DNA of 64,000 nucleotides, taken from a virus. The stretch is taken from the IMG/VR virus record IMGVR_UViG_3300031566_000001, positions 32,001 through 96,000 of that record. One strand, given 5' to 3'. Below the pieces are notes generated by a model, which saw only the letters and a list, made by a program, of their open reading frames with translations, made no database searches and was not told where the DNA came from. The position numbers and the translations under genes are program-made. Below, one piece after another: positions 1 to 64,000 of this stretch. Each line of letters starts with the position of its first letter. Within the stretch, counting starts at the first letter, position 1.

Positions 1-1
1 G

Positions 2-124
2 ATCGGCGGGGTGCTATGGGCGTACCAGACCTTCACCAACGATGACCAGAGCGCCTACGGCGTGGCGTATTCGCCTGAGGGTGAGTACGACAAGACAGAG
101 TGGGCCATCATCGAGCGGAACTGA
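2..124 (+). CDS. 3' end of a gene running in from the window edge (unknown; possibly glycoside-hydrolase-like C-terminus)
   Basis: Frame 2 open from the edge: IGGVLWAYQTFTNDDQSAYGVAYSPEGEYDKTEWAIIERN-stop (TGA 122-124). Confidence 0.5.
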   Translation: MGGVLWAYQTFTNDDQSAYGVAYSPEGEYDKTEWAIIERN

Positions 125-231
125 GTTGAAATCAGCGGCCCCCTATGTATACTTCTTAGTTCTAAGAGTATTAACTAACTAAAGGTGTATAGTATATGAC
201 GGACTTTTCGCGCGGACGACATGTCGTGATT

Positions 232-255
232 CTTTTGCTCCCAAAACATCGTGCC
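232..255 (+). promoter_or_regulatory. palindromic box overlapping a putative promoter upstream of the lysis genes
   Basis: CTTTTGCTCCCAAAAC from 232, then TATAAT 19 bp after TTGCTC; same layout recurs at 1473, 10988, 30227, 33785, 44346. Confidence 0.55.
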
Positions 256-280
256 GGGGTATAATGAGGTAAACAGGTGT

Positions 281-484
281 ATGGATATGGCTCGTTACTT
301 CATGGCAGGGGGTAAACTCGTTATAGCAGTAGCGCGTGACGACAATGACGCGCAGGTCCTTGAGCGTGAGGGCTACGTTGAATGCACGCAAGAGGAGTAT
401 GAGCGGCTGCTGGCGGTGCTCCAGGCTAATGAGAAGGGCACCGTTGAGATAGTGGGTGAGATACGCGACATCCACGGGGATTGA
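281..484 (+). CDS. small hypothetical protein
   Basis: ORF with typical codon usage directly upstream of the amidase; start uncertain (251/281/287). Confidence 0.55.
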   Translation: MDMARYFMAGGKLVIAVARDDNDAQVLEREGYVECTQEEYERLLAVLQANEKGTVEIVGEIRDIHGD

Positions 485-487
485 CCT

Positions 488-1033
488 ATGGGCGCTCTGA
501 CGGACATCTTGATAGCGGGCGGTGTGCACCTGAAGGACAAGCGGGCTACGCTCCCGGTGAACCCGAAGCAGAAGTGGCCCTATCGGGAGCTTCCGGATGT
601 CAAGGGAGGCATTATTCATCATACCGTCGGCAAGTCCTGGTACACATCGAAGGCTATCGCCCTGATGCACATTGGTCTTGGCTGGCCGGGCATGGCCTAT
701 ACGTTCTACATTCACGAGGAAGGCCCGCAGTACGGCTCACCTATCGTGACGGACTTCGACCACCGGTTGTGTGATTGGGGTCCGCAGGCAGGCGCAGGGC
801 CGCATTCCGTCAATGCGGAGACCTTCGGGGTGGCGCTGGGAGGAAACTTCGTGCGGGTTGCGCCTGCGCCGGAGATGATCGTGGAGCTGGTTCATCTGAT
901 GTGCGGGTTGCAGATATTCTTCGTTCAGGAGGTCGGACATTCATTGTACGTCAAGCCGCACTTCCAGGTGGGCAAGACGCAGTGTCCAGGGTTGGCCTGG
1001 GCATCATACCTCGCGGCCATAGGCTGCGTGTAG
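488..1033 (+). CDS. endolysin, N-acetylmuramoyl-L-alanine amidase (Amidase_2-type)
   Basis: IIHHT, GWPGMAYTFYI and H...TQCPG zinc-amidase motifs; next to a membrane protein. Confidence 0.85.
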   Translation: MGALTDILIAGGVHLKDKRATLPVNPKQKWPYRELPDVKGGIIHHTVGKSWYTSKAIALMHIGLGWPGMAYTFYIHEEGPQYGSPIVTDFDHRLCDWGPQAGAGPHSVNAETFGVALGGNFVRVAPAPEMIVELVHLMCGLQIFFVQEVGHSLYVKPHFQVGKTQCPGLAWASYLAAIGCV

Positions 1034-1043
1034 GGAGGAAGAC

Positions 1044-1409
1044 ATGATAGAGTTTGCGGGGCTGCTCAGGAACCCAGTAGTGCTAGGTGCTGTCGCGATG
1101 GCACTGGTGTGGCTCCTGCGCAAGTTGCAGTGGTCTGACGGCGTGTATCTTGTAGCGATAAACGGCCCGAAGGCTATCTGGCTAACCTATATTGTGGCCC
1201 TGTGTATCGCTGTCGGGGAGAAGCTACTCCTGGAGGGCTTCCCCGTCGTGGTCACCTGCGGATTGGTGCCCACTGAGCCGCCCGCTTTCGTGGTCTGCGT
1301 GTTCCAGATCATTGAGAACGTCTTGGCCTGGTCTGGTGTTGTGTTTGCGGCGGCGACGGTGATATACAAGATTCTGCGCAGCAAGATGCTGCTCGGTGAG
1401 CGCATCTGA
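1044..1409 (+). CDS. holin-like membrane protein
   Basis: Three or more hydrophobic segments, GGAGG RBS, follows the endolysin. Confidence 0.6.
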   Translation: MIEFAGLLRNPVVLGAVAMALVWLLRKLQWSDGVYLVAINGPKAIWLTYIVALCIAVGEKLLLEGFPVVVTCGLVPTEPPAFVVCVFQIIENVLAWSGVVFAAATVIYKILRSKMLLGERI

Positions 1410-1443
1410 CCTTGATGTGTGTTGGGGCGGGGTCGGCATCGGT

Positions 1444-1506
1444 CTTTTGCGCAAAAGGATGAGTCCCACGTTCTTTTGCTAGCAAAGGTTTGAGTCCGGC
1501 TATACT
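1444..1506 (+). promoter_or_regulatory. bipartite palindromic operator plus promoter heading the glycan island
   Basis: CTTTTGCGCAAAAG (1444-1457), 15 bp, CTTTTGCTAGCAAAGG (1473-1488); TTGCTA-N19-TATACT (1501-1506). Confidence 0.65.
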
Positions 1507-1566
1507 GAGGGCGGTGGTATATGCTGGCACGGCCCCGCTCCCCTTAGAGCTTTCCCGGAGGATGCG

Positions 1567-2601
1567 ATGTCTTACTGGAAGAATCGCCGTGTAATCGTGA
1601 CTGGCGGCGCTGGATTTCTCGGTTCCCACTTGGTTGATGCCCTGCGCCTTCTGGATTGCAAGCCGTTTGTGCCCCGTTCGGAGCAGTACGATCTGACGAC
1701 GGTTGATGGCGTGTGTGCTATGTTTGGGGATGCGATGACGCTGTGGGGCGAGCAAGGCTGTGAGACGCTGTTTCACCTGGCTGCGACCTGTGGGGGCATC
1801 GGCCTCAATCGCAAGCAGCCCGCTACGATGTGGCGGGATAATCTGCTGATGGGTTCAAACCTGCTGGATGCGGCCCACTTCTTCGATGTGAGTAAGTTCG
1901 TGGGTGTGGGTACGGTGTGCTCGTACCCGAAGCACTGCCCGACGCCGTTCTCGGAGCGGTCCTTTTGGGACGGTTACCCTGAGGAGACCAACGCACCCTA
2001 CGGCCTGGCCAAGAAGATGCTGCTGGTGGGCTTGCAGGCTTATGGGGCGCAGTTCGGCTTGCCGTGGGTGTACGTGGTGCCCACGAACCTCTATGGGCCG
2101 CGGGACCACTTCGACCCTGAAAGCTCCCACGTCATCCCGGCGATGATCCGCAAGTTCCTGGAGGCTAAGAGGGCGGGCGATCATGTGGTGTCGTTATGGG
2201 GTACGGGCAAACCGACGCGCGACTTCCTGTACGTGGGGGATTGTGTGAGGGCGCTCCTGTCAGCGGGGGAGCTGCTGGTGTCCGGTCCCTACAACGTGGG
2301 CTCAGGCCGTGAGGTCAGTATTGTGGACCTGGCTCATGTGGTGGCTAAGGCCGTGAACTACCAGGGCGATGTCAGCTTTGACGCCTCTATGCCCGATGGC
2401 CAGCCCAGGCGCGTGTTGGATAGTTCCAAGTTTGCGAAACTTACGGGGTGGCAGCCGGAGGTATCTCTGGAGGAGGGCCTGGACCGTATAGTGAAGTGGT
2501 ATGACATGGTCCAGCGCCTTGAGGATGACGAACGGGATATGACCACCAGTTGTATTGCCAAGGGGCAGCGCGCCCCTGCGGGCGCATCACCCTCGGTGTA
2601 A
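1567..2601 (+). CDS. fcl: GDP-L-fucose synthase
   Basis: VTGGAGFLG, HLAATCGGI, GTVCSYPK, YGLAKK, NLYGPRDHFDPESSHVIPAMIRKF, WGTGKPTRDFLY, PDGQPRR. Confidence 0.93.
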   Translation: MSYWKNRRVIVTGGAGFLGSHLVDALRLLDCKPFVPRSEQYDLTTVDGVCAMFGDAMTLWGEQGCETLFHLAATCGGIGLNRKQPATMWRDNLLMGSNLLDAAHFFDVSKFVGVGTVCSYPKHCPTPFSERSFWDGYPEETNAPYGLAKKMLLVGLQAYGAQFGLPWVYVVPTNLYGPRDHFDPESSHVIPAMIRKFLEAKRAGDHVVSLWGTGKPTRDFLYVGDCVRALLSAGELLVSGPYNVGSGREVSIVDLAHVVAKAVNYQGDVSFDASMPDGQPRRVLDSSKFAKLTGWQPEVSLEEGLDRIVKWYDMVQRLEDDERDMTTSCIAKGQRAPAGASPSV

Positions 2602-2626
2602 GCAAAAACATAGAAGGAGACAAGGC

Positions 2627-3295
2627 ATGAATGAGATTGCCGTATTTCAGATGGGGAAGTGTGGCTCGTCTACGGTCATCGAGTTGGCGCGGAAGTTGGG
2701 TATACACGCCTCGCGGGCGTACCATCCGATGAACCCGGTGCAGGCGCAGTACCCCAATGTCATCAGCATGGTCCGGGAGCCGGTGATCCGGAACGTCTCG
2801 GCATTCTTTTACGAAATGGCGGGCACCCTAGCGGTGACCGGCGAGGGGTACAGCCAGGTACTCCTTGACGAGTTCCTGATGTCCTGGGACAAGCACGACG
2901 TGCCGTTGACGTGGTTCTCTGAGCTGTTTCAGCCGGAGACCGGTATCAACGTCTATGCGGAGAAGTTTAACCGCAAGCGGGGCTGGTCCATCTACGAGAG
3001 CGGCGGTAGGCGCGTCCTGGTCATCAGGGCTGAGGCCCTGACGGGTAGCCTAGTGGCGGCCTTCGAGGCCTTGCTGGAGATGGACCTGGGAGTTAAGGAC
3101 GGCTTCGAGGTTGAGCACCGGGCCAGTGATGCCGAGCGGCCACACGGCGTGGGCGACCTGTACAAGGCGTTTGTGCAGCAGGCCGTGATGCCTGAGGCGT
3201 ATCTGGACCGCATGTATGGGAGCCGATACGCCAAACACTTCTACTATGCGAAGGAGCTTGATGCCTTCCGTGGATTCTGGAGTGCACCAAGATGA
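2627..3295 (+). CDS. sulfotransferase-fold capsular polysaccharide protein (NKWYS-like)
   Basis: QMGKCGSST PAPS loop, VREPVIRNVSAFF, GINVY...F, YLDRMYGSRYAKHFY. Confidence 0.7.
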   Translation: MNEIAVFQMGKCGSSTVIELARKLGIHASRAYHPMNPVQAQYPNVISMVREPVIRNVSAFFYEMAGTLAVTGEGYSQVLLDEFLMSWDKHDVPLTWFSELFQPETGINVYAEKFNRKRGWSIYESGGRRVLVIRAEALTGSLVAAFEALLEMDLGVKDGFEVEHRASDAERPHGVGDLYKAFVQQAVMPEAYLDRMYGSRYAKHFYYAKELDAFRGFWSAPR

Positions 3296-4011
3296 GGGTG
3301 TTCGTGACTACCAATGACCGGCACCTGTGGATTCTGCCGGCCTTTGCGCACCTGTTCAATCGCTACTGGAGCGAGCTGCAGCCTGTGGTGGTGGCGGGGT
3401 ACTCACAGCCGAACTTCGAGCTGCCCCCCAACTTCACATTCCACCAGATTGCCCCGCAGAACTACCCCGTGGAGAGGTGGTCTGATGGCGTGATTGAGTT
3501 CCTGCGGTCCATGGATGATGAGCTGTTCATCTGGATGCTGGAGGATATGTTGCTTCTGCGTACCGTGGACGTGCGGGCCATAGGGACCCTGGCGGAGTAC
3601 ATGATGATACACCACGAGGTCATCAGGATGGACCTCACCACGGATCGGCTCTATGCGGGGGCCTCACCGGGCCAGAGGCCCGATTATGAGTACTACGGGA
3701 GCATGGACCTGGTATGGTCTGAGCCGCACAGCCCGTATCACCTGAGCCTCCAGGCGGCGATTTGGAGGCGTGACTACTTATTGCACTACATGATTCCCGG
3801 TGAGACGCCCTGGAACCTGGAGATGGCGGGCACGGACCGGCTTTCGAGCACCCCGGAGGTGGTGGTCCTGGGCACGAGGCAGTTCCCTGTGCGGTACACG
3901 CTGGCACTAAAGAGCGACAAGCCTACGGAGCCGAGCATCACCGGGATGAGGGACGAGGACTATCGGGAACTGGTGGAGCGCGGCTGGTTGCCGGAGGGGT
4001 GTTTGACATGA
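3292..4011 (+). CDS. putative GT-A-fold glycosyltransferase-like protein
   Basis: WMLEDMLL acidic motif, SLQAAIWRR, TPWNLE; context in the glycan operon. Confidence 0.5.
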   Translation: MRVFVTTNDRHLWILPAFAHLFNRYWSELQPVVVAGYSQPNFELPPNFTFHQIAPQNYPVERWSDGVIEFLRSMDDELFIWMLEDMLLLRTVDVRAIGTLAEYMMIHHEVIRMDLTTDRLYAGASPGQRPDYEYYGSMDLVWSEPHSPYHLSLQAAIWRRDYLLHYMIPGETPWNLEMAGTDRLSSTPEVVVLGTRQFPVRYTLALKSDKPTEPSITGMRDEDYRELVERGWLPEGCLT

Positions 4012-4148
4012 AGGGCTGCGGCCAGAAGATAGGGCCATACGATTGCTGCACCATCGTTACAAGTGATGCCAAGGAGGTCGCTGCGGAGATTGAGAGTTTG
4101 GGATTGGTCTACTGTCAAGTACCGAGTGCCTTTGTAGGCGAAATCTGA
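4008..4148 (+). pseudogene. N-terminal remnant of a DNA methyltransferase
   Basis: MKGCGQKIGPYDCCTIVTSDAKE matches the N-terminus of the 17027 MTase (DGCGRFIGPYPCCTIITGDAKE), then diverges and stops at 46 aa. Confidence 0.6.
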
Positions 4149-4174
4149 GGCGAAATCTGAATGGAGGTTAGGAA

Positions 4175-4465
4175 ATGTCAGACGAAGTAAGAAAAGCGAC
4201 AGTGAAAGAGCAAGCGCGAGATGCGTTGCGCATCGGTACCGTCTTTGAGTTGGAATGCGCACTGAGGCGGGCGCTGGTAGAGCTACCGGGCGAAGGCAAG
4301 GTGAGCAACCAGGGACCCTGTTGCGTTGTTGGTTGCGAGAAGGAAGCCGAATGGATGATCGAGATACATCCTTACAAGCAAGACGATTTTACGACGGCCT
4401 GCACAGGACATGTGGGCGAATTACTGACTGATGCGCCGGAACATATCGTCCATAGGCCCGAGTAG
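4175..4465 (+). CDS. hypothetical protein (Cys/His-containing)
   Basis: GGAGG RBS, 96 aa ORF. Confidence 0.55.
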   Translation: MSDEVRKATVKEQARDALRIGTVFELECALRRALVELPGEGKVSNQGPCCVVGCEKEAEWMIEIHPYKQDDFTTACTGHVGELLTDAPEHIVHRPE

Positions 4466-4611
4466 TAGGGGGATTCAAAACCCCTAGTTCCTACTAAAAG
4501 GCACTCGGCAGAGGCCTGAACCATGTGCGGTGTCATAGATATCCTGATGTGTGAGCACAGGAGGTATTGGCAAAAGCGCCTGGGCCGCTGGCTGCCGGAG
4601 GGGTGTTTGAC

Positions 4612-4905
4612 GTGATGCGCAGGCTAGCCAGTTCAATGAGGGCTTGGTATGAGTATCATCATCCCCGTACCTTTGAGGATGTTGCTCCAGTCAATTGTTT
4701 TAATAGGCCGTACCTGAGCTATACCTGGGATGGTGATGTGATGTTTTGGCGGAGGCATACCTATATGGTAGAGTGGAGGCTTTGGTACGCTAATTGCATG
4801 AAGGGGCCGGTGCCCCTTTTTGAGAATAGGCGTTACTGGCAGGAGCGGCTAGGGCGGTGGCTAGCAGTTCCGTGGGCTAATAAGAGGAGAATAAGTAATG
4901 ACTGA
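4612..4905 (+). CDS. hypothetical protein
   Basis: Lower-GC ORF coupled to the next gene; start uncertain. Confidence 0.5.
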   Translation: MMRRLASSMRAWYEYHHPRTFEDVAPVNCFNRPYLSYTWDGDVMFWRRHTYMVEWRLWYANCMKGPVPLFENRRYWQERLGRWLAVPWANKRRISND

Positions 4906-5167
4906 TGAAATGAGTCCCCCCGTTGAAGTTCGGTTGCGTGATTTAGAAAGTCAGAAGCTGGGTGAGGCTTTAATTCTCTGGAAGGAAAGTGGATATCCTG
5001 AGAGTGGGCATACCATTAATATATTGCGTCAATGCGTTATCAACTATACGGCGGCACAAAAGCTTGTAGAGACTAAGGTTCAATCAATGAAAATAAGTGC
5101 TGAGCTAGAAGCGATACTTGCGCGCCAACGGGCCCATGATAAGCTGGGAGTAAGGCTAGGACTGTGA
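4898..5167 (+). CDS. hypothetical protein
   Basis: AGGAG RBS, overlaps flanking genes. Confidence 0.55.
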   Translation: MTDEMSPPVEVRLRDLESQKLGEALILWKESGYPESGHTINILRQCVINYTAAQKLVETKVQSMKISAELEAILARQRAHDKLGVRLGL

Positions 5168-6066
5168 TAACCGTCCCCCTCCGCGATGGCACCTTTCAGG
5201 GCGAGTCAATGTCCCTAAGCAGTGAGAACGCTGACGAGGCCCCGAAGTCCTTGCGCTGGCGCCACGTGCCGGATATTCCGGATGACGTGCCTGTGATGGT
5301 GTTCACGGATATGTGCCTGGATGAGGTTCTGCTGAGCCGGGCACCCACGAACATCGCCATCCTCATCGAGCCACCCGCACTCACTGCCACGCACTATGAG
5401 CAGGCCGTGATGCTGGAGGACCGTTTTGATGCCATATTCACCTACAGTCTGGAGCACCTACGGCGCGGGGGTCCGTGGCGGTTCTATCCCTATGGCGGTT
5501 CGAGGATCCGCGAGTGGGGCGTGTTTGACAAGAGCGCGGACGTGAGCATCATCGTATCGGTCAAGGCGGTCACGGAGGGCCACCGGCTGAGGCATGAGAT
5601 CGTCAAGCAGTTCGGTGAGTGCCTGTCTGTGTTTGGGGAGCCCTATACCGAGTACCTGGACCCTAAGCCGCCGGGGCTGAGGCCCTTCCGCTATTCCGTC
5701 GTCATCGAGTCCGGGCGTTCTGACTACTATTTCACGGAGAAGCTGATTGACTGCTTCTCGCAGGGCACGGTGCCGATCTATTGGGGGTGCCCTGGCATTG
5801 ATGGATTCTTCGACGAAGATGGAATTATCAGCTTTGAGACCCCGGACGACCTGGCATACATCCTGGCGTCCATCTCGGAGCAGGACTATTACGACCGTTT
5901 GCCTGCGATTTGCAGGAACCTGGAGCTGGCGCGCGGGTTCCGGTGTGCTGAGGACCATCTGGCGGCGGAGTACGGCTGGCTCTTCGAGGATAGTGAGGAG
6001 GCGGCCATGATGCGTGCACAGCGCAAAGAGCAATGGGGGGCTTTGTGTGAGAACCAACCTCACTGA
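5164..6066 (+). CDS. glycosyltransferase family 10 (alpha-1,3/4-fucosyltransferase-like)
   Basis: FRYSVVIES...YFTEKLIDCFSQGTVPIYWG GT10 motif. Confidence 0.85.
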   Translation: MITVPLRDGTFQGESMSLSSENADEAPKSLRWRHVPDIPDDVPVMVFTDMCLDEVLLSRAPTNIAILIEPPALTATHYEQAVMLEDRFDAIFTYSLEHLRRGGPWRFYPYGGSRIREWGVFDKSADVSIIVSVKAVTEGHRLRHEIVKQFGECLSVFGEPYTEYLDPKPPGLRPFRYSVVIESGRSDYYFTEKLIDCFSQGTVPIYWGCPGIDGFFDEDGIISFETPDDLAYILASISEQDYYDRLPAICRNLELARGFRCAEDHLAAEYGWLFEDSEEAAMMRAQRKEQWGALCENQPH

Positions 6067-6093
6067 CAAACGACTATTCTTGGAGGTATTCAC

Positions 6094-6366
6094 ATGACGA
6101 AGATACCAGAACCGATGAGTGACGATGGCAAGAGGCGCGGTGATTGCTACCTGCATTTCAGCTTCATTCCGGACCCGGATCCTGACTGCTGTGAGTTATG
6201 TCACAAGAGAAAAATGAAGAGTCATCGGCTGGCGAAGGTGGAGTTCTGGACGGGTATGGATGAGGAAACTGGACTGTGTGAGGTTTGTGGACCAGTAGCA
6301 GAGAGGCTTCGTGGCCTGGGTTACGTATTTCAGGATGAAGGAAGTTGCCTCACGGCACCACTATGA
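6094..6366 (+). CDS. hypothetical Zn-finger-like protein
   Basis: CELC/CEVC pairs, GGAGG RBS. Confidence 0.55.
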   Translation: MTKIPEPMSDDGKRRGDCYLHFSFIPDPDPDCCELCHKRKMKSHRLAKVEFWTGMDEETGLCEVCGPVAERLRGLGYVFQDEGSCLTAPL

Positions 6367-6399
6367 GAACTGATCTAACTGATAGGAGGTACTTCTGAC

Positions 6400-6807
6400 G
6401 TGCTAAAGATTATCTATGATAATGGTCATGTAAGGATTGATGAACAGGAGAATTTGTACTGGCATGGCCCGACGCTTGGCCAAGAAGGCGGAACATGGTG
6501 GAGACAATGGTACTCGCACCCCGACATTTTCATTAAGGGTTCTGGCCCGTGTCGGTGTTACATACATTGGGTCGAAATCAAGACAGGTAAGCACATCGTC
6601 TTGGCTTACGATTTGGCTGCCCAGAGGGAGCAACCTTTAGTAATGTCTTCGGCGCATGGGTGTCAACTGGTAGCCTTTGACGAATTGCTTTTTCCAGAAG
6701 GTTCACTATTGAATGTCAATGATAGGGAGGTCAGGGATATAGGATATAATGGCCCGCATCTGAAGGAGCCGCCGGAGTGGTTCAATGCAGACGACTTTAC
6801 TGGATAG
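6400..6807 (+). CDS. hypothetical protein
   Basis: AGGAGG RBS before GTG; lower GC. Confidence 0.55.
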   Translation: MLKIIYDNGHVRIDEQENLYWHGPTLGQEGGTWWRQWYSHPDIFIKGSGPCRCYIHWVEIKTGKHIVLAYDLAAQREQPLVMSSAHGCQLVAFDELLFPEGSLLNVNDREVRDIGYNGPHLKEPPEWFNADDFTG

Positions 6808-7516
6808 TGATAAGCGCCTATTCTTCATCATCGGCCCGCCCCGGTCTGGTACGACCATCGTAGCCAGCGTGTTCAACTCCCTAGAGGATGGGTTCTGCCT
6901 TGGGGAACCGCACTGGCTCCACGAGGCCGAGAAAGGCGAGGCGGACGCGCAGACTTACGGGAAGGTAGAACAGTGGCGCAGGCCTGTGGATGATTATCAG
7001 CTCATCATGCAGGTCAACGTGATACCGATTCTAAACCGGGGGCCGTTTCACGTTGGGGGCTACAAGGAGACCTGGCAATACTTCCGTCATACCTGCGAGC
7101 CGCTGTTGGCGGCGCACGTTCCGTTGGTGGACTTCTTCGTGGTGGTGCTGAGGGACCCGAGGCTGGCCTTGGCCTCACAGCGGGCCTTGGGCTGGCAACA
7201 CCTGAGGCCCAGGGATACCAGCAAGGACTATCTGCGGTTGGGCGAACTGGCGCAGCACCCAAAGGCTGTGCTGGTGATCCTGGAGGACTTCGTGGTGGAC
7301 CCGCTGGGGTATCTGAATACGAGGCTCCCCTTCCAGATTGAGGGGCCTTTGGAGCTGCAACCTACAGGGCACAGGTTTGGGGATACGGTTGCCAATGAGA
7401 GTGAAACGGTGAACGCGGATGCGCCGGGGCAGAGGGTTATGGACCTGAATGAGAAATGGGTCCGGGCACTGGCCCCGGCTATGGGGGTATGGGAGCGATG
7501 GAAGAGCAAGACCTGA
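6785..7516 (+). CDS. sulfotransferase
   Basis: FFIIGPPRSGTT 5'-PSB loop; VLRDPRLALAS 3'-PB motif. Confidence 0.85.
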   Translation: MQTTLLDSDKRLFFIIGPPRSGTTIVASVFNSLEDGFCLGEPHWLHEAEKGEADAQTYGKVEQWRRPVDDYQLIMQVNVIPILNRGPFHVGGYKETWQYFRHTCEPLLAAHVPLVDFFVVVLRDPRLALASQRALGWQHLRPRDTSKDYLRLGELAQHPKAVLVILEDFVVDPLGYLNTRLPFQIEGPLELQPTGHRFGDTVANESETVNADAPGQRVMDLNEKWVRALAPAMGVWERWKSKT

Positions 7517-8325
7517 GAGCATTGATGAGACGATACACGGTGGAGCACCTGGATCCTGGGGAGCACCTGGATCCTGGCTGGTTTGGCACCTTCTACGGCA
7601 CTGCGGCGGCTCAGTTTCAGCGGCACATTGAGTCCCTGCCGGGTACGGTATACGGCGATGACCCCAAGCAGAGGCCGTTTGATAACGTATTCACCTGGGG
7701 CCACGATCATGACTTCGGGGCCTTTCAGATGAAGGGCCAGATGGGAGACCGGCACATCCGGGTCATTGAGGCCTTCCTGGAGATGGGCGCGGAGTTCAAG
7801 GGCCATGTGCTAGATGTGGGCTGCTGGACGGGTGGCACGTCGCTCCTACTGGCAGCGATGGGGTGCACGGTGACGGCCATTGAGGAGGCAGTGCAATATG
7901 CCGATGTGGTTTCATACTTGGGCCACGTTTTCCAGGTGCAGGGCCTTGTTGTCATCCCTAATTCTATTTATGATGAGGGCCGCTTCGCTGAGCCTTATGA
8001 TATGATCCTGTGTGCGGGCGTCCTGTATCACGTCACTGATCCGGTGCGTGCTCTGCGCATCATATTTGAGAAGTTGGTGGACGGCGGCACGCTGCTGCTG
8101 GAGACCGCGGTTCATCAGGGTGGCGGCAAGCTCCTGACCTATTGTGGCCCTACCGCGCCAGGCTATCGATGGTTCCTGCCTACGGCGGAAACGCTGGTTG
8201 CGATGTTGATTGACGTGGGGTTTACAGACCTAGAGTATGGGTTGCGTGCCGACGGTAGCCGGATTGTCGTGGTTGCTACAAGGAAGGAGTACACGACCAT
8301 GATGACGGCGGGGGTATCAAGATAA
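7498..8325 (+). CDS. class I SAM methyltransferase (CmoB/DUF1698-like)
   Basis: VLDVGCWTGG, YDMILCAGVLYH, GGTLLLET. Confidence 0.8.
   Translation: MEEQDLRALMRRYTVEHLDPGEHLDPGWFGTFYGTAAAQFQRHIESLPGTVYGDDPKQRPFDNVFTWGHDHDFGAFQMKGQMGDRHIRVIEAFLEMGAEFKGHVLDVGCWTGGTSLLLAAMGCTVTAIEEAVQYADVVSYLGHVFQVQGLVVIPNSIYDEGRFAEPYDMILCAGVLYHVTDPVRALRIIFEKLVDGGTLLLETAVHQGGGKLLTYCGPTAPGYRWFLPTAETLVAMLIDVGFTDLEYGLRADGSRIVVVATRKEYTTMMTAGVSR
7542..7577 (+). repeat. in-frame 18-bp tandem duplication (EHLDPG x2)
   Basis: GGAGCACCTGGATCCTGG twice. Confidence 0.8.
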
Positions 8326-8336
8326 GGGGAAAGGAT

Positions 8337-8540
8337 ATGAGAACGTGGGAGTATAAGCGCGTTGGCTTACCTGACAAGCCAGACATTTCTGATTGGTTGG
8401 ATTCACTGGATAAAGAAGGCTGGGAATTGGTTCAGATATATCAGGACCCCCGATATCTTAATGATATGTTTAAGCTATATCCAGTAGGGATTTTTAGACG
8501 AGCCTTTGTTAAGCAATCTGAACGGGTGGAGGCCCCATGA
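8337..8540 (+). CDS. DUF4177-like small protein
   Basis: WEYK...LDSLDKEGWELV...FRR pattern. Confidence 0.65.
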   Translation: MRTWEYKRVGLPDKPDISDWLDSLDKEGWELVQIYQDPRYLNDMFKLYPVGIFRRAFVKQSERVEAP

Positions 8541-9076
8541 CCATAACTGCGTTTGACCTCTCGGACGGGAACGAGCCGATGAGCTACGGCGAGATCAATT
8601 TCTTGGTCTCATTGGTTAAGAAGCTCCCTGCGGAACCGATCATCGTCAACATTGGGGCTGCGGACGGCGTGTCTACCGTGGCCATGCTGGAGGCCCGTAG
8701 GGATGCCTTCATTTTCTCTGTGGACATCGGCGAGTGCCCGCAGGAACGCGCCAACCTGGAGGCTGCGGGTCTGGATACGGCCCGCGTGATACGGCTCCTG
8801 GGCCGTAGTCAGGACATCGGCAAAGAGTTCCCCTGCGAGGCCGATATGGTGCTTGTGGACGGCGGGCATGATTACAAGTCGGTGAAGGGTGATATCGAGG
8901 TTTGGCCCTGGAAGGTCAAGGTGGGCGGCACTTTGGCCTTTCACGACTACATCGAGCCGCCCCGTCCCGCTAACAACCCCAGTGAAGCGTACGAGGCGGT
9001 GAATGAGAACCTGCCTGCTGAGTTTGAACTGACCGGCCAGGTGGACAGGCTGATTGCGTTTCAGAGGATGTCGTGA
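8537..9076 (+). CDS. Methyltransf_24-like SAM methyltransferase
   Basis: VNIGAADGVS, VDGGHDY, GGTLAFHDY. Confidence 0.8.
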   Translation: MTITAFDLSDGNEPMSYGEINFLVSLVKKLPAEPIIVNIGAADGVSTVAMLEARRDAFIFSVDIGECPQERANLEAAGLDTARVIRLLGRSQDIGKEFPCEADMVLVDGGHDYKSVKGDIEVWPWKVKVGGTLAFHDYIEPPRPANNPSEAYEAVNENLPAEFELTGQVDRLIAFQRMS

Positions 9077-9309
9077 GAGGGTTTGCATTTGGGAGGCGGA
9101 AGGCGCCTCGGATTCCTATTGGCACCTCGGCGGATGATGTATTGAAGCGGTGGGGCCGTGCGTTGCGTACCCGGAGCTTGGGCAAGGACAGCGAGGGCTT
9201 CATCGTGGAGTGCGAGTACCGCTGGGGGTTCCTGGTGTTCAAGAGAGGCCGTGGGCCTGATGGGACTGGGGCGCGTTGTTACCGCGTGGTGGAGAAGAGG
9301 GCAAGATGA
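9073..9309 (+). CDS. hypothetical protein
   Basis: Overlaps flanking genes in the operon. Confidence 0.5.
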   Translation: MRGFAFGRRKAPRIPIGTSADDVLKRWGRALRTRSLGKDSEGFIVECEYRWGFLVFKRGRGPDGTGARCYRVVEKRAR

Positions 9310-9701
9310 CACAGAGAGAATGGGATGCGGATAAGTGGGGACCTCCGACAATTGTGATCTACGTAGACGCGCAGCGGTATCTATGGAATCGGGCATCGAG
9401 TCAAACGCTGGCGATCCTTCGGGATATGCGTCATCTCTACCACGACATTGTTTCTGAGGTGAAGAAAACTGAACAGGGAAACTATCTTCGGCTAGACTTT
9501 CCTCCAGGGGAGTTACCGCAGTATGAGTTGCTAGATGCCCCTGCGTGTTTGGCTAGTCTTATTGAAATTGATCGGTATACGGAAGCTAATCGTCAGGGTG
9601 GTGGCCATACTCCGCTAAGGGGAAAGTTGACGGAAGAGGGCAAGACCGAGTATGCCAAACTTATGGGCCTTGGCTCATTTGATGAGATTCCTGGGATTTA
9701 G
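9306..9701 (+). CDS. hypothetical protein
   Basis: ATGA overlap with the upstream ORF. Confidence 0.55.
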   Translation: MTQREWDADKWGPPTIVIYVDAQRYLWNRASSQTLAILRDMRHLYHDIVSEVKKTEQGNYLRLDFPPGELPQYELLDAPACLASLIEIDRYTEANRQGGGHTPLRGKLTEEGKTEYAKLMGLGSFDEIPGI

Positions 9702-9709
9702 GAGAAATT

Positions 9710-10234
9710 GTGCCCTTTGACCCCATGACTACCGGCCCTGCATATCAGGGTTGGGCGATAGATTTCCTGAACCCGCGGATTGAACCACACTTCCGCGCCT
9801 TCGAGTGGGGTAGCGGCTGGAGCACCATCTGGCTGGGCGCACGGTGCGGGAGCGTAGTCAGTGTCGAGCATGATGTGGAGTGGCACGCGACGGCGGCGCA
9901 GCGGTTGCGGGAGTATGGCCTGGGGAACGTGAAGCTGTTCCACATACCAAAGGAACAGGGCGCGTCGGAGTATGCGGACTATGCCGATGCCATCCTGAGT
10001 TATCCTGATGAGCACTTTCACCTGATTTGCGTGGACGGGCGCAATCGTGCAGGGTGCATCAGGAACGCTATGGTGAAGTTGGTGAGGCCCGGTGGGATGA
10101 TGGTGGTGGATGACTACCCCAGGTCGCAGTATCAACCTGCTCTGCGGTTATTGGATGGCTGGAGCCGGGCGTTGTTCAACCGGGCTAGTGAGATCATGGC
10201 TACGGGCGTGTGGTTCAGGCCAACGGAGGGGTGA
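9710..10234 (+). CDS. class I SAM methyltransferase-like protein
   Basis: FEWGSGWSTIW, SVEHD, LICVDGRNR, PGGMMVVDD. Confidence 0.75.
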   Translation: MPFDPMTTGPAYQGWAIDFLNPRIEPHFRAFEWGSGWSTIWLGARCGSVVSVEHDVEWHATAAQRLREYGLGNVKLFHIPKEQGASEYADYADAILSYPDEHFHLICVDGRNRAGCIRNAMVKLVRPGGMMVVDDYPRSQYQPALRLLDGWSRALFNRASEIMATGVWFRPTEG

Positions 10235-10235
10235 G

Positions 10236-10985
10236 ATGACCCTTTTCGCTCATACTCACTGCGTAGCGTTTGAGCTTTCCAACACTTGCCCTTACGCATG
10301 GCTGCACAAGGAGTGTCCCTTGAACTTGGAAGTGGCCTCACCCTTTCGGTTGAGGGAGACAAAGCACCTATCTGGCGACGTTGTGCGGAAGGTACTGGAT
10401 ACCCTGGGAGAGCATGGGTACGTGAGCACGATTAGCTTTCATCAGTACAATGAGTCGCTAGTTGACCCACGCCTGTTCGAGTTCGTCCGCTATGCTAGGA
10501 AGCGGTGCCCGGAGGCCAGGATCATAATCTTGACCAACGGGGTTTTCCTGTCGCGGCAACTGGCGCTGGAGCTGGAGGAGGCCGGGTTGTCGGGTCTGTG
10601 GGTGACGCTCTATGGCAGCCAGGAGGACCGCACGATCACATGGGAATGGATGAAACGTGAGATCATACCCATCTTTTCAGAGAGCAATGTTCAGACGTGG
10701 GGGCTGGATGACAGGTTGTGCATCTATGACCGGGAGTACCAGAAGGACCAGGGCGGCAATTGTTATGCCCCCTTGAGTGCTATCATCGTCACCAGGGACG
10801 CGGAGTGGGGCCTGTGTTGTATGGACTGGAAACGCACAGTATCCTTCGGGAGCCTCAAGGAGCATAGCCTGGAGGAACTGTTACAGGCTGAGGAGCCGCA
10901 TCGCATCTATGCGGCCCTGAGCGAGGGGGACCGGACGGTATTGGATTTGTGCCGCCGCTGCACGTTCGCTATCACACCAAGGTGA
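10236..10985 (+). CDS. radical SAM/SPASM-domain protein with non-canonical Cys motif
   Basis: ELSNTC...C, YNESLVDP, ILTNG; SPASM-like CYAP...LCCMDW...GSL...CRRC. Confidence 0.75.
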   Translation: MTLFAHTHCVAFELSNTCPYAWLHKECPLNLEVASPFRLRETKHLSGDVVRKVLDTLGEHGYVSTISFHQYNESLVDPRLFEFVRYARKRCPEARIIILTNGVFLSRQLALELEEAGLSGLWVTLYGSQEDRTITWEWMKREIIPIFSESNVQTWGLDDRLCIYDREYQKDQGGNCYAPLSAIIVTRDAEWGLCCMDWKRTVSFGSLKEHSLEELLQAEEPHRIYAALSEGDRTVLDLCRRCTFAITPR

Positions 10986-10987
10986 AT

Positions 10988-11032
10988 CTTTTGCTGGCAA
11001 AAGGAAGCGGCGTGGTATCATTTGTGCAGAAG
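10988..11032. promoter_or_regulatory. bipartite palindromic operator (reversed order, degenerate 14-mer)
   Basis: CTTTTGCTGGCAAAAG, 15 bp, CATTTGTGCAGAAG; TTGCTG-N19-TATCAT. Confidence 0.55.
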
Positions 11033-11040
11033 GAAGGTTA

Positions 11041-12219
11041 ATGGAGCCGCGGGGCATTCTCTACTTTGCAATAGGTGACGAATATCTGATGCGGGCGCAG
11101 AAGGCTGTAGCTCGCGTGCGGGATGTGTGGCCGGGTATGGCCTGCGCCATCTGGACCGAACGCTCGCCGGGGCCGGTGATGCTCTCGCGGATGGAGGCCT
11201 GGCGGCAATCACCTTTTGAGCGGACCTTGGCTCTGGATGCGGACGTATGGCTGGCGGAACCTGTACCAGAGCTGTTTGACCTGTTGGACCGGTTTGACCT
11301 GGCGGCGACCCTTGCGCCATGGCGTGAGGGACATCCTGTAGCTGTCCCTGCGGCGTTTCCAGAGCATAACTGTGGCGTGGTAGCCTTTCGCAAGAATGGC
11401 CTGTTACTGAGCCTTGTGGACGACTGGGAGCAGCGGTTCGGACGACGTTATGAGGGGTTGGAGGAGACCAAAAGCGTTCACAATGACCAACCGGCCTTCC
11501 GGGAGGCCCTGTATCATTCTGTTCTGCGTATTGCTACCTTGCCCGCGGAATACAACTGGCGGGGCGTGGGCTATGTTTGGGGCAAGGTGAAAGTGTTGCA
11601 TACCCGGAGACCGCCACAGAGGGTAGCACACGAAATCAACGAGCAGCTTGGGCCAAGGGTGTGTATGAACTGGCAGATACACCATGGAGATAATTCGGCA
11701 ATGATGCTGGAAGCGACCGACCTTACAGGTGAGGAATATCACCACGAGGTGGAGGACGTGCTTACGTTGCAGCACCTGGCGGGGCTGCTCCCGGCGGACC
11801 CGGTGGTGGTGAACATCGGGGCCTGCTTCGGCACATCGGCCTTGGCGCTCCTGGAGGCCCGTGAGGACCTGTTTGTGTTCAGCATTGACATCAAGCCTTG
11901 CCTTGAGGAGCGGGAGAACCTGGCGCGGTCGGGCGTGGACCCGGCGCGGTGCGTGCGGGTGCTGGGGCGGTCTCAGGAGGTCGGGCAGTATTGGCCGCGT
12001 GCGGTGGATATGGTTTTCATGGACGGTTCCCATGCCCGCTCTGACGTGGTGGCGGACCTGGAGGCCTGGCTGCCCCGAATCAAGCCGGGGGGTATCGTGG
12101 CCTGCGACGACTATGCGAAAGGGTGCACTCCGGCGGTGAAGCCTGTGGTGGATGAGATGCTGATGGACAAGTACGAGATGGTCCTTCACGTGGGGGACAT
12201 CGTGGCGTTCAGGGTGTAA
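11041..12219 (+). CDS. GT8-like nucleotide-diphospho-sugar transferase fused to a Methyltransf_24 domain
   Basis: LDAD, NCGVV, NDQPAFR, LPAEYN in the N-half; VNIGACFG, MDGSH, GGIVACDDY in the C-half. Confidence 0.8.
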   Translation: MEPRGILYFAIGDEYLMRAQKAVARVRDVWPGMACAIWTERSPGPVMLSRMEAWRQSPFERTLALDADVWLAEPVPELFDLLDRFDLAATLAPWREGHPVAVPAAFPEHNCGVVAFRKNGLLLSLVDDWEQRFGRRYEGLEETKSVHNDQPAFREALYHSVLRIATLPAEYNWRGVGYVWGKVKVLHTRRPPQRVAHEINEQLGPRVCMNWQIHHGDNSAMMLEATDLTGEEYHHEVEDVLTLQHLAGLLPADPVVVNIGACFGTSALALLEAREDLFVFSIDIKPCLEERENLARSGVDPARCVRVLGRSQEVGQYWPRAVDMVFMDGSHARSDVVADLEAWLPRIKPGGIVACDDYAKGCTPAVKPVVDEMLMDKYEMVLHVGDIVAFRV

Positions 12220-12228
12220 AGGGGGATT

Positions 12229-12435
12229 ATGAGAGACATCGCTGTGGACTTGGGTATAGTCGCGCCGTGCGGGTGCATCTTCCCACAACATATCTGCAAG
12301 GAAGCGAAGCACCTTTGGGCCAGAGCCGTGGCATTCTTCGAGAAGAGCAGGGAGGCCGGATTTGATGATGAGTCTTGGGCCAAGTATCTGGAGGTCCTGG
12401 AGGACTATAAGAAGCACTTTGGCAGGGAGGTATGA
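12229..12435 (+). CDS. hypothetical protein
   Basis: RBS and operon position. Confidence 0.5.
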   Translation: MRDIAVDLGIVAPCGCIFPQHICKEAKHLWARAVAFFEKSREAGFDDESWAKYLEVLEDYKKHFGREV

Positions 12436-12438
12436 CCA

Positions 12439-12669
12439 ATGCCCGAAGACAAAGAGGAAGCAAGAGAGGAAACGCTGGAGCAGTTGGGGCTCCGGTACTT
12501 GGCCGCGCAGGAGCAACGTCTGCGGGTCTGCCAGCGCGAGAAGGCCCTAAAGAAGGAACTTGCAGCGGCTATGCGAGATGCCGGGAAGGAAGCCGTGATA
12601 GTGGGGCCGAAGGTGGTGATTTTGCACCCCGGTATAGATTATGACAGTCTGGAAGTGGCAGACCTGTGA
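12439..12669 (+). CDS. hypothetical protein
   Basis: GGAGG upstream, coupled to the next gene. Confidence 0.55.
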   Translation: MPEDKEEAREETLEQLGLRYLAAQEQRLRVCQREKALKKELAAAMRDAGKEAVIVGPKVVILHPGIDYDSLEVADL

Positions 12670-13478
12670 TGAACGAACAGCAACTCAAAGACGCCTTTGC
12701 ATCACTGGAGCCGATGAGTGACGAGGCCCCGCCCCGGTACACGTGGGAGCGGCACAGGTGGGAGATGCGGCGCCATGTGCGTCGGGATCCCATCGCGGTA
12801 TTCCTGAGCTGGCCCACGGTGACGGCCACCATGTTTGCGGGGGAGACCCCCTTCATCCGGTCTGAGCTGGAGGCCCTGCGGGCGCAGCCTGATTGGGAGA
12901 CCCTTTGGCTTCCGGCCATTGAGGACAGCGGCGTGGGCCAGGCCCCGAGGATGTCAGGGGAGCCGTCTACGAACGCCAATATGGTGCATCAGGCGTTTCA
13001 CCTGATGATGTGGAACAAGGCTACGCTCAAGGAACTGCGGGATCTGGAGACCATCACGGAGTTCGGCGGGGGCTATGGGGCTATGGCCCTGATTGCCTCA
13101 CGGCTGGGGTTCCGCGGGACCTACCGGATGGTGGACTTTCCGGAGATGTGCCTGCTTCAGAGCTACTACCTGTCGCGGCATGAGCTGGGCTGTGCGGTGG
13201 AGTTCCTGGAGGCCATCGGGCCGCCACGTTCGGACCTGTTGGTGGCCTGTTATTCATTGAGTGAAGTCCCGTTGGCGGACCGTAAGCCCTACCTTGGCGG
13301 GGGCCGTACGGATCATGGAGCGGCCAGTTACCTCTTTGCCATGCAGGACCGTTGGGATGACGTGGACAACCTGGATTGGGTATATGATTTTGAGATGAAT
13401 GAGAGGGATGACCTGCTGTGGTCCATCTTCCCGATGGTGAGGCCGGGGCACTGGTACGCGATGGGGGGAATGAAGTGA
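12666..13478 (+). CDS. putative sugar O-methyltransferase
   Basis: ITEFGGGYG, VDFPEM..LQ.YYL, YSLSE. Confidence 0.7.
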   Translation: MMNEQQLKDAFASLEPMSDEAPPRYTWERHRWEMRRHVRRDPIAVFLSWPTVTATMFAGETPFIRSELEALRAQPDWETLWLPAIEDSGVGQAPRMSGEPSTNANMVHQAFHLMMWNKATLKELRDLETITEFGGGYGAMALIASRLGFRGTYRMVDFPEMCLLQSYYLSRHELGCAVEFLEAIGPPRSDLLVACYSLSEVPLADRKPYLGGGRTDHGAASYLFAMQDRWDDVDNLDWVYDFEMNERDDLLWSIFPMVRPGHWYAMGGMK

Positions 13479-15757
13479 CCTATGATTCATTTCTTAAATC
13501 GAAGAGGATGATTAGGCGTGATCGGGGCAAAGAGTTTACTACCGATGACGTGCATTCTAAGCTGTTTGCTTTCCAGCGGGATATTACGCTCTGGGCAGTA
13601 CGGAAGGGCATGGCAGCGGTATTCGCTGATACCGGGCTGGGCAAGACCTTCATTCAATTGGAATGGGCCAGGTTGCTAGGGGAGAAAACGCTCATTATTG
13701 CCCCGCTCAGTGTGGCCAGGCAAACGGTAAGAGAAGCTCGCAAGATTGATCTTGAAATAGGTTATGTTCGTAGTCAAGATGCGGTTGTGGGCGACGGTCA
13801 GCTCTGGATAACGAACTATGAAATGGTGAACGCCTTTGATGTATCGGCATTCGGCGCGGTGGTGCTGGACGAATCCAGTATATTGAAATGCATCTCAGGC
13901 AAGACGCGCCGCAAGCTGACGGAGGCTTGTCAGGCTGTTCCCTATCGCCTGTGTTGCACAGCAACGCCTGCCCCGAATGACTTCATAGAGCTGGGCAATC
14001 ATGCGGAGTTTTTGGGCGTGTGTTCGCGTGCTGAGATGCTGGCTATGTTCTTCGTCAATGCTAACAAAGAGCATACTATGTTTGTCAATGGAAAGTCGTA
14101 TCGCAGGAAGGGGAGCAATAAGGGCGGCCAGGAGTGGCGGTTGAAGCACCATGCCGAAGAGCCTTTCTTCCGCTGGTTGGCATCTTGGGCTATGGCCATA
14201 CGGAAGCCGTCTGACTTGGGATATGACGATATGGATTTCAGACTTCCTGCACTTAGGCTGCATAAGCACTTTGAGCAGGCGAAGTATGAGCCGGGTGATA
14301 GGCTGTTTTTCACTCGCGCTAGGGGTATAAGGGAGCATTCGGCTATTCGTAGAGCGACGCTTGGCCCACGCCTTGAACGGCTTCAGGAGATCATTGACGG
14401 AGACGGCCAACAGTGGATAGTCTGGGTGGGGCTGGATGAGGAAGGCCGGGCTGCGACGGAGGCTCTGGACGGTGCGGTAGAAGTCAAGGGTAGTGATTCG
14501 CCTGACTACAAGGCCAGTTCCTTTGAGGACTTTCAGGATGGCAAGTTTCGTGTGCTTGTGACCAAACCTACTATCGGCGGGTTCGGCATGAACTTCCAGA
14601 ATGCCCACAAGATGGCGTTCCTGGGGCTTTCGCACTCGTGGGAACAATACTATCAGTGTGTGCGCAGGGAGTGGAGGTATCTTCAGGAGCACCCTGTAGA
14701 CGTGCACCTGATTATGTCGGATATCGAGGCTGATGTGTACCGCAACGTGATGCGTAAGGATGCCCAGGCCAGGCGGCTACGGGAAGGTTTGATTGGCAAG
14801 ATGCATCTTTATGAGAGGGAGGAATTGGGGATGGGAACGTCTGTAGTGCAAGATCAGGCAGGATGTGTTGTCAAAGGCAATACTTGGAAAGCGTTGCGGG
14901 GCGACTCCTGCGAGAGGCTGGCGGAACTTGACAATGATTCGGTAGACCTGTGCATATACTCACCGCCGTTTGCTGATCTCTATACGTATAGTGATAGCCC
15001 CCGCGACCTGGGCAATTCGCGTGATTGGAAGGAGTTCTTGTGTCACTATTCTTTTGTGATCCGGGAGGTTTTGCGTGTAGTCAAGCCGGGGCGCTTGTGC
15101 TGCGTTCACACCTCAGACATCCCGGCGTTGGCGCAGAAGGATGGGTATATCGGCATCAAGGATTTTCCTGGCGCGGTGATCGCTGCGCACGAGGCGGAGG
15201 GATGGGTATTCCATGGACGCATTCTAGTCGGCAAAAACCCGCAGGCCCAGGCCATACGGACGCACTCTAAGGCGCTGTTGTTTGTCCAGTTGCGTAAGGA
15301 CTCAGCGGACAGTCGCCCGGCGCTTGTCGATCATGTTCTGTTGTTCAAGAAACCCGGTGAGAACGCTGTGCCGGTGACTCCGGTAGAAAACGGTGAGATG
15401 GACAATGACCTATGGGTACAGTGGGCTAATGGGATCTGGACTGATATTCAGGAGACGGATACTCTTCAGTACCAGCACGCGCGGGAGGCCGATGATGAGA
15501 AGCATATTTGCCCCTTGCAATTGCCGACGATCCGGCGGTGCGTGATGCTCTATTCCAATCCTGGAGAGACAATACTATCACCGTTTGCGGGCATCGGTAG
15601 TGAGGGTTTTGAGTCTGTCAAGGCCGGGCGGGGTTTCGTGGGTATAGAGCTGAAACCAGAGTATTTCGAGGTCATGGTCGGAAACCTCCAGAAAGCGGAG
15701 GCTGTAGCGAATCAGCCTGATTTGTTTTCGTTAGTCAATGAGGAGTCAGCGCAATGA
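13475..15757 (+). CDS. SNF2-like helicase fused to an N4/N6 DNA methyltransferase
   Basis: DTGLGKT, VLDESS, TATP, FGMNFQ; C-half YSPPF, HICPLQ, SPFAGIGS. Confidence 0.85.
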   Translation: MTYDSFLKSKRMIRRDRGKEFTTDDVHSKLFAFQRDITLWAVRKGMAAVFADTGLGKTFIQLEWARLLGEKTLIIAPLSVARQTVREARKIDLEIGYVRSQDAVVGDGQLWITNYEMVNAFDVSAFGAVVLDESSILKCISGKTRRKLTEACQAVPYRLCCTATPAPNDFIELGNHAEFLGVCSRAEMLAMFFVNANKEHTMFVNGKSYRRKGSNKGGQEWRLKHHAEEPFFRWLASWAMAIRKPSDLGYDDMDFRLPALRLHKHFEQAKYEPGDRLFFTRARGIREHSAIRRATLGPRLERLQEIIDGDGQQWIVWVGLDEEGRAATEALDGAVEVKGSDSPDYKASSFEDFQDGKFRVLVTKPTIGGFGMNFQNAHKMAFLGLSHSWEQYYQCVRREWRYLQEHPVDVHLIMSDIEADVYRNVMRKDAQARRLREGLIGKMHLYEREELGMGTSVVQDQAGCVVKGNTWKALRGDSCERLAELDNDSVDLCIYSPPFADLYTYSDSPRDLGNSRDWKEFLCHYSFVIREVLRVVKPGRLCCVHTSDIPALAQKDGYIGIKDFPGAVIAAHEAEGWVFHGRILVGKNPQAQAIRTHSKALLFVQLRKDSADSRPALVDHVLLFKKPGENAVPVTPVENGEMDNDLWVQWANGIWTDIQETDTLQYQHAREADDEKHICPLQLPTIRRCVMLYSNPGETILSPFAGIGSEGFESVKAGRGFVGIELKPEYFEVMVGNLQKAEAVANQPDLFSLVNEESAQ

Positions 15758-17019
15758 TCTTTTCCAATCGTCACGAGGTGGAGACACACCTGGCTGAGCA
15801 GGCTGACGGCGGCGTGATTGTAGAGGTTGGGGTGGGCAAGGGTGACGGGTTGGTGGCCCTGCTCAACGGCACCCGTTACGGAAGGCTCTTGCCCGTGTAT
15901 GCCGTGGATCCCTACGCGCCATACGTGGACAAATTGGGTGGCACCTACGGCCCGGAGTGCAAGCAGGAAGCCGTCGATCAGGTGGTGGGTACGGGCCTGG
16001 GGCGTTTGGTGGCCTTCGTCGAAGAGGACGGCGTGCTGGTGGGCGAGAATTGGGACTTGCCTACGGCCCTGGTGTGGATTGACGTGTCTATGGAGTACGA
16101 CGGTCTCAAATGCGTCTGGGATGCCTGGGCGGACAAGGTTATGGAGGACGGGCACATCGCCATCGCGGGGCTGGGTTACAGTAGCTTGGGCACGGCGCGG
16201 GTGATGCAGGAGGCCGTGGACTCAGGGAACTTCGTGCGGGTACTGGAGGGGCAAGACCGGGTGGCCGTGCTGCGCAGGAATCCACGGCACAGGAGGGCCG
16301 CGTTCTACATCGTGGATGGTGAGCCGTATGCAGATGAGGCGGCCTATAGCGCGTCCAGCCTCAAGGAGCACATGCCCAGGGTGGAGACCTTCCTGTTCGC
16401 TGTGGGGGGCACGAAGGACAGGGATTGCATTGACCACGTAGTGACGTTGCCCCCTCGGGAGAGCGAACTGTGGTACCTGGACAGCACGCGGTACTTCAAT
16501 TGGGCTGTGGGGCAGCTTCATGAGTACAACCGGCTCTTGTACCTTGATACGGATACGTGGGTGTCCTGGGATTGCCTGGATATGTGGTGGCTCCTGGAGC
16601 AGTTCGACGTGTGCCTGGGTCATTCTGCGGGCCGGGAGGCCATGCCCAGTGCTATCGGAACGCCGCCTGCGTTCACCACGCTGTCCATCGGGGTGAGCCT
16701 CTTCTGCAACAACGCGAAGGTCCGGGCCACACTGGCGGACTGGCAGGCATTCTATGAGAAGTACGCGCATATCTACGGCGACAATGACGAGTCGCCCCTG
16801 CGGGACGTGCTGTGGCTCAACCGTCACGGGCTGAAAATGTATATCCTGCCCCCGGAGTACAATGCGCGTGTGGGCTTCGGGTGCTGGCTCTATGGGCGGG
16901 TCCGGGTAGTCCATGCCCGGCTGCCCCGGCTTCGGCATGTGGCGGAGGAGCTGAATGAGCACACGGTCATGCGCATGTGGCGTCCTGATGATGGGTTCCT
17001 GTGGTATCACCAGAAGTGA
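15754..17019 (+). CDS. methyltransferase-like domain fused to a GT8-like glycosyltransferase
   Basis: VEVGVGKG in the N-half; LYLDTD, DESPLR, LPPEYN in the C-half. Confidence 0.75.
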   Translation: MIFSNRHEVETHLAEQADGGVIVEVGVGKGDGLVALLNGTRYGRLLPVYAVDPYAPYVDKLGGTYGPECKQEAVDQVVGTGLGRLVAFVEEDGVLVGENWDLPTALVWIDVSMEYDGLKCVWDAWADKVMEDGHIAIAGLGYSSLGTARVMQEAVDSGNFVRVLEGQDRVAVLRRNPRHRRAAFYIVDGEPYADEAAYSASSLKEHMPRVETFLFAVGGTKDRDCIDHVVTLPPRESELWYLDSTRYFNWAVGQLHEYNRLLYLDTDTWVSWDCLDMWWLLEQFDVCLGHSAGREAMPSAIGTPPAFTTLSIGVSLFCNNAKVRATLADWQAFYEKYAHIYGDNDESPLRDVLWLNRHGLKMYILPPEYNARVGFGCWLYGRVRVVHARLPRLRHVAEELNEHTVMRMWRPDDGFLWYHQK

Positions 17020-17026
17020 GGGGGAC

Positions 17027-17770
17027 GTGAGCGACGGCTGCGGGCGGTTCATAGGGCCATATCCTTGCTGCACCATCATCACGGGTGACGCTAAGGAGCT
17101 TACTCCGGCGATACCGGATGAGAGCGTGGACTTGATAGTGACTGACCCGCCCTACTTCTTGCCAGTTCAGTCCTATGTTGGGGTGCGTGGTGAGGGCTAT
17201 ACGAGGAGGACGCTGGCTGACACGTCGATACTTTCTGGATTCTTTGGGGATCTATTTGCGGATTTGGGCCGTGTTCTAAAGCAGACGGGAAGCGCCTATG
17301 TCTTCTGTGATGGGCAGAGTTACCCGCTGTTCTATCCAGCCATGTTTCCGCACTTCAAGTATGTGCGGCCCCTGATATGGGACAAGATTGTTTCCTACAA
17401 CGGATACACGTGGCGACACCAGCATGAGTTGATTGCGTGGGGCGAAGGAGTGGGGGCGCAGAGGGTTCCCACGGGCGATGGGGACATTCTGAGATGTAGG
17501 GGGGTTCTCCAGAAAGACAGAAGGCATCCCGCAGAAAAGCCACTCGCTCTATTGCAGCAACTCATAGCCAAGCATGAACGGGGGCGGGTTGTATTGGACC
17601 CATTTGTTGGCTCAGGGACCACCCCCATAGCCGCATGGCTAGAGGGCGATCACTACCTCGCCTTCGAGATAGACCCCGACGTAGCAGAGCGGGCGAGGGA
17701 GCGGGTGAGGAACACCCAGCCACCCCTCTTCGTGATGCAGCCAGAGCAGACAATACTAGAACTGGAATGA
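17027..17770 (+). CDS. DNA N6-adenine methyltransferase (beta class)
   Basis: TDPPY, HPAEKP, LDPFVGSGTT. Confidence 0.88.
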   Translation: MSDGCGRFIGPYPCCTIITGDAKELTPAIPDESVDLIVTDPPYFLPVQSYVGVRGEGYTRRTLADTSILSGFFGDLFADLGRVLKQTGSAYVFCDGQSYPLFYPAMFPHFKYVRPLIWDKIVSYNGYTWRHQHELIAWGEGVGAQRVPTGDGDILRCRGVLQKDRRHPAEKPLALLQQLIAKHERGRVVLDPFVGSGTTPIAAWLEGDHYLAFEIDPDVAERARERVRNTQPPLFVMQPEQTILELE

Positions 17771-17780
17771 GGTGTAACCA

Positions 17781-18074
17781 ATGGATAGTAACGTACTCAC
17801 TCACAGCGCGGTGCTCCCAAGGCGCAACGTCAAGCGGCTGCGGCGTTGCCTGAACCCTCAATGCCTCTACGTGGCGGGCGGCGGCAAGATGCCTTTGAAG
17901 ATCACTCGCATTGGCGAGTATACCCGGCTTGGTTGCTCCAAGTGCGGGTCCGTAAGTGTGTTCAACCCGGTAGCGACGGTAAGGCCTGACAAGGCCAGGC
18001 ACATCTTCGTGGCTCGTGACCGTGGGGGCGTGGTGGAGCACATCTTCCCCAAGGCGAGGGTATTGGTACCGTGA
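17781..18074 (+). CDS. hypothetical Zn-ribbon protein
   Basis: CLNPQC and CSKC; GAGG RBS. Confidence 0.55.
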   Translation: MDSNVLTHSAVLPRRNVKRLRRCLNPQCLYVAGGGKMPLKITRIGEYTRLGCSKCGSVSVFNPVATVRPDKARHIFVARDRGGVVEHIFPKARVLVP

Positions 18075-18550
18075 GAAGGCGTTACTTCGAGTGGGACTAT
18101 GTCGCCAACAGGGTCATTGAGTGGGTGCGTGTGGGTACGTGCTGCCGGTGCGGTGCGTGTTGCCGGGGGTCCATCGGTTACAATTTCGAGAATGTTAAGA
18201 CGTACCATGCGAATAAGGCGGGCGGCTATTATACCACTGGCAGGGGTGTCTGGCAGGAGATCCGTGCGGGCCGGTATCGGCACTTTTTCCGGATGGAGTA
18301 CATGGCCGTGAAGGGGCGGGGGTGGTGTGGCAGTTTCGAGAATGGCCTTTGTGCTGAGTATGAGCATCGGTCCTGGATTTGCCGGGAGTGGCCCTTCTCG
18401 CCCCGGTGCATTGCGCCGTTTGCGGAGTGCACCTATGGGTTCCGTGAGGTAGACCGCTGGCCGTTCGTGGTGGATGTCCCCAAGGATCCGGCAAAAGAGG
18501 GGAAGGATGCTGGCGGTTTTGTTCATGTGCCGCGGAGAGGGGTCCCGTGA
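18071..18550 (+). CDS. YkgJ-like CxxCxxCC cysteine-cluster protein
   Basis: CCRCGACC and CAEYEHRSWICREWPF. Confidence 0.75.
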   Translation: MRRRYFEWDYVANRVIEWVRVGTCCRCGACCRGSIGYNFENVKTYHANKAGGYYTTGRGVWQEIRAGRYRHFFRMEYMAVKGRGWCGSFENGLCAEYEHRSWICREWPFSPRCIAPFAECTYGFREVDRWPFVVDVPKDPAKEGKDAGGFVHVPRRGVP

Positions 18551-19215
18551 TCACTAAGCGCCTGGTTTACATCCACGTCTTCCGGACCGGCGGGTACATG
18601 GTGCAGGGGGTCTTGCGAAAGGTCCCTGGCCTGGTGATGGTCTCTGACAGGCCCACGGAGCACCTCACCTATGCACAGATGACCACGGTATGCGCTCAGC
18701 AGCGCATGTCGAGGCCACTGGCTGCTGTGTTCGTTCGCAACCCGTTTGACTGGTACGTGTCGATGTGGTGCTGGGTCAATACGGCCCCGAATGTGCCTTC
18801 CTTCCCTAGCTTCCGGGCATACCTGGGGGCGATTGATGAGAGGCGCTTTGGCATCACGGGAACGGGGCGCAACTACAGCAGATTCACCGACCATTGGAAG
18901 GACATGGGTGCTGACTCAGCAAAGTGGACGGGACGTTTCGAGCGCCTGCAGGAGGACTTCGTGGCCATCATGCTGGAGGCCATGCCTGAACTGGTGAACG
19001 AGAAGATGCTGAGGCGCCTTATAGTCAAGGAACCCATCCATCACCCCAGCAGGCATCCCCAGACCGGCAAGCACCCAGGGGCCTATCAGCAGTACTACGA
19101 TGCGGAGACGAGGGCGCTGGTAGAGGGGTGGGACGGCGCGCTGTTGGAGCGCTTCGGCTACAATTTCGAGGGGGAGGAGGCGGATGATGAAGATTTATCC
19201 CATACCGGTGCCTGA
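18547..19215 (+). CDS. sulfotransferase family 2-like protein
   Basis: YIHVFRTGG, FVRNPFDWYVS, GRFERL, YQQYYD...D..LLERFGY. Confidence 0.8.
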   Translation: MITKRLVYIHVFRTGGYMVQGVLRKVPGLVMVSDRPTEHLTYAQMTTVCAQQRMSRPLAAVFVRNPFDWYVSMWCWVNTAPNVPSFPSFRAYLGAIDERRFGITGTGRNYSRFTDHWKDMGADSAKWTGRFERLQEDFVAIMLEAMPELVNEKMLRRLIVKEPIHHPSRHPQTGKHPGAYQQYYDAETRALVEGWDGALLERFGYNFEGEEADDEDLSHTGA

Positions 19216-20083
19216 CGAGTTCCGGCCTGCCAGTCAGGGCTATGCCATGCCGCCACACTGCCCGGTGGAGGGTTACGGCGTGGAGCAGGACTTCGACCTG
19301 TGGCTCCGGCAGCGCCCTACCATTCTGGCCCCAAGTATTGAGGAAGCTGATTGGTACTACCTACCGGTGTACTGGAATCGTCTTTTTATCGCTACCTGGA
19401 AGTGGGCTCAGGATGAGGCCGCTATTGAGCGGTGCACCCGGTATATCGAGGACCTCCGGGGGGCCTTGGACTTCTCGCGGGTGTTCACCGTCTGCGAGTG
19501 GGACCTGACCACGGAACGGCAGGAGATCGGGATTGGGGAGATGACCGTGCTCACGGCAGGGCGGCGGGACCACACGGGCATCGATGTCCCTTTGCTCTGC
19601 GCGCCCCATGGTGTCCCTCCCATGCAATATGCCAAGCGGCACCTGGCGTCGTTCGTGGGCAACGTCGGAACCTCCGGCTGGCGTCAGGCCATGCAGGAGG
19701 CCCTAGAGGTCTATGACGGGTGCCTGATTGAGCACGCGCAGAACGGTTCCGCCTACTTCCGGGACGTGATGACTGAGAGCTACGTAGCCCTGGCCCCCAG
19801 GGGGCACCGGGGTCAATCGTTCAGGTTCTACGAGGCCATGGACATGGGCGTGGCCCCGGTGCTGATCGGCGACATGGACACGCGGCCCTTCAAGAACTGG
19901 ATTGATTGGGACTCATGCTCGTACTACGTGCCTGACGCCTCGGAGTTGCCGGGGTTCCTAGACGGCCTTGATTTGGAGGACGCGCTTCGTCGCGGTGTAC
20001 GGGCGGCGCAGGTGTATCATGAGGAGCTGCGGTTTGGAAGGTGGTGCCGGTTCGTTGTGCCGGAGCTTTTGAGCGTGCCGTGA
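19184..20083 (+). CDS. exostosin-family (GT47) glycosyltransferase
   Basis: ADWYYLP, ASFVG, LAPRG...SFRFYEAMDMGVAPV...PF...IDW. Confidence 0.8.
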   Translation: MMKIYPIPVPDEFRPASQGYAMPPHCPVEGYGVEQDFDLWLRQRPTILAPSIEEADWYYLPVYWNRLFIATWKWAQDEAAIERCTRYIEDLRGALDFSRVFTVCEWDLTTERQEIGIGEMTVLTAGRRDHTGIDVPLLCAPHGVPPMQYAKRHLASFVGNVGTSGWRQAMQEALEVYDGCLIEHAQNGSAYFRDVMTESYVALAPRGHRGQSFRFYEAMDMGVAPVLIGDMDTRPFKNWIDWDSCSYYVPDASELPGFLDGLDLEDALRRGVRAAQVYHEELRFGRWCRFVVPELLSVP

Positions 20084-20089
20084 ACTCCT

Positions 20090-20160
20090 GCCGCCTTGCC
20101 AGGGGCGGCGCGTTTCCTCCTTTCTTTGGGGGGCAGGGCCGGGCCTGCCCCCCGCTTCAT
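20090..20160 (+). terminator. tandem GC-rich hairpins ending the glycan operon
   Basis: GCCGCC-N8-GGCGGC followed by a pyrimidine run; GGGGGCAGG...CCTGCCCCC. Confidence 0.55.
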
Positions 20161-20376
20161 TACTGGTGATTCCCGGCGATAAGGATTCTGGCCTGTTTCT
20201 CCCTCTGGACTTGCATGTAAACGACGCTATTCTGTTTTGTTTGCGACCTTGCTTTTGGGCGTCATTAGCGGCGCCCTGGCGGGCGCTGGCGGTTTTTGTG
20301 GCAGAATAGGTCTCTTGGTATCCTCGAAACGGCAGAACGACGCACAGTGAATCATGTTATAATAGCAAACTGGTAC

Positions 20377-20405
20377 TTGACAAAAAACAAACAACCTGTT
20401 ATAAT
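20377..20405 (+). promoter_or_regulatory. consensus sigma70 promoter (early region)
   Basis: TTGACA (20377-82), 17 bp, TATAAT (20400-05) with an extended TG. Confidence 0.85.
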
Positions 20406-20435
20406 ATAAGTAGAATGAAGAAGCAGGAGGGGGCA

Positions 20436-20930
20436 ATGGGGAGCGAGATCAAGGACCTGAGGGTTTGGAAGAGAAACGGCGGCAAAGAAGTCAGATATTA
20501 TGTCCACACGGTCGATGGCCGCGAAGGTTGCCACTACGTGACCGGCAATCACTGGAATGAGGCGGGGAGTTACAGCGGCGATATGACCGAGGCGGAGTGG
20601 GCAGAAGCTCTTGAGATCGCAACCTGGGACGGTACAGTTCACACGGTTTACGAAGACCGGGTGAACCAGGCCAAAGCCAATGCAGATGTCGGGGAACCGG
20701 TGAAGCGGGAATCGCAGTCGCGCAAGAACGCCTACGCGGGGGTTTGCATCTACTGTGGTCGATCAGTTCCGGCGCGGTCAGGCGAATTGCTCTACATCGG
20801 CGAGGGCGACGAATACGCATTTCAGAATGCCCGGTTCGGTGGTTTTGGCTGGCAAGTCAAGTGTGCCGGTGGTTGTCTCTCGGTAGCGTCGGGAGCAGCG
20901 ACGGGCAGCGAAGAATCAATCACAGCATAG
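20436..20930 (+). CDS. hypothetical early protein
   Basis: AGGAGG RBS; RKNAYAGVCIYCG Zn-ribbon-like segment. Confidence 0.65.
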   Translation: MGSEIKDLRVWKRNGGKEVRYYVHTVDGREGCHYVTGNHWNEAGSYSGDMTEAEWAEALEIATWDGTVHTVYEDRVNQAKANADVGEPVKRESQSRKNAYAGVCIYCGRSVPARSGELLYIGEGDEYAFQNARFGGFGWQVKCAGGCLSVASGAATGSEESITA

Positions 20931-20949
20931 CAATGAGGAGGAGAGGACA

Positions 20950-21159
20950 ATGGCACAGAGAGTCTATCGCAATCCCGATGCAGTTCTCAGGGCCGCGCAA
21001 CGCAAGCTAGGGGGCAGGCTGGCAACTGACACCGGCTCGCCAGTTCTGCATCTCTCGCAGCGCAGCTCAGTCCACGGCGCAGTTGTAGACACATATCTAT
21101 CGCCTAGCCAGGCGGCTGAGTGCGCTGGACTGGACTACCTGCCACATGACCAAGCATAG
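20950..21159 (+). CDS. hypothetical protein
   Basis: Strong RBS. Confidence 0.55.
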   Translation: MAQRVYRNPDAVLRAAQRKLGGRLATDTGSPVLHLSQRSSVHGAVVDTYLSPSQAAECAGLDYLPHDQA

Positions 21160-21196
21160 CCACGGCGGAACCTATACATAGAGAGGAGAAGATACA

Positions 21197-21379
21197 ATGA
21201 CACACCCTTGGGAAGATGTGGGGGGAACGCTCTGCCCTGAGTGCGGAGAGCCAACGGGTACTGTGATGCGTTCGGCTAGGGAGGAGAGGCCGAGTGGCCC
21301 GCTTGGGTTGCTTATCATGATGAGAAGTACCTGGTCGATGCTGTTCGCGAGAAGGTCGAGAGGGCCGCATGGGCAGTAG
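21197..21379 (+). CDS. hypothetical protein
   Basis: AGGAG RBS, CPECG. Confidence 0.4.
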   Translation: MTHPWEDVGGTLCPECGEPTGTVMRSAREERPSGPLGLLIMMRSTWSMLFARRSRGPHGQ

Positions 21380-21403
21380 CCGATGCCAAGATGGAGGGAA
21401 ACG

Positions 21404-21616
21404 ATGGCTAACGTGTCGCAGGAAGAGTTCGACAGGGTCCTGGCGGAGGTGGAGCGCAAGACCTGCTTCCGGTTCACGGCGGGTACGCGGAACCCCACGT
21501 CAACTGCGTTCATGGTGCCAGTCGCGTCCGACGGCAAAACTCCCATGGGCAGCGCCACAGAGTTTTCCTGGAAGCAGTTGGTGGGTATGTCCAAACTTCC
21601 CGAGAGACCCAAGTAG
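21404..21616 (+). CDS. hypothetical protein
   Basis: GGAGG RBS before ATG GCT AAC. Confidence 0.55.
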   Translation: MANVSQEEFDRVLAEVERKTCFRFTAGTRNPTSTAFMVPVASDGKTPMGSATEFSWKQLVGMSKLPERPK

Positions 21617-21708
21617 CCGATAACCGGGGGCAACCCCGGTCACCCGCGATGCCGCCGTGCGGGTCCGATGAGGCAGAGGGCGGCAACGGAGGACAGAGGA
21701 GGCTACCA

Positions 21709-22362
21709 ATGACTGCACTGACTCTCGATGAACAAAGTCTCAAGACATGGCAGCGGCTGCGCCCCACGCACAAGCAGATACTGAGCCTGGGCACCAACCC
21801 CAAGCAGTTCATGCACGTGCAGATGGGCCAACTGGAGGCCTGGGGCAATGGCTTTATGCTACTGGTGGGGAACTCGCCGGATGTGCCGTGCGTGGACGAG
21901 AGAGAACGCACGGACTGGACCAACAAGCAGCATCTCCTGAAGCCGGGTTCTTGCCCTATGGATCCGCTGCTCTACGTGGAGGCCGACGGCTACAGCACGC
22001 GGGATAGGTCCCTGCTCATCATGGCTATGCTGTCGCCCACGGATGGGGCCGTGCTGGAGCACCTGACCGTCAATGCCCGCATGGCGCTCTTCATAGAACG
22101 CGAGTACAGAGCACGGTTCCCCGAGGACTGGATACTTGGCTGGCGGGGTAACTTATCGGCGGAGGCGCACATGCACGGCTGCGCCAAGGTACACCCGAGG
22201 CCGCTGACGTACTGCGTGCGGGGTCCGGCGGAGGATGGCTGGATTGGGGCAGGGGTGCTCATGCCCAGGACGGCGGGCTTTGTGAGGGCTAGGGACGGCT
22301 CCCAGGCGGTGCGGTATGATAGTGGGACTAGGATGTATCATCGTGAGGCACCTGGCGTATAG
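21709..22362 (+). CDS. hypothetical protein
   Basis: GAGGAGG RBS, high GC3. Confidence 0.6.
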   Translation: MTALTLDEQSLKTWQRLRPTHKQILSLGTNPKQFMHVQMGQLEAWGNGFMLLVGNSPDVPCVDERERTDWTNKQHLLKPGSCPMDPLLYVEADGYSTRDRSLLIMAMLSPTDGAVLEHLTVNARMALFIEREYRARFPEDWILGWRGNLSAEAHMHGCAKVHPRPLTYCVRGPAEDGWIGAGVLMPRTAGFVRARDGSQAVRYDSGTRMYHREAPGV

Positions 22363-22399
22363 GAAGGCTTTGAGATTATGAGAGAGGGAGGATGGTGAT

Positions 22400-22657
22400 A
22401 TGACCCGCATGATAGAACCGTATAATGCGAGATCTCTGGAACCTGGCGATGTGATGGTGCGCACAGTGGCAGTGCATGTACTTCCGGGGCGTCAGGATGG
22501 TGAGCTGCTATATCGTGTGTACGTTTGCGCGTGGTCTGACCCGCCCCTGAGTGATGGGGTGCCGCAGGGTACGCGCATCTATGATGAGGGGGGCAAGGTA
22601 GCACAACAGCTATGCCCGATCATCGGCTACGTCGGGGCCAAACCTGACCTGGGCTGA
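22400..22657 (+). CDS. hypothetical protein
   Basis: GGAGG RBS. Confidence 0.6.
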   Translation: MTRMIEPYNARSLEPGDVMVRTVAVHVLPGRQDGELLYRVYVCAWSDPPLSDGVPQGTRIYDEGGKVAQQLCPIIGYVGAKPDLG

Positions 22658-22658
22658 T

Positions 22659-22703
22659 GTTTTGCTGGCAAAGGAAACTGTGGGCTGCGCTTTTGCGCAA
22701 AAG
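22659..22703. promoter_or_regulatory. bipartite palindromic operator (reversed order)
   Basis: GTTTTGCTGGCAAAGG, 15 bp, CTTTTGCGCAAAAG. Confidence 0.65.
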
Positions 22704-22712
22704 GAGGGAGAG

Positions 22713-23075
22713 ATGGACTGCTTTCTGGAATCACTAAGTGTGGCAATGAGCTGTGGGGTGGTTCTCGGTCTTTTGCTACTAGCGGCTGTACTCGGGTTTG
22801 GCATAGCGGGTGAGCTGGGCCTCATTGCCCCAATAGGAAATGAGAAGCCAAACCGGCGCTGGCTTGAGAGGCAACGGGGTTATAACCTGCCCAACATGCC
22901 CAACAGGACCCCGGCACAGATAATCCGGTTCCTTTGTCATGAGTATGCCGCGTGCCGCAAAAACGAGAGGTACTTCAAGGCGAAGGGTTATTCTGCAGAG
23001 GCTCATCAGTATCGCATGTGGGCAGGCTATCTCAGGATAGCGATTGTAGATCTCAAGAGAGGCCGCACGAAATAG
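22713..23075 (+). CDS. hypothetical protein with an N-terminal membrane anchor
   Basis: Hydrophobic N-terminus, GGAG RBS. Confidence 0.55.
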   Translation: MDCFLESLSVAMSCGVVLGLLLLAAVLGFGIAGELGLIAPIGNEKPNRRWLERQRGYNLPNMPNRTPAQIIRFLCHEYAACRKNERYFKAKGYSAEAHQYRMWAGYLRIAIVDLKRGRTK

Positions 23076-23086
23076 GGAGATGGGCG

Positions 23087-23314
23087 ATGCCAGATAAGTT
23101 TCGGGGCCAGTATCCGACGGTGCCCTGTGTGGAACAGCGCCTTGAGGAGTACCTGGATAAAGAGGACCGCTGCGTCCTGGAGGACGACTACTGGTGGGAG
23201 ATGCAGGACGCGGCGGCTGACAGCGGGGTGGACGTGATGATCCTGGTGGAGGAGATACCGTTTGAGAAGTGGCTGCGGGCCAGGAGGGAGGGGCGTGGTG
23301 ACCGCGAAAGCTAG
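23087..23314 (+). CDS. hypothetical protein
   Basis: GGAG RBS, acidic ORF. Confidence 0.55.
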   Translation: MPDKFRGQYPTVPCVEQRLEEYLDKEDRCVLEDDYWWEMQDAAADSGVDVMILVEEIPFEKWLRARREGRGDRES

Positions 23315-23807
23315 TCGTGTCAAGAGGGCGCGGGCCATGGTGGACCTGGGTGCGGTGTCGGTCCTGCGGAAGAAGAAAGGGAACCGGCAACGGGCCTGGC
23401 GTATGCCCAGCGCCTCCGTGATGGGTAGCTGGTACGAGGTCTTTGCCAAGTTCGTGGCGGACAATGGCATAGTCCGGGCGTGGTTCTTCTGCAACCATAT
23501 TCACCCGTGGGGTGACTGCGAACCTGATTCTAGCCCTACGCTCCCTACAGAGTTGGGCGGAAACTACGCATCTATGGAGAAGTGCGACGGCAACCGCAAC
23601 ACGGTCTGCTATCACTGCCTGGCGGCCATGGTCAAACTGGCCAAAGGCCGCCGGATGACCGTGCAGTTTGTGGACAGCCGCCGGAAGGCTCAGGCGCTTG
23701 CGCGGCTGGGGACGGTGGTGGAGATGTGTGGGGAGGGGCAGGTGAAGCCGAAGGTGTGGGCTGTGATGCGCAAGCGAGGAAGGAAGAGGAGGAAGTGCAG
23801 TGGCTAA
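23295..23807 (+). CDS. SWIM-like Zn-finger protein
   Basis: CDGNRNTVCYHCLAA. Confidence 0.5.
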   Translation: MVTAKASRVKRARAMVDLGAVSVLRKKKGNRQRAWRMPSASVMGSWYEVFAKFVADNGIVRAWFFCNHIHPWGDCEPDSSPTLPTELGGNYASMEKCDGNRNTVCYHCLAAMVKLAKGRRMTVQFVDSRRKAQALARLGTVVEMCGEGQVKPKVWAVMRKRGRKRRKCSG

Positions 23808-24201
23808 ACCGCGGTTCCGGCGCGGGTTCAAGCAGCACCGCCTCCGTGCTCGGTACGTATGTCCCAAGTGCAGGCGCGTGGCTTACTACCCGTGCTACCT
23901 AGACGGGCCGGGGGAGCGGATTCGTGGGCGTCCCAAGGAAGACTACTGCACCTGCGGGGCGCTCACCGAGTATTGGGGATTCACGAGCCGCTACAAGGGC
24001 ACGGTGCCCTACGCCTGGGGTGGGCGGTGGATGCGGGATTGTAAGGACTGTAAGAAGTCTACGGAGCATGCCCGCATGGACGAAGGGGGCAAGTTGTGCC
24101 GCTGTATGGAGTGTGGCCAGCAGCGGCATCTCGACGATGAAGAGGAGAAGCGTCGGGAGGAGTCCCAGAATTGGACCGCAACAGACATTTGGGGAGAGTG
24201 A
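23800..24201 (+). CDS. hypothetical Zn-finger protein
   Basis: CPKC, CTC, CKDC, CMEC. Confidence 0.55.
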   Translation: MAKPRFRRGFKQHRLRARYVCPKCRRVAYYPCYLDGPGERIRGRPKEDYCTCGALTEYWGFTSRYKGTVPYAWGGRWMRDCKDCKKSTEHARMDEGGKLCRCMECGQQRHLDDEEEKRREESQNWTATDIWGE

Positions 24202-24207
24202 GGAAAC

Positions 24208-25407
24208 GTGATGAAAGAGTACTCAATCTGGCAAGAGCAGACCTTAGCTGTAATGACGGCTATGCAGGCCAACGTGCCTGCGCTCATCTTAGGGGTGCCC
24301 GGCATCGCCAAGACGGCGTTCCTGAAAGCGGCTACGAAGGCCCTGGGATGGGATTTGTACGTGTTTATGGGCAGTATCCGGCAGCCCTCGGACATCATTG
24401 GCTACCTGGCCCCGGACTTGGAGCGCCGGGTGACTTTGGAGCTGCCCCTGGAGTGGGCGCGTAGCATCAGCGACCGCGCCACCGAGGGTCATGTGACTGT
24501 GGTGTTTCTTGAGGAGCTGACTACGGTGTTCCCTGCGATGCAGGCGGCACAACTCCGGTTCGTGCATGAGCGGTGCGTAGGCGATTGCTACCTTGGTGAT
24601 AGCACCCGCATTGTGGCGGCTGCGAACCCGCCGGAGATGGCCCCTGGGGGATTTCAACTGTCACCGCCTATGGCTAACCGGTTGCTGCATCTGGGGTGGC
24701 AGGAGGACGCGGCGCATTGGGCCGACAATATGCTGCTAGACTTCCCGGCCCCGGTGCTGCCTACGTTTGATGCGGCCAAGGCGGCGGAGTCCCGTGAGCG
24801 GTGGAAGGGGTTGATTTACGCCTACATCATGGGATACCGTCGGCAGCACTTGGTGGTCATGCCTGTGGATCGGGAGGGCCGTGTGGATGAGGAGAAGGCG
24901 TCTGGGCCGTGGGCCAGTGAGCGGTCCTGGTATGAGTACCTGCTGCCCTGTTTGTCCTGGCTGGATGCTGTGCGGGGCATCTCTAAGCAACTCTATGAGA
25001 GCGTGCGGGAGCGGTTGGCGGTGGGGTCTATTGGTGCAGTGGGTGCGGAGTTCCTTCTGTGGTCCGATAACCTGGACCTCACCTCGGCGGAGGACATGCT
25101 CAAGCAGGGGTCCAAGTACGTGGTGCCGGACCGCCAGGACAGGGCCTATGCGGAGCTGGCGAACCTGGCGATTTACGTGTCCGGCAAGAAGATCACGCCG
25201 AAGATTTGGGTAGCGGCCTGGAATGTATTTGCGGCTGCGGCGGACCAGGGCAAGACGGGCACGGCTGCGGCTGCGGCGCGGTCCCTAGCGTCCAAGGCCA
25301 GGGCTGACCTACCCCCGGTTTACGAACAGATAGCGCGGTTTCAACCTTTGCTGGAGCGTGCGAAGATGATACCGAAACTGGATGATGACGCGGCGATGGA
25401 ACTGTGA
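24208..25407 (+). CDS. MoxR-like AAA+ ATPase
   Basis: GVPGIAKT Walker A, VFLEEL Walker B, AAANP, LSPPMANR. Confidence 0.85.
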   Translation: MMKEYSIWQEQTLAVMTAMQANVPALILGVPGIAKTAFLKAATKALGWDLYVFMGSIRQPSDIIGYLAPDLERRVTLELPLEWARSISDRATEGHVTVVFLEELTTVFPAMQAAQLRFVHERCVGDCYLGDSTRIVAAANPPEMAPGGFQLSPPMANRLLHLGWQEDAAHWADNMLLDFPAPVLPTFDAAKAAESRERWKGLIYAYIMGYRRQHLVVMPVDREGRVDEEKASGPWASERSWYEYLLPCLSWLDAVRGISKQLYESVRERLAVGSIGAVGAEFLLWSDNLDLTSAEDMLKQGSKYVVPDRQDRAYAELANLAIYVSGKKITPKIWVAAWNVFAAAADQGKTGTAAAAARSLASKARADLPPVYEQIARFQPLLERAKMIPKLDDDAAMEL

Positions 25408-25421
25408 GGAGGTAGGAGAAG

Positions 25422-26300
25422 ATGGGCAAGACGAGGATTGAGTGGGCTGATGAGAGCTGGAATCCAATCACGGGCTGCACCCATGCGGGTACTCCCGGCT
25501 GCGACAACTGCTATGCCCGGCGCATGGCACAGAGACTGGCGGGGCGGTTCGGGTATCCCGAGAAGCCACATCAGTTCGACGTGACGTTTCACCAGGACAA
25601 GCTGGATGAACCGCTGAGTTGGAGGAAGCCGAGAGTGGTGTTCGTGTGCTCGATGGGGGACCTGTTTCACCAGGATGTGACCTGGGAGCAGAGGGGCGAT
25701 GTGTGGCAGGCGATGTATGAGGCTCCACAGCATACCTTCTTGGTACTGACCAAGCGGCCAGCGGAGATGCGCGATTGGTTCATTGGCTATTGGCAAGAGG
25801 CAGTTGCGACCAGCGACGAGCTAATTCTATCCAACGTCTACCTCGGCGTCTCGGTCGAAACCCAAGACCAGATGTGGCGGGTCGAGGAGCTGGTCAAGAT
25901 ACCGGGCAAGCACTGGGTGAACTTCGGCCCGCTGTTGGGGCCCGTCACGATCCCCCCTGAGCTACTAGCACGACTTGCTGGCGCAGCCGTGGAGGGCGAA
26001 TCAGGGCCAGGGGCTAGGCCAATGCACCCCGACTGGGCACGAAACATCAGAGATCAATGCGTAGCAGCAGAGATTCCATTTTCGTTCAAGCAATGGGGGG
26101 AGTGGGGGCCAACTTCCTACGGTGGTTCCTATGAGCGCTATCACGCATTCACAAGACCACTACCGCCGGATCCTGCACGTATGATGGTTGAGGCTCAGGT
26201 ATACCGTGTTGGAAAGGCCCAGGCAGGCCGACTACTCGACGGGCAGCTCTGGAATCAGTGGCCGTGGGATGTGATAGGGGACATGGAGCATGGTGAGTGA
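25422..26300 (+). CDS. phage Gp37/Gp68 (DUF5131) family protein
   Basis: TRIEWADESWNPITGC...GCDNCYA, SMGDLFH, LTKR, GESGPGARPMHPDW, KQWGEW. Confidence 0.9.
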   Translation: MGKTRIEWADESWNPITGCTHAGTPGCDNCYARRMAQRLAGRFGYPEKPHQFDVTFHQDKLDEPLSWRKPRVVFVCSMGDLFHQDVTWEQRGDVWQAMYEAPQHTFLVLTKRPAEMRDWFIGYWQEAVATSDELILSNVYLGVSVETQDQMWRVEELVKIPGKHWVNFGPLLGPVTIPPELLARLAGAAVEGESGPGARPMHPDWARNIRDQCVAAEIPFSFKQWGEWGPTSYGGSYERYHAFTRPLPPDPARMMVEAQVYRVGKAQAGRLLDGQLWNQWPWDVIGDMEHGE

Positions 26301-26565
26301 GGAAGAAATGAGGAAGATCATGAGGGGTGTGCAAGCCATCGGTCGAAATAATACGGGCGTGGAAGAGGCCGCTCAGCTCCTCGCCGAAGCGATGAAGGAA
26401 GATGTGGTGTACGAAAGCACAGGGGTTGCTGACTATGATGGATGCTGTGTTCGCCTGGGCTGTGGAACTGAGCTTATCTTAGGTCCTGATGATGAGTGGG
26501 ACATTCTTGACGGCCGGCAGTACCACGTGACCGTGACGGAAGAACCTACCAATGACCAACCGTGA
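26290..26565 (+). CDS. hypothetical protein
   Basis: Overlaps both neighbours. Confidence 0.5.
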   Translation: MVSEEEMRKIMRGVQAIGRNNTGVEEAAQLLAEAMKEDVVYESTGVADYDGCCVRLGCGTELILGPDDEWDILDGRQYHVTVTEEPTNDQP

Positions 26566-27913
26566 TGCTACTTTGGCGATGGACGCGGCAAGGGTGCGGC
26601 TCAACTATCTGCGTGGCTACCTTCGGGCTGTGTTGTGGACTATGCGCATGGTGCCCACTGGAGAGGTGCCCAGTATGGCTATGTCCAAGGACGCGGTGAT
26701 CTACTACAACCCGGAGGAGGTAGCCAAGTGGCCCTTGGAGGCCTGCGTGACGGTCCTGTACCATGAGGTGTGCCACTGGATGCGGCGTCACTATGAGCGC
26801 ATGGCAGACTTCCCGGACGAACAGTGCGCGCTCATTGCGGCGGAATTGGAACTCCAGGGTGACATCGAGGATGAGATCAACGGTGACTCGAATCTGGATT
26901 GGCCCCCACAGGGATACATTGCACCGGGCAAGCCGCCTTTCGAGAGCTTGCTCAAGGGCCTCCTGGCTGAGGAGTATTATCGACTTCTGGAGCGGCAACA
27001 GCAGCAATCCGGTGGCGCAGGGGGCCAGCAGCAGGGCAAGGGGCGGCAACAAGGTCAAGGCCAGGGGCAGAGTCAACAGGGGCAGAGTCAACAGCAAGGT
27101 AAGGGCCAAGGCAAGGGCCAGCAAGGTCAAGACCAGCAACCAGGCCAGGGCCAGGGTTCTGTGTCTGATGGGCACTGGAAGGACTGGGAGCAGCAGGACC
27201 ATCCGGAGGGCATCACTGAGGCCCAGGGGCGGCTCATTGCCCGCAAGCTGGCCCAGGACATCCAGGAGGCCGCGGAGCGTGATAAGTCGCAGCGGGGCAT
27301 CGGCTCAGTACCCGGCTGGATGAAGCGTTGGGCAGAGATGCAGCTTTACTCCAAGGTGCCCTGGTACAAGGTTCTAGACCGCTGGATACGTCAGTCCATT
27401 GGGCACGTCCTGGGGTTCTCAGACTACTCATTCAGGACACCGAACCGTAGGGCTGCGTTGAGCGGCCTCATCCTGCCGGGTTTGGTGAAGCCTGTGCCGA
27501 GGATCGCTGTGGTTCTGGACACATCAGGGTCCATGTCCGGTCATCAGGTTGGGTTGGCCCTCACGGAGATTGGCGGCGTGCTCAGGGCTATGGGGATGCT
27601 GGAGGGCGTGTGGGTACTGGCTACGGATGCGGAGGCCCATACCTGCCAGCGTGTGTTCAATCCCCGCCAGGTGGACGTTGTGGGCGGTGGGGGAACCATC
27701 CTGGAGTCGGGCATTGCACGAGCCATGAAGCTGCGGCCCCGGCCTGAGATCGTGGTCGTCATCTCGGACTGCCTGAACTATTGGGATGAGGTCAAGCCTG
27801 CCAGGGTGAGCATCGTGATCGTGCGTGTGGGCACGGGCAAGCCGCCTACGTGGGCCGACAAGGTGATTGACGTGGAGGATGTGGTAGAGGACTGGACGGT
27901 GTGGACAAGATGA
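26552..27913 (+). CDS. DUF2201-type metallopeptidase + VWA domain protein (MoxR partner)
   Basis: HEVCH zincin motif, Q/G-rich linker, DTSGSM MIDAS, GGGGT. Confidence 0.85.
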   Translation: MTNRDATLAMDAARVRLNYLRGYLRAVLWTMRMVPTGEVPSMAMSKDAVIYYNPEEVAKWPLEACVTVLYHEVCHWMRRHYERMADFPDEQCALIAAELELQGDIEDEINGDSNLDWPPQGYIAPGKPPFESLLKGLLAEEYYRLLERQQQQSGGAGGQQQGKGRQQGQGQGQSQQGQSQQQGKGQGKGQQGQDQQPGQGQGSVSDGHWKDWEQQDHPEGITEAQGRLIARKLAQDIQEAAERDKSQRGIGSVPGWMKRWAEMQLYSKVPWYKVLDRWIRQSIGHVLGFSDYSFRTPNRRAALSGLILPGLVKPVPRIAVVLDTSGSMSGHQVGLALTEIGGVLRAMGMLEGVWVLATDAEAHTCQRVFNPRQVDVVGGGGTILESGIARAMKLRPRPEIVVVISDCLNYWDEVKPARVSIVIVRVGTGKPPTWADKVIDVEDVVEDWTVWTR

Positions 27914-28215
27914 CCACTGAGCTTCGTCTGTACGTGGTTCCTAATGGCCGGGGCGGTAGCGCCGTATCGTGCCCGGAGTGCCGAGAGCACGTGTTCCCCA
28001 GCGAGGACTACGTGATCCGCTGCGACGTGGGGCTGAGGCACGTGTACGCCTGCGAGTCTGTGACGCGGGGGTGGCTGGTGGGACGCCGGGTGTGTAACCT
28101 CTATGAGCGAGTGGGCCTGGTGGTGCACATTCGGCGGCTGAGGGGGGTATTGACCGGAAGGGACCGGAAAGTGCTGGAGGGTTTTCTGAACCTGATCGGT
28201 TTGGCAAGGGGGTGA
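27910..28215 (+). CDS. hypothetical protein
   Basis: ATGA overlap, CPEC. Confidence 0.5.
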   Translation: MTTELRLYVVPNGRGGSAVSCPECREHVFPSEDYVIRCDVGLRHVYACESVTRGWLVGRRVCNLYERVGLVVHIRRLRGVLTGRDRKVLEGFLNLIGLARG

Positions 28216-37091: not shown

Positions 37092-37766
37092 ATGGATAAG
37101 GAATGGCTTGAGAGAAGGCTGTATAAGCGAGTGGGAACCATCTACGGTGTCCAAGAAAAGACTGAGGACGTTGACACCATCGCCGCCCAGCACGAGCAGG
37201 ATGTAGCGAGCTTGGTAGCGGTTCGTGATATGTACGCCATAGAGATAGAGGGTCTACAGGCGCAGGTGGCGGAGATGGGCGGGGCGCTGGAGTATACGCT
37301 TGTTCGGCTGAAGCCTCTCCTTGAACTAATGCGCGAAGACAGAAGGCCGACAGAGTGGGTGGAGAAGATAGAAAAGGCCCTCACCGGTGCGCCGAAGGTG
37401 CTCTATCGTGTTCTCGGTAAACTCGCAAATCTAGATCCGGAGTTGATTCCAGTTGTGCATATATGCCAGGGGCAACCCATAGATTTGTGCACGACACATC
37501 TATTTCACTATGGGAAGATAAGCGGTTCTCCTGTCGCTGTGCTAGTGCTTGAGTGTCCACCCAAGGGCGAACAGGGCTATAAGCGAGCCAGGGGCGTGAT
37601 CTCGCTGGGGGGCAAACGGCCAGAGGATGTGATAGCGGAGATGAGAGGTAGGCCCACGGAGAGCGAACAGGACTTCCCCGGGATCGAGGCGTTTGACGTG
37701 GAGCCGGATGGAAGAATCAAGCGCGTAGAGAGCGAACAGGAGGAGGCCACGGATGAGGCTAATTAA
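37092..37766 (+). CDS. hypothetical protein
   Basis: Strong RBS after the hairpin at 37021-37078. Confidence 0.6.
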   Translation: MDKEWLERRLYKRVGTIYGVQEKTEDVDTIAAQHEQDVASLVAVRDMYAIEIEGLQAQVAEMGGALEYTLVRLKPLLELMREDRRPTEWVEKIEKALTGAPKVLYRVLGKLANLDPELIPVVHICQGQPIDLCTTHLFHYGKISGSPVAVLVLECPPKGEQGYKRARGVISLGGKRPEDVIAEMRGRPTESEQDFPGIEAFDVEPDGRIKRVESEQEEATDEAN

Positions 37767-37950
37767 GCGCATTTGCGAGGGCTGTATTGGAGATGTGGGG
37801 ATTTGTCGGGAGAGGGGGATCATCAACAGACTAGAGAGCGTGAGGCGTGTGCTGTCAACCGAGTATACTGACGCCTTTGATTTGCTGGCGGGCATGGCGT
37901 CTTGTCCCAACAAGAAGAGCTTCAGGCGCGAGGAGGCCACTGATGACTAA
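37753..37950 (+). CDS. hypothetical protein
   Basis: AGGAGG RBS. Confidence 0.5.
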   Translation: MRLIKRICEGCIGDVGICRERGIINRLESVRRVLSTEYTDAFDLLAGMASCPNKKSFRREEATDD

Positions 37951-38167
37951 GTGCTTCTGCTTGGATTCACCGTTTGAGCGTATGCCCATCAATGTGAATG
38001 AGCGATGCCTGGATTGTCCTACCGATTGTGGGCACAACCCCAACGCCCTGAAATGGGATGGGACCTGCTTGATCTGTGCAATGGAATGGGCCGTTGAGCT
38101 ATTCGATGGCCTAGAGGAACGGCTTGCCACAGGCGCGTATGCAGACAGGGAGGCCACCGATGGATGA
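37943..38167 (+). CDS. hypothetical Cys-rich protein
   Basis: AGGAGG RBS. Confidence 0.5.
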   Translation: MTKCFCLDSPFERMPINVNERCLDCPTDCGHNPNALKWDGTCLICAMEWAVELFDGLEERLATGAYADREATDG

Positions 38168-38600
38168 GCAATTCAGTCAAGCCTACAAGGACTTCATGCT
38201 CAGCGATGAGGCGCAGGGGTTGCAGAAACACCTAGATATTCGCTTTGGGACCGCAATCCTTGCGCCGGTCATGGGGCATGACGTGATTGTATTCGTCACT
38301 GAGGTTGAGCACGACCCCAGTGCAGCGTGTGACTTCTATGCTATCTTCGAGGGCTCTGGTACGCCTAACGCATTTCTGCGTGAGGACGTGACGGTGCTCC
38401 CCTCCCTCTCCCAACTGCTCGGCGTCATCGAGGGGGCTGGGTGGGAGTGGCGCAAGTTTGCAGGATTAGTCTATGGATGGCCGATTGATCCTAACGCCAA
38501 AATCAATGCTGAATACCCTGTGTCATTTGACGACAAAGACCTTATGCTCGCCGCCGCAAAGCTGGCGGCGAGGGCGGTGGAGGAGGTCACTGATGGCTAG
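38160..38600 (+). CDS. hypothetical protein
   Basis: GGAGG RBS. Confidence 0.55.
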   Translation: MDEQFSQAYKDFMLSDEAQGLQKHLDIRFGTAILAPVMGHDVIVFVTEVEHDPSAACDFYAIFEGSGTPNAFLREDVTVLPSLSQLLGVIEGAGWEWRKFAGLVYGWPIDPNAKINAEYPVSFDDKDLMLAAAKLAARAVEEVTDG

Positions 38601-39066
38601 GGTTATTGTTAATTGTGGAGTAGTCCCTATTCAGCAAGGGGAGCAGGCTGATGGGGTGATCACCTTTGGTAAGCACGCAGGCCAGAAGCTGGGTGATGAG
38701 AGCATTTCATTCCGTTACCTGGCATGGGTCTATGCCTGGCTGGAGAACAACAGCCTACCCCCGAGCCTGGTTCATGTGCTGGAGCTAGTCTGGTACTGGG
38801 GTGACCGCAAGTGCTCCGAGGCCCAGCAGGGGGACGATAGGGAGTTCGACGAGTACGTGGACGAGGCCCGGCTGGGCATGGATGAGGCCTTCAAGGAAGA
38901 GAGTGAGGCCAAGAGATTGCAGGGTTTCCAGATGACCTACGACTATGATCCGGACCGGGACAACTGGGGCGTGGTGAGCCTGCGGGAGAAGCGTGTCCGA
39001 GACAAGGAACGGGCTCGTGAGAAGGCTGGTAAGGTTGTGGCGGAGGCAGTGGGGGGCAATGGCTAG
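38593..39066 (+). CDS. DUF3820/ExoX-C-like motif protein
   Basis: ITFGKHAGQKL.....YLAW. Confidence 0.55.
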   Translation: MARVIVNCGVVPIQQGEQADGVITFGKHAGQKLGDESISFRYLAWVYAWLENNSLPPSLVHVLELVWYWGDRKCSEAQQGDDREFDEYVDEARLGMDEAFKEESEAKRLQGFQMTYDYDPDRDNWGVVSLREKRVRDKERAREKAGKVVAEAVGGNG

Positions 39067-39427
39067 GGCTGGCAGGCATATCATCAACCGCGTCTACTGG
39101 GCGGCTCAGGGGGCGATGGGAGCGGACTGGTCCGAGTCCGACCAGGGTATGAACAAGGCGCTTATCGGATATCTACTGGACCGGGGCTATTCTGAGAAGG
39201 ACATCATTAGCTGCGCAAGCTATGTGGGCCGGGAGCGATACATTGGCATAACGGATATGCGGCGTGTGCGCAACGTCATTGCGGCCTGGATACGGTCTGG
39301 TAGGCCTGAGGCACCCATGAAACCCGGTGAGGTTGTACGGCTGGGCAAGATAGAGGATTATGGGCGGCTGGGGCAGAAGGTGGATCATTGGACAGAGCGA
39401 TTACGGAGGCGGAGAAAAGCTGAATGA
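39059..39427 (+). CDS. hypothetical protein, possibly replication-associated
   Basis: Directly upstream of and coupled to the DnaC-like ATPase. Confidence 0.5.
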   Translation: MARAGRHIINRVYWAAQGAMGADWSESDQGMNKALIGYLLDRGYSEKDIISCASYVGRERYIGITDMRRVRNVIAAWIRSGRPEAPMKPGEVVRLGKIEDYGRLGQKVDHWTERLRRRRKAE

Positions 39428-40371
39428 CCGGCTTTGCCCGCATAGAGGTCCTCACTAGCCGCATAGATGCACTGCGGTCTGCGTGGCAGCCGGGGGACCC
39501 CTTACCTGATTATGAGGTTGCCTTCGATGATGAAACGTGGCCCAGGGAGCGGCTACTGGAGGTTTTTCCTGAGAAGCGGGTTCCGTGGGCCTATGACCGG
39601 GGGGCGTGCCTTTGTGCAGGTCGTGTGGGGGATTGTCCCATGTGTCACGGCTCCGGCAAGTTGTGCCCCCGCTGCGGCGGGGCTGGGTATCTGGTAGAGT
39701 CGGGGGGCGGCATTACGGAGTGCACTTGCGGCTTTGCTCAAGAGCGGTACCTGCAGGCTTTGGTGGAGGAATCATCGTTTACCCCACACATGGGGGGCTG
39801 GACTTTTGAGAACGTGATGGGGAACCAGCCGGACCTTCTAGAGCTGGCTAGGGATGTGGAGGAGTGGACCAAGATCATGCTGGAGCAGCGCAAAGGATGG
39901 CTGTTTATGAACTCTTTGCCGGGTCGGGGCAAATCATACTTGGGAGCCTGTGTGCTCAACAAGGCGCGGACCTCTGGCATGGGTGGGGTGTTCTTCACGG
40001 GACCGGAGCTGGAGGAGTTTCTAAAGAGCCGCTTAGCACCTGGTGGGGGCCGCTATGAGAGCTTCCTGGAGTGGCTGATGGCTCTCAAACATACCCCACT
40101 GTTGGTCCTGGATGAGTACGGTACACAGCACACTAGCGACTGGGTAGCGGCCCGGTTCCGTGACCTTCTGGAGTTTCGTAGTGACCGGAGCGGGTTTCTG
40201 CCCACGGTGTTACTCACGAACATGACGGACCATGAGATGCCTGAGTGGCTGCTGAGTCGTCTCAGTTCACCGGAGGTTTACTGGCCGGGGACCATGGCGG
40301 CGCTCCCTGATTTGCGGCTATTGCGGGAGTTGAACCTAGACGGTGATGATATGGAGAATGCAGAGCTGTGA
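39424..40371 (+). CDS. DnaC/IstB-like ATPase (helicase loader)
   Basis: Zn-finger N-terminus, TFEN, PGRGKSYL, LLVLDEYG, TVLLTN, LLSRL. Confidence 0.85.
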   Translation: MTGFARIEVLTSRIDALRSAWQPGDPLPDYEVAFDDETWPRERLLEVFPEKRVPWAYDRGACLCAGRVGDCPMCHGSGKLCPRCGGAGYLVESGGGITECTCGFAQERYLQALVEESSFTPHMGGWTFENVMGNQPDLLELARDVEEWTKIMLEQRKGWLFMNSLPGRGKSYLGACVLNKARTSGMGGVFFTGPELEEFLKSRLAPGGGRYESFLEWLMALKHTPLLVLDEYGTQHTSDWVAARFRDLLEFRSDRSGFLPTVLLTNMTDHEMPEWLLSRLSSPEVYWPGTMAALPDLRLLRELNLDGDDMENAEL

Positions 40372-40667
40372 GATTGTATCGTGTTGTTGTAGGGCCTGAG
40401 AAGGTCAGGGTACCTTATGAGCCGGTGGAGACGTTTCGGGACCGGTTGGTATTACCCTTGACCCGATTCCGGGAGGAGCACGGGCAGGAGCCGAACCGCT
40501 GCTACGTGGGCATGAGCTTTCCGGATTCTTTGCCTGCGCCGATGGGGCAGGTCTCATTCCGTAGGCAGACCCTGTTGGCAGAGAATGAGGTATTGATAGG
40601 CGTGGAGATCGAAACACAGTTAGGGGGAGGAGATCATGAGTGGTTCATTGAGCGTGCAGTCGGGTAA
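40368..40667 (+). CDS. hypothetical protein
   Basis: GTGA overlap. Confidence 0.5.
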   Translation: MRLYRVVVGPEKVRVPYEPVETFRDRLVLPLTRFREEHGQEPNRCYVGMSFPDSLPAPMGQVSFRRQTLLAENEVLIGVEIETQLGGGDHEWFIERAVG

Positions 40668-41487
40668 GCTGAATCGGACTTTGGCGAACGTGGATGAGCA
40701 GGGCGCCTTGGTCATGGTGCGCCAGGTTCACAGCGGCCAGATAGACCTGGGTATGGAGGCCGCGTCTTCCTGGGCGCTTCTGGTAGACATGGCGACCAAG
40801 GTAGCGGAGTCGGCTGAGGACATGCAGATGGTGTCCTGGGCCAGGCAGCGGTGCTATGCCCTGGCGGAGGTGGAGGAGTCAGAGCGGTGGTTCTTGAGGG
40901 CTGAGCAGATTTGGCACTTCAAGAACGACCAGATGAGCGTGCAGCGCGTCCAGGACATAGACGCTGAGACGGCGATCATCACGGGGGAGGACAAGCGCCC
41001 CCTGTGGGCATGGGGGTCCGATTGTGAGAACTGGCCTGACTTCTGCACGGACGCCCTGGGCATCAAGTCGGAGCAGGCCCGCGTCTTGGAGCGTATGTAT
41101 GACCTGTACGCCGTGAGGATGAACCTGCCCATGGAGGAGATCCTACGGCGCGGCAAGGCGAAGCAAGTCGTAGCCTTGGGGCTGGCGGAGTATCAGTGGG
41201 AGAATCAGGGCGCGATAGATGAGGACTTAGAAACCCTACTCAAGGAGGGCACCTGGCATGAGGTCCGTGAGTACGTGCAGGGGATGCGGAATAAGGTCGT
41301 GGCGGAGTACCGCAAGCCGTTGACTACTGACGGGGACGGCAAGATCACGTTCTGGGATGAGAACAGTTTGACCCTGGAGTTCGGGACCATCGTGCTCTAT
41401 GACCCGCCGGAGGAGTTGGGTGCGCGGGACAAGAGCATTTGGAAGCGGAGAATGCATGCCTTGATGGAGACTGTGGGGTTAGAATGA
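40636..41487 (+). CDS. hypothetical protein
   Basis: GGAGG RBS, 283 aa. Confidence 0.6.
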   Translation: MSGSLSVQSGKLNRTLANVDEQGALVMVRQVHSGQIDLGMEAASSWALLVDMATKVAESAEDMQMVSWARQRCYALAEVEESERWFLRAEQIWHFKNDQMSVQRVQDIDAETAIITGEDKRPLWAWGSDCENWPDFCTDALGIKSEQARVLERMYDLYAVRMNLPMEEILRRGKAKQVVALGLAEYQWENQGAIDEDLETLLKEGTWHEVREYVQGMRNKVVAEYRKPLTTDGDGKITFWDENSLTLEFGTIVLYDPPEELGARDKSIWKRRMHALMETVGLE

Positions 41488-41747
41488 TGGCATACTGGGA
41501 TAGCCAGAAGCAAGTCGTCGTCCATATTCCAACGGAACCCCATCCTATCAATCCGGGGTGGGAGATAGTGGATTGCTCCTGCTGTGGTGGCTTGGAGTGG
41601 GGGGGTGATTATCCCAGAGAGTGCTCTACTTGCCAGGGTATAGGTCGCTACTGCCGTCACATAGAATCCGGTGCCTTGGCGCTTTACCCTGGTGGACCGT
41701 TTGTAGGACGTGAGCGGGTTATCAGGAGCACGGTGGGGTTGGGATGA
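41484..41747 (+). CDS. hypothetical Cys-containing protein
   Basis: DCSCCGG...CSTCQG. Confidence 0.55.
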   Translation: MMAYWDSQKQVVVHIPTEPHPINPGWEIVDCSCCGGLEWGGDYPRECSTCQGIGRYCRHIESGALALYPGGPFVGRERVIRSTVGLG

Positions 41748-42409
41748 ACAGATACGCGGAGTTTGGCCCCATCGTCAAGGGGCATACCATCTACAAAAAG
41801 CCTGACGGTGTGATAGTGCCCGGTGTCTCCACCATCACGGGTCAGCTGTCTAAGCCCCGTCTCATAGACTGGGCGGCCAACGTGACGCGGCGGGGCCTGG
41901 ATCACCGGGCCATCCTGGAAGAGAGTGGTCGTGTGGGCACGCTTGCTCACGAGATGGTGCAGTGTCACCTCATGGGCGGTGAACCGAACTTGGCCAACTA
42001 TTCAGCTACTCAGGTGGCCCTGGCGCGGAACTCCATGGCGAAGTTCCTGCAATATTGTGAGCGGCACAAGGCGGAGCCGCTGTTTATGGAGCACCCATTG
42101 GTCTCTGAGGAATACGGCTATGGTGGTACGCCGGACTTCTACGGTTTGTTGGACGGCGTACCTGCACAACTGGACTGGAAGACTGGCTCTAATGTGTTTG
42201 AGGGGCACCGCCTACAGGCCGCGGCGTATTGGAATCTGCTGGTGGAGAACGGTCATGAAGTGAAGAGGGTGCGTATTCTACGCATTGGGAGGGAGGAGGG
42301 CGGGGGTTATCAGGAGAGCGGTGTGGGCCGCTTGGAGGAGCGCCTGGGTGTGTTCCTGGATTTGCTGTCGGCATATCAAGGGCGGTTAGAATTGGGAGAA
42401 GTTGAGTGA
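41744..42409 (+). CDS. PD-(D/E)XK exonuclease
   Basis: PGVSTI, GTLAH, YGGTPD, DWKTG, LQAAAY. Confidence 0.85.
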   Translation: MNRYAEFGPIVKGHTIYKKPDGVIVPGVSTITGQLSKPRLIDWAANVTRRGLDHRAILEESGRVGTLAHEMVQCHLMGGEPNLANYSATQVALARNSMAKFLQYCERHKAEPLFMEHPLVSEEYGYGGTPDFYGLLDGVPAQLDWKTGSNVFEGHRLQAAAYWNLLVENGHEVKRVRILRIGREEGGGYQESGVGRLEERLGVFLDLLSAYQGRLELGEVE

Positions 42410-42560
42410 GTATGGATAGGACTGACCGGTTCCTATTGGTAGCGGCCCGCATACTCTTGGCAGTTCTAATCATCGGGCTGTGCCTGCTGTGCCAGGCGTT
42501 CACGTGGATGGGGTACCTGGAGTATTGGGTACCGAAACTGTTGGGGGGAGGATAGTGGTT

Positions 42561-42764
42561 ATGAGAGGATATGCAGTAGATCCCATGGCGTTGGCTGATT
42601 CGCTGGGCATACCGCGAGACGAGGTGGCGTCGTTGTTAGAATCAAGCGATCACCCCTATGATTGCCGGTGCAACGAGTGCCGTGAGTGGTGGCGCCAGAT
42701 GGGGCCTGACCCCGATACCGGTGAACATGGGCCGTTCACTGCGGAGGAGGTAAGGGGTGACTAA
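42561..42764 (+). CDS. hypothetical protein
   Basis: HPYDCRCNECREWW. Confidence 0.5.
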   Translation: MRGYAVDPMALADSLGIPRDEVASLLESSDHPYDCRCNECREWWRQMGPDPDTGEHGPFTAEEVRGD

Positions 42765-43023
42765 GACGAAGCGATCTGATATGCGCGGGCAGGCTGTATA
42801 CCGCGATCCGGTGTTTTATCCCTATAGACGACTGGCAGCGAGTCGGGTGGTGCGGGACATACAAGAGCATAATGGAGGCTTGCTGGGTTTAGTACAGCAC
42901 CGGAATTTCACGTGGGTAGTAGTGGCAAAGGACGCGAACGCCCCGAGGTGGTATGTAGATAGAATGCTGACGGTGGAATGGGTAAAACAGGGCAAGGCAG
43001 GCCGTTCAGCATGGATGAGGTAG
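42757..43023 (+). CDS. hypothetical protein
   Basis: GGAGG upstream, overlaps neighbours. Confidence 0.5.
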   Translation: MTKTKRSDMRGQAVYRDPVFYPYRRLAASRVVRDIQEHNGGLLGLVQHRNFTWVVVAKDANAPRWYVDRMLTVEWVKQGKAGRSAWMR

Positions 43024-43625
43024 AGGTGAGCGATACTGTCACCGTCGCGGCTCTGGACCTCGGATATTTGCGCACCGGTTATGCTGTCATCCGTCAGCCC
43101 GGCGACCAGGTTCTCAAGTATGGTGTCATCAAGGCTGAGCCGTACCGGGCCAAAGTAACTGAACTGGTCCACGTCAAGCGGGCCAAGTCCGCCTTCGACG
43201 GCCTACGGCTGGCGCTGTACTATGCCGATGAGGATCACGGACCCCTGGATGCTCTGGTCTATGAAGAGCCTCAGTGGGTGGGGGCTGCTTTGCGCAGGGG
43301 CAAGATGTCCAAGGCCTCGGTGCTGGCCCTGGGTGCGGCCCTGGAGCGGATGTACCTGGTCCTGGTGGCGGTGGGCTGGTCCTGTGTGGAACCCAAGAGC
43401 GGACGCGTTCAGATGAGGCCAGTATACTCCATAGACCCGGCGCGGTGGCAGCCGCTGTTCACCGGGGCGGGGCGGCTCCCAGCAGGGCAGATGAAGCCCC
43501 TGGTACGCCGATACGTCAAGATGCGCACCGGGATTGCACTCTCAGAGTCCGAGCACGATGCAGCCGACGCTATCGCTATTGGCATCGTGGCTGGCAAGCT
43601 GTTACAAATCGAGGGTAAGATATGA
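43011..43625 (+). CDS. RuvC-like Holliday junction resolvase
   Basis: ALDLGYLRTGYAV, LVYEEP, HDAADAIAI. Confidence 0.8.
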   Translation: MDEVEVSDTVTVAALDLGYLRTGYAVIRQPGDQVLKYGVIKAEPYRAKVTELVHVKRAKSAFDGLRLALYYADEDHGPLDALVYEEPQWVGAALRRGKMSKASVLALGAALERMYLVLVAVGWSCVEPKSGRVQMRPVYSIDPARWQPLFTGAGRLPAGQMKPLVRRYVKMRTGIALSESEHDAADAIAIGIVAGKLLQIEGKI

Positions 43626-43738
43626 TCCATCCTCCTCATCCTCCTCACACGCCTAGCAGGAAGGGGCGGGTGCTAGCCACACCCGCCCCGCTGGGCGGTA
43701 TCTGGGGCGCTGTGGCGCCCGCTAAGGGGGTTTATGCT

Positions 43739-44314
43739 ATGAACGGGGGGCTGGGTATGGATTCTCGGTTGTGGGCTATTCTGGTGGCTCTGGTGGTATT
43801 GTGTTGCTGCCCTGTGCCTGCGGTGGCAGGTATGGATCGTGGCGTGGAGGACCCCGTGCCGACCAACGTGTACCTGATGGCCTTGACGGTTCTGTACGAG
43901 GCCACGGGGCAGCCGGTGTTGGGGCAGGAGCTTGTGGCCCGCGTGGTGTTCAACCGGGTTGCCTGGATAGAGGCCGCCTACTTCGAGCAGGTAGTCTTTG
44001 CCGATGGGCAGTTCATGGCCTGGACTCCAGAGCGCAGATGGGCCTTCGCCCGTTGTCAGATCGAGCAGGACAGTGATCCCGCATGTTTTGACCGCATGGC
44101 CCTGGAGTGGCTAGGTTCTGCACCCGATGCCCGTGAGCGGTGGCTGGACCTGCTGGCCATGTCTATGGCGGTAGTGAACGGCGCGGCGGATCCGGTGGGC
44201 TGGGCTGGCGTGCGGTACTTCGACAATCCGCGGTTCTGGCCGGAGGGCGAGCCTCCGTGGGCGCCTGCGAAGGTGTTTGTGGGCCAAATTGGAGATCATT
44301 GCTTCTGGCGGTGA
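43739..44314 (+). CDS. SleB/Hydrolase_2-like cell wall hydrolase with signal peptide
   Basis: ALTVLYEATGQ...VARVVFNR, GQF, YFDNP, PPWA, IGDHCF. Confidence 0.8.
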   Translation: MNGGLGMDSRLWAILVALVVLCCCPVPAVAGMDRGVEDPVPTNVYLMALTVLYEATGQPVLGQELVARVVFNRVAWIEAAYFEQVVFADGQFMAWTPERRWAFARCQIEQDSDPACFDRMALEWLGSAPDARERWLDLLAMSMAVVNGAADPVGWAGVRYFDNPRFWPEGEPPWAPAKVFVGQIGDHCFWR

Positions 44315-44316
44315 GC

Positions 44317-44361
44317 CTTTTGTGCAAAAGCCGGGGTGACGGTTTCTTTTGCTGGCAAAGG
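44317..44361 (+). promoter_or_regulatory. bipartite palindromic operator
   Basis: CTTTTGTGCAAAAG, 15 bp, CTTTTGCTGGCAAAGG. Confidence 0.65.
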
Positions 44362-44395
44362 GTTGGGCTGTGGCATGATGGAAGGGGGAATAGCG

Positions 44396-44596
44396 ATGCA
44401 GATTGAGGTCAAGGGCGGCAAGCCTGGTTACGTGATTCGGAGCGGAAAGGATGCCCTGGAGTGTGTGACCATAGTAGAGACCTTCGTGGATTCTGATGCG
44501 GCGTACAATACTGATTATGGCGCAGCGGCCAATGGCCTGGACCGCTGGCTGAAGCGGATGATAGCCGAGGAGGATAGTCATGGACACCAGAGATGA
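44396..44596 (+). CDS. hypothetical protein
   Basis: RBS downstream of the operator. Confidence 0.5.
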   Translation: MQIEVKGGKPGYVIRSGKDALECVTIVETFVDSDAAYNTDYGAAANGLDRWLKRMIAEEDSHGHQR

Positions 44597-44831
44597 GTTC
44601 TGCGTGAAGTGCCGCCGCAAGATGCATGTGGCCAAGGTGGGCCAGGAGGTCCTGGAGCTGACTGAGAAGGGCACTCCGTACAGGCTCGCGGCTGGTGATG
44701 TGTTGGAGTGCCCTAAGTGTGGATATCAGGTCGTGACCCGCTTCGGCAAGGTCACTCCGCACTATGAGGCTGGATTCAATGAACTTGTGGGGCGTCTTCG
44801 CCGACGTGACCTGCTCCTGGAGGTGGTGTGA
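44580..44831 (+). CDS. hypothetical Zn-ribbon protein
   Basis: CVKC...CPKCG. Confidence 0.6.
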   Translation: MDTRDEFCVKCRRKMHVAKVGQEVLELTEKGTPYRLAAGDVLECPKCGYQVVTRFGKVTPHYEAGFNELVGRLRRRDLLLEVV

Positions 44832-45100
44832 TGCCTGATGACAGGTGTATCATCGTAGCCGTGCCCGTGGAGGTCAGTCAACGGGGTGAGATCGTCACCG
44901 GCTCCACCAAGGCAAGGTGCGCCGATTGTGACGCGGCGGTCTGGGTTGCGCCCAGCAGCCAGATTATGATGCGGAGGCAGACGTGTAAGGTGCTGTGTAT
45001 CCCCTGCGGCCTTGGAGCCATCGAGGAGGACCCGGATCCGGAGTTCAGTACCACTCATGAGGAGGCCTTCCGGTTGCTTACAGAGGAAGATAATGGTTGA
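44828..45100 (+). CDS. hypothetical Zn-binding protein
   Basis: CADC...CIPC. Confidence 0.55.
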   Translation: MMPDDRCIIVAVPVEVSQRGEIVTGSTKARCADCDAAVWVAPSSQIMMRRQTCKVLCIPCGLGAIEEDPDPEFSTTHEEAFRLLTEEDNG

Positions 45101-45827
45101 CAGCATAACAATCAACTGGAAGGATTCTGTTTGGAATGTACCCCTGGGTAGCTGGGAGCCGGTGGATGCTGTGTCCATTCGCCCTGTCCCGGCCCGTGAT
45201 GGTTGTCGCTGCGGGTCTTGCCGGTTTCTGGATCGTGAGGCTGAGGGCTGGAGATGCGCCAACTTCGTGAATATCCTTGCAACGAGGGCACTAAAGGGTA
45301 TGAGCCCCGTCAGTCCGCAGATGCGGCTCATGGCGTGCCTGGATTGGGAGGGCTACCCACCCCGCAACCCCGGCTGGTTCGCCTGCCCGCTGTGGCTCTC
45401 TGGTGAGTCTATGTCTACACGGGCCTATCGTGAGGGCCATTTTGGGGAGTTCTTAACACTGATGGCCCTGGCTGGGGCCGGGGAGCCTCACACCGAGTAC
45501 CGTACCCATGAGGGATCACAGGCACAGGGCGACCTGGCGGAGCTGGAACGGGCCGGTGCTGATATGAGGCGGAAGGACAAATGGTGGAAACTTCTAGGTA
45601 CGTGGAATCTTCCGGTTGATGGCTATCCTGGCGCACCCCATCCGATGAGCGGCCTGGTCAGCTTTGGGAGTACCCTGTCCACCAAGGCTGCGAGTTCCTT
45701 CGGGGGACTGTTATCACTTGTCACTACGGATTATCTCACGCAGAGCGAAGGGGCTTCTGTGGAGGTGTCCCGTCATGCCAATTGCCGGTGTGCAATTGTT
45801 GATGATGTGGAGGATGAGCTGGAGTAG
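45093..45827 (+). CDS. hypothetical protein
   Basis: Cys-rich; C-terminal HANCRC. Confidence 0.55.
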   Translation: MVDSITINWKDSVWNVPLGSWEPVDAVSIRPVPARDGCRCGSCRFLDREAEGWRCANFVNILATRALKGMSPVSPQMRLMACLDWEGYPPRNPGWFACPLWLSGESMSTRAYREGHFGEFLTLMALAGAGEPHTEYRTHEGSQAQGDLAELERAGADMRRKDKWWKLLGTWNLPVDGYPGAPHPMSGLVSFGSTLSTKAASSFGGLLSLVTTDYLTQSEGASVEVSRHANCRCAIVDDVEDELE

Positions 45828-45841
45828 TCTTTGACCCCTAC

Positions 45842-45870
45842 TTGACAAGTTACAAACTATGCTGTACAAT
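45842..45870 (+). promoter_or_regulatory. sigma70 promoter for the packaging/structural operon
   Basis: TTGACA-N17-TACAAT, followed by a GC hairpin at ~45883-45919. Confidence 0.75.
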
Positions 45871-45966
45871 GTGACGGAGCATTAGCCCCGTCTACCCGGA
45901 CGGCGGGTGGGCGGGGCTTTGCCATTACAGGTCGTCTGTATCTGTTGTCAGTAAAGGATTTGTTAG

Positions 45967-46461
45967 GTGCCCAAGAATCAAAGCCCTCATACCGTGAGCC
46001 ATAAGGTCCTGGTGGCCTTGCGTAGGCGGCAGGTGGCAAGCCTGCGGCTTCGGGGGTACACGGAGCGGGAGATAGCCGACGAGCTTGCCAACGAGGGCAT
46101 GCTGAACCCCAGGACGGGCATGCCCTGGACGCAACAGACTATGAACAATGACCTCAAAGCTATTCGTGAAGACTGGCGCAAGCGTGCTGCTGAGGACATC
46201 GCCGAACACATAGCCCGCATCCTGGCGGAGCTCTCTGAGGTCAAACGCTCTGCGTGGGCTGAGAAGGACTACCAGGCCATCTTGCGGGCCATTGAGAAGG
46301 AAGCCAAGATACTTGGGGTAGACAGTCCTGATAAGCAGATCGTGATTGAGGGAGACCTGGAGACATTTCTATCCAGGCTGCCGGAGGAGTACCAGATTGC
46401 CATCCGCAACCTCATCCTCACCGACTTTGTCGGAGGCGGCCCTGCGAGGCTTCGCCCCTGA
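45967..46461 (+). CDS. terS: terminase small subunit (HTH)
   Basis: RRRQVASLRLRGYTEREIADEL HTH, AKILGVDSP; directly upstream of TerL. Confidence 0.7.
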   Translation: MPKNQSPHTVSHKVLVALRRRQVASLRLRGYTEREIADELANEGMLNPRTGMPWTQQTMNNDLKAIREDWRKRAAEDIAEHIARILAELSEVKRSAWAEKDYQAILRAIEKEAKILGVDSPDKQIVIEGDLETFLSRLPEEYQIAIRNLILTDFVGGGPARLRP

Positions 46462-48007
46462 CGACTTCGCCCGGACCTTCGTGGGGGCTATGGGGGATGT
46501 ATCCCAGGGTCGGCTCAAGGAGTGGGCCATGCGCGGCACCGACATCACCCCGGCGGATTGGGGGGAACGGTACTTCTACATCGAGGATCCCTGCGATGTG
46601 GAGACCGGGCGGCAGCTGACCCCAGGGCCTATAAGGCTGTTTTCGCTCCAGAAGGCATTGCTCAAGGCAGCGCTGGAGATCACACCGGAGTTGGGATTTC
46701 GTTGGCAGAGCATTGTATTTTCGGCTATCAAGAAATCAGGAAAGTCCAGGCTGGCGGCTATGGTGGATGCGTGGGTGGCTGACCAGATGGGGCCGTTTGC
46801 GGAAGTCTACCTGGCGGCCAATGATGGGAAGCAGTCGGGGGATCGGCTTCTGAACTGCATCGCCCGGAGCATAGAGCTGAATCAGAAATTGGGGACCGGC
46901 CTTGTGATGACCCGGTGGAAGGACCGCAAGACCGCAATCTCGCTACCCAACGGCTCGGTCATTGAGGCCATCCCTGTAGACCCCACAGGTCAGGCAGGTG
47001 GTAACCCGGCCTGTGTTACGTTCTCAGAGCTTTGGGGATACCGCCTGGAGGACAAGCAAAGGCTGTGGGCGGCGCTTACGCTATCGCCTACGAAGCGTGG
47101 GCTGTCCTTTCGTTGGGTGGACACCTATGCGGGGTACGAGGGGGAAAGCAACACCCTGGAGAACCTGTACGACCAGGGTGTGAACAAGGGCCGCCTCTGG
47201 GTGGACTGGGCTGATGAGAACCGCATCGAGTATGACCCCATCCTGAGAGAGCAGGAGATACCCTTGTTCGTCAACGAGGCCACAAGGTTATGGTGCTACT
47301 GGGAGACGGAGCCGCGGTTCCCCTGGCAGACGGAAGCGTACTATCAGGAGCAGGCCGGGGCCTTGACGGAGCTGGAATTCCGCCGGGTACACAAGAATGA
47401 GTGGGTCACCTCGGAGGATGTTTTCGTACCTATCGAGTGGTGGCACGGCTGCGCGGTGGAGACGCCCTTCCCGCCGTTGCAGTCGAGTGAGGAAGTGATC
47501 CTGGGGGTAGACGCAGCGGTCAGTGGCGATTCGTTCGCAGTGGTGGGTGTCACGCGGCATCCGATGGCCCCTGGCACTCACGTGGCGGTGCGCTACAGCC
47601 GGGTATGGTACCCACCCAAGGGCGGGGAGCTGGACTTCGGCCCTATCGACCAGGAGATACGGCGCTTCTGTGGGGAGCACAACGTGGTGGAGGTGGCCTA
47701 CGACAAGTGGCAGCTACACAAGCTGGCCACAGACCAGGGCAAGGACTACGTGGCCCACTGGAGGTCCTTCAGCCAGGGGTCCGAGCGTTTGGAGTCGGAC
47801 GTACAGCTATACCAGCTCATCAGGGCCAAGGAATGCACCCATGATGGGACGCACCATGAGCTGACCCGGCACATCGCCAATGCCAATAGCAAGATGAGCA
47901 AGGAAGAGGAGACGCGGCTGCGGATTGTCAAGAGCAAACGGGGCAAGATTGATGCGTGTGTGGCGCTCTCTATGGCGGCGCACCGGTGTTTATACCTGAA
48001 CCTGTGA
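46427..48007 (+). CDS. terL: terminase large subunit
   Basis: IKKSGKS Walker A, FRRVHKNEW, LGVDAAVSGD, AYDKW, KIDACVAL; start uncertain (46427 TTG or 46490 ATG). Confidence 0.9.
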   Translation: MSEAALRGFAPDDFARTFVGAMGDVSQGRLKEWAMRGTDITPADWGERYFYIEDPCDVETGRQLTPGPIRLFSLQKALLKAALEITPELGFRWQSIVFSAIKKSGKSRLAAMVDAWVADQMGPFAEVYLAANDGKQSGDRLLNCIARSIELNQKLGTGLVMTRWKDRKTAISLPNGSVIEAIPVDPTGQAGGNPACVTFSELWGYRLEDKQRLWAALTLSPTKRGLSFRWVDTYAGYEGESNTLENLYDQGVNKGRLWVDWADENRIEYDPILREQEIPLFVNEATRLWCYWETEPRFPWQTEAYYQEQAGALTELEFRRVHKNEWVTSEDVFVPIEWWHGCAVETPFPPLQSSEEVILGVDAAVSGDSFAVVGVTRHPMAPGTHVAVRYSRVWYPPKGGELDFGPIDQEIRRFCGEHNVVEVAYDKWQLHKLATDQGKDYVAHWRSFSQGSERLESDVQLYQLIRAKECTHDGTHHELTRHIANANSKMSKEEETRLRIVKSKRGKIDACVALSMAAHRCLYLNL

Positions 48008-48219
48008 GGGGAGAGATGAAGCAAGAACTCTGTCCGGTATGCCGCGGTAAGAAAATAATCGTGTCCACTCATATCTCGGGGGTTCTCTCCCAGAGGAAGT
48101 GCTCAGCCTGCGGTGGCACGGGAATCGTCAAGCCGAAGACCTGCAACATGCCCCCAGGATCGTGTGGGGGCTGCCCAGGTCGGTTCTAAGGCGCTTAAAG
48201 CTGAGATGAGGGGTATCCC

Positions 48220-48777
48220 ATGTCTAACACGGTAATCATTGCGGGCAGGAACTACACTGACCCAGATAGGCCAGCACAGGCTCCGCACATTGACGCGGAC
48301 GGTACTGCGTATATCAGGACGCTGGGTCAGAGTGACGTGGTGATGCTGTCCGAACCAGCATTGGCTGCCGCCAGGGCGGGGACAGCATTCTGCCACAAGG
48401 TGAACAGTAAGGTGGGCATCAATGGTGCGCCAACGGTGCTGACGGATGCGGGCCTGCTCAGGACAACGACTGCAGGCTACAGGGACGTTATCACTTGCCT
48501 CTATGCCTATCTGAGCACATTCAGCGATTCGTGTGAGTTTGAGATAGGCTACACGGCAAACGCGGATGGCACGGGGGCATTTACGGCGATGACGATGATG
48601 TTTGGCCTTGATACTGGCGCTGCCTCTTCGGTGCCTTCACCAAGCCTTACGATGCTTAGCCCACCCATTGTCATCACACCAGCCATGGGCGGGGCATGGA
48701 CTATCAGGGCACAGACCAATGATGCAGGTGCAACGGTGACATTCGGCATAAACGGCTGGCGCGAGCTTATCACCTAA
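48220..48777 (+). CDS. putative virion structural protein
   Basis: Ala/Gly/Thr-rich beta-type composition in the late operon. Confidence 0.55.
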   Translation: MSNTVIIAGRNYTDPDRPAQAPHIDADGTAYIRTLGQSDVVMLSEPALAAARAGTAFCHKVNSKVGINGAPTVLTDAGLLRTTTAGYRDVITCLYAYLSTFSDSCEFEIGYTANADGTGAFTAMTMMFGLDTGAASSVPSPSLTMLSPPIVITPAMGGAWTIRAQTNDAGATVTFGINGWRELIT

Positions 48778-48778
48778 T

Positions 48779-48823
48779 TCTTTGCCAGCAAAGGAAACGC
48801 TGGCCTAGCCTTTTGTGCAAAAG
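48779..48823. promoter_or_regulatory. bipartite palindromic operator (reversed order)
   Basis: TCTTTGCCAGCAAAGG, 15 bp, CTTTTGTGCAAAAG. Confidence 0.65.
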
Positions 48824-48832
48824 GGGAGAACG

Positions 48833-49228
48833 ATGGCGAGAGTAGAGATAGCGGGACACGGCCAGGATAGCAATACGCCCATCGGTGCGGTATTCAGTGA
48901 GCAGGGCATCATCGTGCCGCCTTATGATGACTTGGTTAGTTACGGGCCGACCGATGCGCCCGCTGTCAACAAGGCGATATACACGCCCAGTGCCAGCTTC
49001 CGGTTCATCCCTCAGTTGGTTGTGATGTCCTGTGAGGGGGCACAGATCTTCACTTTCGCCTGCGGGACCTGGCACATGACCATTTACATCTCTGGGCAGT
49101 CAGGGGGCACGGAGGTCATTCCCTTCGTCGGTGGGGGCCTGCGGCTGGCACGGCTGCCGTTGTTATTGACTACGCCCAACGCGGTGAATCACTACGTGGG
49201 CTTCATGGGTAGGCAGGTGGTGGAATAG
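48833..49228 (+). CDS. putative virion structural protein
   Basis: GGAG RBS; late operon. Confidence 0.55.
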   Translation: MARVEIAGHGQDSNTPIGAVFSEQGIIVPPYDDLVSYGPTDAPAVNKAIYTPSASFRFIPQLVVMSCEGAQIFTFACGTWHMTIYISGQSGGTEVIPFVGGGLRLARLPLLLTTPNAVNHYVGFMGRQVVE

Positions 49229-49235
49229 GGGGCGC

Positions 49236-49637
49236 ATGATGAGCATAGCACAAACGGTACTGATAGCAGGTAGAGGAGCGGACGGGACACCTCAGGTTAT
49301 TGAGGTAACTGTTGGGGGTGCATTGCCGGTCAGCGCATCGGCGGCGGACAACCCTACCTATCCTCTGGTGCGGAACCTGACCCTGACCCTGGCTAATACG
49401 GAATATGCACAGGTTCTCCCTGCTAACTGTCGGTCCTTCGAGTTTCATTGCCGCACGGCCAACGATATTCGGTTTGCGTTCGAGCCGGGGCGTGTCGGCC
49501 CACCGGCGGCGCCGTACATGACCTTGCCCTCTGGCTTGTGGTACTACTCCGAGGAGGTCTACTTGCAACCAGTGTGGACCCTCTACTTCGCCAGCGCGGT
49601 TGCCGCCGTGGTGGTGGAACTCATAGGGTGGACGTAA
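49236..49637 (+). CDS. putative virion structural protein
   Basis: TLTLANTEYAQVLP...TLYFAS...VELIGW jelly-roll-like pattern. Confidence 0.55.
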   Translation: MMSIAQTVLIAGRGADGTPQVIEVTVGGALPVSASAADNPTYPLVRNLTLTLANTEYAQVLPANCRSFEFHCRTANDIRFAFEPGRVGPPAAPYMTLPSGLWYYSEEVYLQPVWTLYFASAVAAVVVELIGWT

Positions 49638-49638
49638 G

Positions 49639-50712
49639 ATGCCGGTAAGGGGTGGCGCGGGCCTTCTAGCGGCCTTGCTGGAGACGGGGCAGATAACGCC
49701 CTACAGCTTCTTCGATGATGGGAGCTACGAGGCGGGCGTAGCCAAAGCCTATACCGTCAACGCCCTGGCGGGCAACACCGATATTGAGGTCGCCCACTAC
49801 GCGGCGGGTACGCTCAGCTTCACCGCGCCCGGCACCATAGCGGATGCTGCAAATGGGCTGGCGGGCTGGGCGGTGAATGACCGCATGGTCATCAAGGGTA
49901 GTGGCTCCAACGACGGTGAGGTTACAGTCACGGGCATCGGTGGAGCACCGGCGAACCTGACCATCTCTGCGGCGGTGAATGAGCTGGCAGGGGCCATGAC
50001 CTCATTGTATAAGGTGGCTGCGCACTCAAACAACGTCGTCACGGACACCAACACGGGGTTAATGTGGAGCCGCAACACCTCCACAGGTGAGGCCGTAGGG
50101 CCGATGAGCAACGGTCTATTGAACTGGTACAACGTGGCGACGGACTGTGCAATCTATGCTGGGGTTAACACCGTGAGTGTGATAATGCCCGGCAATATCT
50201 TCCGCGTCATCGGAGGGGCCGCCTTGACCCAATTTCATATCGGGGACTGCATCATGGCGGCGGGGTTCGTCAACGGGGTCAACAATCTCCCCAATGCCTA
50301 TGTGGTGAGCGCCACACCTAATGGTGCCGATTTGGACATCGTTGTGGACCCCGGCAATCAGGTCTTGATAGCTGAGGGCGCAGTAGGCGACTGGATTTAT
50401 CTCAATTGCCAGTCCATCTTCAACTATGCGGCGGGGGCACGGCTGGGGAGCGTGGGCACGTACACGGATTGGCGAGTGCCAAATCGGGTCGAGATTATGG
50501 GCCTTGTTGGAATGGAAGCAGGGGCAGTATTGCCTGATGTACTCGCATTCCCTGGCTGGCCCGCAGCGCCTATTTGGCAGTCAACCACCTGCCCAGGACA
50601 GATACTAGCCGCCTGGAGAATCGATTTGGCGGCGGGCATTAACCAAGGGCAAGCGTTAAGGATAGCCAAGGCTGCGAATGGTATCACTGCCCTTGTGAGG
50701 CTAGGAACATGA
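49639..50712 (+). CDS. DUF1566/Lcl-C (C-type lectin-fold) protein with two inserted domains
   Basis: ETGQITPY..DDG, VTDTNTGLMW, YTDWRVPNRVE, WQSTT. Confidence 0.7.
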   Translation: MPVRGGAGLLAALLETGQITPYSFFDDGSYEAGVAKAYTVNALAGNTDIEVAHYAAGTLSFTAPGTIADAANGLAGWAVNDRMVIKGSGSNDGEVTVTGIGGAPANLTISAAVNELAGAMTSLYKVAAHSNNVVTDTNTGLMWSRNTSTGEAVGPMSNGLLNWYNVATDCAIYAGVNTVSVIMPGNIFRVIGGAALTQFHIGDCIMAAGFVNGVNNLPNAYVVSATPNGADLDIVVDPGNQVLIAEGAVGDWIYLNCQSIFNYAAGARLGSVGTYTDWRVPNRVEIMGLVGMEAGAVLPDVLAFPGWPAAPIWQSTTCPGQILAAWRIDLAAGINQGQALRIAKAANGITALVRLGT

Positions 50713-51266
50713 TAGACCTGCAATCTAAGACGCTGGACGAACTCAGGGCGATGGACAAAGAGGACATCATCAAGGCCATCTTCGAGGGCGAGACTTACAG
50801 CGACCCTCATTTGGTCAAGGACCAGTTTGGCAACAACGTGGAGCTGGTTGATGAGATTCGCCAGAAGTACGACGGCAACCTGGTGGGGCGGCGCGTTGTC
50901 AGGTGGACCTATCACGACGCTAAAGAGGGCATTGTCAACGAAATCATCACTGAGGACGGCAAGGTGAGGGATATGGTCACCCACCCGCTAGACGGCAGGC
51001 AGCCTACGCTCAGGAGGGTGCCCATTGCGGAGCCGGTGCCGCTGGAGGAGCTGGGCGGCATGGGCGGCGCGGCTGTTGTGCCGGAACCAGTGCTGCCGGA
51101 GCCGGAGCCGCTTATCTTGCCGGTGCCCCTTCGAGCTGTAGAGGTCACACCGGAGCCGGTTATCACTGAAGAGCCAGCTATCATCGAGGCACCGCTGACC
51201 AAGTGGCAGCGGTTCAAGAAGCGGGCGGAGCGCATCATCTTCCTGCTACCGGACGACGTAGTATAA
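50709..51266 (+). CDS. hypothetical protein with a Pro/Glu-rich linker
   Basis: ATGA overlap; PEPV repeats. Confidence 0.6.
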   Translation: MIDLQSKTLDELRAMDKEDIIKAIFEGETYSDPHLVKDQFGNNVELVDEIRQKYDGNLVGRRVVRWTYHDAKEGIVNEIITEDGKVRDMVTHPLDGRQPTLRRVPIAEPVPLEELGGMGGAAVVPEPVLPEPEPLILPVPLRAVEVTPEPVITEEPAIIEAPLTKWQRFKKRAERIIFLLPDDVV

Positions 51267-51275
51267 GGGGAAGGC

Positions 51276-53501
51276 ATGGCTAAGAAGAAGCGCAGACCGG
51301 AGCCGACCAAAGAAGAGGTCATCCTGGAAGAGGACGCTAAGGTCGCCAAGCCGCCTGCAGACATTGCGGCTGCGGCCAGGGCCTCCGTGCAGGAAACGGC
51401 CCCGACGGGCTGGGGTGGTTCTCAGATATTCCTGTTCCAGATGGCGCTCAAGGCAGATGAGGCCCCCTTGTGGTGGACCGTGCAGCGTGACGCGTGGCTG
51501 CGTTCATTCTGGCAGACTGCACCTTTCTTACCGGGGGTCATTTACTCTATAGCGGCCCGCAATGCAGCCTTCCGATTTGAGTTCACTGGTCCGGAGGAGC
51601 AGGTTCAATATTCTAAGGACCTGTGTGCTCAGGCAGACCTTGGAGCGGGCTGGCAGTCGTTTGTGATGAAGCTCACGCAGGACTTGCTTACACAAGATAA
51701 TGGTGCATTTATCGAGGTCATTCGGCCTGCCAGGGTACGCACTAAGAAGGGATTACTCCAGGCGGTCAAGGCCCGCGGCTCAGATGGGGAGATGGAATGG
51801 TTCCAGGTGTACCGCAATCAGATAGAACCCATTGACCTGGAGGAGTACAAGGTTGAGGACTCGCCGGTGGACCAACCTCTGGGTATTGCACATCTGGATG
51901 CAGGACGGTGCCAGAGGACGGGGGATATTGATTATCCTGTAGTCTACACAGACCGCAAGAATCAGAAACACAAATTGGCCTGGTGGCAAGTTATCACTCT
52001 AGAGGACATGCCCAGCCCTCAAGAGGACATGAACAATGTGGGCTTCTGCGCGGTGTCTCGGATACTGAGGGCGGCGCAGATACTACGAGACGTTGCAATC
52101 TACAAGCAGGAGAAGGTTTCAGGGCGTTTTGCGGGTTCTGTGTGGGTGACTAATGTGGATGCAACTCGTGTCACGGATGCGGTGAAACAGGCCAAGGTGA
52201 ATGCGGACCAGTTGGGGTTGTCTCGATATATGCCGCCTATCATCGCCTCACTTTTGGATCCCCAGGCCGATCCCAAAGCCATAGAGATAGCCCTAGCTTC
52301 TTTGCCCGATGGCTTCGATGAAGAGGTTGCTCTGCGGTGGTACATTACGGAGCTGGCGCTGGGCACGGGCACGGATTACACCTACCTGGCCCCATTGCCG
52401 GGGCAGGGGCTGGGTACGGCTACTCAGGTAGAGACCATGGCCCGGCAGACCAAGGGCAAGAGTTCAAGAATATTTATGAACACGTTGGAGTTCAAGTTCC
52501 GGTATCATCGACTGCTGCCGGGTCAGGTAGACATGAACTTTGTGGAGGTAGATGCAGAGGAGCAGGAGACCAAGGATGCGGCAACGCAGCGCCGGGCTGA
52601 GACGAGAGCTATATGTATCCAGAGCGGGGAGATCACCCCGCAGGTGGCCCGTCAGATCGCAGTGGACCAGGGGGACCTGGAGCCGGACTACCTGGATATG
52701 ATGGAGGAAGAGGAAGTTACGTCAGAGGTCACGGAAGAGCCGGAGGAGTCACCCGGCGGGTTTGAGCCGGGGGATGTGACCGAAGAGCCAGAGGAGAAAG
52801 GGGTCTGGGCACGGCTCAAGGCCCTGGGGGATCGGCTGCAGCTCAGACGTCGGAACTCCGGCTACGAGGGCAAGGTCAACGCCTATGCTGAGAAGTTGAT
52901 AACAGCCTACGATGAGTGGGCGCAGAAGTGGGCCAAGCGCATCGCCGGGGCCTCCTTGATAGATCGGGATGTGTTTATCAGGGATGCGGCTAATGAGATA
53001 GATGACATCATGCAGGAGATCGCCCTCAAGGGTCTACCGGAGGCCTACGCGCTGGGCCTAGAAGAGGAGGAGCTGACTCAGGATGGTGCGCTGGCCGTAG
53101 AGGCGTATACGGACCGCAACCTGCGCTTCCTGGAGTTCAGCTTGAACCCTGACGTGCAGACCAAGCTCAAGGGGTTGGGCGATGAGGGGTTGAAGGATGC
53201 AGGGGCCGTGCTGGGTGTCCTGGGTACGTTCAGGGGCCGTGTAGCGACGTATGCGGGGCCGTACTGGGTAATGGTATGGAAGGGTACAGAAGAGCGTGCC
53301 AAGGCGCAGGGGCAGGCACAGGAGCGTGTGATACCCGTCACACGGCATCTGGACGACAGGGCTGAGCACTGTGATACCTGCCCGCCCAAGGCCGGGGCGT
53401 ACAAGTCCTGGGCGGAGATGATTGCAGAGTGCGGCGGGGTCCCGGCGGATTCTTCGGATTCATGTGGCTGTAATTGTCGCTGCTGGATCACGCTAGGATA
53501 G
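51276..53501 (+). CDS. portal protein with a C-terminal minor-head (MuF-like) extension
   Basis: Position after TerL; DLLTQDNGAFIE, GFCAVSR; acidic linker then HCDTC...CGCNCRC. Confidence 0.75.
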   Translation: MAKKKRRPEPTKEEVILEEDAKVAKPPADIAAAARASVQETAPTGWGGSQIFLFQMALKADEAPLWWTVQRDAWLRSFWQTAPFLPGVIYSIAARNAAFRFEFTGPEEQVQYSKDLCAQADLGAGWQSFVMKLTQDLLTQDNGAFIEVIRPARVRTKKGLLQAVKARGSDGEMEWFQVYRNQIEPIDLEEYKVEDSPVDQPLGIAHLDAGRCQRTGDIDYPVVYTDRKNQKHKLAWWQVITLEDMPSPQEDMNNVGFCAVSRILRAAQILRDVAIYKQEKVSGRFAGSVWVTNVDATRVTDAVKQAKVNADQLGLSRYMPPIIASLLDPQADPKAIEIALASLPDGFDEEVALRWYITELALGTGTDYTYLAPLPGQGLGTATQVETMARQTKGKSSRIFMNTLEFKFRYHRLLPGQVDMNFVEVDAEEQETKDAATQRRAETRAICIQSGEITPQVARQIAVDQGDLEPDYLDMMEEEEVTSEVTEEPEESPGGFEPGDVTEEPEEKGVWARLKALGDRLQLRRRNSGYEGKVNAYAEKLITAYDEWAQKWAKRIAGASLIDRDVFIRDAANEIDDIMQEIALKGLPEAYALGLEEEELTQDGALAVEAYTDRNLRFLEFSLNPDVQTKLKGLGDEGLKDAGAVLGVLGTFRGRVATYAGPYWVMVWKGTEERAKAQGQAQERVIPVTRHLDDRAEHCDTCPPKAGAYKSWAEMIAECGGVPADSSDSCGCNCRCWITLG

Positions 53502-53514
53502 ATTGGAGGGCACA

Positions 53515-53952
53515 ATGGTTGCCGACAATTCTGAATCCGCTAAGGCCGAAGTTACTATCTATGCTTTCCATCATCCTGATTGGAAGCGTGATGAACCAGG
53601 TTCATGGATATATGTTGGTCACACTGCCCGTGAGCTACAAGAGAGACTCAGAGAACACTTAGAGGCTGCCGATAATGGTAGTACAAGTCCTTGGCCTATG
53701 ATTGATCACCTGCGTGAATTGCTGAATGAGGACAGGATGCCAGTAGGAGGTATTTTAGAAACCTGTCCGTATGAACTTCGGTATTCTGCGGAAGCCTACT
53801 GGATTTGTATACTCAAAACAGAGGGGCATAATGTTGTCAACGGTGGCGGCCGAGAAGTAATGATAGCTCTTGATTGGGCTATTCAGATTGCCACCGAATT
53901 TCAAGAAGCAGGAAATTCTTGGGCACATTATGCCCTTAGGAGATTACAATGA
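53515..53952 (+). CDS. GIY-YIG-like endonuclease
   Basis: TIYAF...IYVGHT...RLREH...E.YWI...N; lower GC. Confidence 0.7.
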   Translation: MVADNSESAKAEVTIYAFHHPDWKRDEPGSWIYVGHTARELQERLREHLEAADNGSTSPWPMIDHLRELLNEDRMPVGGILETCPYELRYSAEAYWICILKTEGHNVVNGGGREVMIALDWAIQIATEFQEAGNSWAHYALRRLQ

Positions 53953-54131
53953 CAAAGAGCATAGACATTCCCATAGCGAGCGTCACTAAGGACCTCACCG
54001 TCCAGGTGAACCTTACAGGCTTCCGCCAGTGGCACCTGCGGCTGCGTGTGGGTATGGTCCTGATGCGGCTCGCCATCTGGATATCAGGTATGGGATGCAA
54101 TGTGGAGGAACCGGTAAACGATGCCCCCTAG
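53949..54131 (+). CDS. hypothetical protein
   Basis: ATGA overlap. Confidence 0.5.
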   Translation: MTKSIDIPIASVTKDLTVQVNLTGFRQWHLRLRVGMVLMRLAIWISGMGCNVEEPVNDAP

Positions 54132-54618
54132 AATCAGGCTTGAGCGCATCGGGTCTGATAAACCCATTGTGGATACCAAGAAGTTCGTCAGGGGCCTGGT
54201 GCGGGCCGTGGATGATACCGTGGCCATCGTGGAGAGCAACTTCAAGGCCACTACAAGAACCTGGAAGCACCAGGTCCGGTTCAAGCGCCGCAGAGCCACC
54301 AGGCGGGGTGATACCATCGAGGGTGACGTGACCACGAACGATGAGATATACGGTTACGTCTCAGGGGGTACACGGAGGCATTTCGTGCGGCCCCGTCGAG
54401 CTAAGGCACTGCGATTCAGGGGTGGCAAGTATGGAGCCAAGACACGCCCCAGGGTTTTGGGATCACGCAAGGGTGGTGGTCGGGGTGCGTTTGTGTTCTC
54501 TAAAGGGCATTGGGTGAAGGGCATCAAGGCTAGGGAGTTCCCGCAAGAGATCGCCAAGCGGCGCCAAAGGAACCTGCACAACTTCGTCATCAGGGCATAC
54601 GCGGAGGCCAGAGGGTGA
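54121..54618 (+). CDS. HK97 gp10-like neck/tail completion protein
   Basis: YGYVSGGTRRHFVRPRRAKALRF...VKGIKAREF. Confidence 0.6.
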   Translation: MPPRIRLERIGSDKPIVDTKKFVRGLVRAVDDTVAIVESNFKATTRTWKHQVRFKRRRATRRGDTIEGDVTTNDEIYGYVSGGTRRHFVRPRRAKALRFRGGKYGAKTRPRVLGSRKGGGRGAFVFSKGHWVKGIKAREFPQEIAKRRQRNLHNFVIRAYAEARG

Positions 54619-54764
54619 ACAGCAAAGACCGCAAGCTGCTGATGGAACAACGCAGGGCTTTGTTGCTACAGGTAGACGCTATTGAGCGCAGGGTGGGGAT
54701 TGCACCCACGACAGCAGACTTGCGTAAGCAAACGAAATGTGATAAGGTTGTTGTCAAACCATAA
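54615..54764 (+). CDS. small hypothetical protein (49 aa, not in the ORF track)
   Basis: GTGA overlap, GGAGG RBS; MNSKDRKLLMEQRRALLLQVDAIERRVGIAPTTADLRK... Confidence 0.55.
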   Translation: MNSKDRKLLMEQRRALLLQVDAIERRVGIAPTTADLRKQTKCDKVVVKP

Positions 54765-54841
54765 GAAGGCTTCCCGAGAGGCACGCCGTTCACCATGCGG
54801 TCACCGCGCAAGCGACCACCGCAGGAGGGCGGCGTTTCTTT

Positions 54842-57262
54842 ATGAGACCACCGGGATTGTACCTCAAACCACCACACGGGGAGCTGTCCTTCACCGGGGT
54901 CAAGACCGCGCTGGCCAAGGCCCGCGACTTCAGTTTTGAGGGGCCTTACACGCTGTGCTCAGGGCCGTTTGCCTATGGTGAGCTAGCGTTGTCCGAGCCG
55001 GAGGTGGTGGGCGTTGAGGAGTTCGATGCCCGGTTCAGCGAGCACAGGGTCTCAGTCAAAGAGCGCCGCAAGTGGTGGCCGGACTCAGAGCAATTGTACC
55101 TGTATGCCTACAACGGTTGGGTGCCCTATGAGTCACCGCAGCGGGTCGATGTACCTGCTCAGGTGCAGACATTGATGGGGCCGGTGGAGTTCGTAAAGGC
55201 CGAAGGAGGGGTGGACATGGGACAGGGAGTAACCATCAACTATCACTATAACACTGATGCGCCAGCGGAGTCGGGCGTTGTTAAAGACTTCAAGTTGCTG
55301 AAGGCCATGGCCGGGGATGGTGAGGCTATCAAGGCACTGACCGGGGACAACAGTGAAGAGACGAAGGTATGGAAGCCCTCGGATGCGCCATCGCACACAG
55401 AAGCGGCGGATACCCCGAAGAAGCGGAACCAGTGGGCCGGGGCGGCCAATGGAGCGCGGGAGACCTGCCTGGACAAGATAGACGGTACGCCCACAAAGGC
55501 ACAAGTCGATGCTTGTGAGGCCAGCGCCATCCGGATAGCCAACGCAGCGGTCAAGAGTGCGGAGATTCAGGATTCCCGTAGCGAGAAGGGTGAGTTGAGC
55601 CTGTCAGATATCCAGAGCATGATGTGGACGGCTTTGTCTCCTAGTGAAGATAGCAAGCCGTACGTTCAGGACATAGACATCTATGACAATTATGTCACGT
55701 ACAAGCTGGAGGGTATGGACTACCTACGCGTCTATACGATTGTGGATGGGAAGCTCCAGATGGGTGAGGCTACTGAGATTGAGTACGTGATACGGCCCAA
55801 AGTAGAGGTATTGGGCAAGGGTTACAAGGCGGAGCTGGTCCAGGAGTTCGATGCTTTGGAACTGGGCGACAAGTCCCTGGGTGATGATGAGAAGGCCGCT
55901 TTGACCTCTGCGCAGCGCAAGGCACTCCCCAACAGTTCCTTCGCCTGGATCGAGACCGGTGAGGGCTGTGAGAAGGTGGACGGCAAGACACCGGAGAAGT
56001 GCCGCCACCTCCCCTACAAGAAGGCGGACGGGAGCCTAGACTGTGCCAGGGTGCGCAATGCCAGGGCCAGAATACCGCAGATGAGCGGTGTGCCCCAGGC
56101 CGCTAAGGACAAGATCGAGGGAGCACAGAAGAAGTGCACCGAGGAGAAGAGTTTACCAGCGTCATTGAGAGCCCAGGCTAACAAGGCACTTGAGGGCATG
56201 GTGGGCCTGTGGAGGGCTGTGACCGGCGATGACAAGCTCTTAGAGGGTGAGACCGGGTTCAAGGCATTTAAGGGTACAGACGGCAAGACCTACATCCTCA
56301 CATGGACCACTAATGCCTTCATGGACCGGGATGGTGAGATATTCACCACCAAGTCCATCGAGGACTACGCGGACCGGGCCTGGCAGGAGATCAAGGCCAC
56401 GGGCAGCAAGGGGCAATATGACTGCTGGCACATACCCGGCAGTGAATTCGCTGACATCACGTGGGCCGGAGCAGAGGGCCGGTACCTGGTGGAGATGGGC
56501 ACCTTCCATGACGATGAGGTGGGGAAGGTGTTTGAGAAATTCTTCACGGAGTGCCCAGAGGCCCAGAAAGAGATTGCCCCTGACGGCTGGGGGGTCTCTC
56601 ATAAGTTCACTTTCAAGCCTGGGGACCGGGACGATGGGGTGTTTGACTGGTTTGACAAGAGCCGTACTTCGGTTCTGTCAATTCGCCGGGCTGCCAATCC
56701 GTACACAGCTATGGAGGTGCTTCAGATGAGTTTGGATGAAGAGCAAATCAACGTACTCAAGACGATTGGTGAGGCCGCGGACGTGGACTTGCTGGGCATG
56801 GTGCAGAAGGCCGGAGCCGCATCCAAGACCCTTGAGGAGGCCGGAGTGGCCCACAAGAGCGCCGATGAGAAGCCTGCGGGGGAGCAGGAGCCAACCAATG
56901 AAGATAGTGATGAGACCGCCGACGTGCCGGTCGATGATGTAGCGCAGCGCGTGGCCGAGATCATGGGTATGAAGGAGCTGAGCGTGTTGCTCCAGAAGTT
57001 TGATGGGCGCCTGACCGCTGTGGAGCAGGGTGACGAGGAACAGAAGAAGCGCCTGGCCGAAGTGGAGAAGGACGATACGGCTAGGTTGAGCGAGAAGCAA
57101 GCCTGGCGGCCAAATGTGGTGTGGCTCCGTCCCTCCACGGCTGACGGCACTCTCCTTGACGAGAGCAAGGATTTAGCCGACAAGAAGCCGATGACTCCCA
57201 AGGCCATTGATCACGTCTCTGATGTGGTATTGGGAAGACCGGCACCGGGAGGTAAGACATAA
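54842..57262 (+). CDS. multidomain prohead protease/scaffold protein
   Basis: Directly upstream of the capsid gene; TNAFMDRDGEIF...WH protease-like segment; acidic/coiled-coil C-terminus. Confidence 0.65.
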   Translation: MRPPGLYLKPPHGELSFTGVKTALAKARDFSFEGPYTLCSGPFAYGELALSEPEVVGVEEFDARFSEHRVSVKERRKWWPDSEQLYLYAYNGWVPYESPQRVDVPAQVQTLMGPVEFVKAEGGVDMGQGVTINYHYNTDAPAESGVVKDFKLLKAMAGDGEAIKALTGDNSEETKVWKPSDAPSHTEAADTPKKRNQWAGAANGARETCLDKIDGTPTKAQVDACEASAIRIANAAVKSAEIQDSRSEKGELSLSDIQSMMWTALSPSEDSKPYVQDIDIYDNYVTYKLEGMDYLRVYTIVDGKLQMGEATEIEYVIRPKVEVLGKGYKAELVQEFDALELGDKSLGDDEKAALTSAQRKALPNSSFAWIETGEGCEKVDGKTPEKCRHLPYKKADGSLDCARVRNARARIPQMSGVPQAAKDKIEGAQKKCTEEKSLPASLRAQANKALEGMVGLWRAVTGDDKLLEGETGFKAFKGTDGKTYILTWTTNAFMDRDGEIFTTKSIEDYADRAWQEIKATGSKGQYDCWHIPGSEFADITWAGAEGRYLVEMGTFHDDEVGKVFEKFFTECPEAQKEIAPDGWGVSHKFTFKPGDRDDGVFDWFDKSRTSVLSIRRAANPYTAMEVLQMSLDEEQINVLKTIGEAADVDLLGMVQKAGAASKTLEEAGVAHKSADEKPAGEQEPTNEDSDETADVPVDDVAQRVAEIMGMKELSVLLQKFDGRLTAVEQGDEEQKKRLAEVEKDDTARLSEKQAWRPNVVWLRPSTADGTLLDESKDLADKKPMTPKAIDHVSDVVLGRPAPGGKT

Positions 57263-58761
57263 TGCCACCGCAACTGAATCAGGATCAAATGGTAACCCTG
57301 GGGCAGGCCATCGCTCAGGGGATGATGAAGGCTGGCCTGGTGCAAGGCCAGAAGTACGCTACAGGGACGCCGACGACCAACTGGATTCATGGCCCTGGTG
57401 GGATCCTCGGTTCGTCAGCCCTGGACCAGCAGATCATCTCTGGGCGCATCACGCCTATGGGCCTCAGCTCAGTGCTCCCGATCAACATGAGCCGGGACAC
57501 GAATCCCGAGTTTGGGTATCTCACGGGCATGACGCCCAGTGGTGAGGCAGAGCCGAGCGGCCCTTGCGCGGACTGCCCAAGCGGCCTCTCTCAGTCGTGC
57601 ATCCAGACCACGCAGTTTGGGCGCGTCTGCCGTGAGACCAAGGAGATGGATATCGACCGGACCATCGAGCGCATCAACCGTGGCGAGATCGACTACCAGC
57701 TCCTCAATGACATCCTGGGCATCGAGCCCGCAGACGTCTTCCGGGCCATCAACCAGCCGGACTACCGGACCGTGCTCAACGTAGCAACGGCCTGGGGTAT
57801 GGTGGAAGTGGGGATGATGTTCCAGGAGGCGCTAACGCCCATGACCTTCCAGGGGAACCCTGTGAACAACACCGCCGGGGGCGGGTACAAGGAGTTTGCG
57901 GGGCTGGACCTGCTCATCAGCACCAACTACGTTGATGCTCACACAGGCGCCAACTGCGGTGCCTTGGACGCCGATGTCAAGACGTTCAACTGGGCGGACG
58001 TGAACTCTGTGGACGCCAATGGCAACTTCGCCATCGTGTCTCAACTGTCCTGGATGGAGGAGTACGTTCACCGCAATGCCAGGCGCATGAAGCTCATGCC
58101 TGCCAGCTGGACGTGGGTGATGCGTGAGGAGCTGTGGTATATGCTCACGGAGATCTGGCCCACCGCCTATTACACCAGCCGGGGCCTGACCGCAGTGCCC
58201 CCTGGTGTCTCTGTGAACGTGGACGGTGTGGACCTGACTCAGCTCCGGGACAACATGCGTGCCGGGATGTTTTTGGACATCAACGGGCGCAGGCACCCCG
58301 TCGTGATAGACGATGGGATAGTGGAGTACAACGAGGAAACCGGCCAGGGCAACCTTGTGGCCGGGGACTTCGCCAGCACGATTTACCTAGTGCCCATCAC
58401 CGTCAGGGGAGGCACGCAGGCCACCTTCTACGAGACGAAGGACTACCGGTTTACGGCGGCGGAGATGGCCGCCAGTCCGGGGGGCATGCTGCAAGACCAG
58501 TTCTGGACGGACGATGGACGGTTCCTGTGGACGCTTGACCGCCAGCTGTGGTGCTACATCCTGGCGGGCAAGATTGAGCCGCGGATCCTCCTGCGGACTC
58601 CCATGCTGTCGGGCAAGCTGGAATACATCAAGTACACGCCCGTACAGCACTTCAGGGACTACGCATCGACGAGCGACTACTTCGTGAAGGGTGGAGTTCC
58701 CTCCAGGCCAGCCCCGAGTTTCTGGGGCACCTGGAACCTGCCTGCAACCTATAGCCGCTAA
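57262..58761 (+). CDS. major capsid protein
   Basis: 499 aa, strong codon bias, GGAGG RBS, FQGNP...EFAGLDLLI HK97-like motif, downstream hairpin. Confidence 0.8.
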   Translation: MPPQLNQDQMVTLGQAIAQGMMKAGLVQGQKYATGTPTTNWIHGPGGILGSSALDQQIISGRITPMGLSSVLPINMSRDTNPEFGYLTGMTPSGEAEPSGPCADCPSGLSQSCIQTTQFGRVCRETKEMDIDRTIERINRGEIDYQLLNDILGIEPADVFRAINQPDYRTVLNVATAWGMVEVGMMFQEALTPMTFQGNPVNNTAGGGYKEFAGLDLLISTNYVDAHTGANCGALDADVKTFNWADVNSVDANGNFAIVSQLSWMEEYVHRNARRMKLMPASWTWVMREELWYMLTEIWPTAYYTSRGLTAVPPGVSVNVDGVDLTQLRDNMRAGMFLDINGRRHPVVIDDGIVEYNEETGQGNLVAGDFASTIYLVPITVRGGTQATFYETKDYRFTAAEMAASPGGMLQDQFWTDDGRFLWTLDRQLWCYILAGKIEPRILLRTPMLSGKLEYIKYTPVQHFRDYASTSDYFVKGGVPSRPAPSFWGTWNLPATYSR

Positions 58762-58773
58762 CGGTGACAAACA

Positions 58774-58796
58774 TGGGGGCGGTTCTTCCGCCCCCA
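58774..58796 (+). terminator. stem-loop after the capsid gene (weak terminator or mRNA stabiliser)
   Basis: TGGGGGCGG-TTCTT-CCGCCCCCA, no U-tract. Confidence 0.55.
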
Positions 58797-58815
58797 CATA
58801 CCCATAGGAGATAGA

Positions 58816-61449
58816 TTGATGCGTGTCCAGATGGTGCCGGGGGAGCGGTTCTTCCGCTCGCATGAGAGCGGCATAAAGCGGGTCGTGGAGGCGTACTGCC
58901 AGTACCTGCCCGAGTTCGGTGTGGAGGTTGTGAACACCGACGAGGGCACAGACTACGATGTCAAAGCGGTACATGCGGGGATGGCCCCGGATTGCGACGT
59001 GGCGCATTTGCACGGGCTGTACTGGACCTCTGACTATGAGGCCCAGGCGTGGGAGTGGAAGGCCAACAGCGGGGTCATTCAGAACCTGCGTGTGGCCAGG
59101 GAGGTCACGGTGCCCTCGGAGTGGGTGGCCATGACTCTCAGGCGGGACCTGCGCATTCAGCCCCATGTGATTCCCCACGGCATAGAGTGGGATGAATGGG
59201 CGCATCACCACGAGGAGAGCGGCGGGTACGTGCTGTGGAACAAGAATAGGGATGCTGACGTGTGCACGCCCTACCCGATGGCAGACCTGGCACGCATGAT
59301 GCCAGAGGTGAAGTTCCTGTCCACGTTTGCGCCGCAGGATGCGCCTGACAATGTGGAGGTCATTGGGCTACAGGAGTACGATGGGATGCGGCTTCTGGTG
59401 CAGGGTGCAGGGGTGTACCTGAGCACGACCAAAGAGACGTTCGGAATCGGCATCCTGGAGGCCATGGCAGCGGGTGTGCCGGTGCTAGGATTTGCGTGGG
59501 GCAACATCGGGAACCTGGTGCAACATCAAGTCAACGGGTGGTTATCTGCACCAGGGGATTTCGATCACTTACGGGAAGGGCTGGAGTACTGCTTACAACA
59601 TCGGGTAAGGATGGGCGAGGCCGGGCGTGAGATGTCCAGGCATTATCACTGGAGGGATGCCTGTGAGCAAGTGGCAGAGGTCTACAGGCTGGCAGGGCAG
59701 GAGCGCCCTGCAGACGTGGCGGTGATCATCCCATCCCACAACTACGCGGACAAGGTAGGAAGGGCCATAGAGAGTGCCCTGGCACAGACCTATGAAGGGC
59801 TTACAGATGTAGTGGTAGTAGATGACGGGAGCGATGACAACACGGGGCAGGTCGTAGTAGAGTATGAAAAAGACAACCGGGTGCGATACATCAAGCAACA
59901 GAATCAGGGTGTGGCGGTGGCCCGGAACAAGGGCATTGCCAGTGTCAACACAAAGTACGTCTGCTGCCTGGATGCGGACGATGCCATCGCACCGGAGTTC
60001 CTGAGCAGGTGCATCGAGCCACTGGAAGCAGACCGGTCATTGGGGCTGTCATTTGCGGGGCTGTGGGCTATGACCCCGGACGGCCAGGCAGCTCAGTCCA
60101 GGTGGCCGGACGGCTACGACTTCGAGCAGCAGATAGCACGGCGCAACCAGGTCCCCACGTGCTGCGTGTTCCGTAGGGAGGCCTGGGAGAGATTGGGCGG
60201 GTATCGGAAAAGGTATTGCCCAGACGGCGCGGGTAGCGAGGATGCGGAGTTCTGGACTCGCATGGGGGCTTACGGCTGGGGCGGGGTACAGGCTACCAAG
60301 GAACCGCTGTTCCTTTACTCCCTAGGTGCGGGCCACGTGACGAAGAAGCTGGGGGAAGGCAATTACCAGGAGCCGGACTGGCTGGCGTGGCACCCGTGGG
60401 TTCAGGATAGACAATTCCCCCTAGCTTGTGTGGCGGAAGTAGAGAGATTCAGCCACCCGGTACGGGCCTACGATACGCCGTGGATCAGCGTGATCGTGCC
60501 CGTGGGTCCAGGGCATGAGGAGATCGTGGTGGACGCACTGGACAGCCTTGAGGCGCAGATGTTCCGCCAATGGGAGTGCGTGCTGGTAAATGACACAGGG
60601 GAGCCGTTGCCGGAGCAGCTACTAAGGGCATATCCCTATGTAACACTGGTGGAGACGCCGGGGTCAAAGGGTGCAGGTTATGCACGGAACAGGGGCGTGG
60701 AGGCAGCCAGGGGTCCCCTGCTTACTTTCCTAGATGCAGACGACTACTTGCAGCCGGGGTTTTTGCAGGCGTGTATAGATGCCAGGCTGCAGACGGGCAA
60801 GTGGGTCTACACGGATTTGTGGTCATCGTGGCCCAACGGCGAGATACACGAGTACCCCGTAGACGACTTCGGCGTGGAGAGCCTGTGGCGGGACGGCCTG
60901 GGGGCGGTAACGCTGGTCACTGATCATGCCGAGTTCCAGGCCGTAGGGGGCTTCGATGAGGAGATGCACACGCGGGAAGATTGGGACTTCCAGCTCAAGC
61001 TGGCCATGGCGGGATTCTGCGGCGTGCGTGTGTCCGCTCCCTTGATGACCTACCGCCTGGCTACGGGGGAGCGCAGGGACCAGCAGGCGAGTGATACCGC
61101 GACTATGCTGAGAGAGAAATACCCACTGGAGGATTTGATGGCAAGATGCGGAGGGTGCGGGCAGGCTCAAGCAATGAGTATAGACCCGCCTCAGAACTGG
61201 AGTACCAAAGAGGCAGCGGGCTTCGAGCGGCTGGAATACACAGGCTCAAACCGGGGCACCTCTACGTTCAGGGGCATAACGGGGCGCAGCTACCGCTTCG
61301 GGAACAACGATGACTCGCGGGTGGGCTTGGTGCACCCTGAGGATGCCCGCAACTTTATCGACGTGAAGCATCTACCTTTCAAGCGTGTACAGACGCTAGT
61401 TCCGGCACAGTCGCTGCCCACAGCGCTGGTGGCCCCGGTTTCAGGGTAG
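58816..61449 (+). CDS. triple glycosyltransferase (GT4 + GT2 + GT2) with a C-terminal extra domain
   Basis: ETFGIGILEAMAAGVPV (GT4); VVVDDGSDD, ARNKGI, LDADD (GT2); LVNDTG, ARNRGV, LDADD, EDWDF (GT2). Confidence 0.9.
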   Translation: MMRVQMVPGERFFRSHESGIKRVVEAYCQYLPEFGVEVVNTDEGTDYDVKAVHAGMAPDCDVAHLHGLYWTSDYEAQAWEWKANSGVIQNLRVAREVTVPSEWVAMTLRRDLRIQPHVIPHGIEWDEWAHHHEESGGYVLWNKNRDADVCTPYPMADLARMMPEVKFLSTFAPQDAPDNVEVIGLQEYDGMRLLVQGAGVYLSTTKETFGIGILEAMAAGVPVLGFAWGNIGNLVQHQVNGWLSAPGDFDHLREGLEYCLQHRVRMGEAGREMSRHYHWRDACEQVAEVYRLAGQERPADVAVIIPSHNYADKVGRAIESALAQTYEGLTDVVVVDDGSDDNTGQVVVEYEKDNRVRYIKQQNQGVAVARNKGIASVNTKYVCCLDADDAIAPEFLSRCIEPLEADRSLGLSFAGLWAMTPDGQAAQSRWPDGYDFEQQIARRNQVPTCCVFRREAWERLGGYRKRYCPDGAGSEDAEFWTRMGAYGWGGVQATKEPLFLYSLGAGHVTKKLGEGNYQEPDWLAWHPWVQDRQFPLACVAEVERFSHPVRAYDTPWISVIVPVGPGHEEIVVDALDSLEAQMFRQWECVLVNDTGEPLPEQLLRAYPYVTLVETPGSKGAGYARNRGVEAARGPLLTFLDADDYLQPGFLQACIDARLQTGKWVYTDLWSSWPNGEIHEYPVDDFGVESLWRDGLGAVTLVTDHAEFQAVGGFDEEMHTREDWDFQLKLAMAGFCGVRVSAPLMTYRLATGERRDQQASDTATMLREKYPLEDLMARCGGCGQAQAMSIDPPQNWSTKEAAGFERLEYTGSNRGTSTFRGITGRSYRFGNNDDSRVGLVHPEDARNFIDVKHLPFKRVQTLVPAQSLPTALVAPVSG

Positions 61450-61455
61450 GGAGAG

Positions 61456-62721
61456 ATGAGTAGGGATACAACACCGACTCTACTGTCACTGGACAGATAC
61501 GCCAAGTGGCTGGGGCTGGACCCTTTGCACTTCGCGGGGGGATACAGTGCGCTCCGGCCCGTGGGCACCTGCAACAGTGTGTGGATGCAGTACGATTGGC
61601 AGAACGCTAGCCATGTGGGCCGACACCAGATGGCAGACCTCATTGCCAAGGCGGAGCAAGACATCGCCCTGCACACGGGGTACTGGCCCGCCCTGGTGTG
61701 GATCTCGGATGAGTGGCACCCGTATCCCAGGCCGCACCGCCGGGAGCTGTACGGGACCGGGCTAACGCGGCGTGGTAACTACAAACCCATGAACCTCAAA
61801 TGGGGCTACACGTGGTACGGGGGGCAGAGGGCAGTAACAGCCATCGACCCGGCCAACGTGACACGGGACGCAGATGTAGACGCTGATGGTGACGGCTTCG
61901 CGGAGTGGGCACAGTTCACCATCATCAATGTAGCGACGGATTTCAACGTGTGTCAGTTGAGGGCGTATTTCAAGGCCTACGCCGCGCTGGACGCAACCAA
62001 CTGCCGAACTGACCCGGCCAGCGCGGGAGCGGACCCGGCCTGGGAAGTGCAGCCCGTAACGGCTACGCTATCAGGCACGACGTTGACGGTATTGATCCCG
62101 ATATGGTGCCTGTTCAAGCCGCAGCTGCAGGAGGCGTTCAACGCGACGGGCATAGATGCGGACGCCCCAGCTAGTTATGTGGACACACTCCTGTTCTACC
62201 GAGAGTACAATGACCCGTCGGAGCAGGTGCAATTCCTGTGGGGCGAGCCGGGTTGCAGGACCGCGGCCTGTGCTGTCAGCATACAAGCAGGTTGTTTTGG
62301 GGTGCAGGACCCCAGGGAGAGCACCGTGGTCCCGCAGCCTGGGGTGTGGGATGCAACTGCTCAATCCTTTACCCTTGCATCGTGGACTGAAGTAAGAGAG
62401 CCTGATTCGGTACGTTTCTGGTACCGGGCAGGATATCAGCCAGAGGTGGCCCCAGGCTGCGATCCGCTGAGCGACTACTGGGCCAACCTGATAGCCATCC
62501 TGGCGACGTCCAGGCTGGAGCGGCCCTTGTGTACGTGCTCAGCGGCCAGGACGAAGGCCGAACTCTGGCGTACAGATGTGACCAGAACCGATGAGGTCAG
62601 TTACCAGTTGGGCATGGACGCGCCAGAGTGCCCTCTGGGGCACCGCAGGGGAGAGGTACACGTGTGGAAGAATATCTCAGGCCGTCCCGGTCTGATTAAG
62701 GGGCAGGCCGTACAGTGGTAG
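61456..62721 (+). CDS. putative head-tail adaptor / head completion protein
   Basis: Position after the capsid module; VRFWYRAGY motif. Confidence 0.55.
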   Translation: MSRDTTPTLLSLDRYAKWLGLDPLHFAGGYSALRPVGTCNSVWMQYDWQNASHVGRHQMADLIAKAEQDIALHTGYWPALVWISDEWHPYPRPHRRELYGTGLTRRGNYKPMNLKWGYTWYGGQRAVTAIDPANVTRDADVDADGDGFAEWAQFTIINVATDFNVCQLRAYFKAYAALDATNCRTDPASAGADPAWEVQPVTATLSGTTLTVLIPIWCLFKPQLQEAFNATGIDADAPASYVDTLLFYREYNDPSEQVQFLWGEPGCRTAACAVSIQAGCFGVQDPRESTVVPQPGVWDATAQSFTLASWTEVREPDSVRFWYRAGYQPEVAPGCDPLSDYWANLIAILATSRLERPLCTCSAARTKAELWRTDVTRTDEVSYQLGMDAPECPLGHRRGEVHVWKNISGRPGLIKGQAVQW

Positions 62722-62731
62722 GAGGTGGAGA

Positions 62732-64000
62732 ATGAGTAACGGCAATGCAACACCAGCACAAAAGGGATTCAGCCGTGTGTTCCTCATCGAGGGGAGGGCA
62801 CGGGGTGACCATGTGCCTGTATACATGGGGTGTATGAGTGCCGGGGGGATAGACTGGTCCTTGGGTACCGTCTCCAAGATCGATTGTCCCAGCGACCGGC
62901 AGTACGATGCGTTTGTGGAGCGGGGGAAGAGCAAGTCGGAATCAGACCGGCCCTCAAGCTCACTGGTGGGTCGGTATGCGGCGGACCTGGAGAGCACGAT
63001 GATTCGGCTGGCCAGGACCGGCTGTGCATTTGACCTGCACTATCATTTTGGGGTGTGCACAGACCCGCAGCTGTTCAACGTCTTCCAGAAGGCCGTTGTA
63101 TGGGAAGATGTTGACATGACCAAATACTCCACGGACCCCCTCGGTGCCTTGGAGGAGGGAGACCGCGGAGCGATAAATGAGACCGGGGAGCTATCCGCCA
63201 GGGAGTTCTACGAGGTGCTCCCCATGGCCTTCGCAGAGGTGGCGGCGGCCATTGTCACCAATGAGATCATGGACGTGGTGGTCTGTGATAGCGTATCATG
63301 CGGGGAGTGCGCGGACCAGTCAGGCGGCTGCGAGAGGGTGTACTCAGTCAGCCTGGCAGCAGGCGGATCACCGGGTACACCTGCTGATGTAGTGTACACG
63401 CTGAACGGCGCGGCAGGGCCTTGGGCCACCAGCGAGATCGACTCACTCGGTGCAACGGAGGACCCGACGGGGCTGGCATGCCTGGCCGGGTACGTGGTGG
63501 TGGTATCAGCAGACTCGTGCTCCCTGCACTACGTACTACAGGCTGATCTGGACACGGTGGGTGACGAGACCTGGGTGGAGAACCTTGTGGGGTTCGTGGA
63601 CAAGGGAACGGGAACCTGCCCCTTGGACATCTGGAGCGTGGGCAACTACGCCTTCATCTCCGCTGAGGGCGGGTATGTGTACGGCACTGCTGACCCGACA
63701 GCGGGTGTGACTATCTTGGAAGCGGGCAACGCGGTGACCAACGCCTTGTGGGCCATCCACGCCATGAACCGGAACGTCTGTGTGGCTGTGGGCAGCGCAG
63801 GCGCAGTGATCCGGACAGGGAACGGTGGGGACACCTGGCAGCACATGAGCGCGCCTGTGGGCCTTGGCACGTCCCTACAATCGGTGTGGGTCAAGACCGA
63901 GACAGAGTGGTGGGTCGGTTCCAGTGACGGGCGGCTGTTTGAGACCTTGGACGGAGGCGATACGTGGAACCTGCGGCAGAACTGGGCCGGGGGTGCCGTC
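62732..64000 (+). CDS. putative major tail protein with a C-terminal Asp-box beta-propeller (runs off the window; not in the ORF track)
   Basis: AGGAGG RBS, open frame MSNGNATPAQKGFSRVFLIEG... to the edge; RTGNGGDTW and ETLDGGDTW BNR repeats. Confidence 0.65.
   Translation, partial: MSNGNATPAQKGFSRVFLIEGRARGDHVPVYMGCMSAGGIDWSLGTVSKIDCPSDRQYDAFVERGKSKSESDRPSSSLVGRYAADLESTMIRLARTGCAFDLHYHFGVCTDPQLFNVFQKAVVWEDVDMTKYSTDPLGALEEGDRGAINETGELSAREFYEVLPMAFAEVAAAIVTNEIMDVVVCDSVSCGECADQSGGCERVYSVSLAAGGSPGTPADVVYTLNGAAGPWATSEIDSLGATEDPTGLACLAGYVVVVSADSCSLHYVLQADLDTVGDETWVENLVGFVDKGTGTCPLDIWSVGNYAFISAEGGYVYGTADPTAGVTILEAGNAVTNALWAIHAMNRNVCVAVGSAGAVIRTGNGGDTWQHMSAPVGLGTSLQSVWVKTETEWWVGSSDGRLFETLDGGDTWNLRQNWAGGAV

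What the first reader, a model, noticed from the sequence alone, without database searches (positions are those of the whole stretch)
1567..20083. 18.5-kb phage-encoded glycan biosynthesis and tailoring island (fucosylation, sulfation, O-methylation)
Seen: one co-oriented, largely overlapping gene run between the lysis genes and the hairpins at ~20090. It encodes Fcl, GT10, GT47, two GT8-like domains, another GT-A-like protein, three sulfotransferase-fold proteins, about six non-DNA SAM methyltransferase domains, a radical SAM/SPASM enzyme and a Cys-cluster protein. No Wzx/Wzy/ABC exporter, priming transferase, Gtr-type membrane protein or Gmd is visible, and the enzymes look soluble. Known: Fcl makes GDP-fucose, the GT10 donor; sulfotransferases use PAPS; serotype-converting phages normally use membrane proteins. 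Inference: the acceptor is cytoplasmic, most simply the virion (see the GT at 58816) or phage DNA, giving a sulfated, methylated, fucosylated coat far more elaborate than typical phage GT cassettes.
Basis: partly seen in the sequence, partly recalled or inferred. Interest (0 to 1): 0.8.

Follow-up and report, generated by a model that had tools for sequence, protein, structure and literature searches.

The report
Phage island for fucosylated, sulfated, methylated glycan
An uncultured, apparently lytic ~77-kb phage devotes about a quarter of its genome to soluble enzymes that should build a fucose-containing, sulfated and methylated sugar chain; in related phages the same genes sit beside the presumed capsid gene, so the chain most likely coats the virus particle, though nobody has shown this directly.

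Summary
The gene run at 1567-20083 is real and its contents are largely as described. It holds an Fcl-type GDP-fucose synthase, a GT10 fucosyltransferase, a GT47-like transferase and two paralogous retaining GT-A domains, each fused to an MT_24 methyltransferase. It also holds one firmly established PAPS-type sulfotransferase, two motif-level sulfotransferase candidates, and six non-DNA methyltransferase domains. All proteins are soluble, and I found no exporter, Gmd or PAPS-synthesis gene in the whole record.

Corrections:
- The island also carries two DNA methylases, one fused to an SNF2 helicase, in swappable slots.
- The "radical SAM" protein lacks the canonical CX3CX2C motif.
- The 143-kb record is two related phage genomes joined head to tail. 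The "GT at 58816" therefore belongs to the sister genome; this island's own copy lies outside the window.

All 16 shared enzyme genes are under purifying selection (dN/dS 0.09-0.23).

In 79 related viral contigs, homologues of the island's genes lie between the putative capsid gene and a conserved triple glycosyltransferase. This supports virion glycosylation (confidence about 0.55). Remodelling of a host lipid-linked polysaccharide remains a live rival. DNA glycosylation is unlikely.

This scan has already reported similar islands on other DNA, and on the sister copy in this same record.

The parts
488..1409 (+). Lysis cassette directly upstream: Amidase_2 endolysin (488-1033) and a small multi-TM holin-like protein (1044-1409)
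   Evidence: Pfam Amidase_2 26.1 bits; PHROG endolysin; hydropathy scan. No terminator-like site was predicted between it and the island.
1567..2601 (+). Fcl-type GDP-4-keto-6-deoxymannose 3,5-epimerase/4-reductase (GDP-L-fucose synthase family)
   Evidence: NCBIfam GDPFucSynFcl scores 254 bits, below the equivalog cut-off of 500. PDB Fcl E 1e-55 to 1e-61 over the full length. Catalytic Thr/Tyr/Lys, Cys and His align with E. coli Fcl.
2555..3295 (+). NKWYS-family protein and candidate sulfotransferase. The true start is probably Met25 (2627), as in copy B
   Evidence: Pfam NKWYS 35.3 bits against cut-off 25.1. GKCGSST and REPVIRNVS motifs. Not linked to the 6785 family by hhalign.
3292..4011 (+). 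Phage-specific family, possibly GT-A-like. It is the island gene most often found in the capsid-to-triple-GT slot of relatives
   Evidence: No Pfam, NCBIfam or PDB match. Atlas lead to viral clusters in which 25% of members carry GT2. Seen in 27 related loci.
4175..5167 (+). Three small ORFs of unknown function found only in copy A. Copy B has a ParB-N/DNA methylase gene in this slot
   Evidence: No match in copy B; Pfam on the copy-B gene.
5164..6066 (+). GT10-type fucosyltransferase
   Evidence: Pfam GT10 20.3 bits, below cut-off 23.9. A four-sequence profile matches only fucosyltransferases in PDB (2nzw 1.3e-9, FUT9).
6785..7516 (+). PAPS-type sulfotransferase, from a rare family
   Evidence: 104 hits among 1.84 billion representatives. 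5'-PSB GLPRSGTT and 3'-PB RxP motifs. PDB profile hits TPST1/2 and CurM ST. AF2 pLDDT 96.4. Foldseek top hits are TPST and olefin-synthase ST.
7456..8325 (+). Class I SAM methyltransferase (MT_23/MT_11 type)
   Evidence: Pfam.
8537..9076 (+). MT_24 methyltransferase a
   Evidence: Pfam 55 bits. Homologues lie next to GT47 in L050-L055.
9710..10234 (+). MT_24 methyltransferase b
   Evidence: Pfam 27 bits. Homologues lie next to GT47 in relatives and in Mucilaginibacter loci.
10236..10985 (+). SPASM-domain protein with a non-canonical radical-SAM-like N-terminal part (listed ORF begins at 10110)
   Evidence: Pfam SPASM 33.5 bits; Radical_SAM 25.3 bits, below cut-off 29.5. Has CX8CX8C instead of CX3CX2C.
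11041..12219 (+). Bifunctional protein: retaining GT-A domain (residues 1-~240, LALDADV motif) followed by an MT_24 methyltransferase
   Evidence: Pfam MT_24 64 bits. hhalign of the N-terminal domain against the GT-A domain of 15754: 99.6%, E 1e-23.
12666..13478 (+). NanM-like putative sugar O-methyltransferase (weak support)
   Evidence: NCBIfam TIGR04371 23.5 bits, below cut-off 44. Homologues occur in the capsid slots of relatives.
13418..15757 (+). SNF2-helicase/N6_N4 DNA methylase fusion, not part of the glycan chemistry. It occupies a variable slot
   Evidence: Pfam. The same slot holds a 478-aa DNA methylase in copy B and a 615-aa one in L044.
15754..17019 (+). Bifunctional protein: MT_24 methyltransferase followed by a retaining GT-A domain (LYLDTDT motif). 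It is the most conserved island gene (90% between A and B)
   Evidence: Pfam. The GT-A domain stands alone in relatives. AF2 pLDDT 72.6, and Foldseek matches GT6 blood-group transferases, a3GalT and the LARGE1 GT8 domain.
16955..17770 (+). N6_N4 DNA methylase, not part of the glycan chemistry
   Evidence: Pfam 78 bits. Absent from L044.
17781..18550 (+). Conserved 97-aa protein of unknown function and a CxxCxxCC (putative Zn/Fe-binding) protein
   Evidence: Pfam CxxCxxCC 22.4 bits against cut-off 23. Both are conserved in copy B.
18547..19215 (+). Candidate sulfotransferase (Sulfotransfer_2-like), found almost only in this phage group
   Evidence: FRTGGY and RNPFDWYVS motifs. Pfam E 0.04. PDB SULT7A1 E 0.004. 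Only 5 homologues found. Not linked to the 6785 family by hhalign.
19184..20083 (+). GT47 (exostosin-like) glycosyltransferase
   Evidence: Pfam 46.1 bits against cut-off 33.4. 55 homologues, all from metagenomes. Cellular homologues occur in polysaccharide loci.
20089..20154 (+). Two GC-rich hairpins, the first followed by a U-rich tract: likely terminator closing the late transcription unit
   Evidence: Sequence; fold dG -41.1 kcal/mol, z -2.2.
20377..20405 (+). The only perfect TTGACA-17-TATAAT promoter in the window; it starts the next module
   Evidence: One match against 0.01 expected. The same arrangement follows GT47 in copy B, L043, L044 and L046.
57262..58761 (+). Putative major capsid protein of the sister genome (copy B). 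Copy A's gene lies outside the window at record 14270-15769
   Evidence: Gene order terminase-portal-...-this gene. Atlas lead to SU10_MCP. No Pfam or PDB support.
58816..61449 (+). Triple glycosyltransferase (GT4 + GT2 + GT2) of copy B, 55 nt after the putative capsid gene. Copy A's orthologue (82% identical) is at record 15831-18470
   Evidence: Pfam; comparison of A and B; conserved downstream of the capsid gene in 41 relatives.

Best explanation
The island is the tailoring and extension half of a phage-encoded glycosylation system. Its core is the triple GT4-GT2-GT2 enzyme encoded next to the putative capsid gene.

Proposed mechanism (inferred unless marked shown):
1. Late in infection the structural, lysis and island genes are transcribed as one unit. 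That unit ends at the hairpins at about 20090-20154.
2. Fcl converts host-made GDP-4-keto-6-deoxymannose into GDP-L-fucose.
3. The soluble triple GT starts a glycan directly on virion proteins in the cytoplasm.
4. GT10 (fucose), GT47, the two GT-A/MT_24 fusion enzymes and possibly the 3292 protein extend the glycan. The fused and free MT_24, MT_23 and NanM-like methyltransferases O-methylate the sugars just added.
5. One sure and two candidate sulfotransferases add sulfate from host PAPS, to sugars or possibly to tyrosines.
6. The result would be a negatively charged, methylated, fucose-containing coat on the particle.

Shown here: the enzyme families, their solubility, their conservation and their gene neighbourhoods.

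The DNA methylases interspersed in the island are separate, swappable anti-restriction genes.
For: - Enzyme identities.
- All island proteins are soluble, and the 143-kb record has no polytopic membrane protein.
- All 16 enzyme genes shared by the two genome copies have dN/dS 0.085-0.23, the same range as terminase, portal and capsid.
- Among 79 viral contigs with a homologue of the capsid candidate, 41 show a full-length triple GT downstream (median gap 4.3 kb). In 26 of these, homologues of this island's genes lie in between, followed by the same two structural genes. Only one contig lacks the triple GT.
- L188 carries an NKWYS-type protein, Fcl and GT10 in that slot.
- In L054 and L053 the triple GT (52% identical) is contiguous with GT47, the MT24/GT-A fusion, MT_24 genes and a Sulfotransfer_1 gene.
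- No terminator-like site lies between the lysis genes and the island. The hairpins plus a consensus promoter after GT47 are conserved in five relatives.
- No integrase is present, so lysogenic conversion is unlikely.
- Precedents: mycobacteriophage glycosyltransferases and an O-methyltransferase modify capsid and tail tube (PMC11600133, PMC12619734, both citing Freeman 2023). Chlorovirus A064R is a GT-GT-methyltransferase fusion that builds the capsid glycan (PMC9614988).
Against: - There is no direct evidence of any glycan on any virion protein.
- The capsid identity of the 499-aa protein has no Pfam or PDB support.
- No Ser/Thr-rich tail or other candidate acceptor feature was found. The capsid of the one relative without the triple GT shows no telling difference.
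- In this phage the island lies about 18 kb from the structural core, not beside the capsid gene.
- GT47, the 6785-type sulfotransferase, 18547, the SPASM protein and MT_23 were not seen in the capsid slots of relatives.
- Cellular GT47 homologues work in a lipid-linked polysaccharide pathway.
- Two of the three sulfotransferases rest on motif-level evidence only.
Confidence: 0.55

Rival explanations
1. Host envelope remodelling. The soluble phage enzymes act at the inner face of the membrane on the host's undecaprenyl-linked O-antigen, capsule or EPS intermediates. They add fucose, methyl and sulfate groups, and the host's own ABC transporter exports the altered polymer. The changed cell surface would block superinfection or stop progeny sticking to debris.
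For: Cellular homologues of the GT47-like enzyme (35-41% identical) occur in Mucilaginibacter, Pedobacter and other genomes among GT2/GT4 genes. In M. phyllosphaerae the locus holds Wzz/kinase, a Wzt ABC ATPase with Wzt_C, MT_23, two GT11 fucosyltransferases and acyltransferases. By established knowledge, such pathways use soluble or peripheral transferases, so lack of a phage exporter does not exclude this reading. NKWYS is annotated as a capsular polysaccharide synthesis family.
Against: The record has no integrase, so lysogenic conversion is unlikely. The island sits at the end of the late unit, which leaves little time to change the surface. In relatives the homologous genes sit between the capsid and neck genes, not at the moron sites typical of conversion cassettes. 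No Gtr, Wzy, Oac or other membrane protein is present.
Confidence: 0.2
2. Mixed or other cytoplasmic acceptor. Part of the island acts on something other than a virion glycan. Examples are tyrosine sulfation of phage or host proteins by the TPST-like enzyme, methylation of proteins, or synthesis of a free sulfated oligosaccharide or glycolipid.
For: The nearest solved relatives of the 6785 sulfotransferase, by sequence profile and by fold, are tyrosylprotein sulfotransferases. MT_24 and MT_23 domains have no proven sugar specificity here. GT47, the 6785-type and 18547 sulfotransferases and the SPASM protein are not found in the capsid slots of relatives.
Against: MT_24 domains are twice fused to GT-A domains, which points to sugar substrates. 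GT47 lies next to the triple GT in L054 and L053. Fold similarity to TPST is moderate (TM 0.55-0.63) and covers the shared PAPS-binding core.
Confidence: 0.15
3. DNA hypermodification. The transferases glycosylate phage DNA to evade restriction.
For: Two DNA methylases and an SNF2 helicase domain lie inside the island. Phage GTs that glycosylate DNA are known (PMC12619734, citing Pyle 2024).
Against: The record has no thymidylate-synthase-like hydroxymethylase and no C5 DNA methylase, and no TET/JBP match (the control for that search was silent). The methylases are amino-methylases in swappable slots that differ between near-identical strains. Fucose, sulfate and O-methyl chemistry, and the capsid-side synteny, do not fit known DNA glycosylation.
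Confidence: 0.04

Closest known systems
Mycobacteriophage virion O-glycosylation (Che8, cluster O/Corndog, Myrna; Freeman et al. 2023, known here through PMC11600133 and PMC12619734)
   Same: Both have phage-encoded soluble glycosyltransferases plus an O-methyltransferase. In the mycobacteriophages these modify capsid and tail-tube subunits in the cytoplasm of a lytic infection.
   Different: The mycobacteriophage systems have about three GTs and one methyltransferase. This phage has about 16 conserved enzymes plus a triple GT, and adds GDP-fucose synthesis, a GT10, a GT47 and sulfotransferases. There is no sequence relationship to the mycobacteriophages (terminase about 25% identical to Streptomyces phages). 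No acceptor site has been identified, and no experiment exists.
Chlorovirus PBCV-1 capsid glycan machinery (A064R GT-GT-methyltransferase, A061L) and giant-virus glycan clusters (PMC9614988)
   Same: Both have virus-encoded cytoplasmic GTs fused to SAM methyltransferases that methylate the sugar just added, and virus-encoded sugar-nucleotide synthesis. Some Megavirinae clusters include sulfate-metabolism genes.
   Different: Those are eukaryotic giant viruses. The domain families differ (the phage has MT_24 fused to a GT6/GT8-like GT-A domain). The phage has sulfotransferases but no PAPS synthesis genes.
ABC-transporter-dependent O-polysaccharide/capsule loci of bacteria (e.g. the Mucilaginibacter phyllosphaerae locus in L132)
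   Same: These loci share the GT47-like subfamily (35-41% identity), fucosyltransferases, MT_23 and MT_24 methyltransferases and several GT2/GT4 genes. Assembly is by soluble enzymes.
   Different: The phage has no Wzm/Wzt, Wzz, priming transferase or acyltransferase_3 membrane proteins. Its genes are embedded in a virion and lysis transcription unit.
Serotype-converting phage cassettes (Gtr, Oac, Wzy-type)
   Same: Both are phage-borne glycan-modifying genes.
   Different: Conversion cassettes rely on membrane proteins and a temperate lifestyle. Neither membrane proteins nor an integrase is present here.

Membership tests
GDP-L-fucose synthase (Fcl/GFS) | Full-length SDR with the catalytic Ser/Thr-Tyr-Lys triad plus the Cys and His epimerisation residues | tested here: met
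   Aligns with E. coli Fcl 1bws over residues 8-312. GTVC, YGLAK and SSHVIPA align with S107/C109, Y136/K140 and H179.
GDP-L-fucose synthase (Fcl/GFS) | NCBIfam equivalog score of at least 500 bits | tested here: not met
   Scores 254 bits. It is a divergent family member, so the product sugar is inferred.
GT10 fucosyltransferase | Pfam gathering score reached, or a specific match to solved GT10 enzymes | tested here: inconclusive
   Pfam 20.3 bits is below the 23.9 cut-off. A profile of four homologues matches only fucosyltransferases in PDB, over the GDP-fucose-binding C-terminal domain (1.3e-9).
PAPS-dependent sulfotransferase (6785-7516) | 5'-PSB loop and 3'-PB motif on a sulfotransferase fold | tested here: met
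   GLPRSGTT and RxP are invariant across 48 homologues. PDB profile hits only sulfotransferases. AF2 pLDDT 96, and Foldseek top hits are TPST and the olefin-synthase ST. Pfam 26.4 bits against a cut-off of 27.
PAPS-dependent sulfotransferase (2555-3295 and 18547-19215) | Statistically supported homology or fold match to sulfotransferases | tested here: inconclusive
   Both have motif-like strings. 2555 matches NKWYS in Pfam. 18547 scores Pfam E 0.04 and PDB ST E 0.004. hhalign against the 6785 family is not significant for either.
GT47 (exostosin-like) | Pfam gathering score reached | tested here: met
   46.1 bits against a cut-off of 33.4, covering profile positions 53-280 of 293.
Radical SAM enzyme | CX3CX2C cluster motif and Pfam gathering score | tested here: not met
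   Scores 25.3 bits, below 29.5. The cysteines are spaced CX8CX8C. Only the SPASM domain passes its cut-off.
Phage virion glycosylation system (mycobacteriophage type) | Phage-encoded soluble GTs with a methyltransferase, in a lytic phage | tested here: met
Phage virion glycosylation system (mycobacteriophage type) | Glycan demonstrated on capsid or tail-tube subunits | not testable with these tools
   This needs mass spectrometry of particles. Only synteny with the capsid candidate is available.
Serotype-converting phage cassette | Membrane-embedded Gtr/Wzy/Oac-type proteins and a temperate lifestyle | tested here: not met
   No polytopic membrane protein. No tyrosine or serine integrase.
Phage DNA glycosylation (hypermodified bases) | An enzyme that makes a hydroxymethyl-pyrimidine or other acceptor base | tested here: not met
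   No Thymidylat_synt and no C5 methylase. No Tet_JBP match, but its control search was silent.

The most novel reading that the evidence does not exclude
A tailed phage of bacteria coats its own particle with a self-made polyanionic glycan that is fucosylated, O-methylated and sulfated, or carries sulfotyrosine as well. It draws only on host GDP-4-keto-6-deoxymannose and PAPS. This phage group has expanded a lineage-wide capsid-side glycosylation slot into a separate 18.5-kb island. I found sulfated virion glycans described for no phage in the held literature.
Probability: 0.35. Interest if true: 0.85.

Novelty: new variant of a known kind. Interest (0 to 1): 0.6.

Why it matters
Virion glycosylation by phage-encoded enzymes has been shown only for a few mycobacteriophages, where it blunts antibody recognition. 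If this reading holds, the phenomenon is widespread in an unrelated environmental phage lineage and can reach the chemical complexity of giant-virus capsid glycans.

Sulfation would be new for phage particles. It would change particle charge, adsorption, stability and recognition. The island also offers a compact set of soluble fucosyl-, sulfo- and methyl-transferases, including GT/methyltransferase fusions and a rare sulfotransferase family, for enzymology.

The finding is weakened because it rests on gene content and synteny alone. It is also a repeat: this scan has already reported the same kind of island several times, including the sister copy in this record.

Tried and rejected
- Megablast of the island and the structural region against 50,697 phage records found nothing. 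The terminase is only about 25% identical to phiC31-like Streptomyces phages, so host and taxon remain unknown.
The long contigs that carry the closest GT47 and capsid homologues could not be fetched.
- A single-protein scan of viral contigs with GT47 found nothing. The alignment-based scans worked.
- The capsid candidate gave no Pfam, PHROG or PDB match, as a single sequence or as a 3- or 28-sequence profile.
- I looked for a capsid acceptor feature: Ser/Thr-rich stretches, a C-terminal tail, and indels specific to the one relative without the triple GT. There was no signal.
- A PDB profile search with the GT-A domain was not significant. Only the structure prediction placed it.
- The 3292 family gave no PDB match with a 23-sequence profile.
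- hhalign failed to link the two candidate sulfotransferases to the proven one. A homologue search for 18547 returned only five close relatives, too few for a useful profile.
- Misassembly of a host locus is rejected. The island and its flanks recur in copy B and in contigs L043 and L044.
- The prophage-boundary explanation is rejected: no integrase is present.
- Freeman et al. 2023 (PMC10527164) is not held, so it is cited only through papers that describe it.

Full report
**Where the window lies.** The window is bases 32001-96000 of a 143,142-bp IMG/VR virus record. A self-comparison shows that the record is two collinear, related phage genomes joined head to tail. Copy A runs from 1 to about 77.4 kb and copy B from about 77.4 kb to the end, where it is truncated. 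The two are 70-94% identical at the nucleotide level, and nearly every gene pairs up. An independent 38.7-kb viral contig is 96-100% identical to copy A's structural proteins. It shows the order 'right end of A, junction, terminase'. The unit genome is therefore about 77 kb. Many relatives have direct terminal repeats, so this genome probably has terminal repeats too, and the concatenation is most simply an assembly join between two strains.

This has two consequences.

**The observation.** Twenty-eight + strand ORFs fill 1567-20083, many with overlapping stop and start codons.
- Upstream are an Amidase_2 endolysin and a small multi-TM holin-like protein.
- Downstream are two GC-rich hairpins, the first followed by a U-rich tract.
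- After the hairpins comes the only perfect TTGACA-17-TATAAT in the window. The same arrangement follows GT47 in copy B and in three other contigs.
- No terminator-like site lies between the lysis genes and the island.

The island therefore looks like the 3' end of the late (structural plus lysis) transcription unit. This is an inference from sequence only.

**Enzyme identities.**
- *1567-2601, Fcl.* This is a divergent but complete GDP-L-fucose synthase homologue with all catalytic residues.
- *5164-6066, GT10.* It falls below Pfam's cut-off as a single sequence, but as a small profile it matches only fucosyltransferases in PDB.
- *19184-20083, GT47.* It passes the Pfam cut-off.
- *GT-A domains.* 15754-17019 is an MT_24 methyltransferase fused to a C-terminal domain that stands alone in relatives and carries an LYLDTDT motif. 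The N-terminal domain of 11041-12219 is its paralogue (hhalign 99.6%) and is fused to another MT_24. The predicted structure (pLDDT 72.6) matches GT6 blood-group transferases, alpha-3-GalT and the LARGE1 GT8 domain. These are retaining GT-A enzymes.
- *6785-7516, sulfotransferase.* The family is rare, with 104 hits among 1.84 billion representatives. The 5'-PSB and 3'-PB motifs are invariant. The PDB profile hits only sulfotransferases. The model has pLDDT 96 and its best fold matches are tyrosylprotein sulfotransferases and the olefin-synthase sulfotransferase.
- *2555-3295 and 18547-19215.* These two look like sulfotransferases at the motif level only.
- *Further methyltransferases.* These are MT_23 (7456), MT_24 (8537 and 9710) and a weak NanM-like protein (12666).
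- *10110-10985.* This protein has a SPASM domain but not the canonical radical-SAM cysteine motif.
- *3292-4011.* It belongs to a phage-specific family with only a language-model lead to GT2.

13418-15757 is an SNF2-helicase/DNA amino-methylase fusion, and 16955-17770 is a second DNA methylase. The slot between the NanM-like gene and the MT24/GT-A gene holds a DNA methylase of different architecture in copy A, copy B and contig L044. Copy B carries a ParB-N/methylase elsewhere. These are swappable genes, most simply anti-restriction methylases, and are not part of the glycan chemistry.

**Absences.** The whole record has no Gmd, no APS kinase and no polytopic membrane protein. It also has no tyrosine or serine integrase. 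All island proteins are soluble by hydropathy. The phage must therefore draw GDP-4-keto-6-deoxymannose and PAPS from its host, and it appears to be lytic.

**Are the genes functional?** The 16 enzyme genes shared by copies A and B have dN/dS of 0.085-0.23 at dS of about 1. Terminase, portal, capsid candidate and DnaB fall in the same range. Contigs L043 and L044 from other samples carry the right two-thirds of the island at 77-98% protein identity, followed by the same downstream phage genes. A misassembled host locus is excluded.

**What is the acceptor?** The key test was comparative. A profile of the 499-aa protein encoded just before the triple GT retrieved 79 viral contigs (35-51% identity) with 10-kb flanks.
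- In 41 contigs a full-length homologue of the triple GT follows the capsid candidate, at a median distance of 4.3 kb.
- In 26 of those 41, the intervening genes include homologues of this island's own genes: the 3292 family (17), Fcl (11), the GT-A/MT_24 fusion (8), NanM-like (7), MT_24 (6) and GT10 (3).
- The triple GT is then followed by homologues of the same two structural genes as in this phage.
- Only one contig goes from capsid to the next structural gene without the triple GT.
- One relative (L188) has an NKWYS-type protein, Fcl and GT10 in that slot.
- In contig L054 a 52%-identical triple GT lies inside a pure glycan island with GT47, the MT24/GT-A fusion, MT_24 genes, an aminotransferase and a Sulfotransfer_1 gene.

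The island and the triple GT therefore form one system, and in this lineage that system is tied to the head genes. In this phage the capsid-to-triple-GT slot is empty (55 nt) and the tailoring genes sit at the end of the late unit.

GT47, the 6785-type sulfotransferase, 18547, the SPASM protein and MT_23 are rare or absent in the other 50 records searched whole. One complete 79.7-kb relative also has GT47 in a distal position after its tail genes. This phage group has thus expanded the system well beyond the usual slot.

**Limits of that argument.**
- The capsid identity of the 499-aa protein rests on gene order and one Atlas lead to SU10_MCP. Pfam, PHROGs and PDB profiles are all silent.
- I found no acceptor feature in it.
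- Synteny shows association with head morphogenesis genes, not the chemistry of attachment.

**The main rival.** That does not follow. Cellular homologues of the GT47-like enzyme are common in Mucilaginibacter and Pedobacter and occur in other phyla. In M. phyllosphaerae the gene sits in a classical ABC-transporter-dependent polysaccharide locus with Wzz/kinase, Wzt with its C-terminal glycan-binding domain, MT_23, two GT11 fucosyltransferases and acyltransferases. By established knowledge, such pathways finish the whole chain on undecaprenyl diphosphate with soluble enzymes. A phage could hijack one and rely on the host's transporter. Three points argue against this: the lack of an integrase, the late position of the island, and the capsid-side synteny in relatives. 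I put it at about 0.2.

**DNA as acceptor.** The record has no thymidylate-synthase-like hydroxymethylase and no C5 methylase, and no TET/JBP match (the control for that last search was silent). The DNA methylases are amino-methylases in variable slots. This reading is unlikely.

**A nuance on sulfation.** The nearest solved relatives of the proven sulfotransferase are tyrosylprotein sulfotransferases. Direct tyrosine sulfation of a protein cannot be excluded. The similarity mostly covers the shared PAPS-binding core.

**Comparison with what is known.** The closest experimentally shown system is mycobacteriophage virion glycosylation, where tandem GTs downstream of an O-methyltransferase modify capsid and tail tube (PMC11600133, PMC12619734, both citing Freeman et al. 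2023). That paper is not held here. The closest in complexity and logic is the chlorovirus and giant-virus capsid glycan machinery. It includes the GT-GT-methyltransferase fusion A064R, and some Megavirinae clusters carry sulfate-metabolism genes (PMC9614988). Full-text searches found no description of phage-encoded sulfotransferases acting with fucosyltransferases on virions.

Within this scan the same kind of island has been reported several times on other DNA, and on the sister copy B of this very record. My synteny result agrees with those notes but was obtained independently.

**Verdict.** The virion-glycan reading is the best supported but unproven (0.55). I classify it as a new variant of a known kind and score interest at 0.6.

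Noticed in passing
whole record; junction near window 45400: The 143-kb 'complete' virus record is two related ~77-kb phage genomes (70-94% nt identity) joined head to tail, with the second truncated. Any count or coordinate that treats it as one genome is misleading.
   Followed up: yes
window 13418-15757 and 16955-17770; L011:4957-6393; L044:5417-7264; L010:14864-16090: DNA amino-methylases of four different architectures (SNF2 fusion, ParB-N fusion, 478 aa, and 615 aa with a DnaJ-type Zn finger) occupy variable slots inside the glycan island in otherwise near-identical strains.
   Followed up: partly
window 20377-20405: The only perfect sigma-70 consensus promoter in 64 kb sits just after the island's terminator hairpins. 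It is conserved at the same place in copy B and three other contigs, so it is probably the start of the early region.
   Followed up: partly
window 24208-27913: A cluster of a MoxR-like AAA protein, a DUF5131 (phage Gp37/Gp68) protein (254 bits) and a DUF2201 metallopeptidase/VWA protein. DUF5131 is present in copy A but has no counterpart in copy B.
   Followed up: no
window 49639-50712: A 357-aa protein with an Lcl C-terminal domain lies between terminase and portal in copy B. Copy A has different genes at this position.
   Followed up: no
window 10236-10985: A SPASM-domain protein has N-terminal cysteines spaced CX8CX8C instead of the radical-SAM CX3CX2C. It is conserved at 86% between the two copies with dN/dS 0.085.
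   Followed up: partly
L132 (Mucilaginibacter phyllosphaerae) 65-17547: The cellular GT47-like homologue lies in an ABC-transporter polysaccharide locus with two GT11 fucosyltransferases and an MT_23 next to Wzt. This GT47 subfamily may be generally linked to fucose-containing glycans.
   Followed up: partly
G006 (79.7-kb viral record with terminal repeats) 43824-45268: This is the only one of 50 capsid-lineage records with a GT47 homologue. The gene lies about 32 kb downstream of the capsid gene, after the tail genes and next to a GT2-like gene. It is a second example of a distal island.
   Followed up: partly

What the first reader, a model, noticed from the sequence alone, without database searches (positions are those of the whole stretch)
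58816..61449. Three-domain glycosyltransferase placed between the major capsid and head-tail genes
Seen: an 877-aa GT4-GT2-GT2 fusion with intact-looking EX7E and DXD motifs sits in the core head module directly after the capsid gene and its hairpin. Known: this slot normally holds head-completion proteins, and capsid glycosylation by phage GTs is described for some mycobacteriophages. Inference: a single-chain assembly line that builds the core oligosaccharide on capsid or tail proteins, which the distal island then decorates. The post-capsid hairpin would keep it sub-stoichiometric.
Basis: partly seen in the sequence, partly recalled or inferred. Interest (0 to 1): 0.78.

Follow-up and report, generated by a model that had tools for sequence, protein, structure and literature searches.

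The report
Triple glycosyltransferase after phage capsid gene
An uncultured soil phage, like every relative with enough sequence to check, keeps a large three-in-one sugar-adding enzyme between its capsid gene and its neck and tail-tube genes, so it probably sugar-coats its own particle, which has been shown by experiment only for mycobacteriophages.

Summary
ORF 58819-61449 (+) encodes a soluble 876-aa protein with one GT4 and two GT2 domains, all catalytic motifs intact, plus a fourth, unclassified 103-aa CxxC module.

It sits 55 nt after an HK97-fold major capsid gene and a GC hairpin. It ends 6 nt before a head-tail adaptor gene, which is followed by a tail-tube gene with a beta-propeller.

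The position is conserved. In 33 of 34 related phage contigs with enough sequence, the GT lies after the capsid gene. Where the adaptor is in reach, it lies before it. The capsid-to-GT gap runs from 55 nt to about 22 kb. In relatives the gap holds the same kinds of sugar-tailoring genes (epimerases, aminotransferases, methyl- and sulfotransferases, GT10) that this phage keeps in a distal island.

So the link to the island and to the virion module is supported. The acceptor is not: there are no Ser/Thr tracts, no shared tags and no expression data. The enzyme is unrelated to the mycobacteriophage enzymes beyond fold class.

Most likely this is virion-protein glycosylation (about 0.55), a new variant of a known kind. 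This scan has noted similar capsid-adjacent islands in about 72 other genomes.

The 143-kb record is two related genomes of about 77 kb joined head to tail.

The parts
57262..58761 (+). Major capsid protein (499 aa), HK97 fold. Its start overlaps the stop of the upstream 806-aa gene (TAATG).
   Evidence: AF2 model. Foldseek top 50 are all HK97 capsids or encapsulins. VIA-align Z 10.5-13.3. Family of at least 193 metagenomic proteins, none named.
58775..58795 (+). GC-rich stem-loop (8-bp stem, 5-nt loop) 14 nt after the capsid stop codon; no T-run follows.
   Evidence: Sequence. A stem-loop at this place in about 51 of 56 relatives, with unrelated sequences. Not called by the terminator scan.
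58819..59688 (+). GT4-type (GT-B) domain, with EX7E at 59434-59460.
   Evidence: Pfam Glycos_transf_1, Glyco_trans_1_4, Glyco_transf_4. Motif invariant in 12 homologues. Coordinates checked.
59704..60453 (+). First GT2 (GT-A) domain: DDGSD 59821-59835, DADD 59971-59982, ED 60238-60243.
   Evidence: Pfam Glycos_transf_2. Best solved relative is K4 chondroitin polymerase, through generic GT2 similarity only. Motifs.
60472..61113 (+). Second GT2 (GT-A) domain: DADD 60733-60744, ED 60976-60981. It is about 35 residues shorter than in distant relatives.
   Evidence: Second Glycos_transf_2 stretch and Glyco_trans_2_3. Alignment. PglI-like match at residues 557-731.
61138..61449 (+). C-terminal 103-aa non-GT module (CxxC, variable linker, conserved domain of about 60 aa). 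It begins at an in-frame ATG preceded by GGAGG 61128-61132, so it may also be translated alone.
   Evidence: No Pfam, PHROG or PDB family. Separate ORF in L062/L071. ATG plus SD-like motif in 15 of 23 homologues. 76 of the 149 best cluster representatives hold the module alone.
61456..62721 (+). Head-tail adaptor (421 aa) with an inserted beta-sandwich domain (about residues 125-252). It starts 6 nt after the GT stop; the spacer is GGAGAG.
   Evidence: AF2 pLDDT 82, pTM 0.83. VIA-align wide: GTA 6tba_2A Z 7.8, phage 812, DT57C, Mycofy1, Mu, JBD30, Douge. Atlas lead to head completion protein / Phage_connect_1.
62732..64000 (+). Probable tail-tube protein (504 aa; runs 246 nt past the window end). 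N-terminal tube-like domain plus a C-terminal Ycf48/BNR-like beta-propeller.
   Evidence: Profile against PDB: Ycf48/HCF136, E about 1e-5. Atlas structural neighbours of residues 1-215 are T4 gp19, Hcp, Phage_tube_2 (lead only). It lies before a 178-aa gene (chaperone by position only) and a tape-measure gene identified by PHROGs.
1567..20083 (+). Glycan synthesis and tailoring island (epimerase, NKWYS, GT10-like, sulfotransferase, methyltransferases, radical SAM/SPASM, GT47). It belongs to the other genome copy of the record; the equivalent island for this GT lies beyond the window end (record 108499-125927).
   Evidence: Pfam. Self-comparison of the record. Homologues of island genes lie in the capsid-to-GT gap of relatives.

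Best explanation
The gene encodes a soluble, late-expressed, single-chain enzyme with three glycosyltransferase active sites (one retaining-type GT4, two inverting-type GT2) and a small non-catalytic C-terminal module. It is a core gene of a large uncultured siphovirus lineage and is transcribed with the head and neck genes, after a stem-loop that follows the capsid gene. Shown here: the architecture, the intact motifs, the structural neighbours, the conserved position and the physical link to the tailoring genes in relatives. Inferred: in the cytoplasm it adds the first sugars of an oligosaccharide directly onto one or more virion proteins (capsid, adaptor insert or tail-tube propeller). The products of the glycan island supply unusual nucleotide sugars and then fucosylate, methylate and sulfate the chain. 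The C-terminal module, fused here and a separate small gene in other phages, would bring the enzyme to its protein substrate or to the assembling head. The glycan coat would change how the particle is recognised or how it sticks in soil.
For: Architecture and motifs. Capsid, adaptor and tail-tube identities. Conserved order capsid - (0 to about 22 kb of glycan genes) - GT - adaptor - tube: 10 GT relatives and 33 of 34 capsid relatives with at least 8 kb downstream. Gap content in about 30 relatives, 143 ORFs: DegT 16, Methyltransf_24 11, Epimerase 10, Sulfotransfer_1 8, GT2 8, Polysacc_synt_2 5, FkbM 4, GT10 4 (details). Homologues of this phage's distal island genes lie in that gap wherever the GT is in the locus. 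The pathway is entirely soluble: no membrane segments in the GT or in either island and no Bac_transf priming enzyme. No thymidylate-synthase-type hydroxymethylase, which argues against DNA as acceptor. Tight coupling to the structural genes: 55-nt and 6-nt spacers, the second being an SD. Precedent: mycobacteriophage capsid and tail-tube subunits are glycosylated by phage-encoded enzymes (Freeman et al. 2023, as described in PMC11600133, PMC12619734, PMC10877033).
Against: No acceptor can be recognised. There are no Ser/Thr-rich tracts and no shared C-terminal tag in capsid, adaptor or tube proteins. There are no expression or proteome data; no RNA run holds the sequence. There is no detectable relation to the mycobacteriophage enzymes: no match among 50,697 deposited phage genomes beyond weak GT2 hits. 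Most bacterial GT4 and GT2 enzymes of envelope polysaccharide pathways are also soluble and act on host lipid-linked intermediates, so the lack of membrane segments does not exclude a host-envelope target. A fixed position after the capsid terminator could also reflect a permissive insertion site. Distant relatives carry a helix-hairpin-helix tail, which usually binds DNA.
Confidence: 0.55

Rival explanations
1. The enzyme and the island remodel a host envelope polysaccharide (O-antigen, capsule or EPS) late in infection. They would work on host undecaprenyl-linked intermediates and use host export machinery, for example to mask receptors on lysing cells and debris so that progeny are not wasted.
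For: GT4 and GT2 are the standard families of envelope polysaccharide synthesis. The best named matches are EPS, teichuronic acid, colanic acid and chondroitin enzymes. Sources that name relatives call them 'glycosyltransferase involved in cell wall biosynthesis'. Such enzymes are commonly soluble, so searches do not exclude this.
Against: The record has no priming transferase and no membrane protein in the islands that could serve as flippase, polymerase or transporter. The gene is fixed inside the head-neck operon across the whole lineage rather than near lysogeny or early genes. Receptor masking would need time that a late gene in a lytic cycle hardly has.
Confidence: 0.2
2. The acceptor is another cytoplasmic molecule: phage DNA (base hypermodification), a non-virion phage or host protein, or a small peptide or metabolite matured by the island's radical SAM/SPASM enzyme.
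For: A helix-hairpin-helix domain ends the protein in many distant relatives. A radical SAM/SPASM gene lies in the island. GT2 enzymes that glycosylate peptides exist (glycocin S-glycosyltransferases; background knowledge, not tested here).
Against: No thymidylate-synthase-type hydroxymethylase in the record. The HhH tail is absent from this phage's clade while the rest is conserved. No precursor-peptide gene was looked for or seen.
Confidence: 0.12
3. The position carries no functional meaning. The spot after the capsid terminator is a tolerated insertion site where accessory (moron-like) cargo accumulates, and the GT is simply its oldest resident.
For: The gap between capsid gene and GT varies from 55 nt to about 22 kb with very different gene sets. 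In this phage most of the cargo has moved elsewhere without loss.
Against: The GT was found in every relative whose record was checked (33 of 34; the 34th was not checked). It is more conserved than the adaptor (44-51% against 23-38% identity in distant relatives). It stayed in place when the island moved.
Confidence: 0.08

Closest known systems
Mycobacteriophage virion O-glycosylation (Freeman et al. 2023, Cell Host Microbe 31:1216; known here only through PMC11600133, PMC12619734 and PMC10877033, because the paper itself is not held)
   Same: Phage-encoded glycosyltransferases, with a methyltransferase in cluster O phages, in a siphovirus. The reported targets are capsid and tail-tube subunits, the two genes that bracket the present locus (with the adaptor between).
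   Different: No detectable sequence relation. One fused three-domain enzyme instead of three tandem genes. A much larger tailoring set with sulfo-, fucosyl- and aminosugar enzymes. No recognisable C-terminal acceptor tails. Uncultured soil phage of unknown host. Nothing shown by experiment.
Escherichia coli K4 chondroitin polymerase KfoC (PDB 2Z86/2Z87) and other two-site GT2 synthases (heparosan synthase)
   Same: Two GT-A/GT2 active sites in one chain. It is the best-scoring solved relative by sequence (E 1.6e-40 with the profile).
   Different: Both KfoC domains align to the same 130 residues of the first GT2 domain. The similarity is therefore to the generic nucleotide-binding half, not a collinear two-domain relationship. 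KfoC has no GT4 domain and no CxxC module.
Capsid-adjacent glycosylation islands noted earlier in this scan in other uncultured phages (e.g. e1-3298399, e1-4305500, e1-5926989)
   Same: Glycan genes between capsid and neck or tail genes; the same inference of virion glycosylation; one note (e1-5926989) shares short words with this GT.
   Different: Those are AI notes, unchecked by experiment. Most involve other enzyme families (Maf-like, FlmG-like). Here the island has left the slot and only the fused GT remains.

Membership tests
CAZy GT4-type glycosyltransferase (GT-B fold; Pfam Glycos_transf_1) | Significant match to the Glycos_transf_1 model above its curated cut-off | tested here: met
   51.7 bits against a cut-off of 26.4, residues 177-272; Glyco_trans_1_4 43.9 bits.
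CAZy GT4-type glycosyltransferase (GT-B fold; Pfam Glycos_transf_1) | EX7E motif in the C-terminal Rossmann domain | tested here: met
   ETFGIGILE at 59434-59460, invariant in 12 homologues.
CAZy GT2 (GT-A fold; Pfam Glycos_transf_2), two copies | Match to Glycos_transf_2 above cut-off, in two separate stretches | tested here: met
   169.6 bits against a cut-off of 23.3, 2 stretches. The second domain matches PglI, residues 557-731.
CAZy GT2 (GT-A fold; Pfam Glycos_transf_2), two copies | DXD metal and nucleotide-sugar binding motif in each domain | tested here: met
   DADD at 59971-59982 and 60733-60744, invariant in 12 homologues.
Mycobacteriophage virion glycosylation system | Sequence relationship to the glycosyltransferases of glycosylated mycobacteriophages | tested here: not met
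   tblastn against 50,697 deposited phage genomes, mycobacteriophages among them, gave 5 weak GT2 hits and none in a mycobacteriophage.
Mycobacteriophage virion glycosylation system | Glycans covalently attached to capsid and tail-tube subunits | not testable with these tools
   Needs mass spectrometry of virions. No isolate exists.
Mycobacteriophage virion glycosylation system | Recognisable acceptor region at the C-termini of capsid and tail-tube proteins | tested here: inconclusive
   No Ser/Thr-rich tail and no shared tag. The acceptor rules of the known system could not be read, because the paper is not held.
Bifunctional glycosaminoglycan synthases (KfoC-type) | Collinear homology of both GT-A domains to the two synthase domains | tested here: not met
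   Both KfoC domains match only query residues 296-424.
HK97-fold major capsid protein (for the upstream gene) | HK97 fold over most of the chain | tested here: met
   VIA-align Z 10.5-13.3, 212-259 residues aligned; Foldseek. The model's confidence is low (pLDDT 53).
Head-tail adaptor / head completion protein (for the downstream gene) | Adaptor fold formed by the N- and C-terminal segments | tested here: met
   The nine best of 48,161 chains are neck or adaptor proteins, Z 5.5-7.8; these Z values are middling. Pfam Phage_connect_1 and HCP models do not match by sequence.

The most novel reading that the evidence does not exclude
A widespread, uncultured lineage of soil siphoviruses coats its particles with a complex fucosylated, O-methylated and sulfated glycan. 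The glycan is started by one polypeptide with three transferase sites. That polypeptide is steered to the assembling virion by a detachable CxxC docking module which is also made as a free protein from an internal start.
Probability: 0.3. Interest if true: 0.75.

Novelty: new variant of a known kind. Interest (0 to 1): 0.5.

Why it matters
Glycosylated phage particles have been shown only in a few mycobacteriophages, where the glycans blunt antibody recognition. If this lineage does the same, virion glycosylation would be a widespread phage trait. Supporting numbers: more than 1,600 related proteins score E <= 1e-20 in metagenomes, and the 120 listed are full-length at 43% identity or more; gene investment reaches about 22 kb per genome. 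It would also involve chemistry (sulfation, fucosylation, O-methylation) that is rare in bacteria. That would affect how phages stick to soil matrices, escape recognition and are detected. It would also offer compact multi-site enzymes for glyco-engineering of protein particles.

Tried and rejected
- Nucleotide and protein searches of the deposited-phage collection for the locus and the capsid gene found nothing. The GT found only weak GT2 hits.
- Pfam, PHROGs and NCBIfam gave nothing for the capsid, adaptor, 741-aa and 806-aa proteins. PDB sequence searches for them also gave nothing, so the portal and scaffold/protease assignments rest on position only.
- Foldseek on the adaptor model gave no match; only the exhaustive VIA-align search did.
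- Pfam Phage_connect_1 and HCP models do not match in the record. The HCP control rang nowhere, so that answer is uninformative.
- KfoC-like glycosaminoglycan synthase reading: rejected.
- Host assignment: six MAG contigs with capsid relatives come from discordant bins (Gemmatimonadota twice, Thermotogae, Saccharibacteria, Desulfuromonadales, Uhrbacteria), so no host can be named.
- Shared docking domain on other phage proteins: the C-terminal module occurs only on, or just after, the GT.
- No RNA holder is listed among public runs. The single read-laying run used contigs only and says nothing on expression.
- Freeman et al. 2023 is not held.
Full report
**What is there**

The open frame 58816-61449 on the + strand is real. 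Its conserved start is ATG 58819, 8 nt after AGGAG, and all homologues begin there.

Pfam finds a GT4-type GT-B domain (Glycos_transf_1, 51.7 bits against a cut-off of 26.4). It also finds two GT2 domains (Glycos_transf_2, 169.6 bits in two stretches).

The catalytic signatures are intact and invariant in 12 homologues that share 46-83% identity with it:
- EX7E at 59434-59460.
- DDGSD at 59821-59835.
- DADD at 59971-59982 and at 60733-60744.
- ED at 60238-60243 and 60976-60981.

The protein has no membrane segment.

The last 103 residues (61138-61446) are not a glycosyltransferase. They hold a CxxC pair, a variable linker and a conserved domain of about 60 residues. This module matches no Pfam, PHROG or PDB family.

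**The neighbours**

- **Terminase.** The large subunit is at 46346-48007.
- **Capsid.** The 499-aa gene just upstream (57262-58761) has no family match. Its AlphaFold2 model has low confidence (pLDDT 53). Even so it matches only HK97-fold capsids and encapsulins: the whole Foldseek top 50, and VIA-align Z 10.5-13.3 over 212-259 residues.
- **Adaptor.** The 421-aa gene just downstream (61456-62721) gave a good model (pLDDT 82, pTM 0.83). Foldseek found nothing for it. An exhaustive alignment against 48,161 chains put nine neck or adaptor proteins in the first nine places: gene transfer agent, phages 812, DT57C, Mycofy1, Mu, JBD30, Douge and phiXacJX1, Z 5.5-7.8. The N- and C-terminal segments form the adaptor fold and residues about 125-252 form an inserted beta-sandwich. 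These Z values are middling, but the hits are consistent and agree with an independent Atlas lead.
- **Tail tube.** The next gene (62732 to 246 nt past the window end) has an N-terminal domain whose structural neighbours are tail-tube proteins, which is a lead only. Its C-terminal half is a Ycf48/BNR-like beta-propeller.
- **Further downstream.** A 178-aa gene follows, then a tape-measure protein, Dit and minor tail proteins.

So this is a siphovirus. The spacers are 55 nt (with the hairpin) and 6 nt (GGAGAG).

**The record**

The window lies in a 143,142-bp IMG/VR record that holds a second copy of the enzyme at 83% identity.

A self-comparison shows two collinear, related genomes of about 77 kb joined head to tail. 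They share 70-94% nucleotide identity, and the second is cut by the contig end. This is most simply an assembly that walked from one strain into another.

It follows that the glycan island in this window (1567-20083) belongs to the other copy. The island that goes with this enzyme lies beyond the window end. Each copy has both parts, so the biological argument is not affected.

**Is the position conserved?**

Ten viral contigs encode full-length relatives of the enzyme (44-82% identity). Where the flanks reach, each has the capsid gene upstream, and all ten have the adaptor, tube and 178-aa genes downstream.

Starting from the capsid protein instead gave 56 loci:
- 34 loci have at least 8 kb downstream of the capsid gene.
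- 29 of these have the enzyme inside the locus.
- Four of the other five have it 10-22 kb further on in the full record.
- The fifth is a near-duplicate of one of those and was not checked.

The capsid-to-enzyme distance thus runs from 55 nt (this clade) to about 22 kb. In two relatives the GT4 part is a separate gene, and in one the frame is 1,352 aa long.

**What fills the gap in relatives**

In L014 the gap holds an epimerase/dehydratase, two DegT aminotransferases, a methyltransferase, a sulfotransferase and a GT10-like gene. In L008 it holds an FkbM methyltransferase and a sulfotransferase.

A tally over 143 gap ORFs from about 30 relatives gives:

| Pfam family | ORFs |
|---|---|
| DegT | 16 |
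| Methyltransf_24 | 11 |
| Epimerase | 10 |
| Sulfotransfer_1 | 8 |
| GT2 | 8 |
| Polysacc_synt_2 | 5 |
| FkbM | 4 |
| GT10 | 4 |

Eight of the 20 genes of this phage's distal island have homologues in the relatives' loci. Within the fetched loci they lie only after the capsid gene: in the capsid-to-enzyme gap wherever the enzyme is in the locus. One 239-aa gene without any family match does so in at least 21 loci.

The island genes of this phage include an epimerase, an NKWYS protein, a GT10-like protein, a sulfotransferase, methyltransferases, a radical SAM/SPASM enzyme and a GT47.

So the distal island is the displaced equivalent of a post-capsid island. The fused enzyme is the part that stayed behind.

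**The hairpin**

GGGGGCGG-TTCTT-CCGCCCCC lies 14 nt after the capsid stop codon.

A stable stem-loop within 90 nt of the capsid stop occurs in about 51 of 56 loci. The median is -24.9 kcal/mol against -13.8 for random windows of the same loci. The sequences are unrelated, and many are followed by a T-run.

Here there is no T-run, and the consensus scan did not call a terminator.

Attenuation or RNA-end protection after the capsid gene is plausible and typical of tailed phages. Its strength here is unknown.

**The fourth module**

- A profile of the module finds it only at the end of the enzyme in these phages. In L062/L071 it is a separate ORF directly downstream.
- In 15 of 23 distinct homologues an in-frame ATG lies 1-3 codons before the first Cys. 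All 15 have an SD-like motif upstream, against 21% for other internal ATGs. Part of this may follow from conserved Lys/Glu/Gly codons, and the sequences are related, so it is suggestive only.
- In the library of 1.8 billion cluster representatives the profile finds 560 clusters. Of the 149 best, 76 hold the module alone (82-298 aa), and 67 of those start with it.

It is therefore an independent small protein that has been fused to the enzyme, and it may still be made alone here.

Many distant relatives add a proline-rich linker and a helix-hairpin-helix domain behind it. This clade lacks both.

**What it most likely does**

The whole pathway is soluble:
- Neither island has a membrane protein.
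- There is no Bac_transf priming enzyme.

No thymidylate-synthase-type hydroxymethylase is present, which a glycosylated-DNA system would be expected to need.

The enzyme is a core gene of the lineage, fixed in the head-neck operon and translationally close to the adaptor.

The only experimentally known analogue is mycobacteriophage virion glycosylation, in which capsid and tail-tube subunits carry glycans added by phage enzymes (Freeman et al. 2023, as described in PMC11600133, PMC12619734 and PMC10877033).

I therefore rate virion-protein glycosylation as the best explanation, at about 0.55.

The weak points are plain:
- No acceptor can be recognised.
- There are no expression data.
- There is no sequence relation to the known system.
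- Soluble GT4/GT2 enzymes also serve host envelope pathways.

**Rivals**

- Host-envelope remodelling: 0.2.
- Another cytoplasmic acceptor, including DNA: 0.12.
- A merely permissive insertion site: 0.08.

**Comparison with what is known, and novelty**

By domain the protein is an ordinary member of GT4 and GT2.

It is not a KfoC-type synthase. Both KfoC domains match the same 130 residues of the query.

It works like the mycobacteriophage system but is not a member of it by sequence.

The family is large: 1,635 proteins at E <= 1e-20 among those scored. The 120 listed are all full-length (43-100% identity). All come from metagenomes and carry generic names at most. No paper on it was found in three literature searches.

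This scan has already noted capsid-adjacent glycan islands in about 72 other genomes, so the theme is no longer surprising within the scan.

New here are:
- the single-chain three-site enzyme with a separable fourth module;
- its constancy while the island moves;
- the sulfation, fucosylation and methylation repertoire.

Verdict: a new variant of a known kind, with moderate interest.

Noticed in passing
whole record; window 1-64000 = record 32001-96000: The 143,142-bp 'complete' virus record is two collinear related genomes of about 77 kb (70-94% nt identity) joined head to tail, the second cut by the contig end. This is probably an assembly that passed from one strain into another. Genome size and completeness figures for this record are therefore misleading. 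Exact short contigs from three soil metagenomes cover window 44596-45643, the point that corresponds to the record's start.
   Followed up: partly
window 61128-61449: GGAGG plus an in-frame ATG opens the 103-aa C-terminal module of the enzyme. The same ATG-with-SD arrangement occurs in 15 of 23 homologues, and the module is a free-standing small protein in many metagenomic clusters. An internal start is possible.
   Followed up: partly
window 62732-64000 (gene ends 246 nt beyond the window): The probable tail-tube protein carries a C-terminal Ycf48/BNR-like beta-propeller of about 290 residues. This is an unusual and conserved decoration (39-50% identity across distant relatives), and this protein is better conserved than the capsid protein.
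   Followed up: partly
window 61456-62721: The head-tail adaptor is about three times the usual size because of an inserted beta-sandwich domain. Relatives conserve a Cys cluster (CxxCGGxGCxxC) in it. No small neck genes lie between the capsid and tube genes in this phage.
   Followed up: partly
window 53503-53952: A 149-aa ORF with a weak GIY-YIG match (E 2.6e-4, below the cut-off) lies between the 741-aa portal-position gene and the next head gene. The other genome copy has three different small ORFs at that place, so it looks like a homing-endonuclease-type indel.
   Followed up: no
window 49639-50712: A 357-aa protein between the terminase and the portal-position gene carries an Lcl C-terminal domain (Legionella collagen-like protein family, 51.8 bits). 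The equivalent gene of the other copy is 245 aa.
   Followed up: no
L039 and L047 records (G002 75137-78537; G005 60472-63487); L041 record (G003 44504-47998): In two relatives the GT4 domain is a separate gene from the GT2-GT2 part. In a third the frame is 1,352 aa, with extra sequence between GT4 and GT2. The fusion state varies within the lineage.
   Followed up: no
window 3292-4011 (copy A); record 110157-110876 (copy B): A 239-aa island protein with no Pfam match is the most constant companion of the enzyme. Homologues lie in the capsid-to-GT gap of at least 21 related loci.
   Followed up: no
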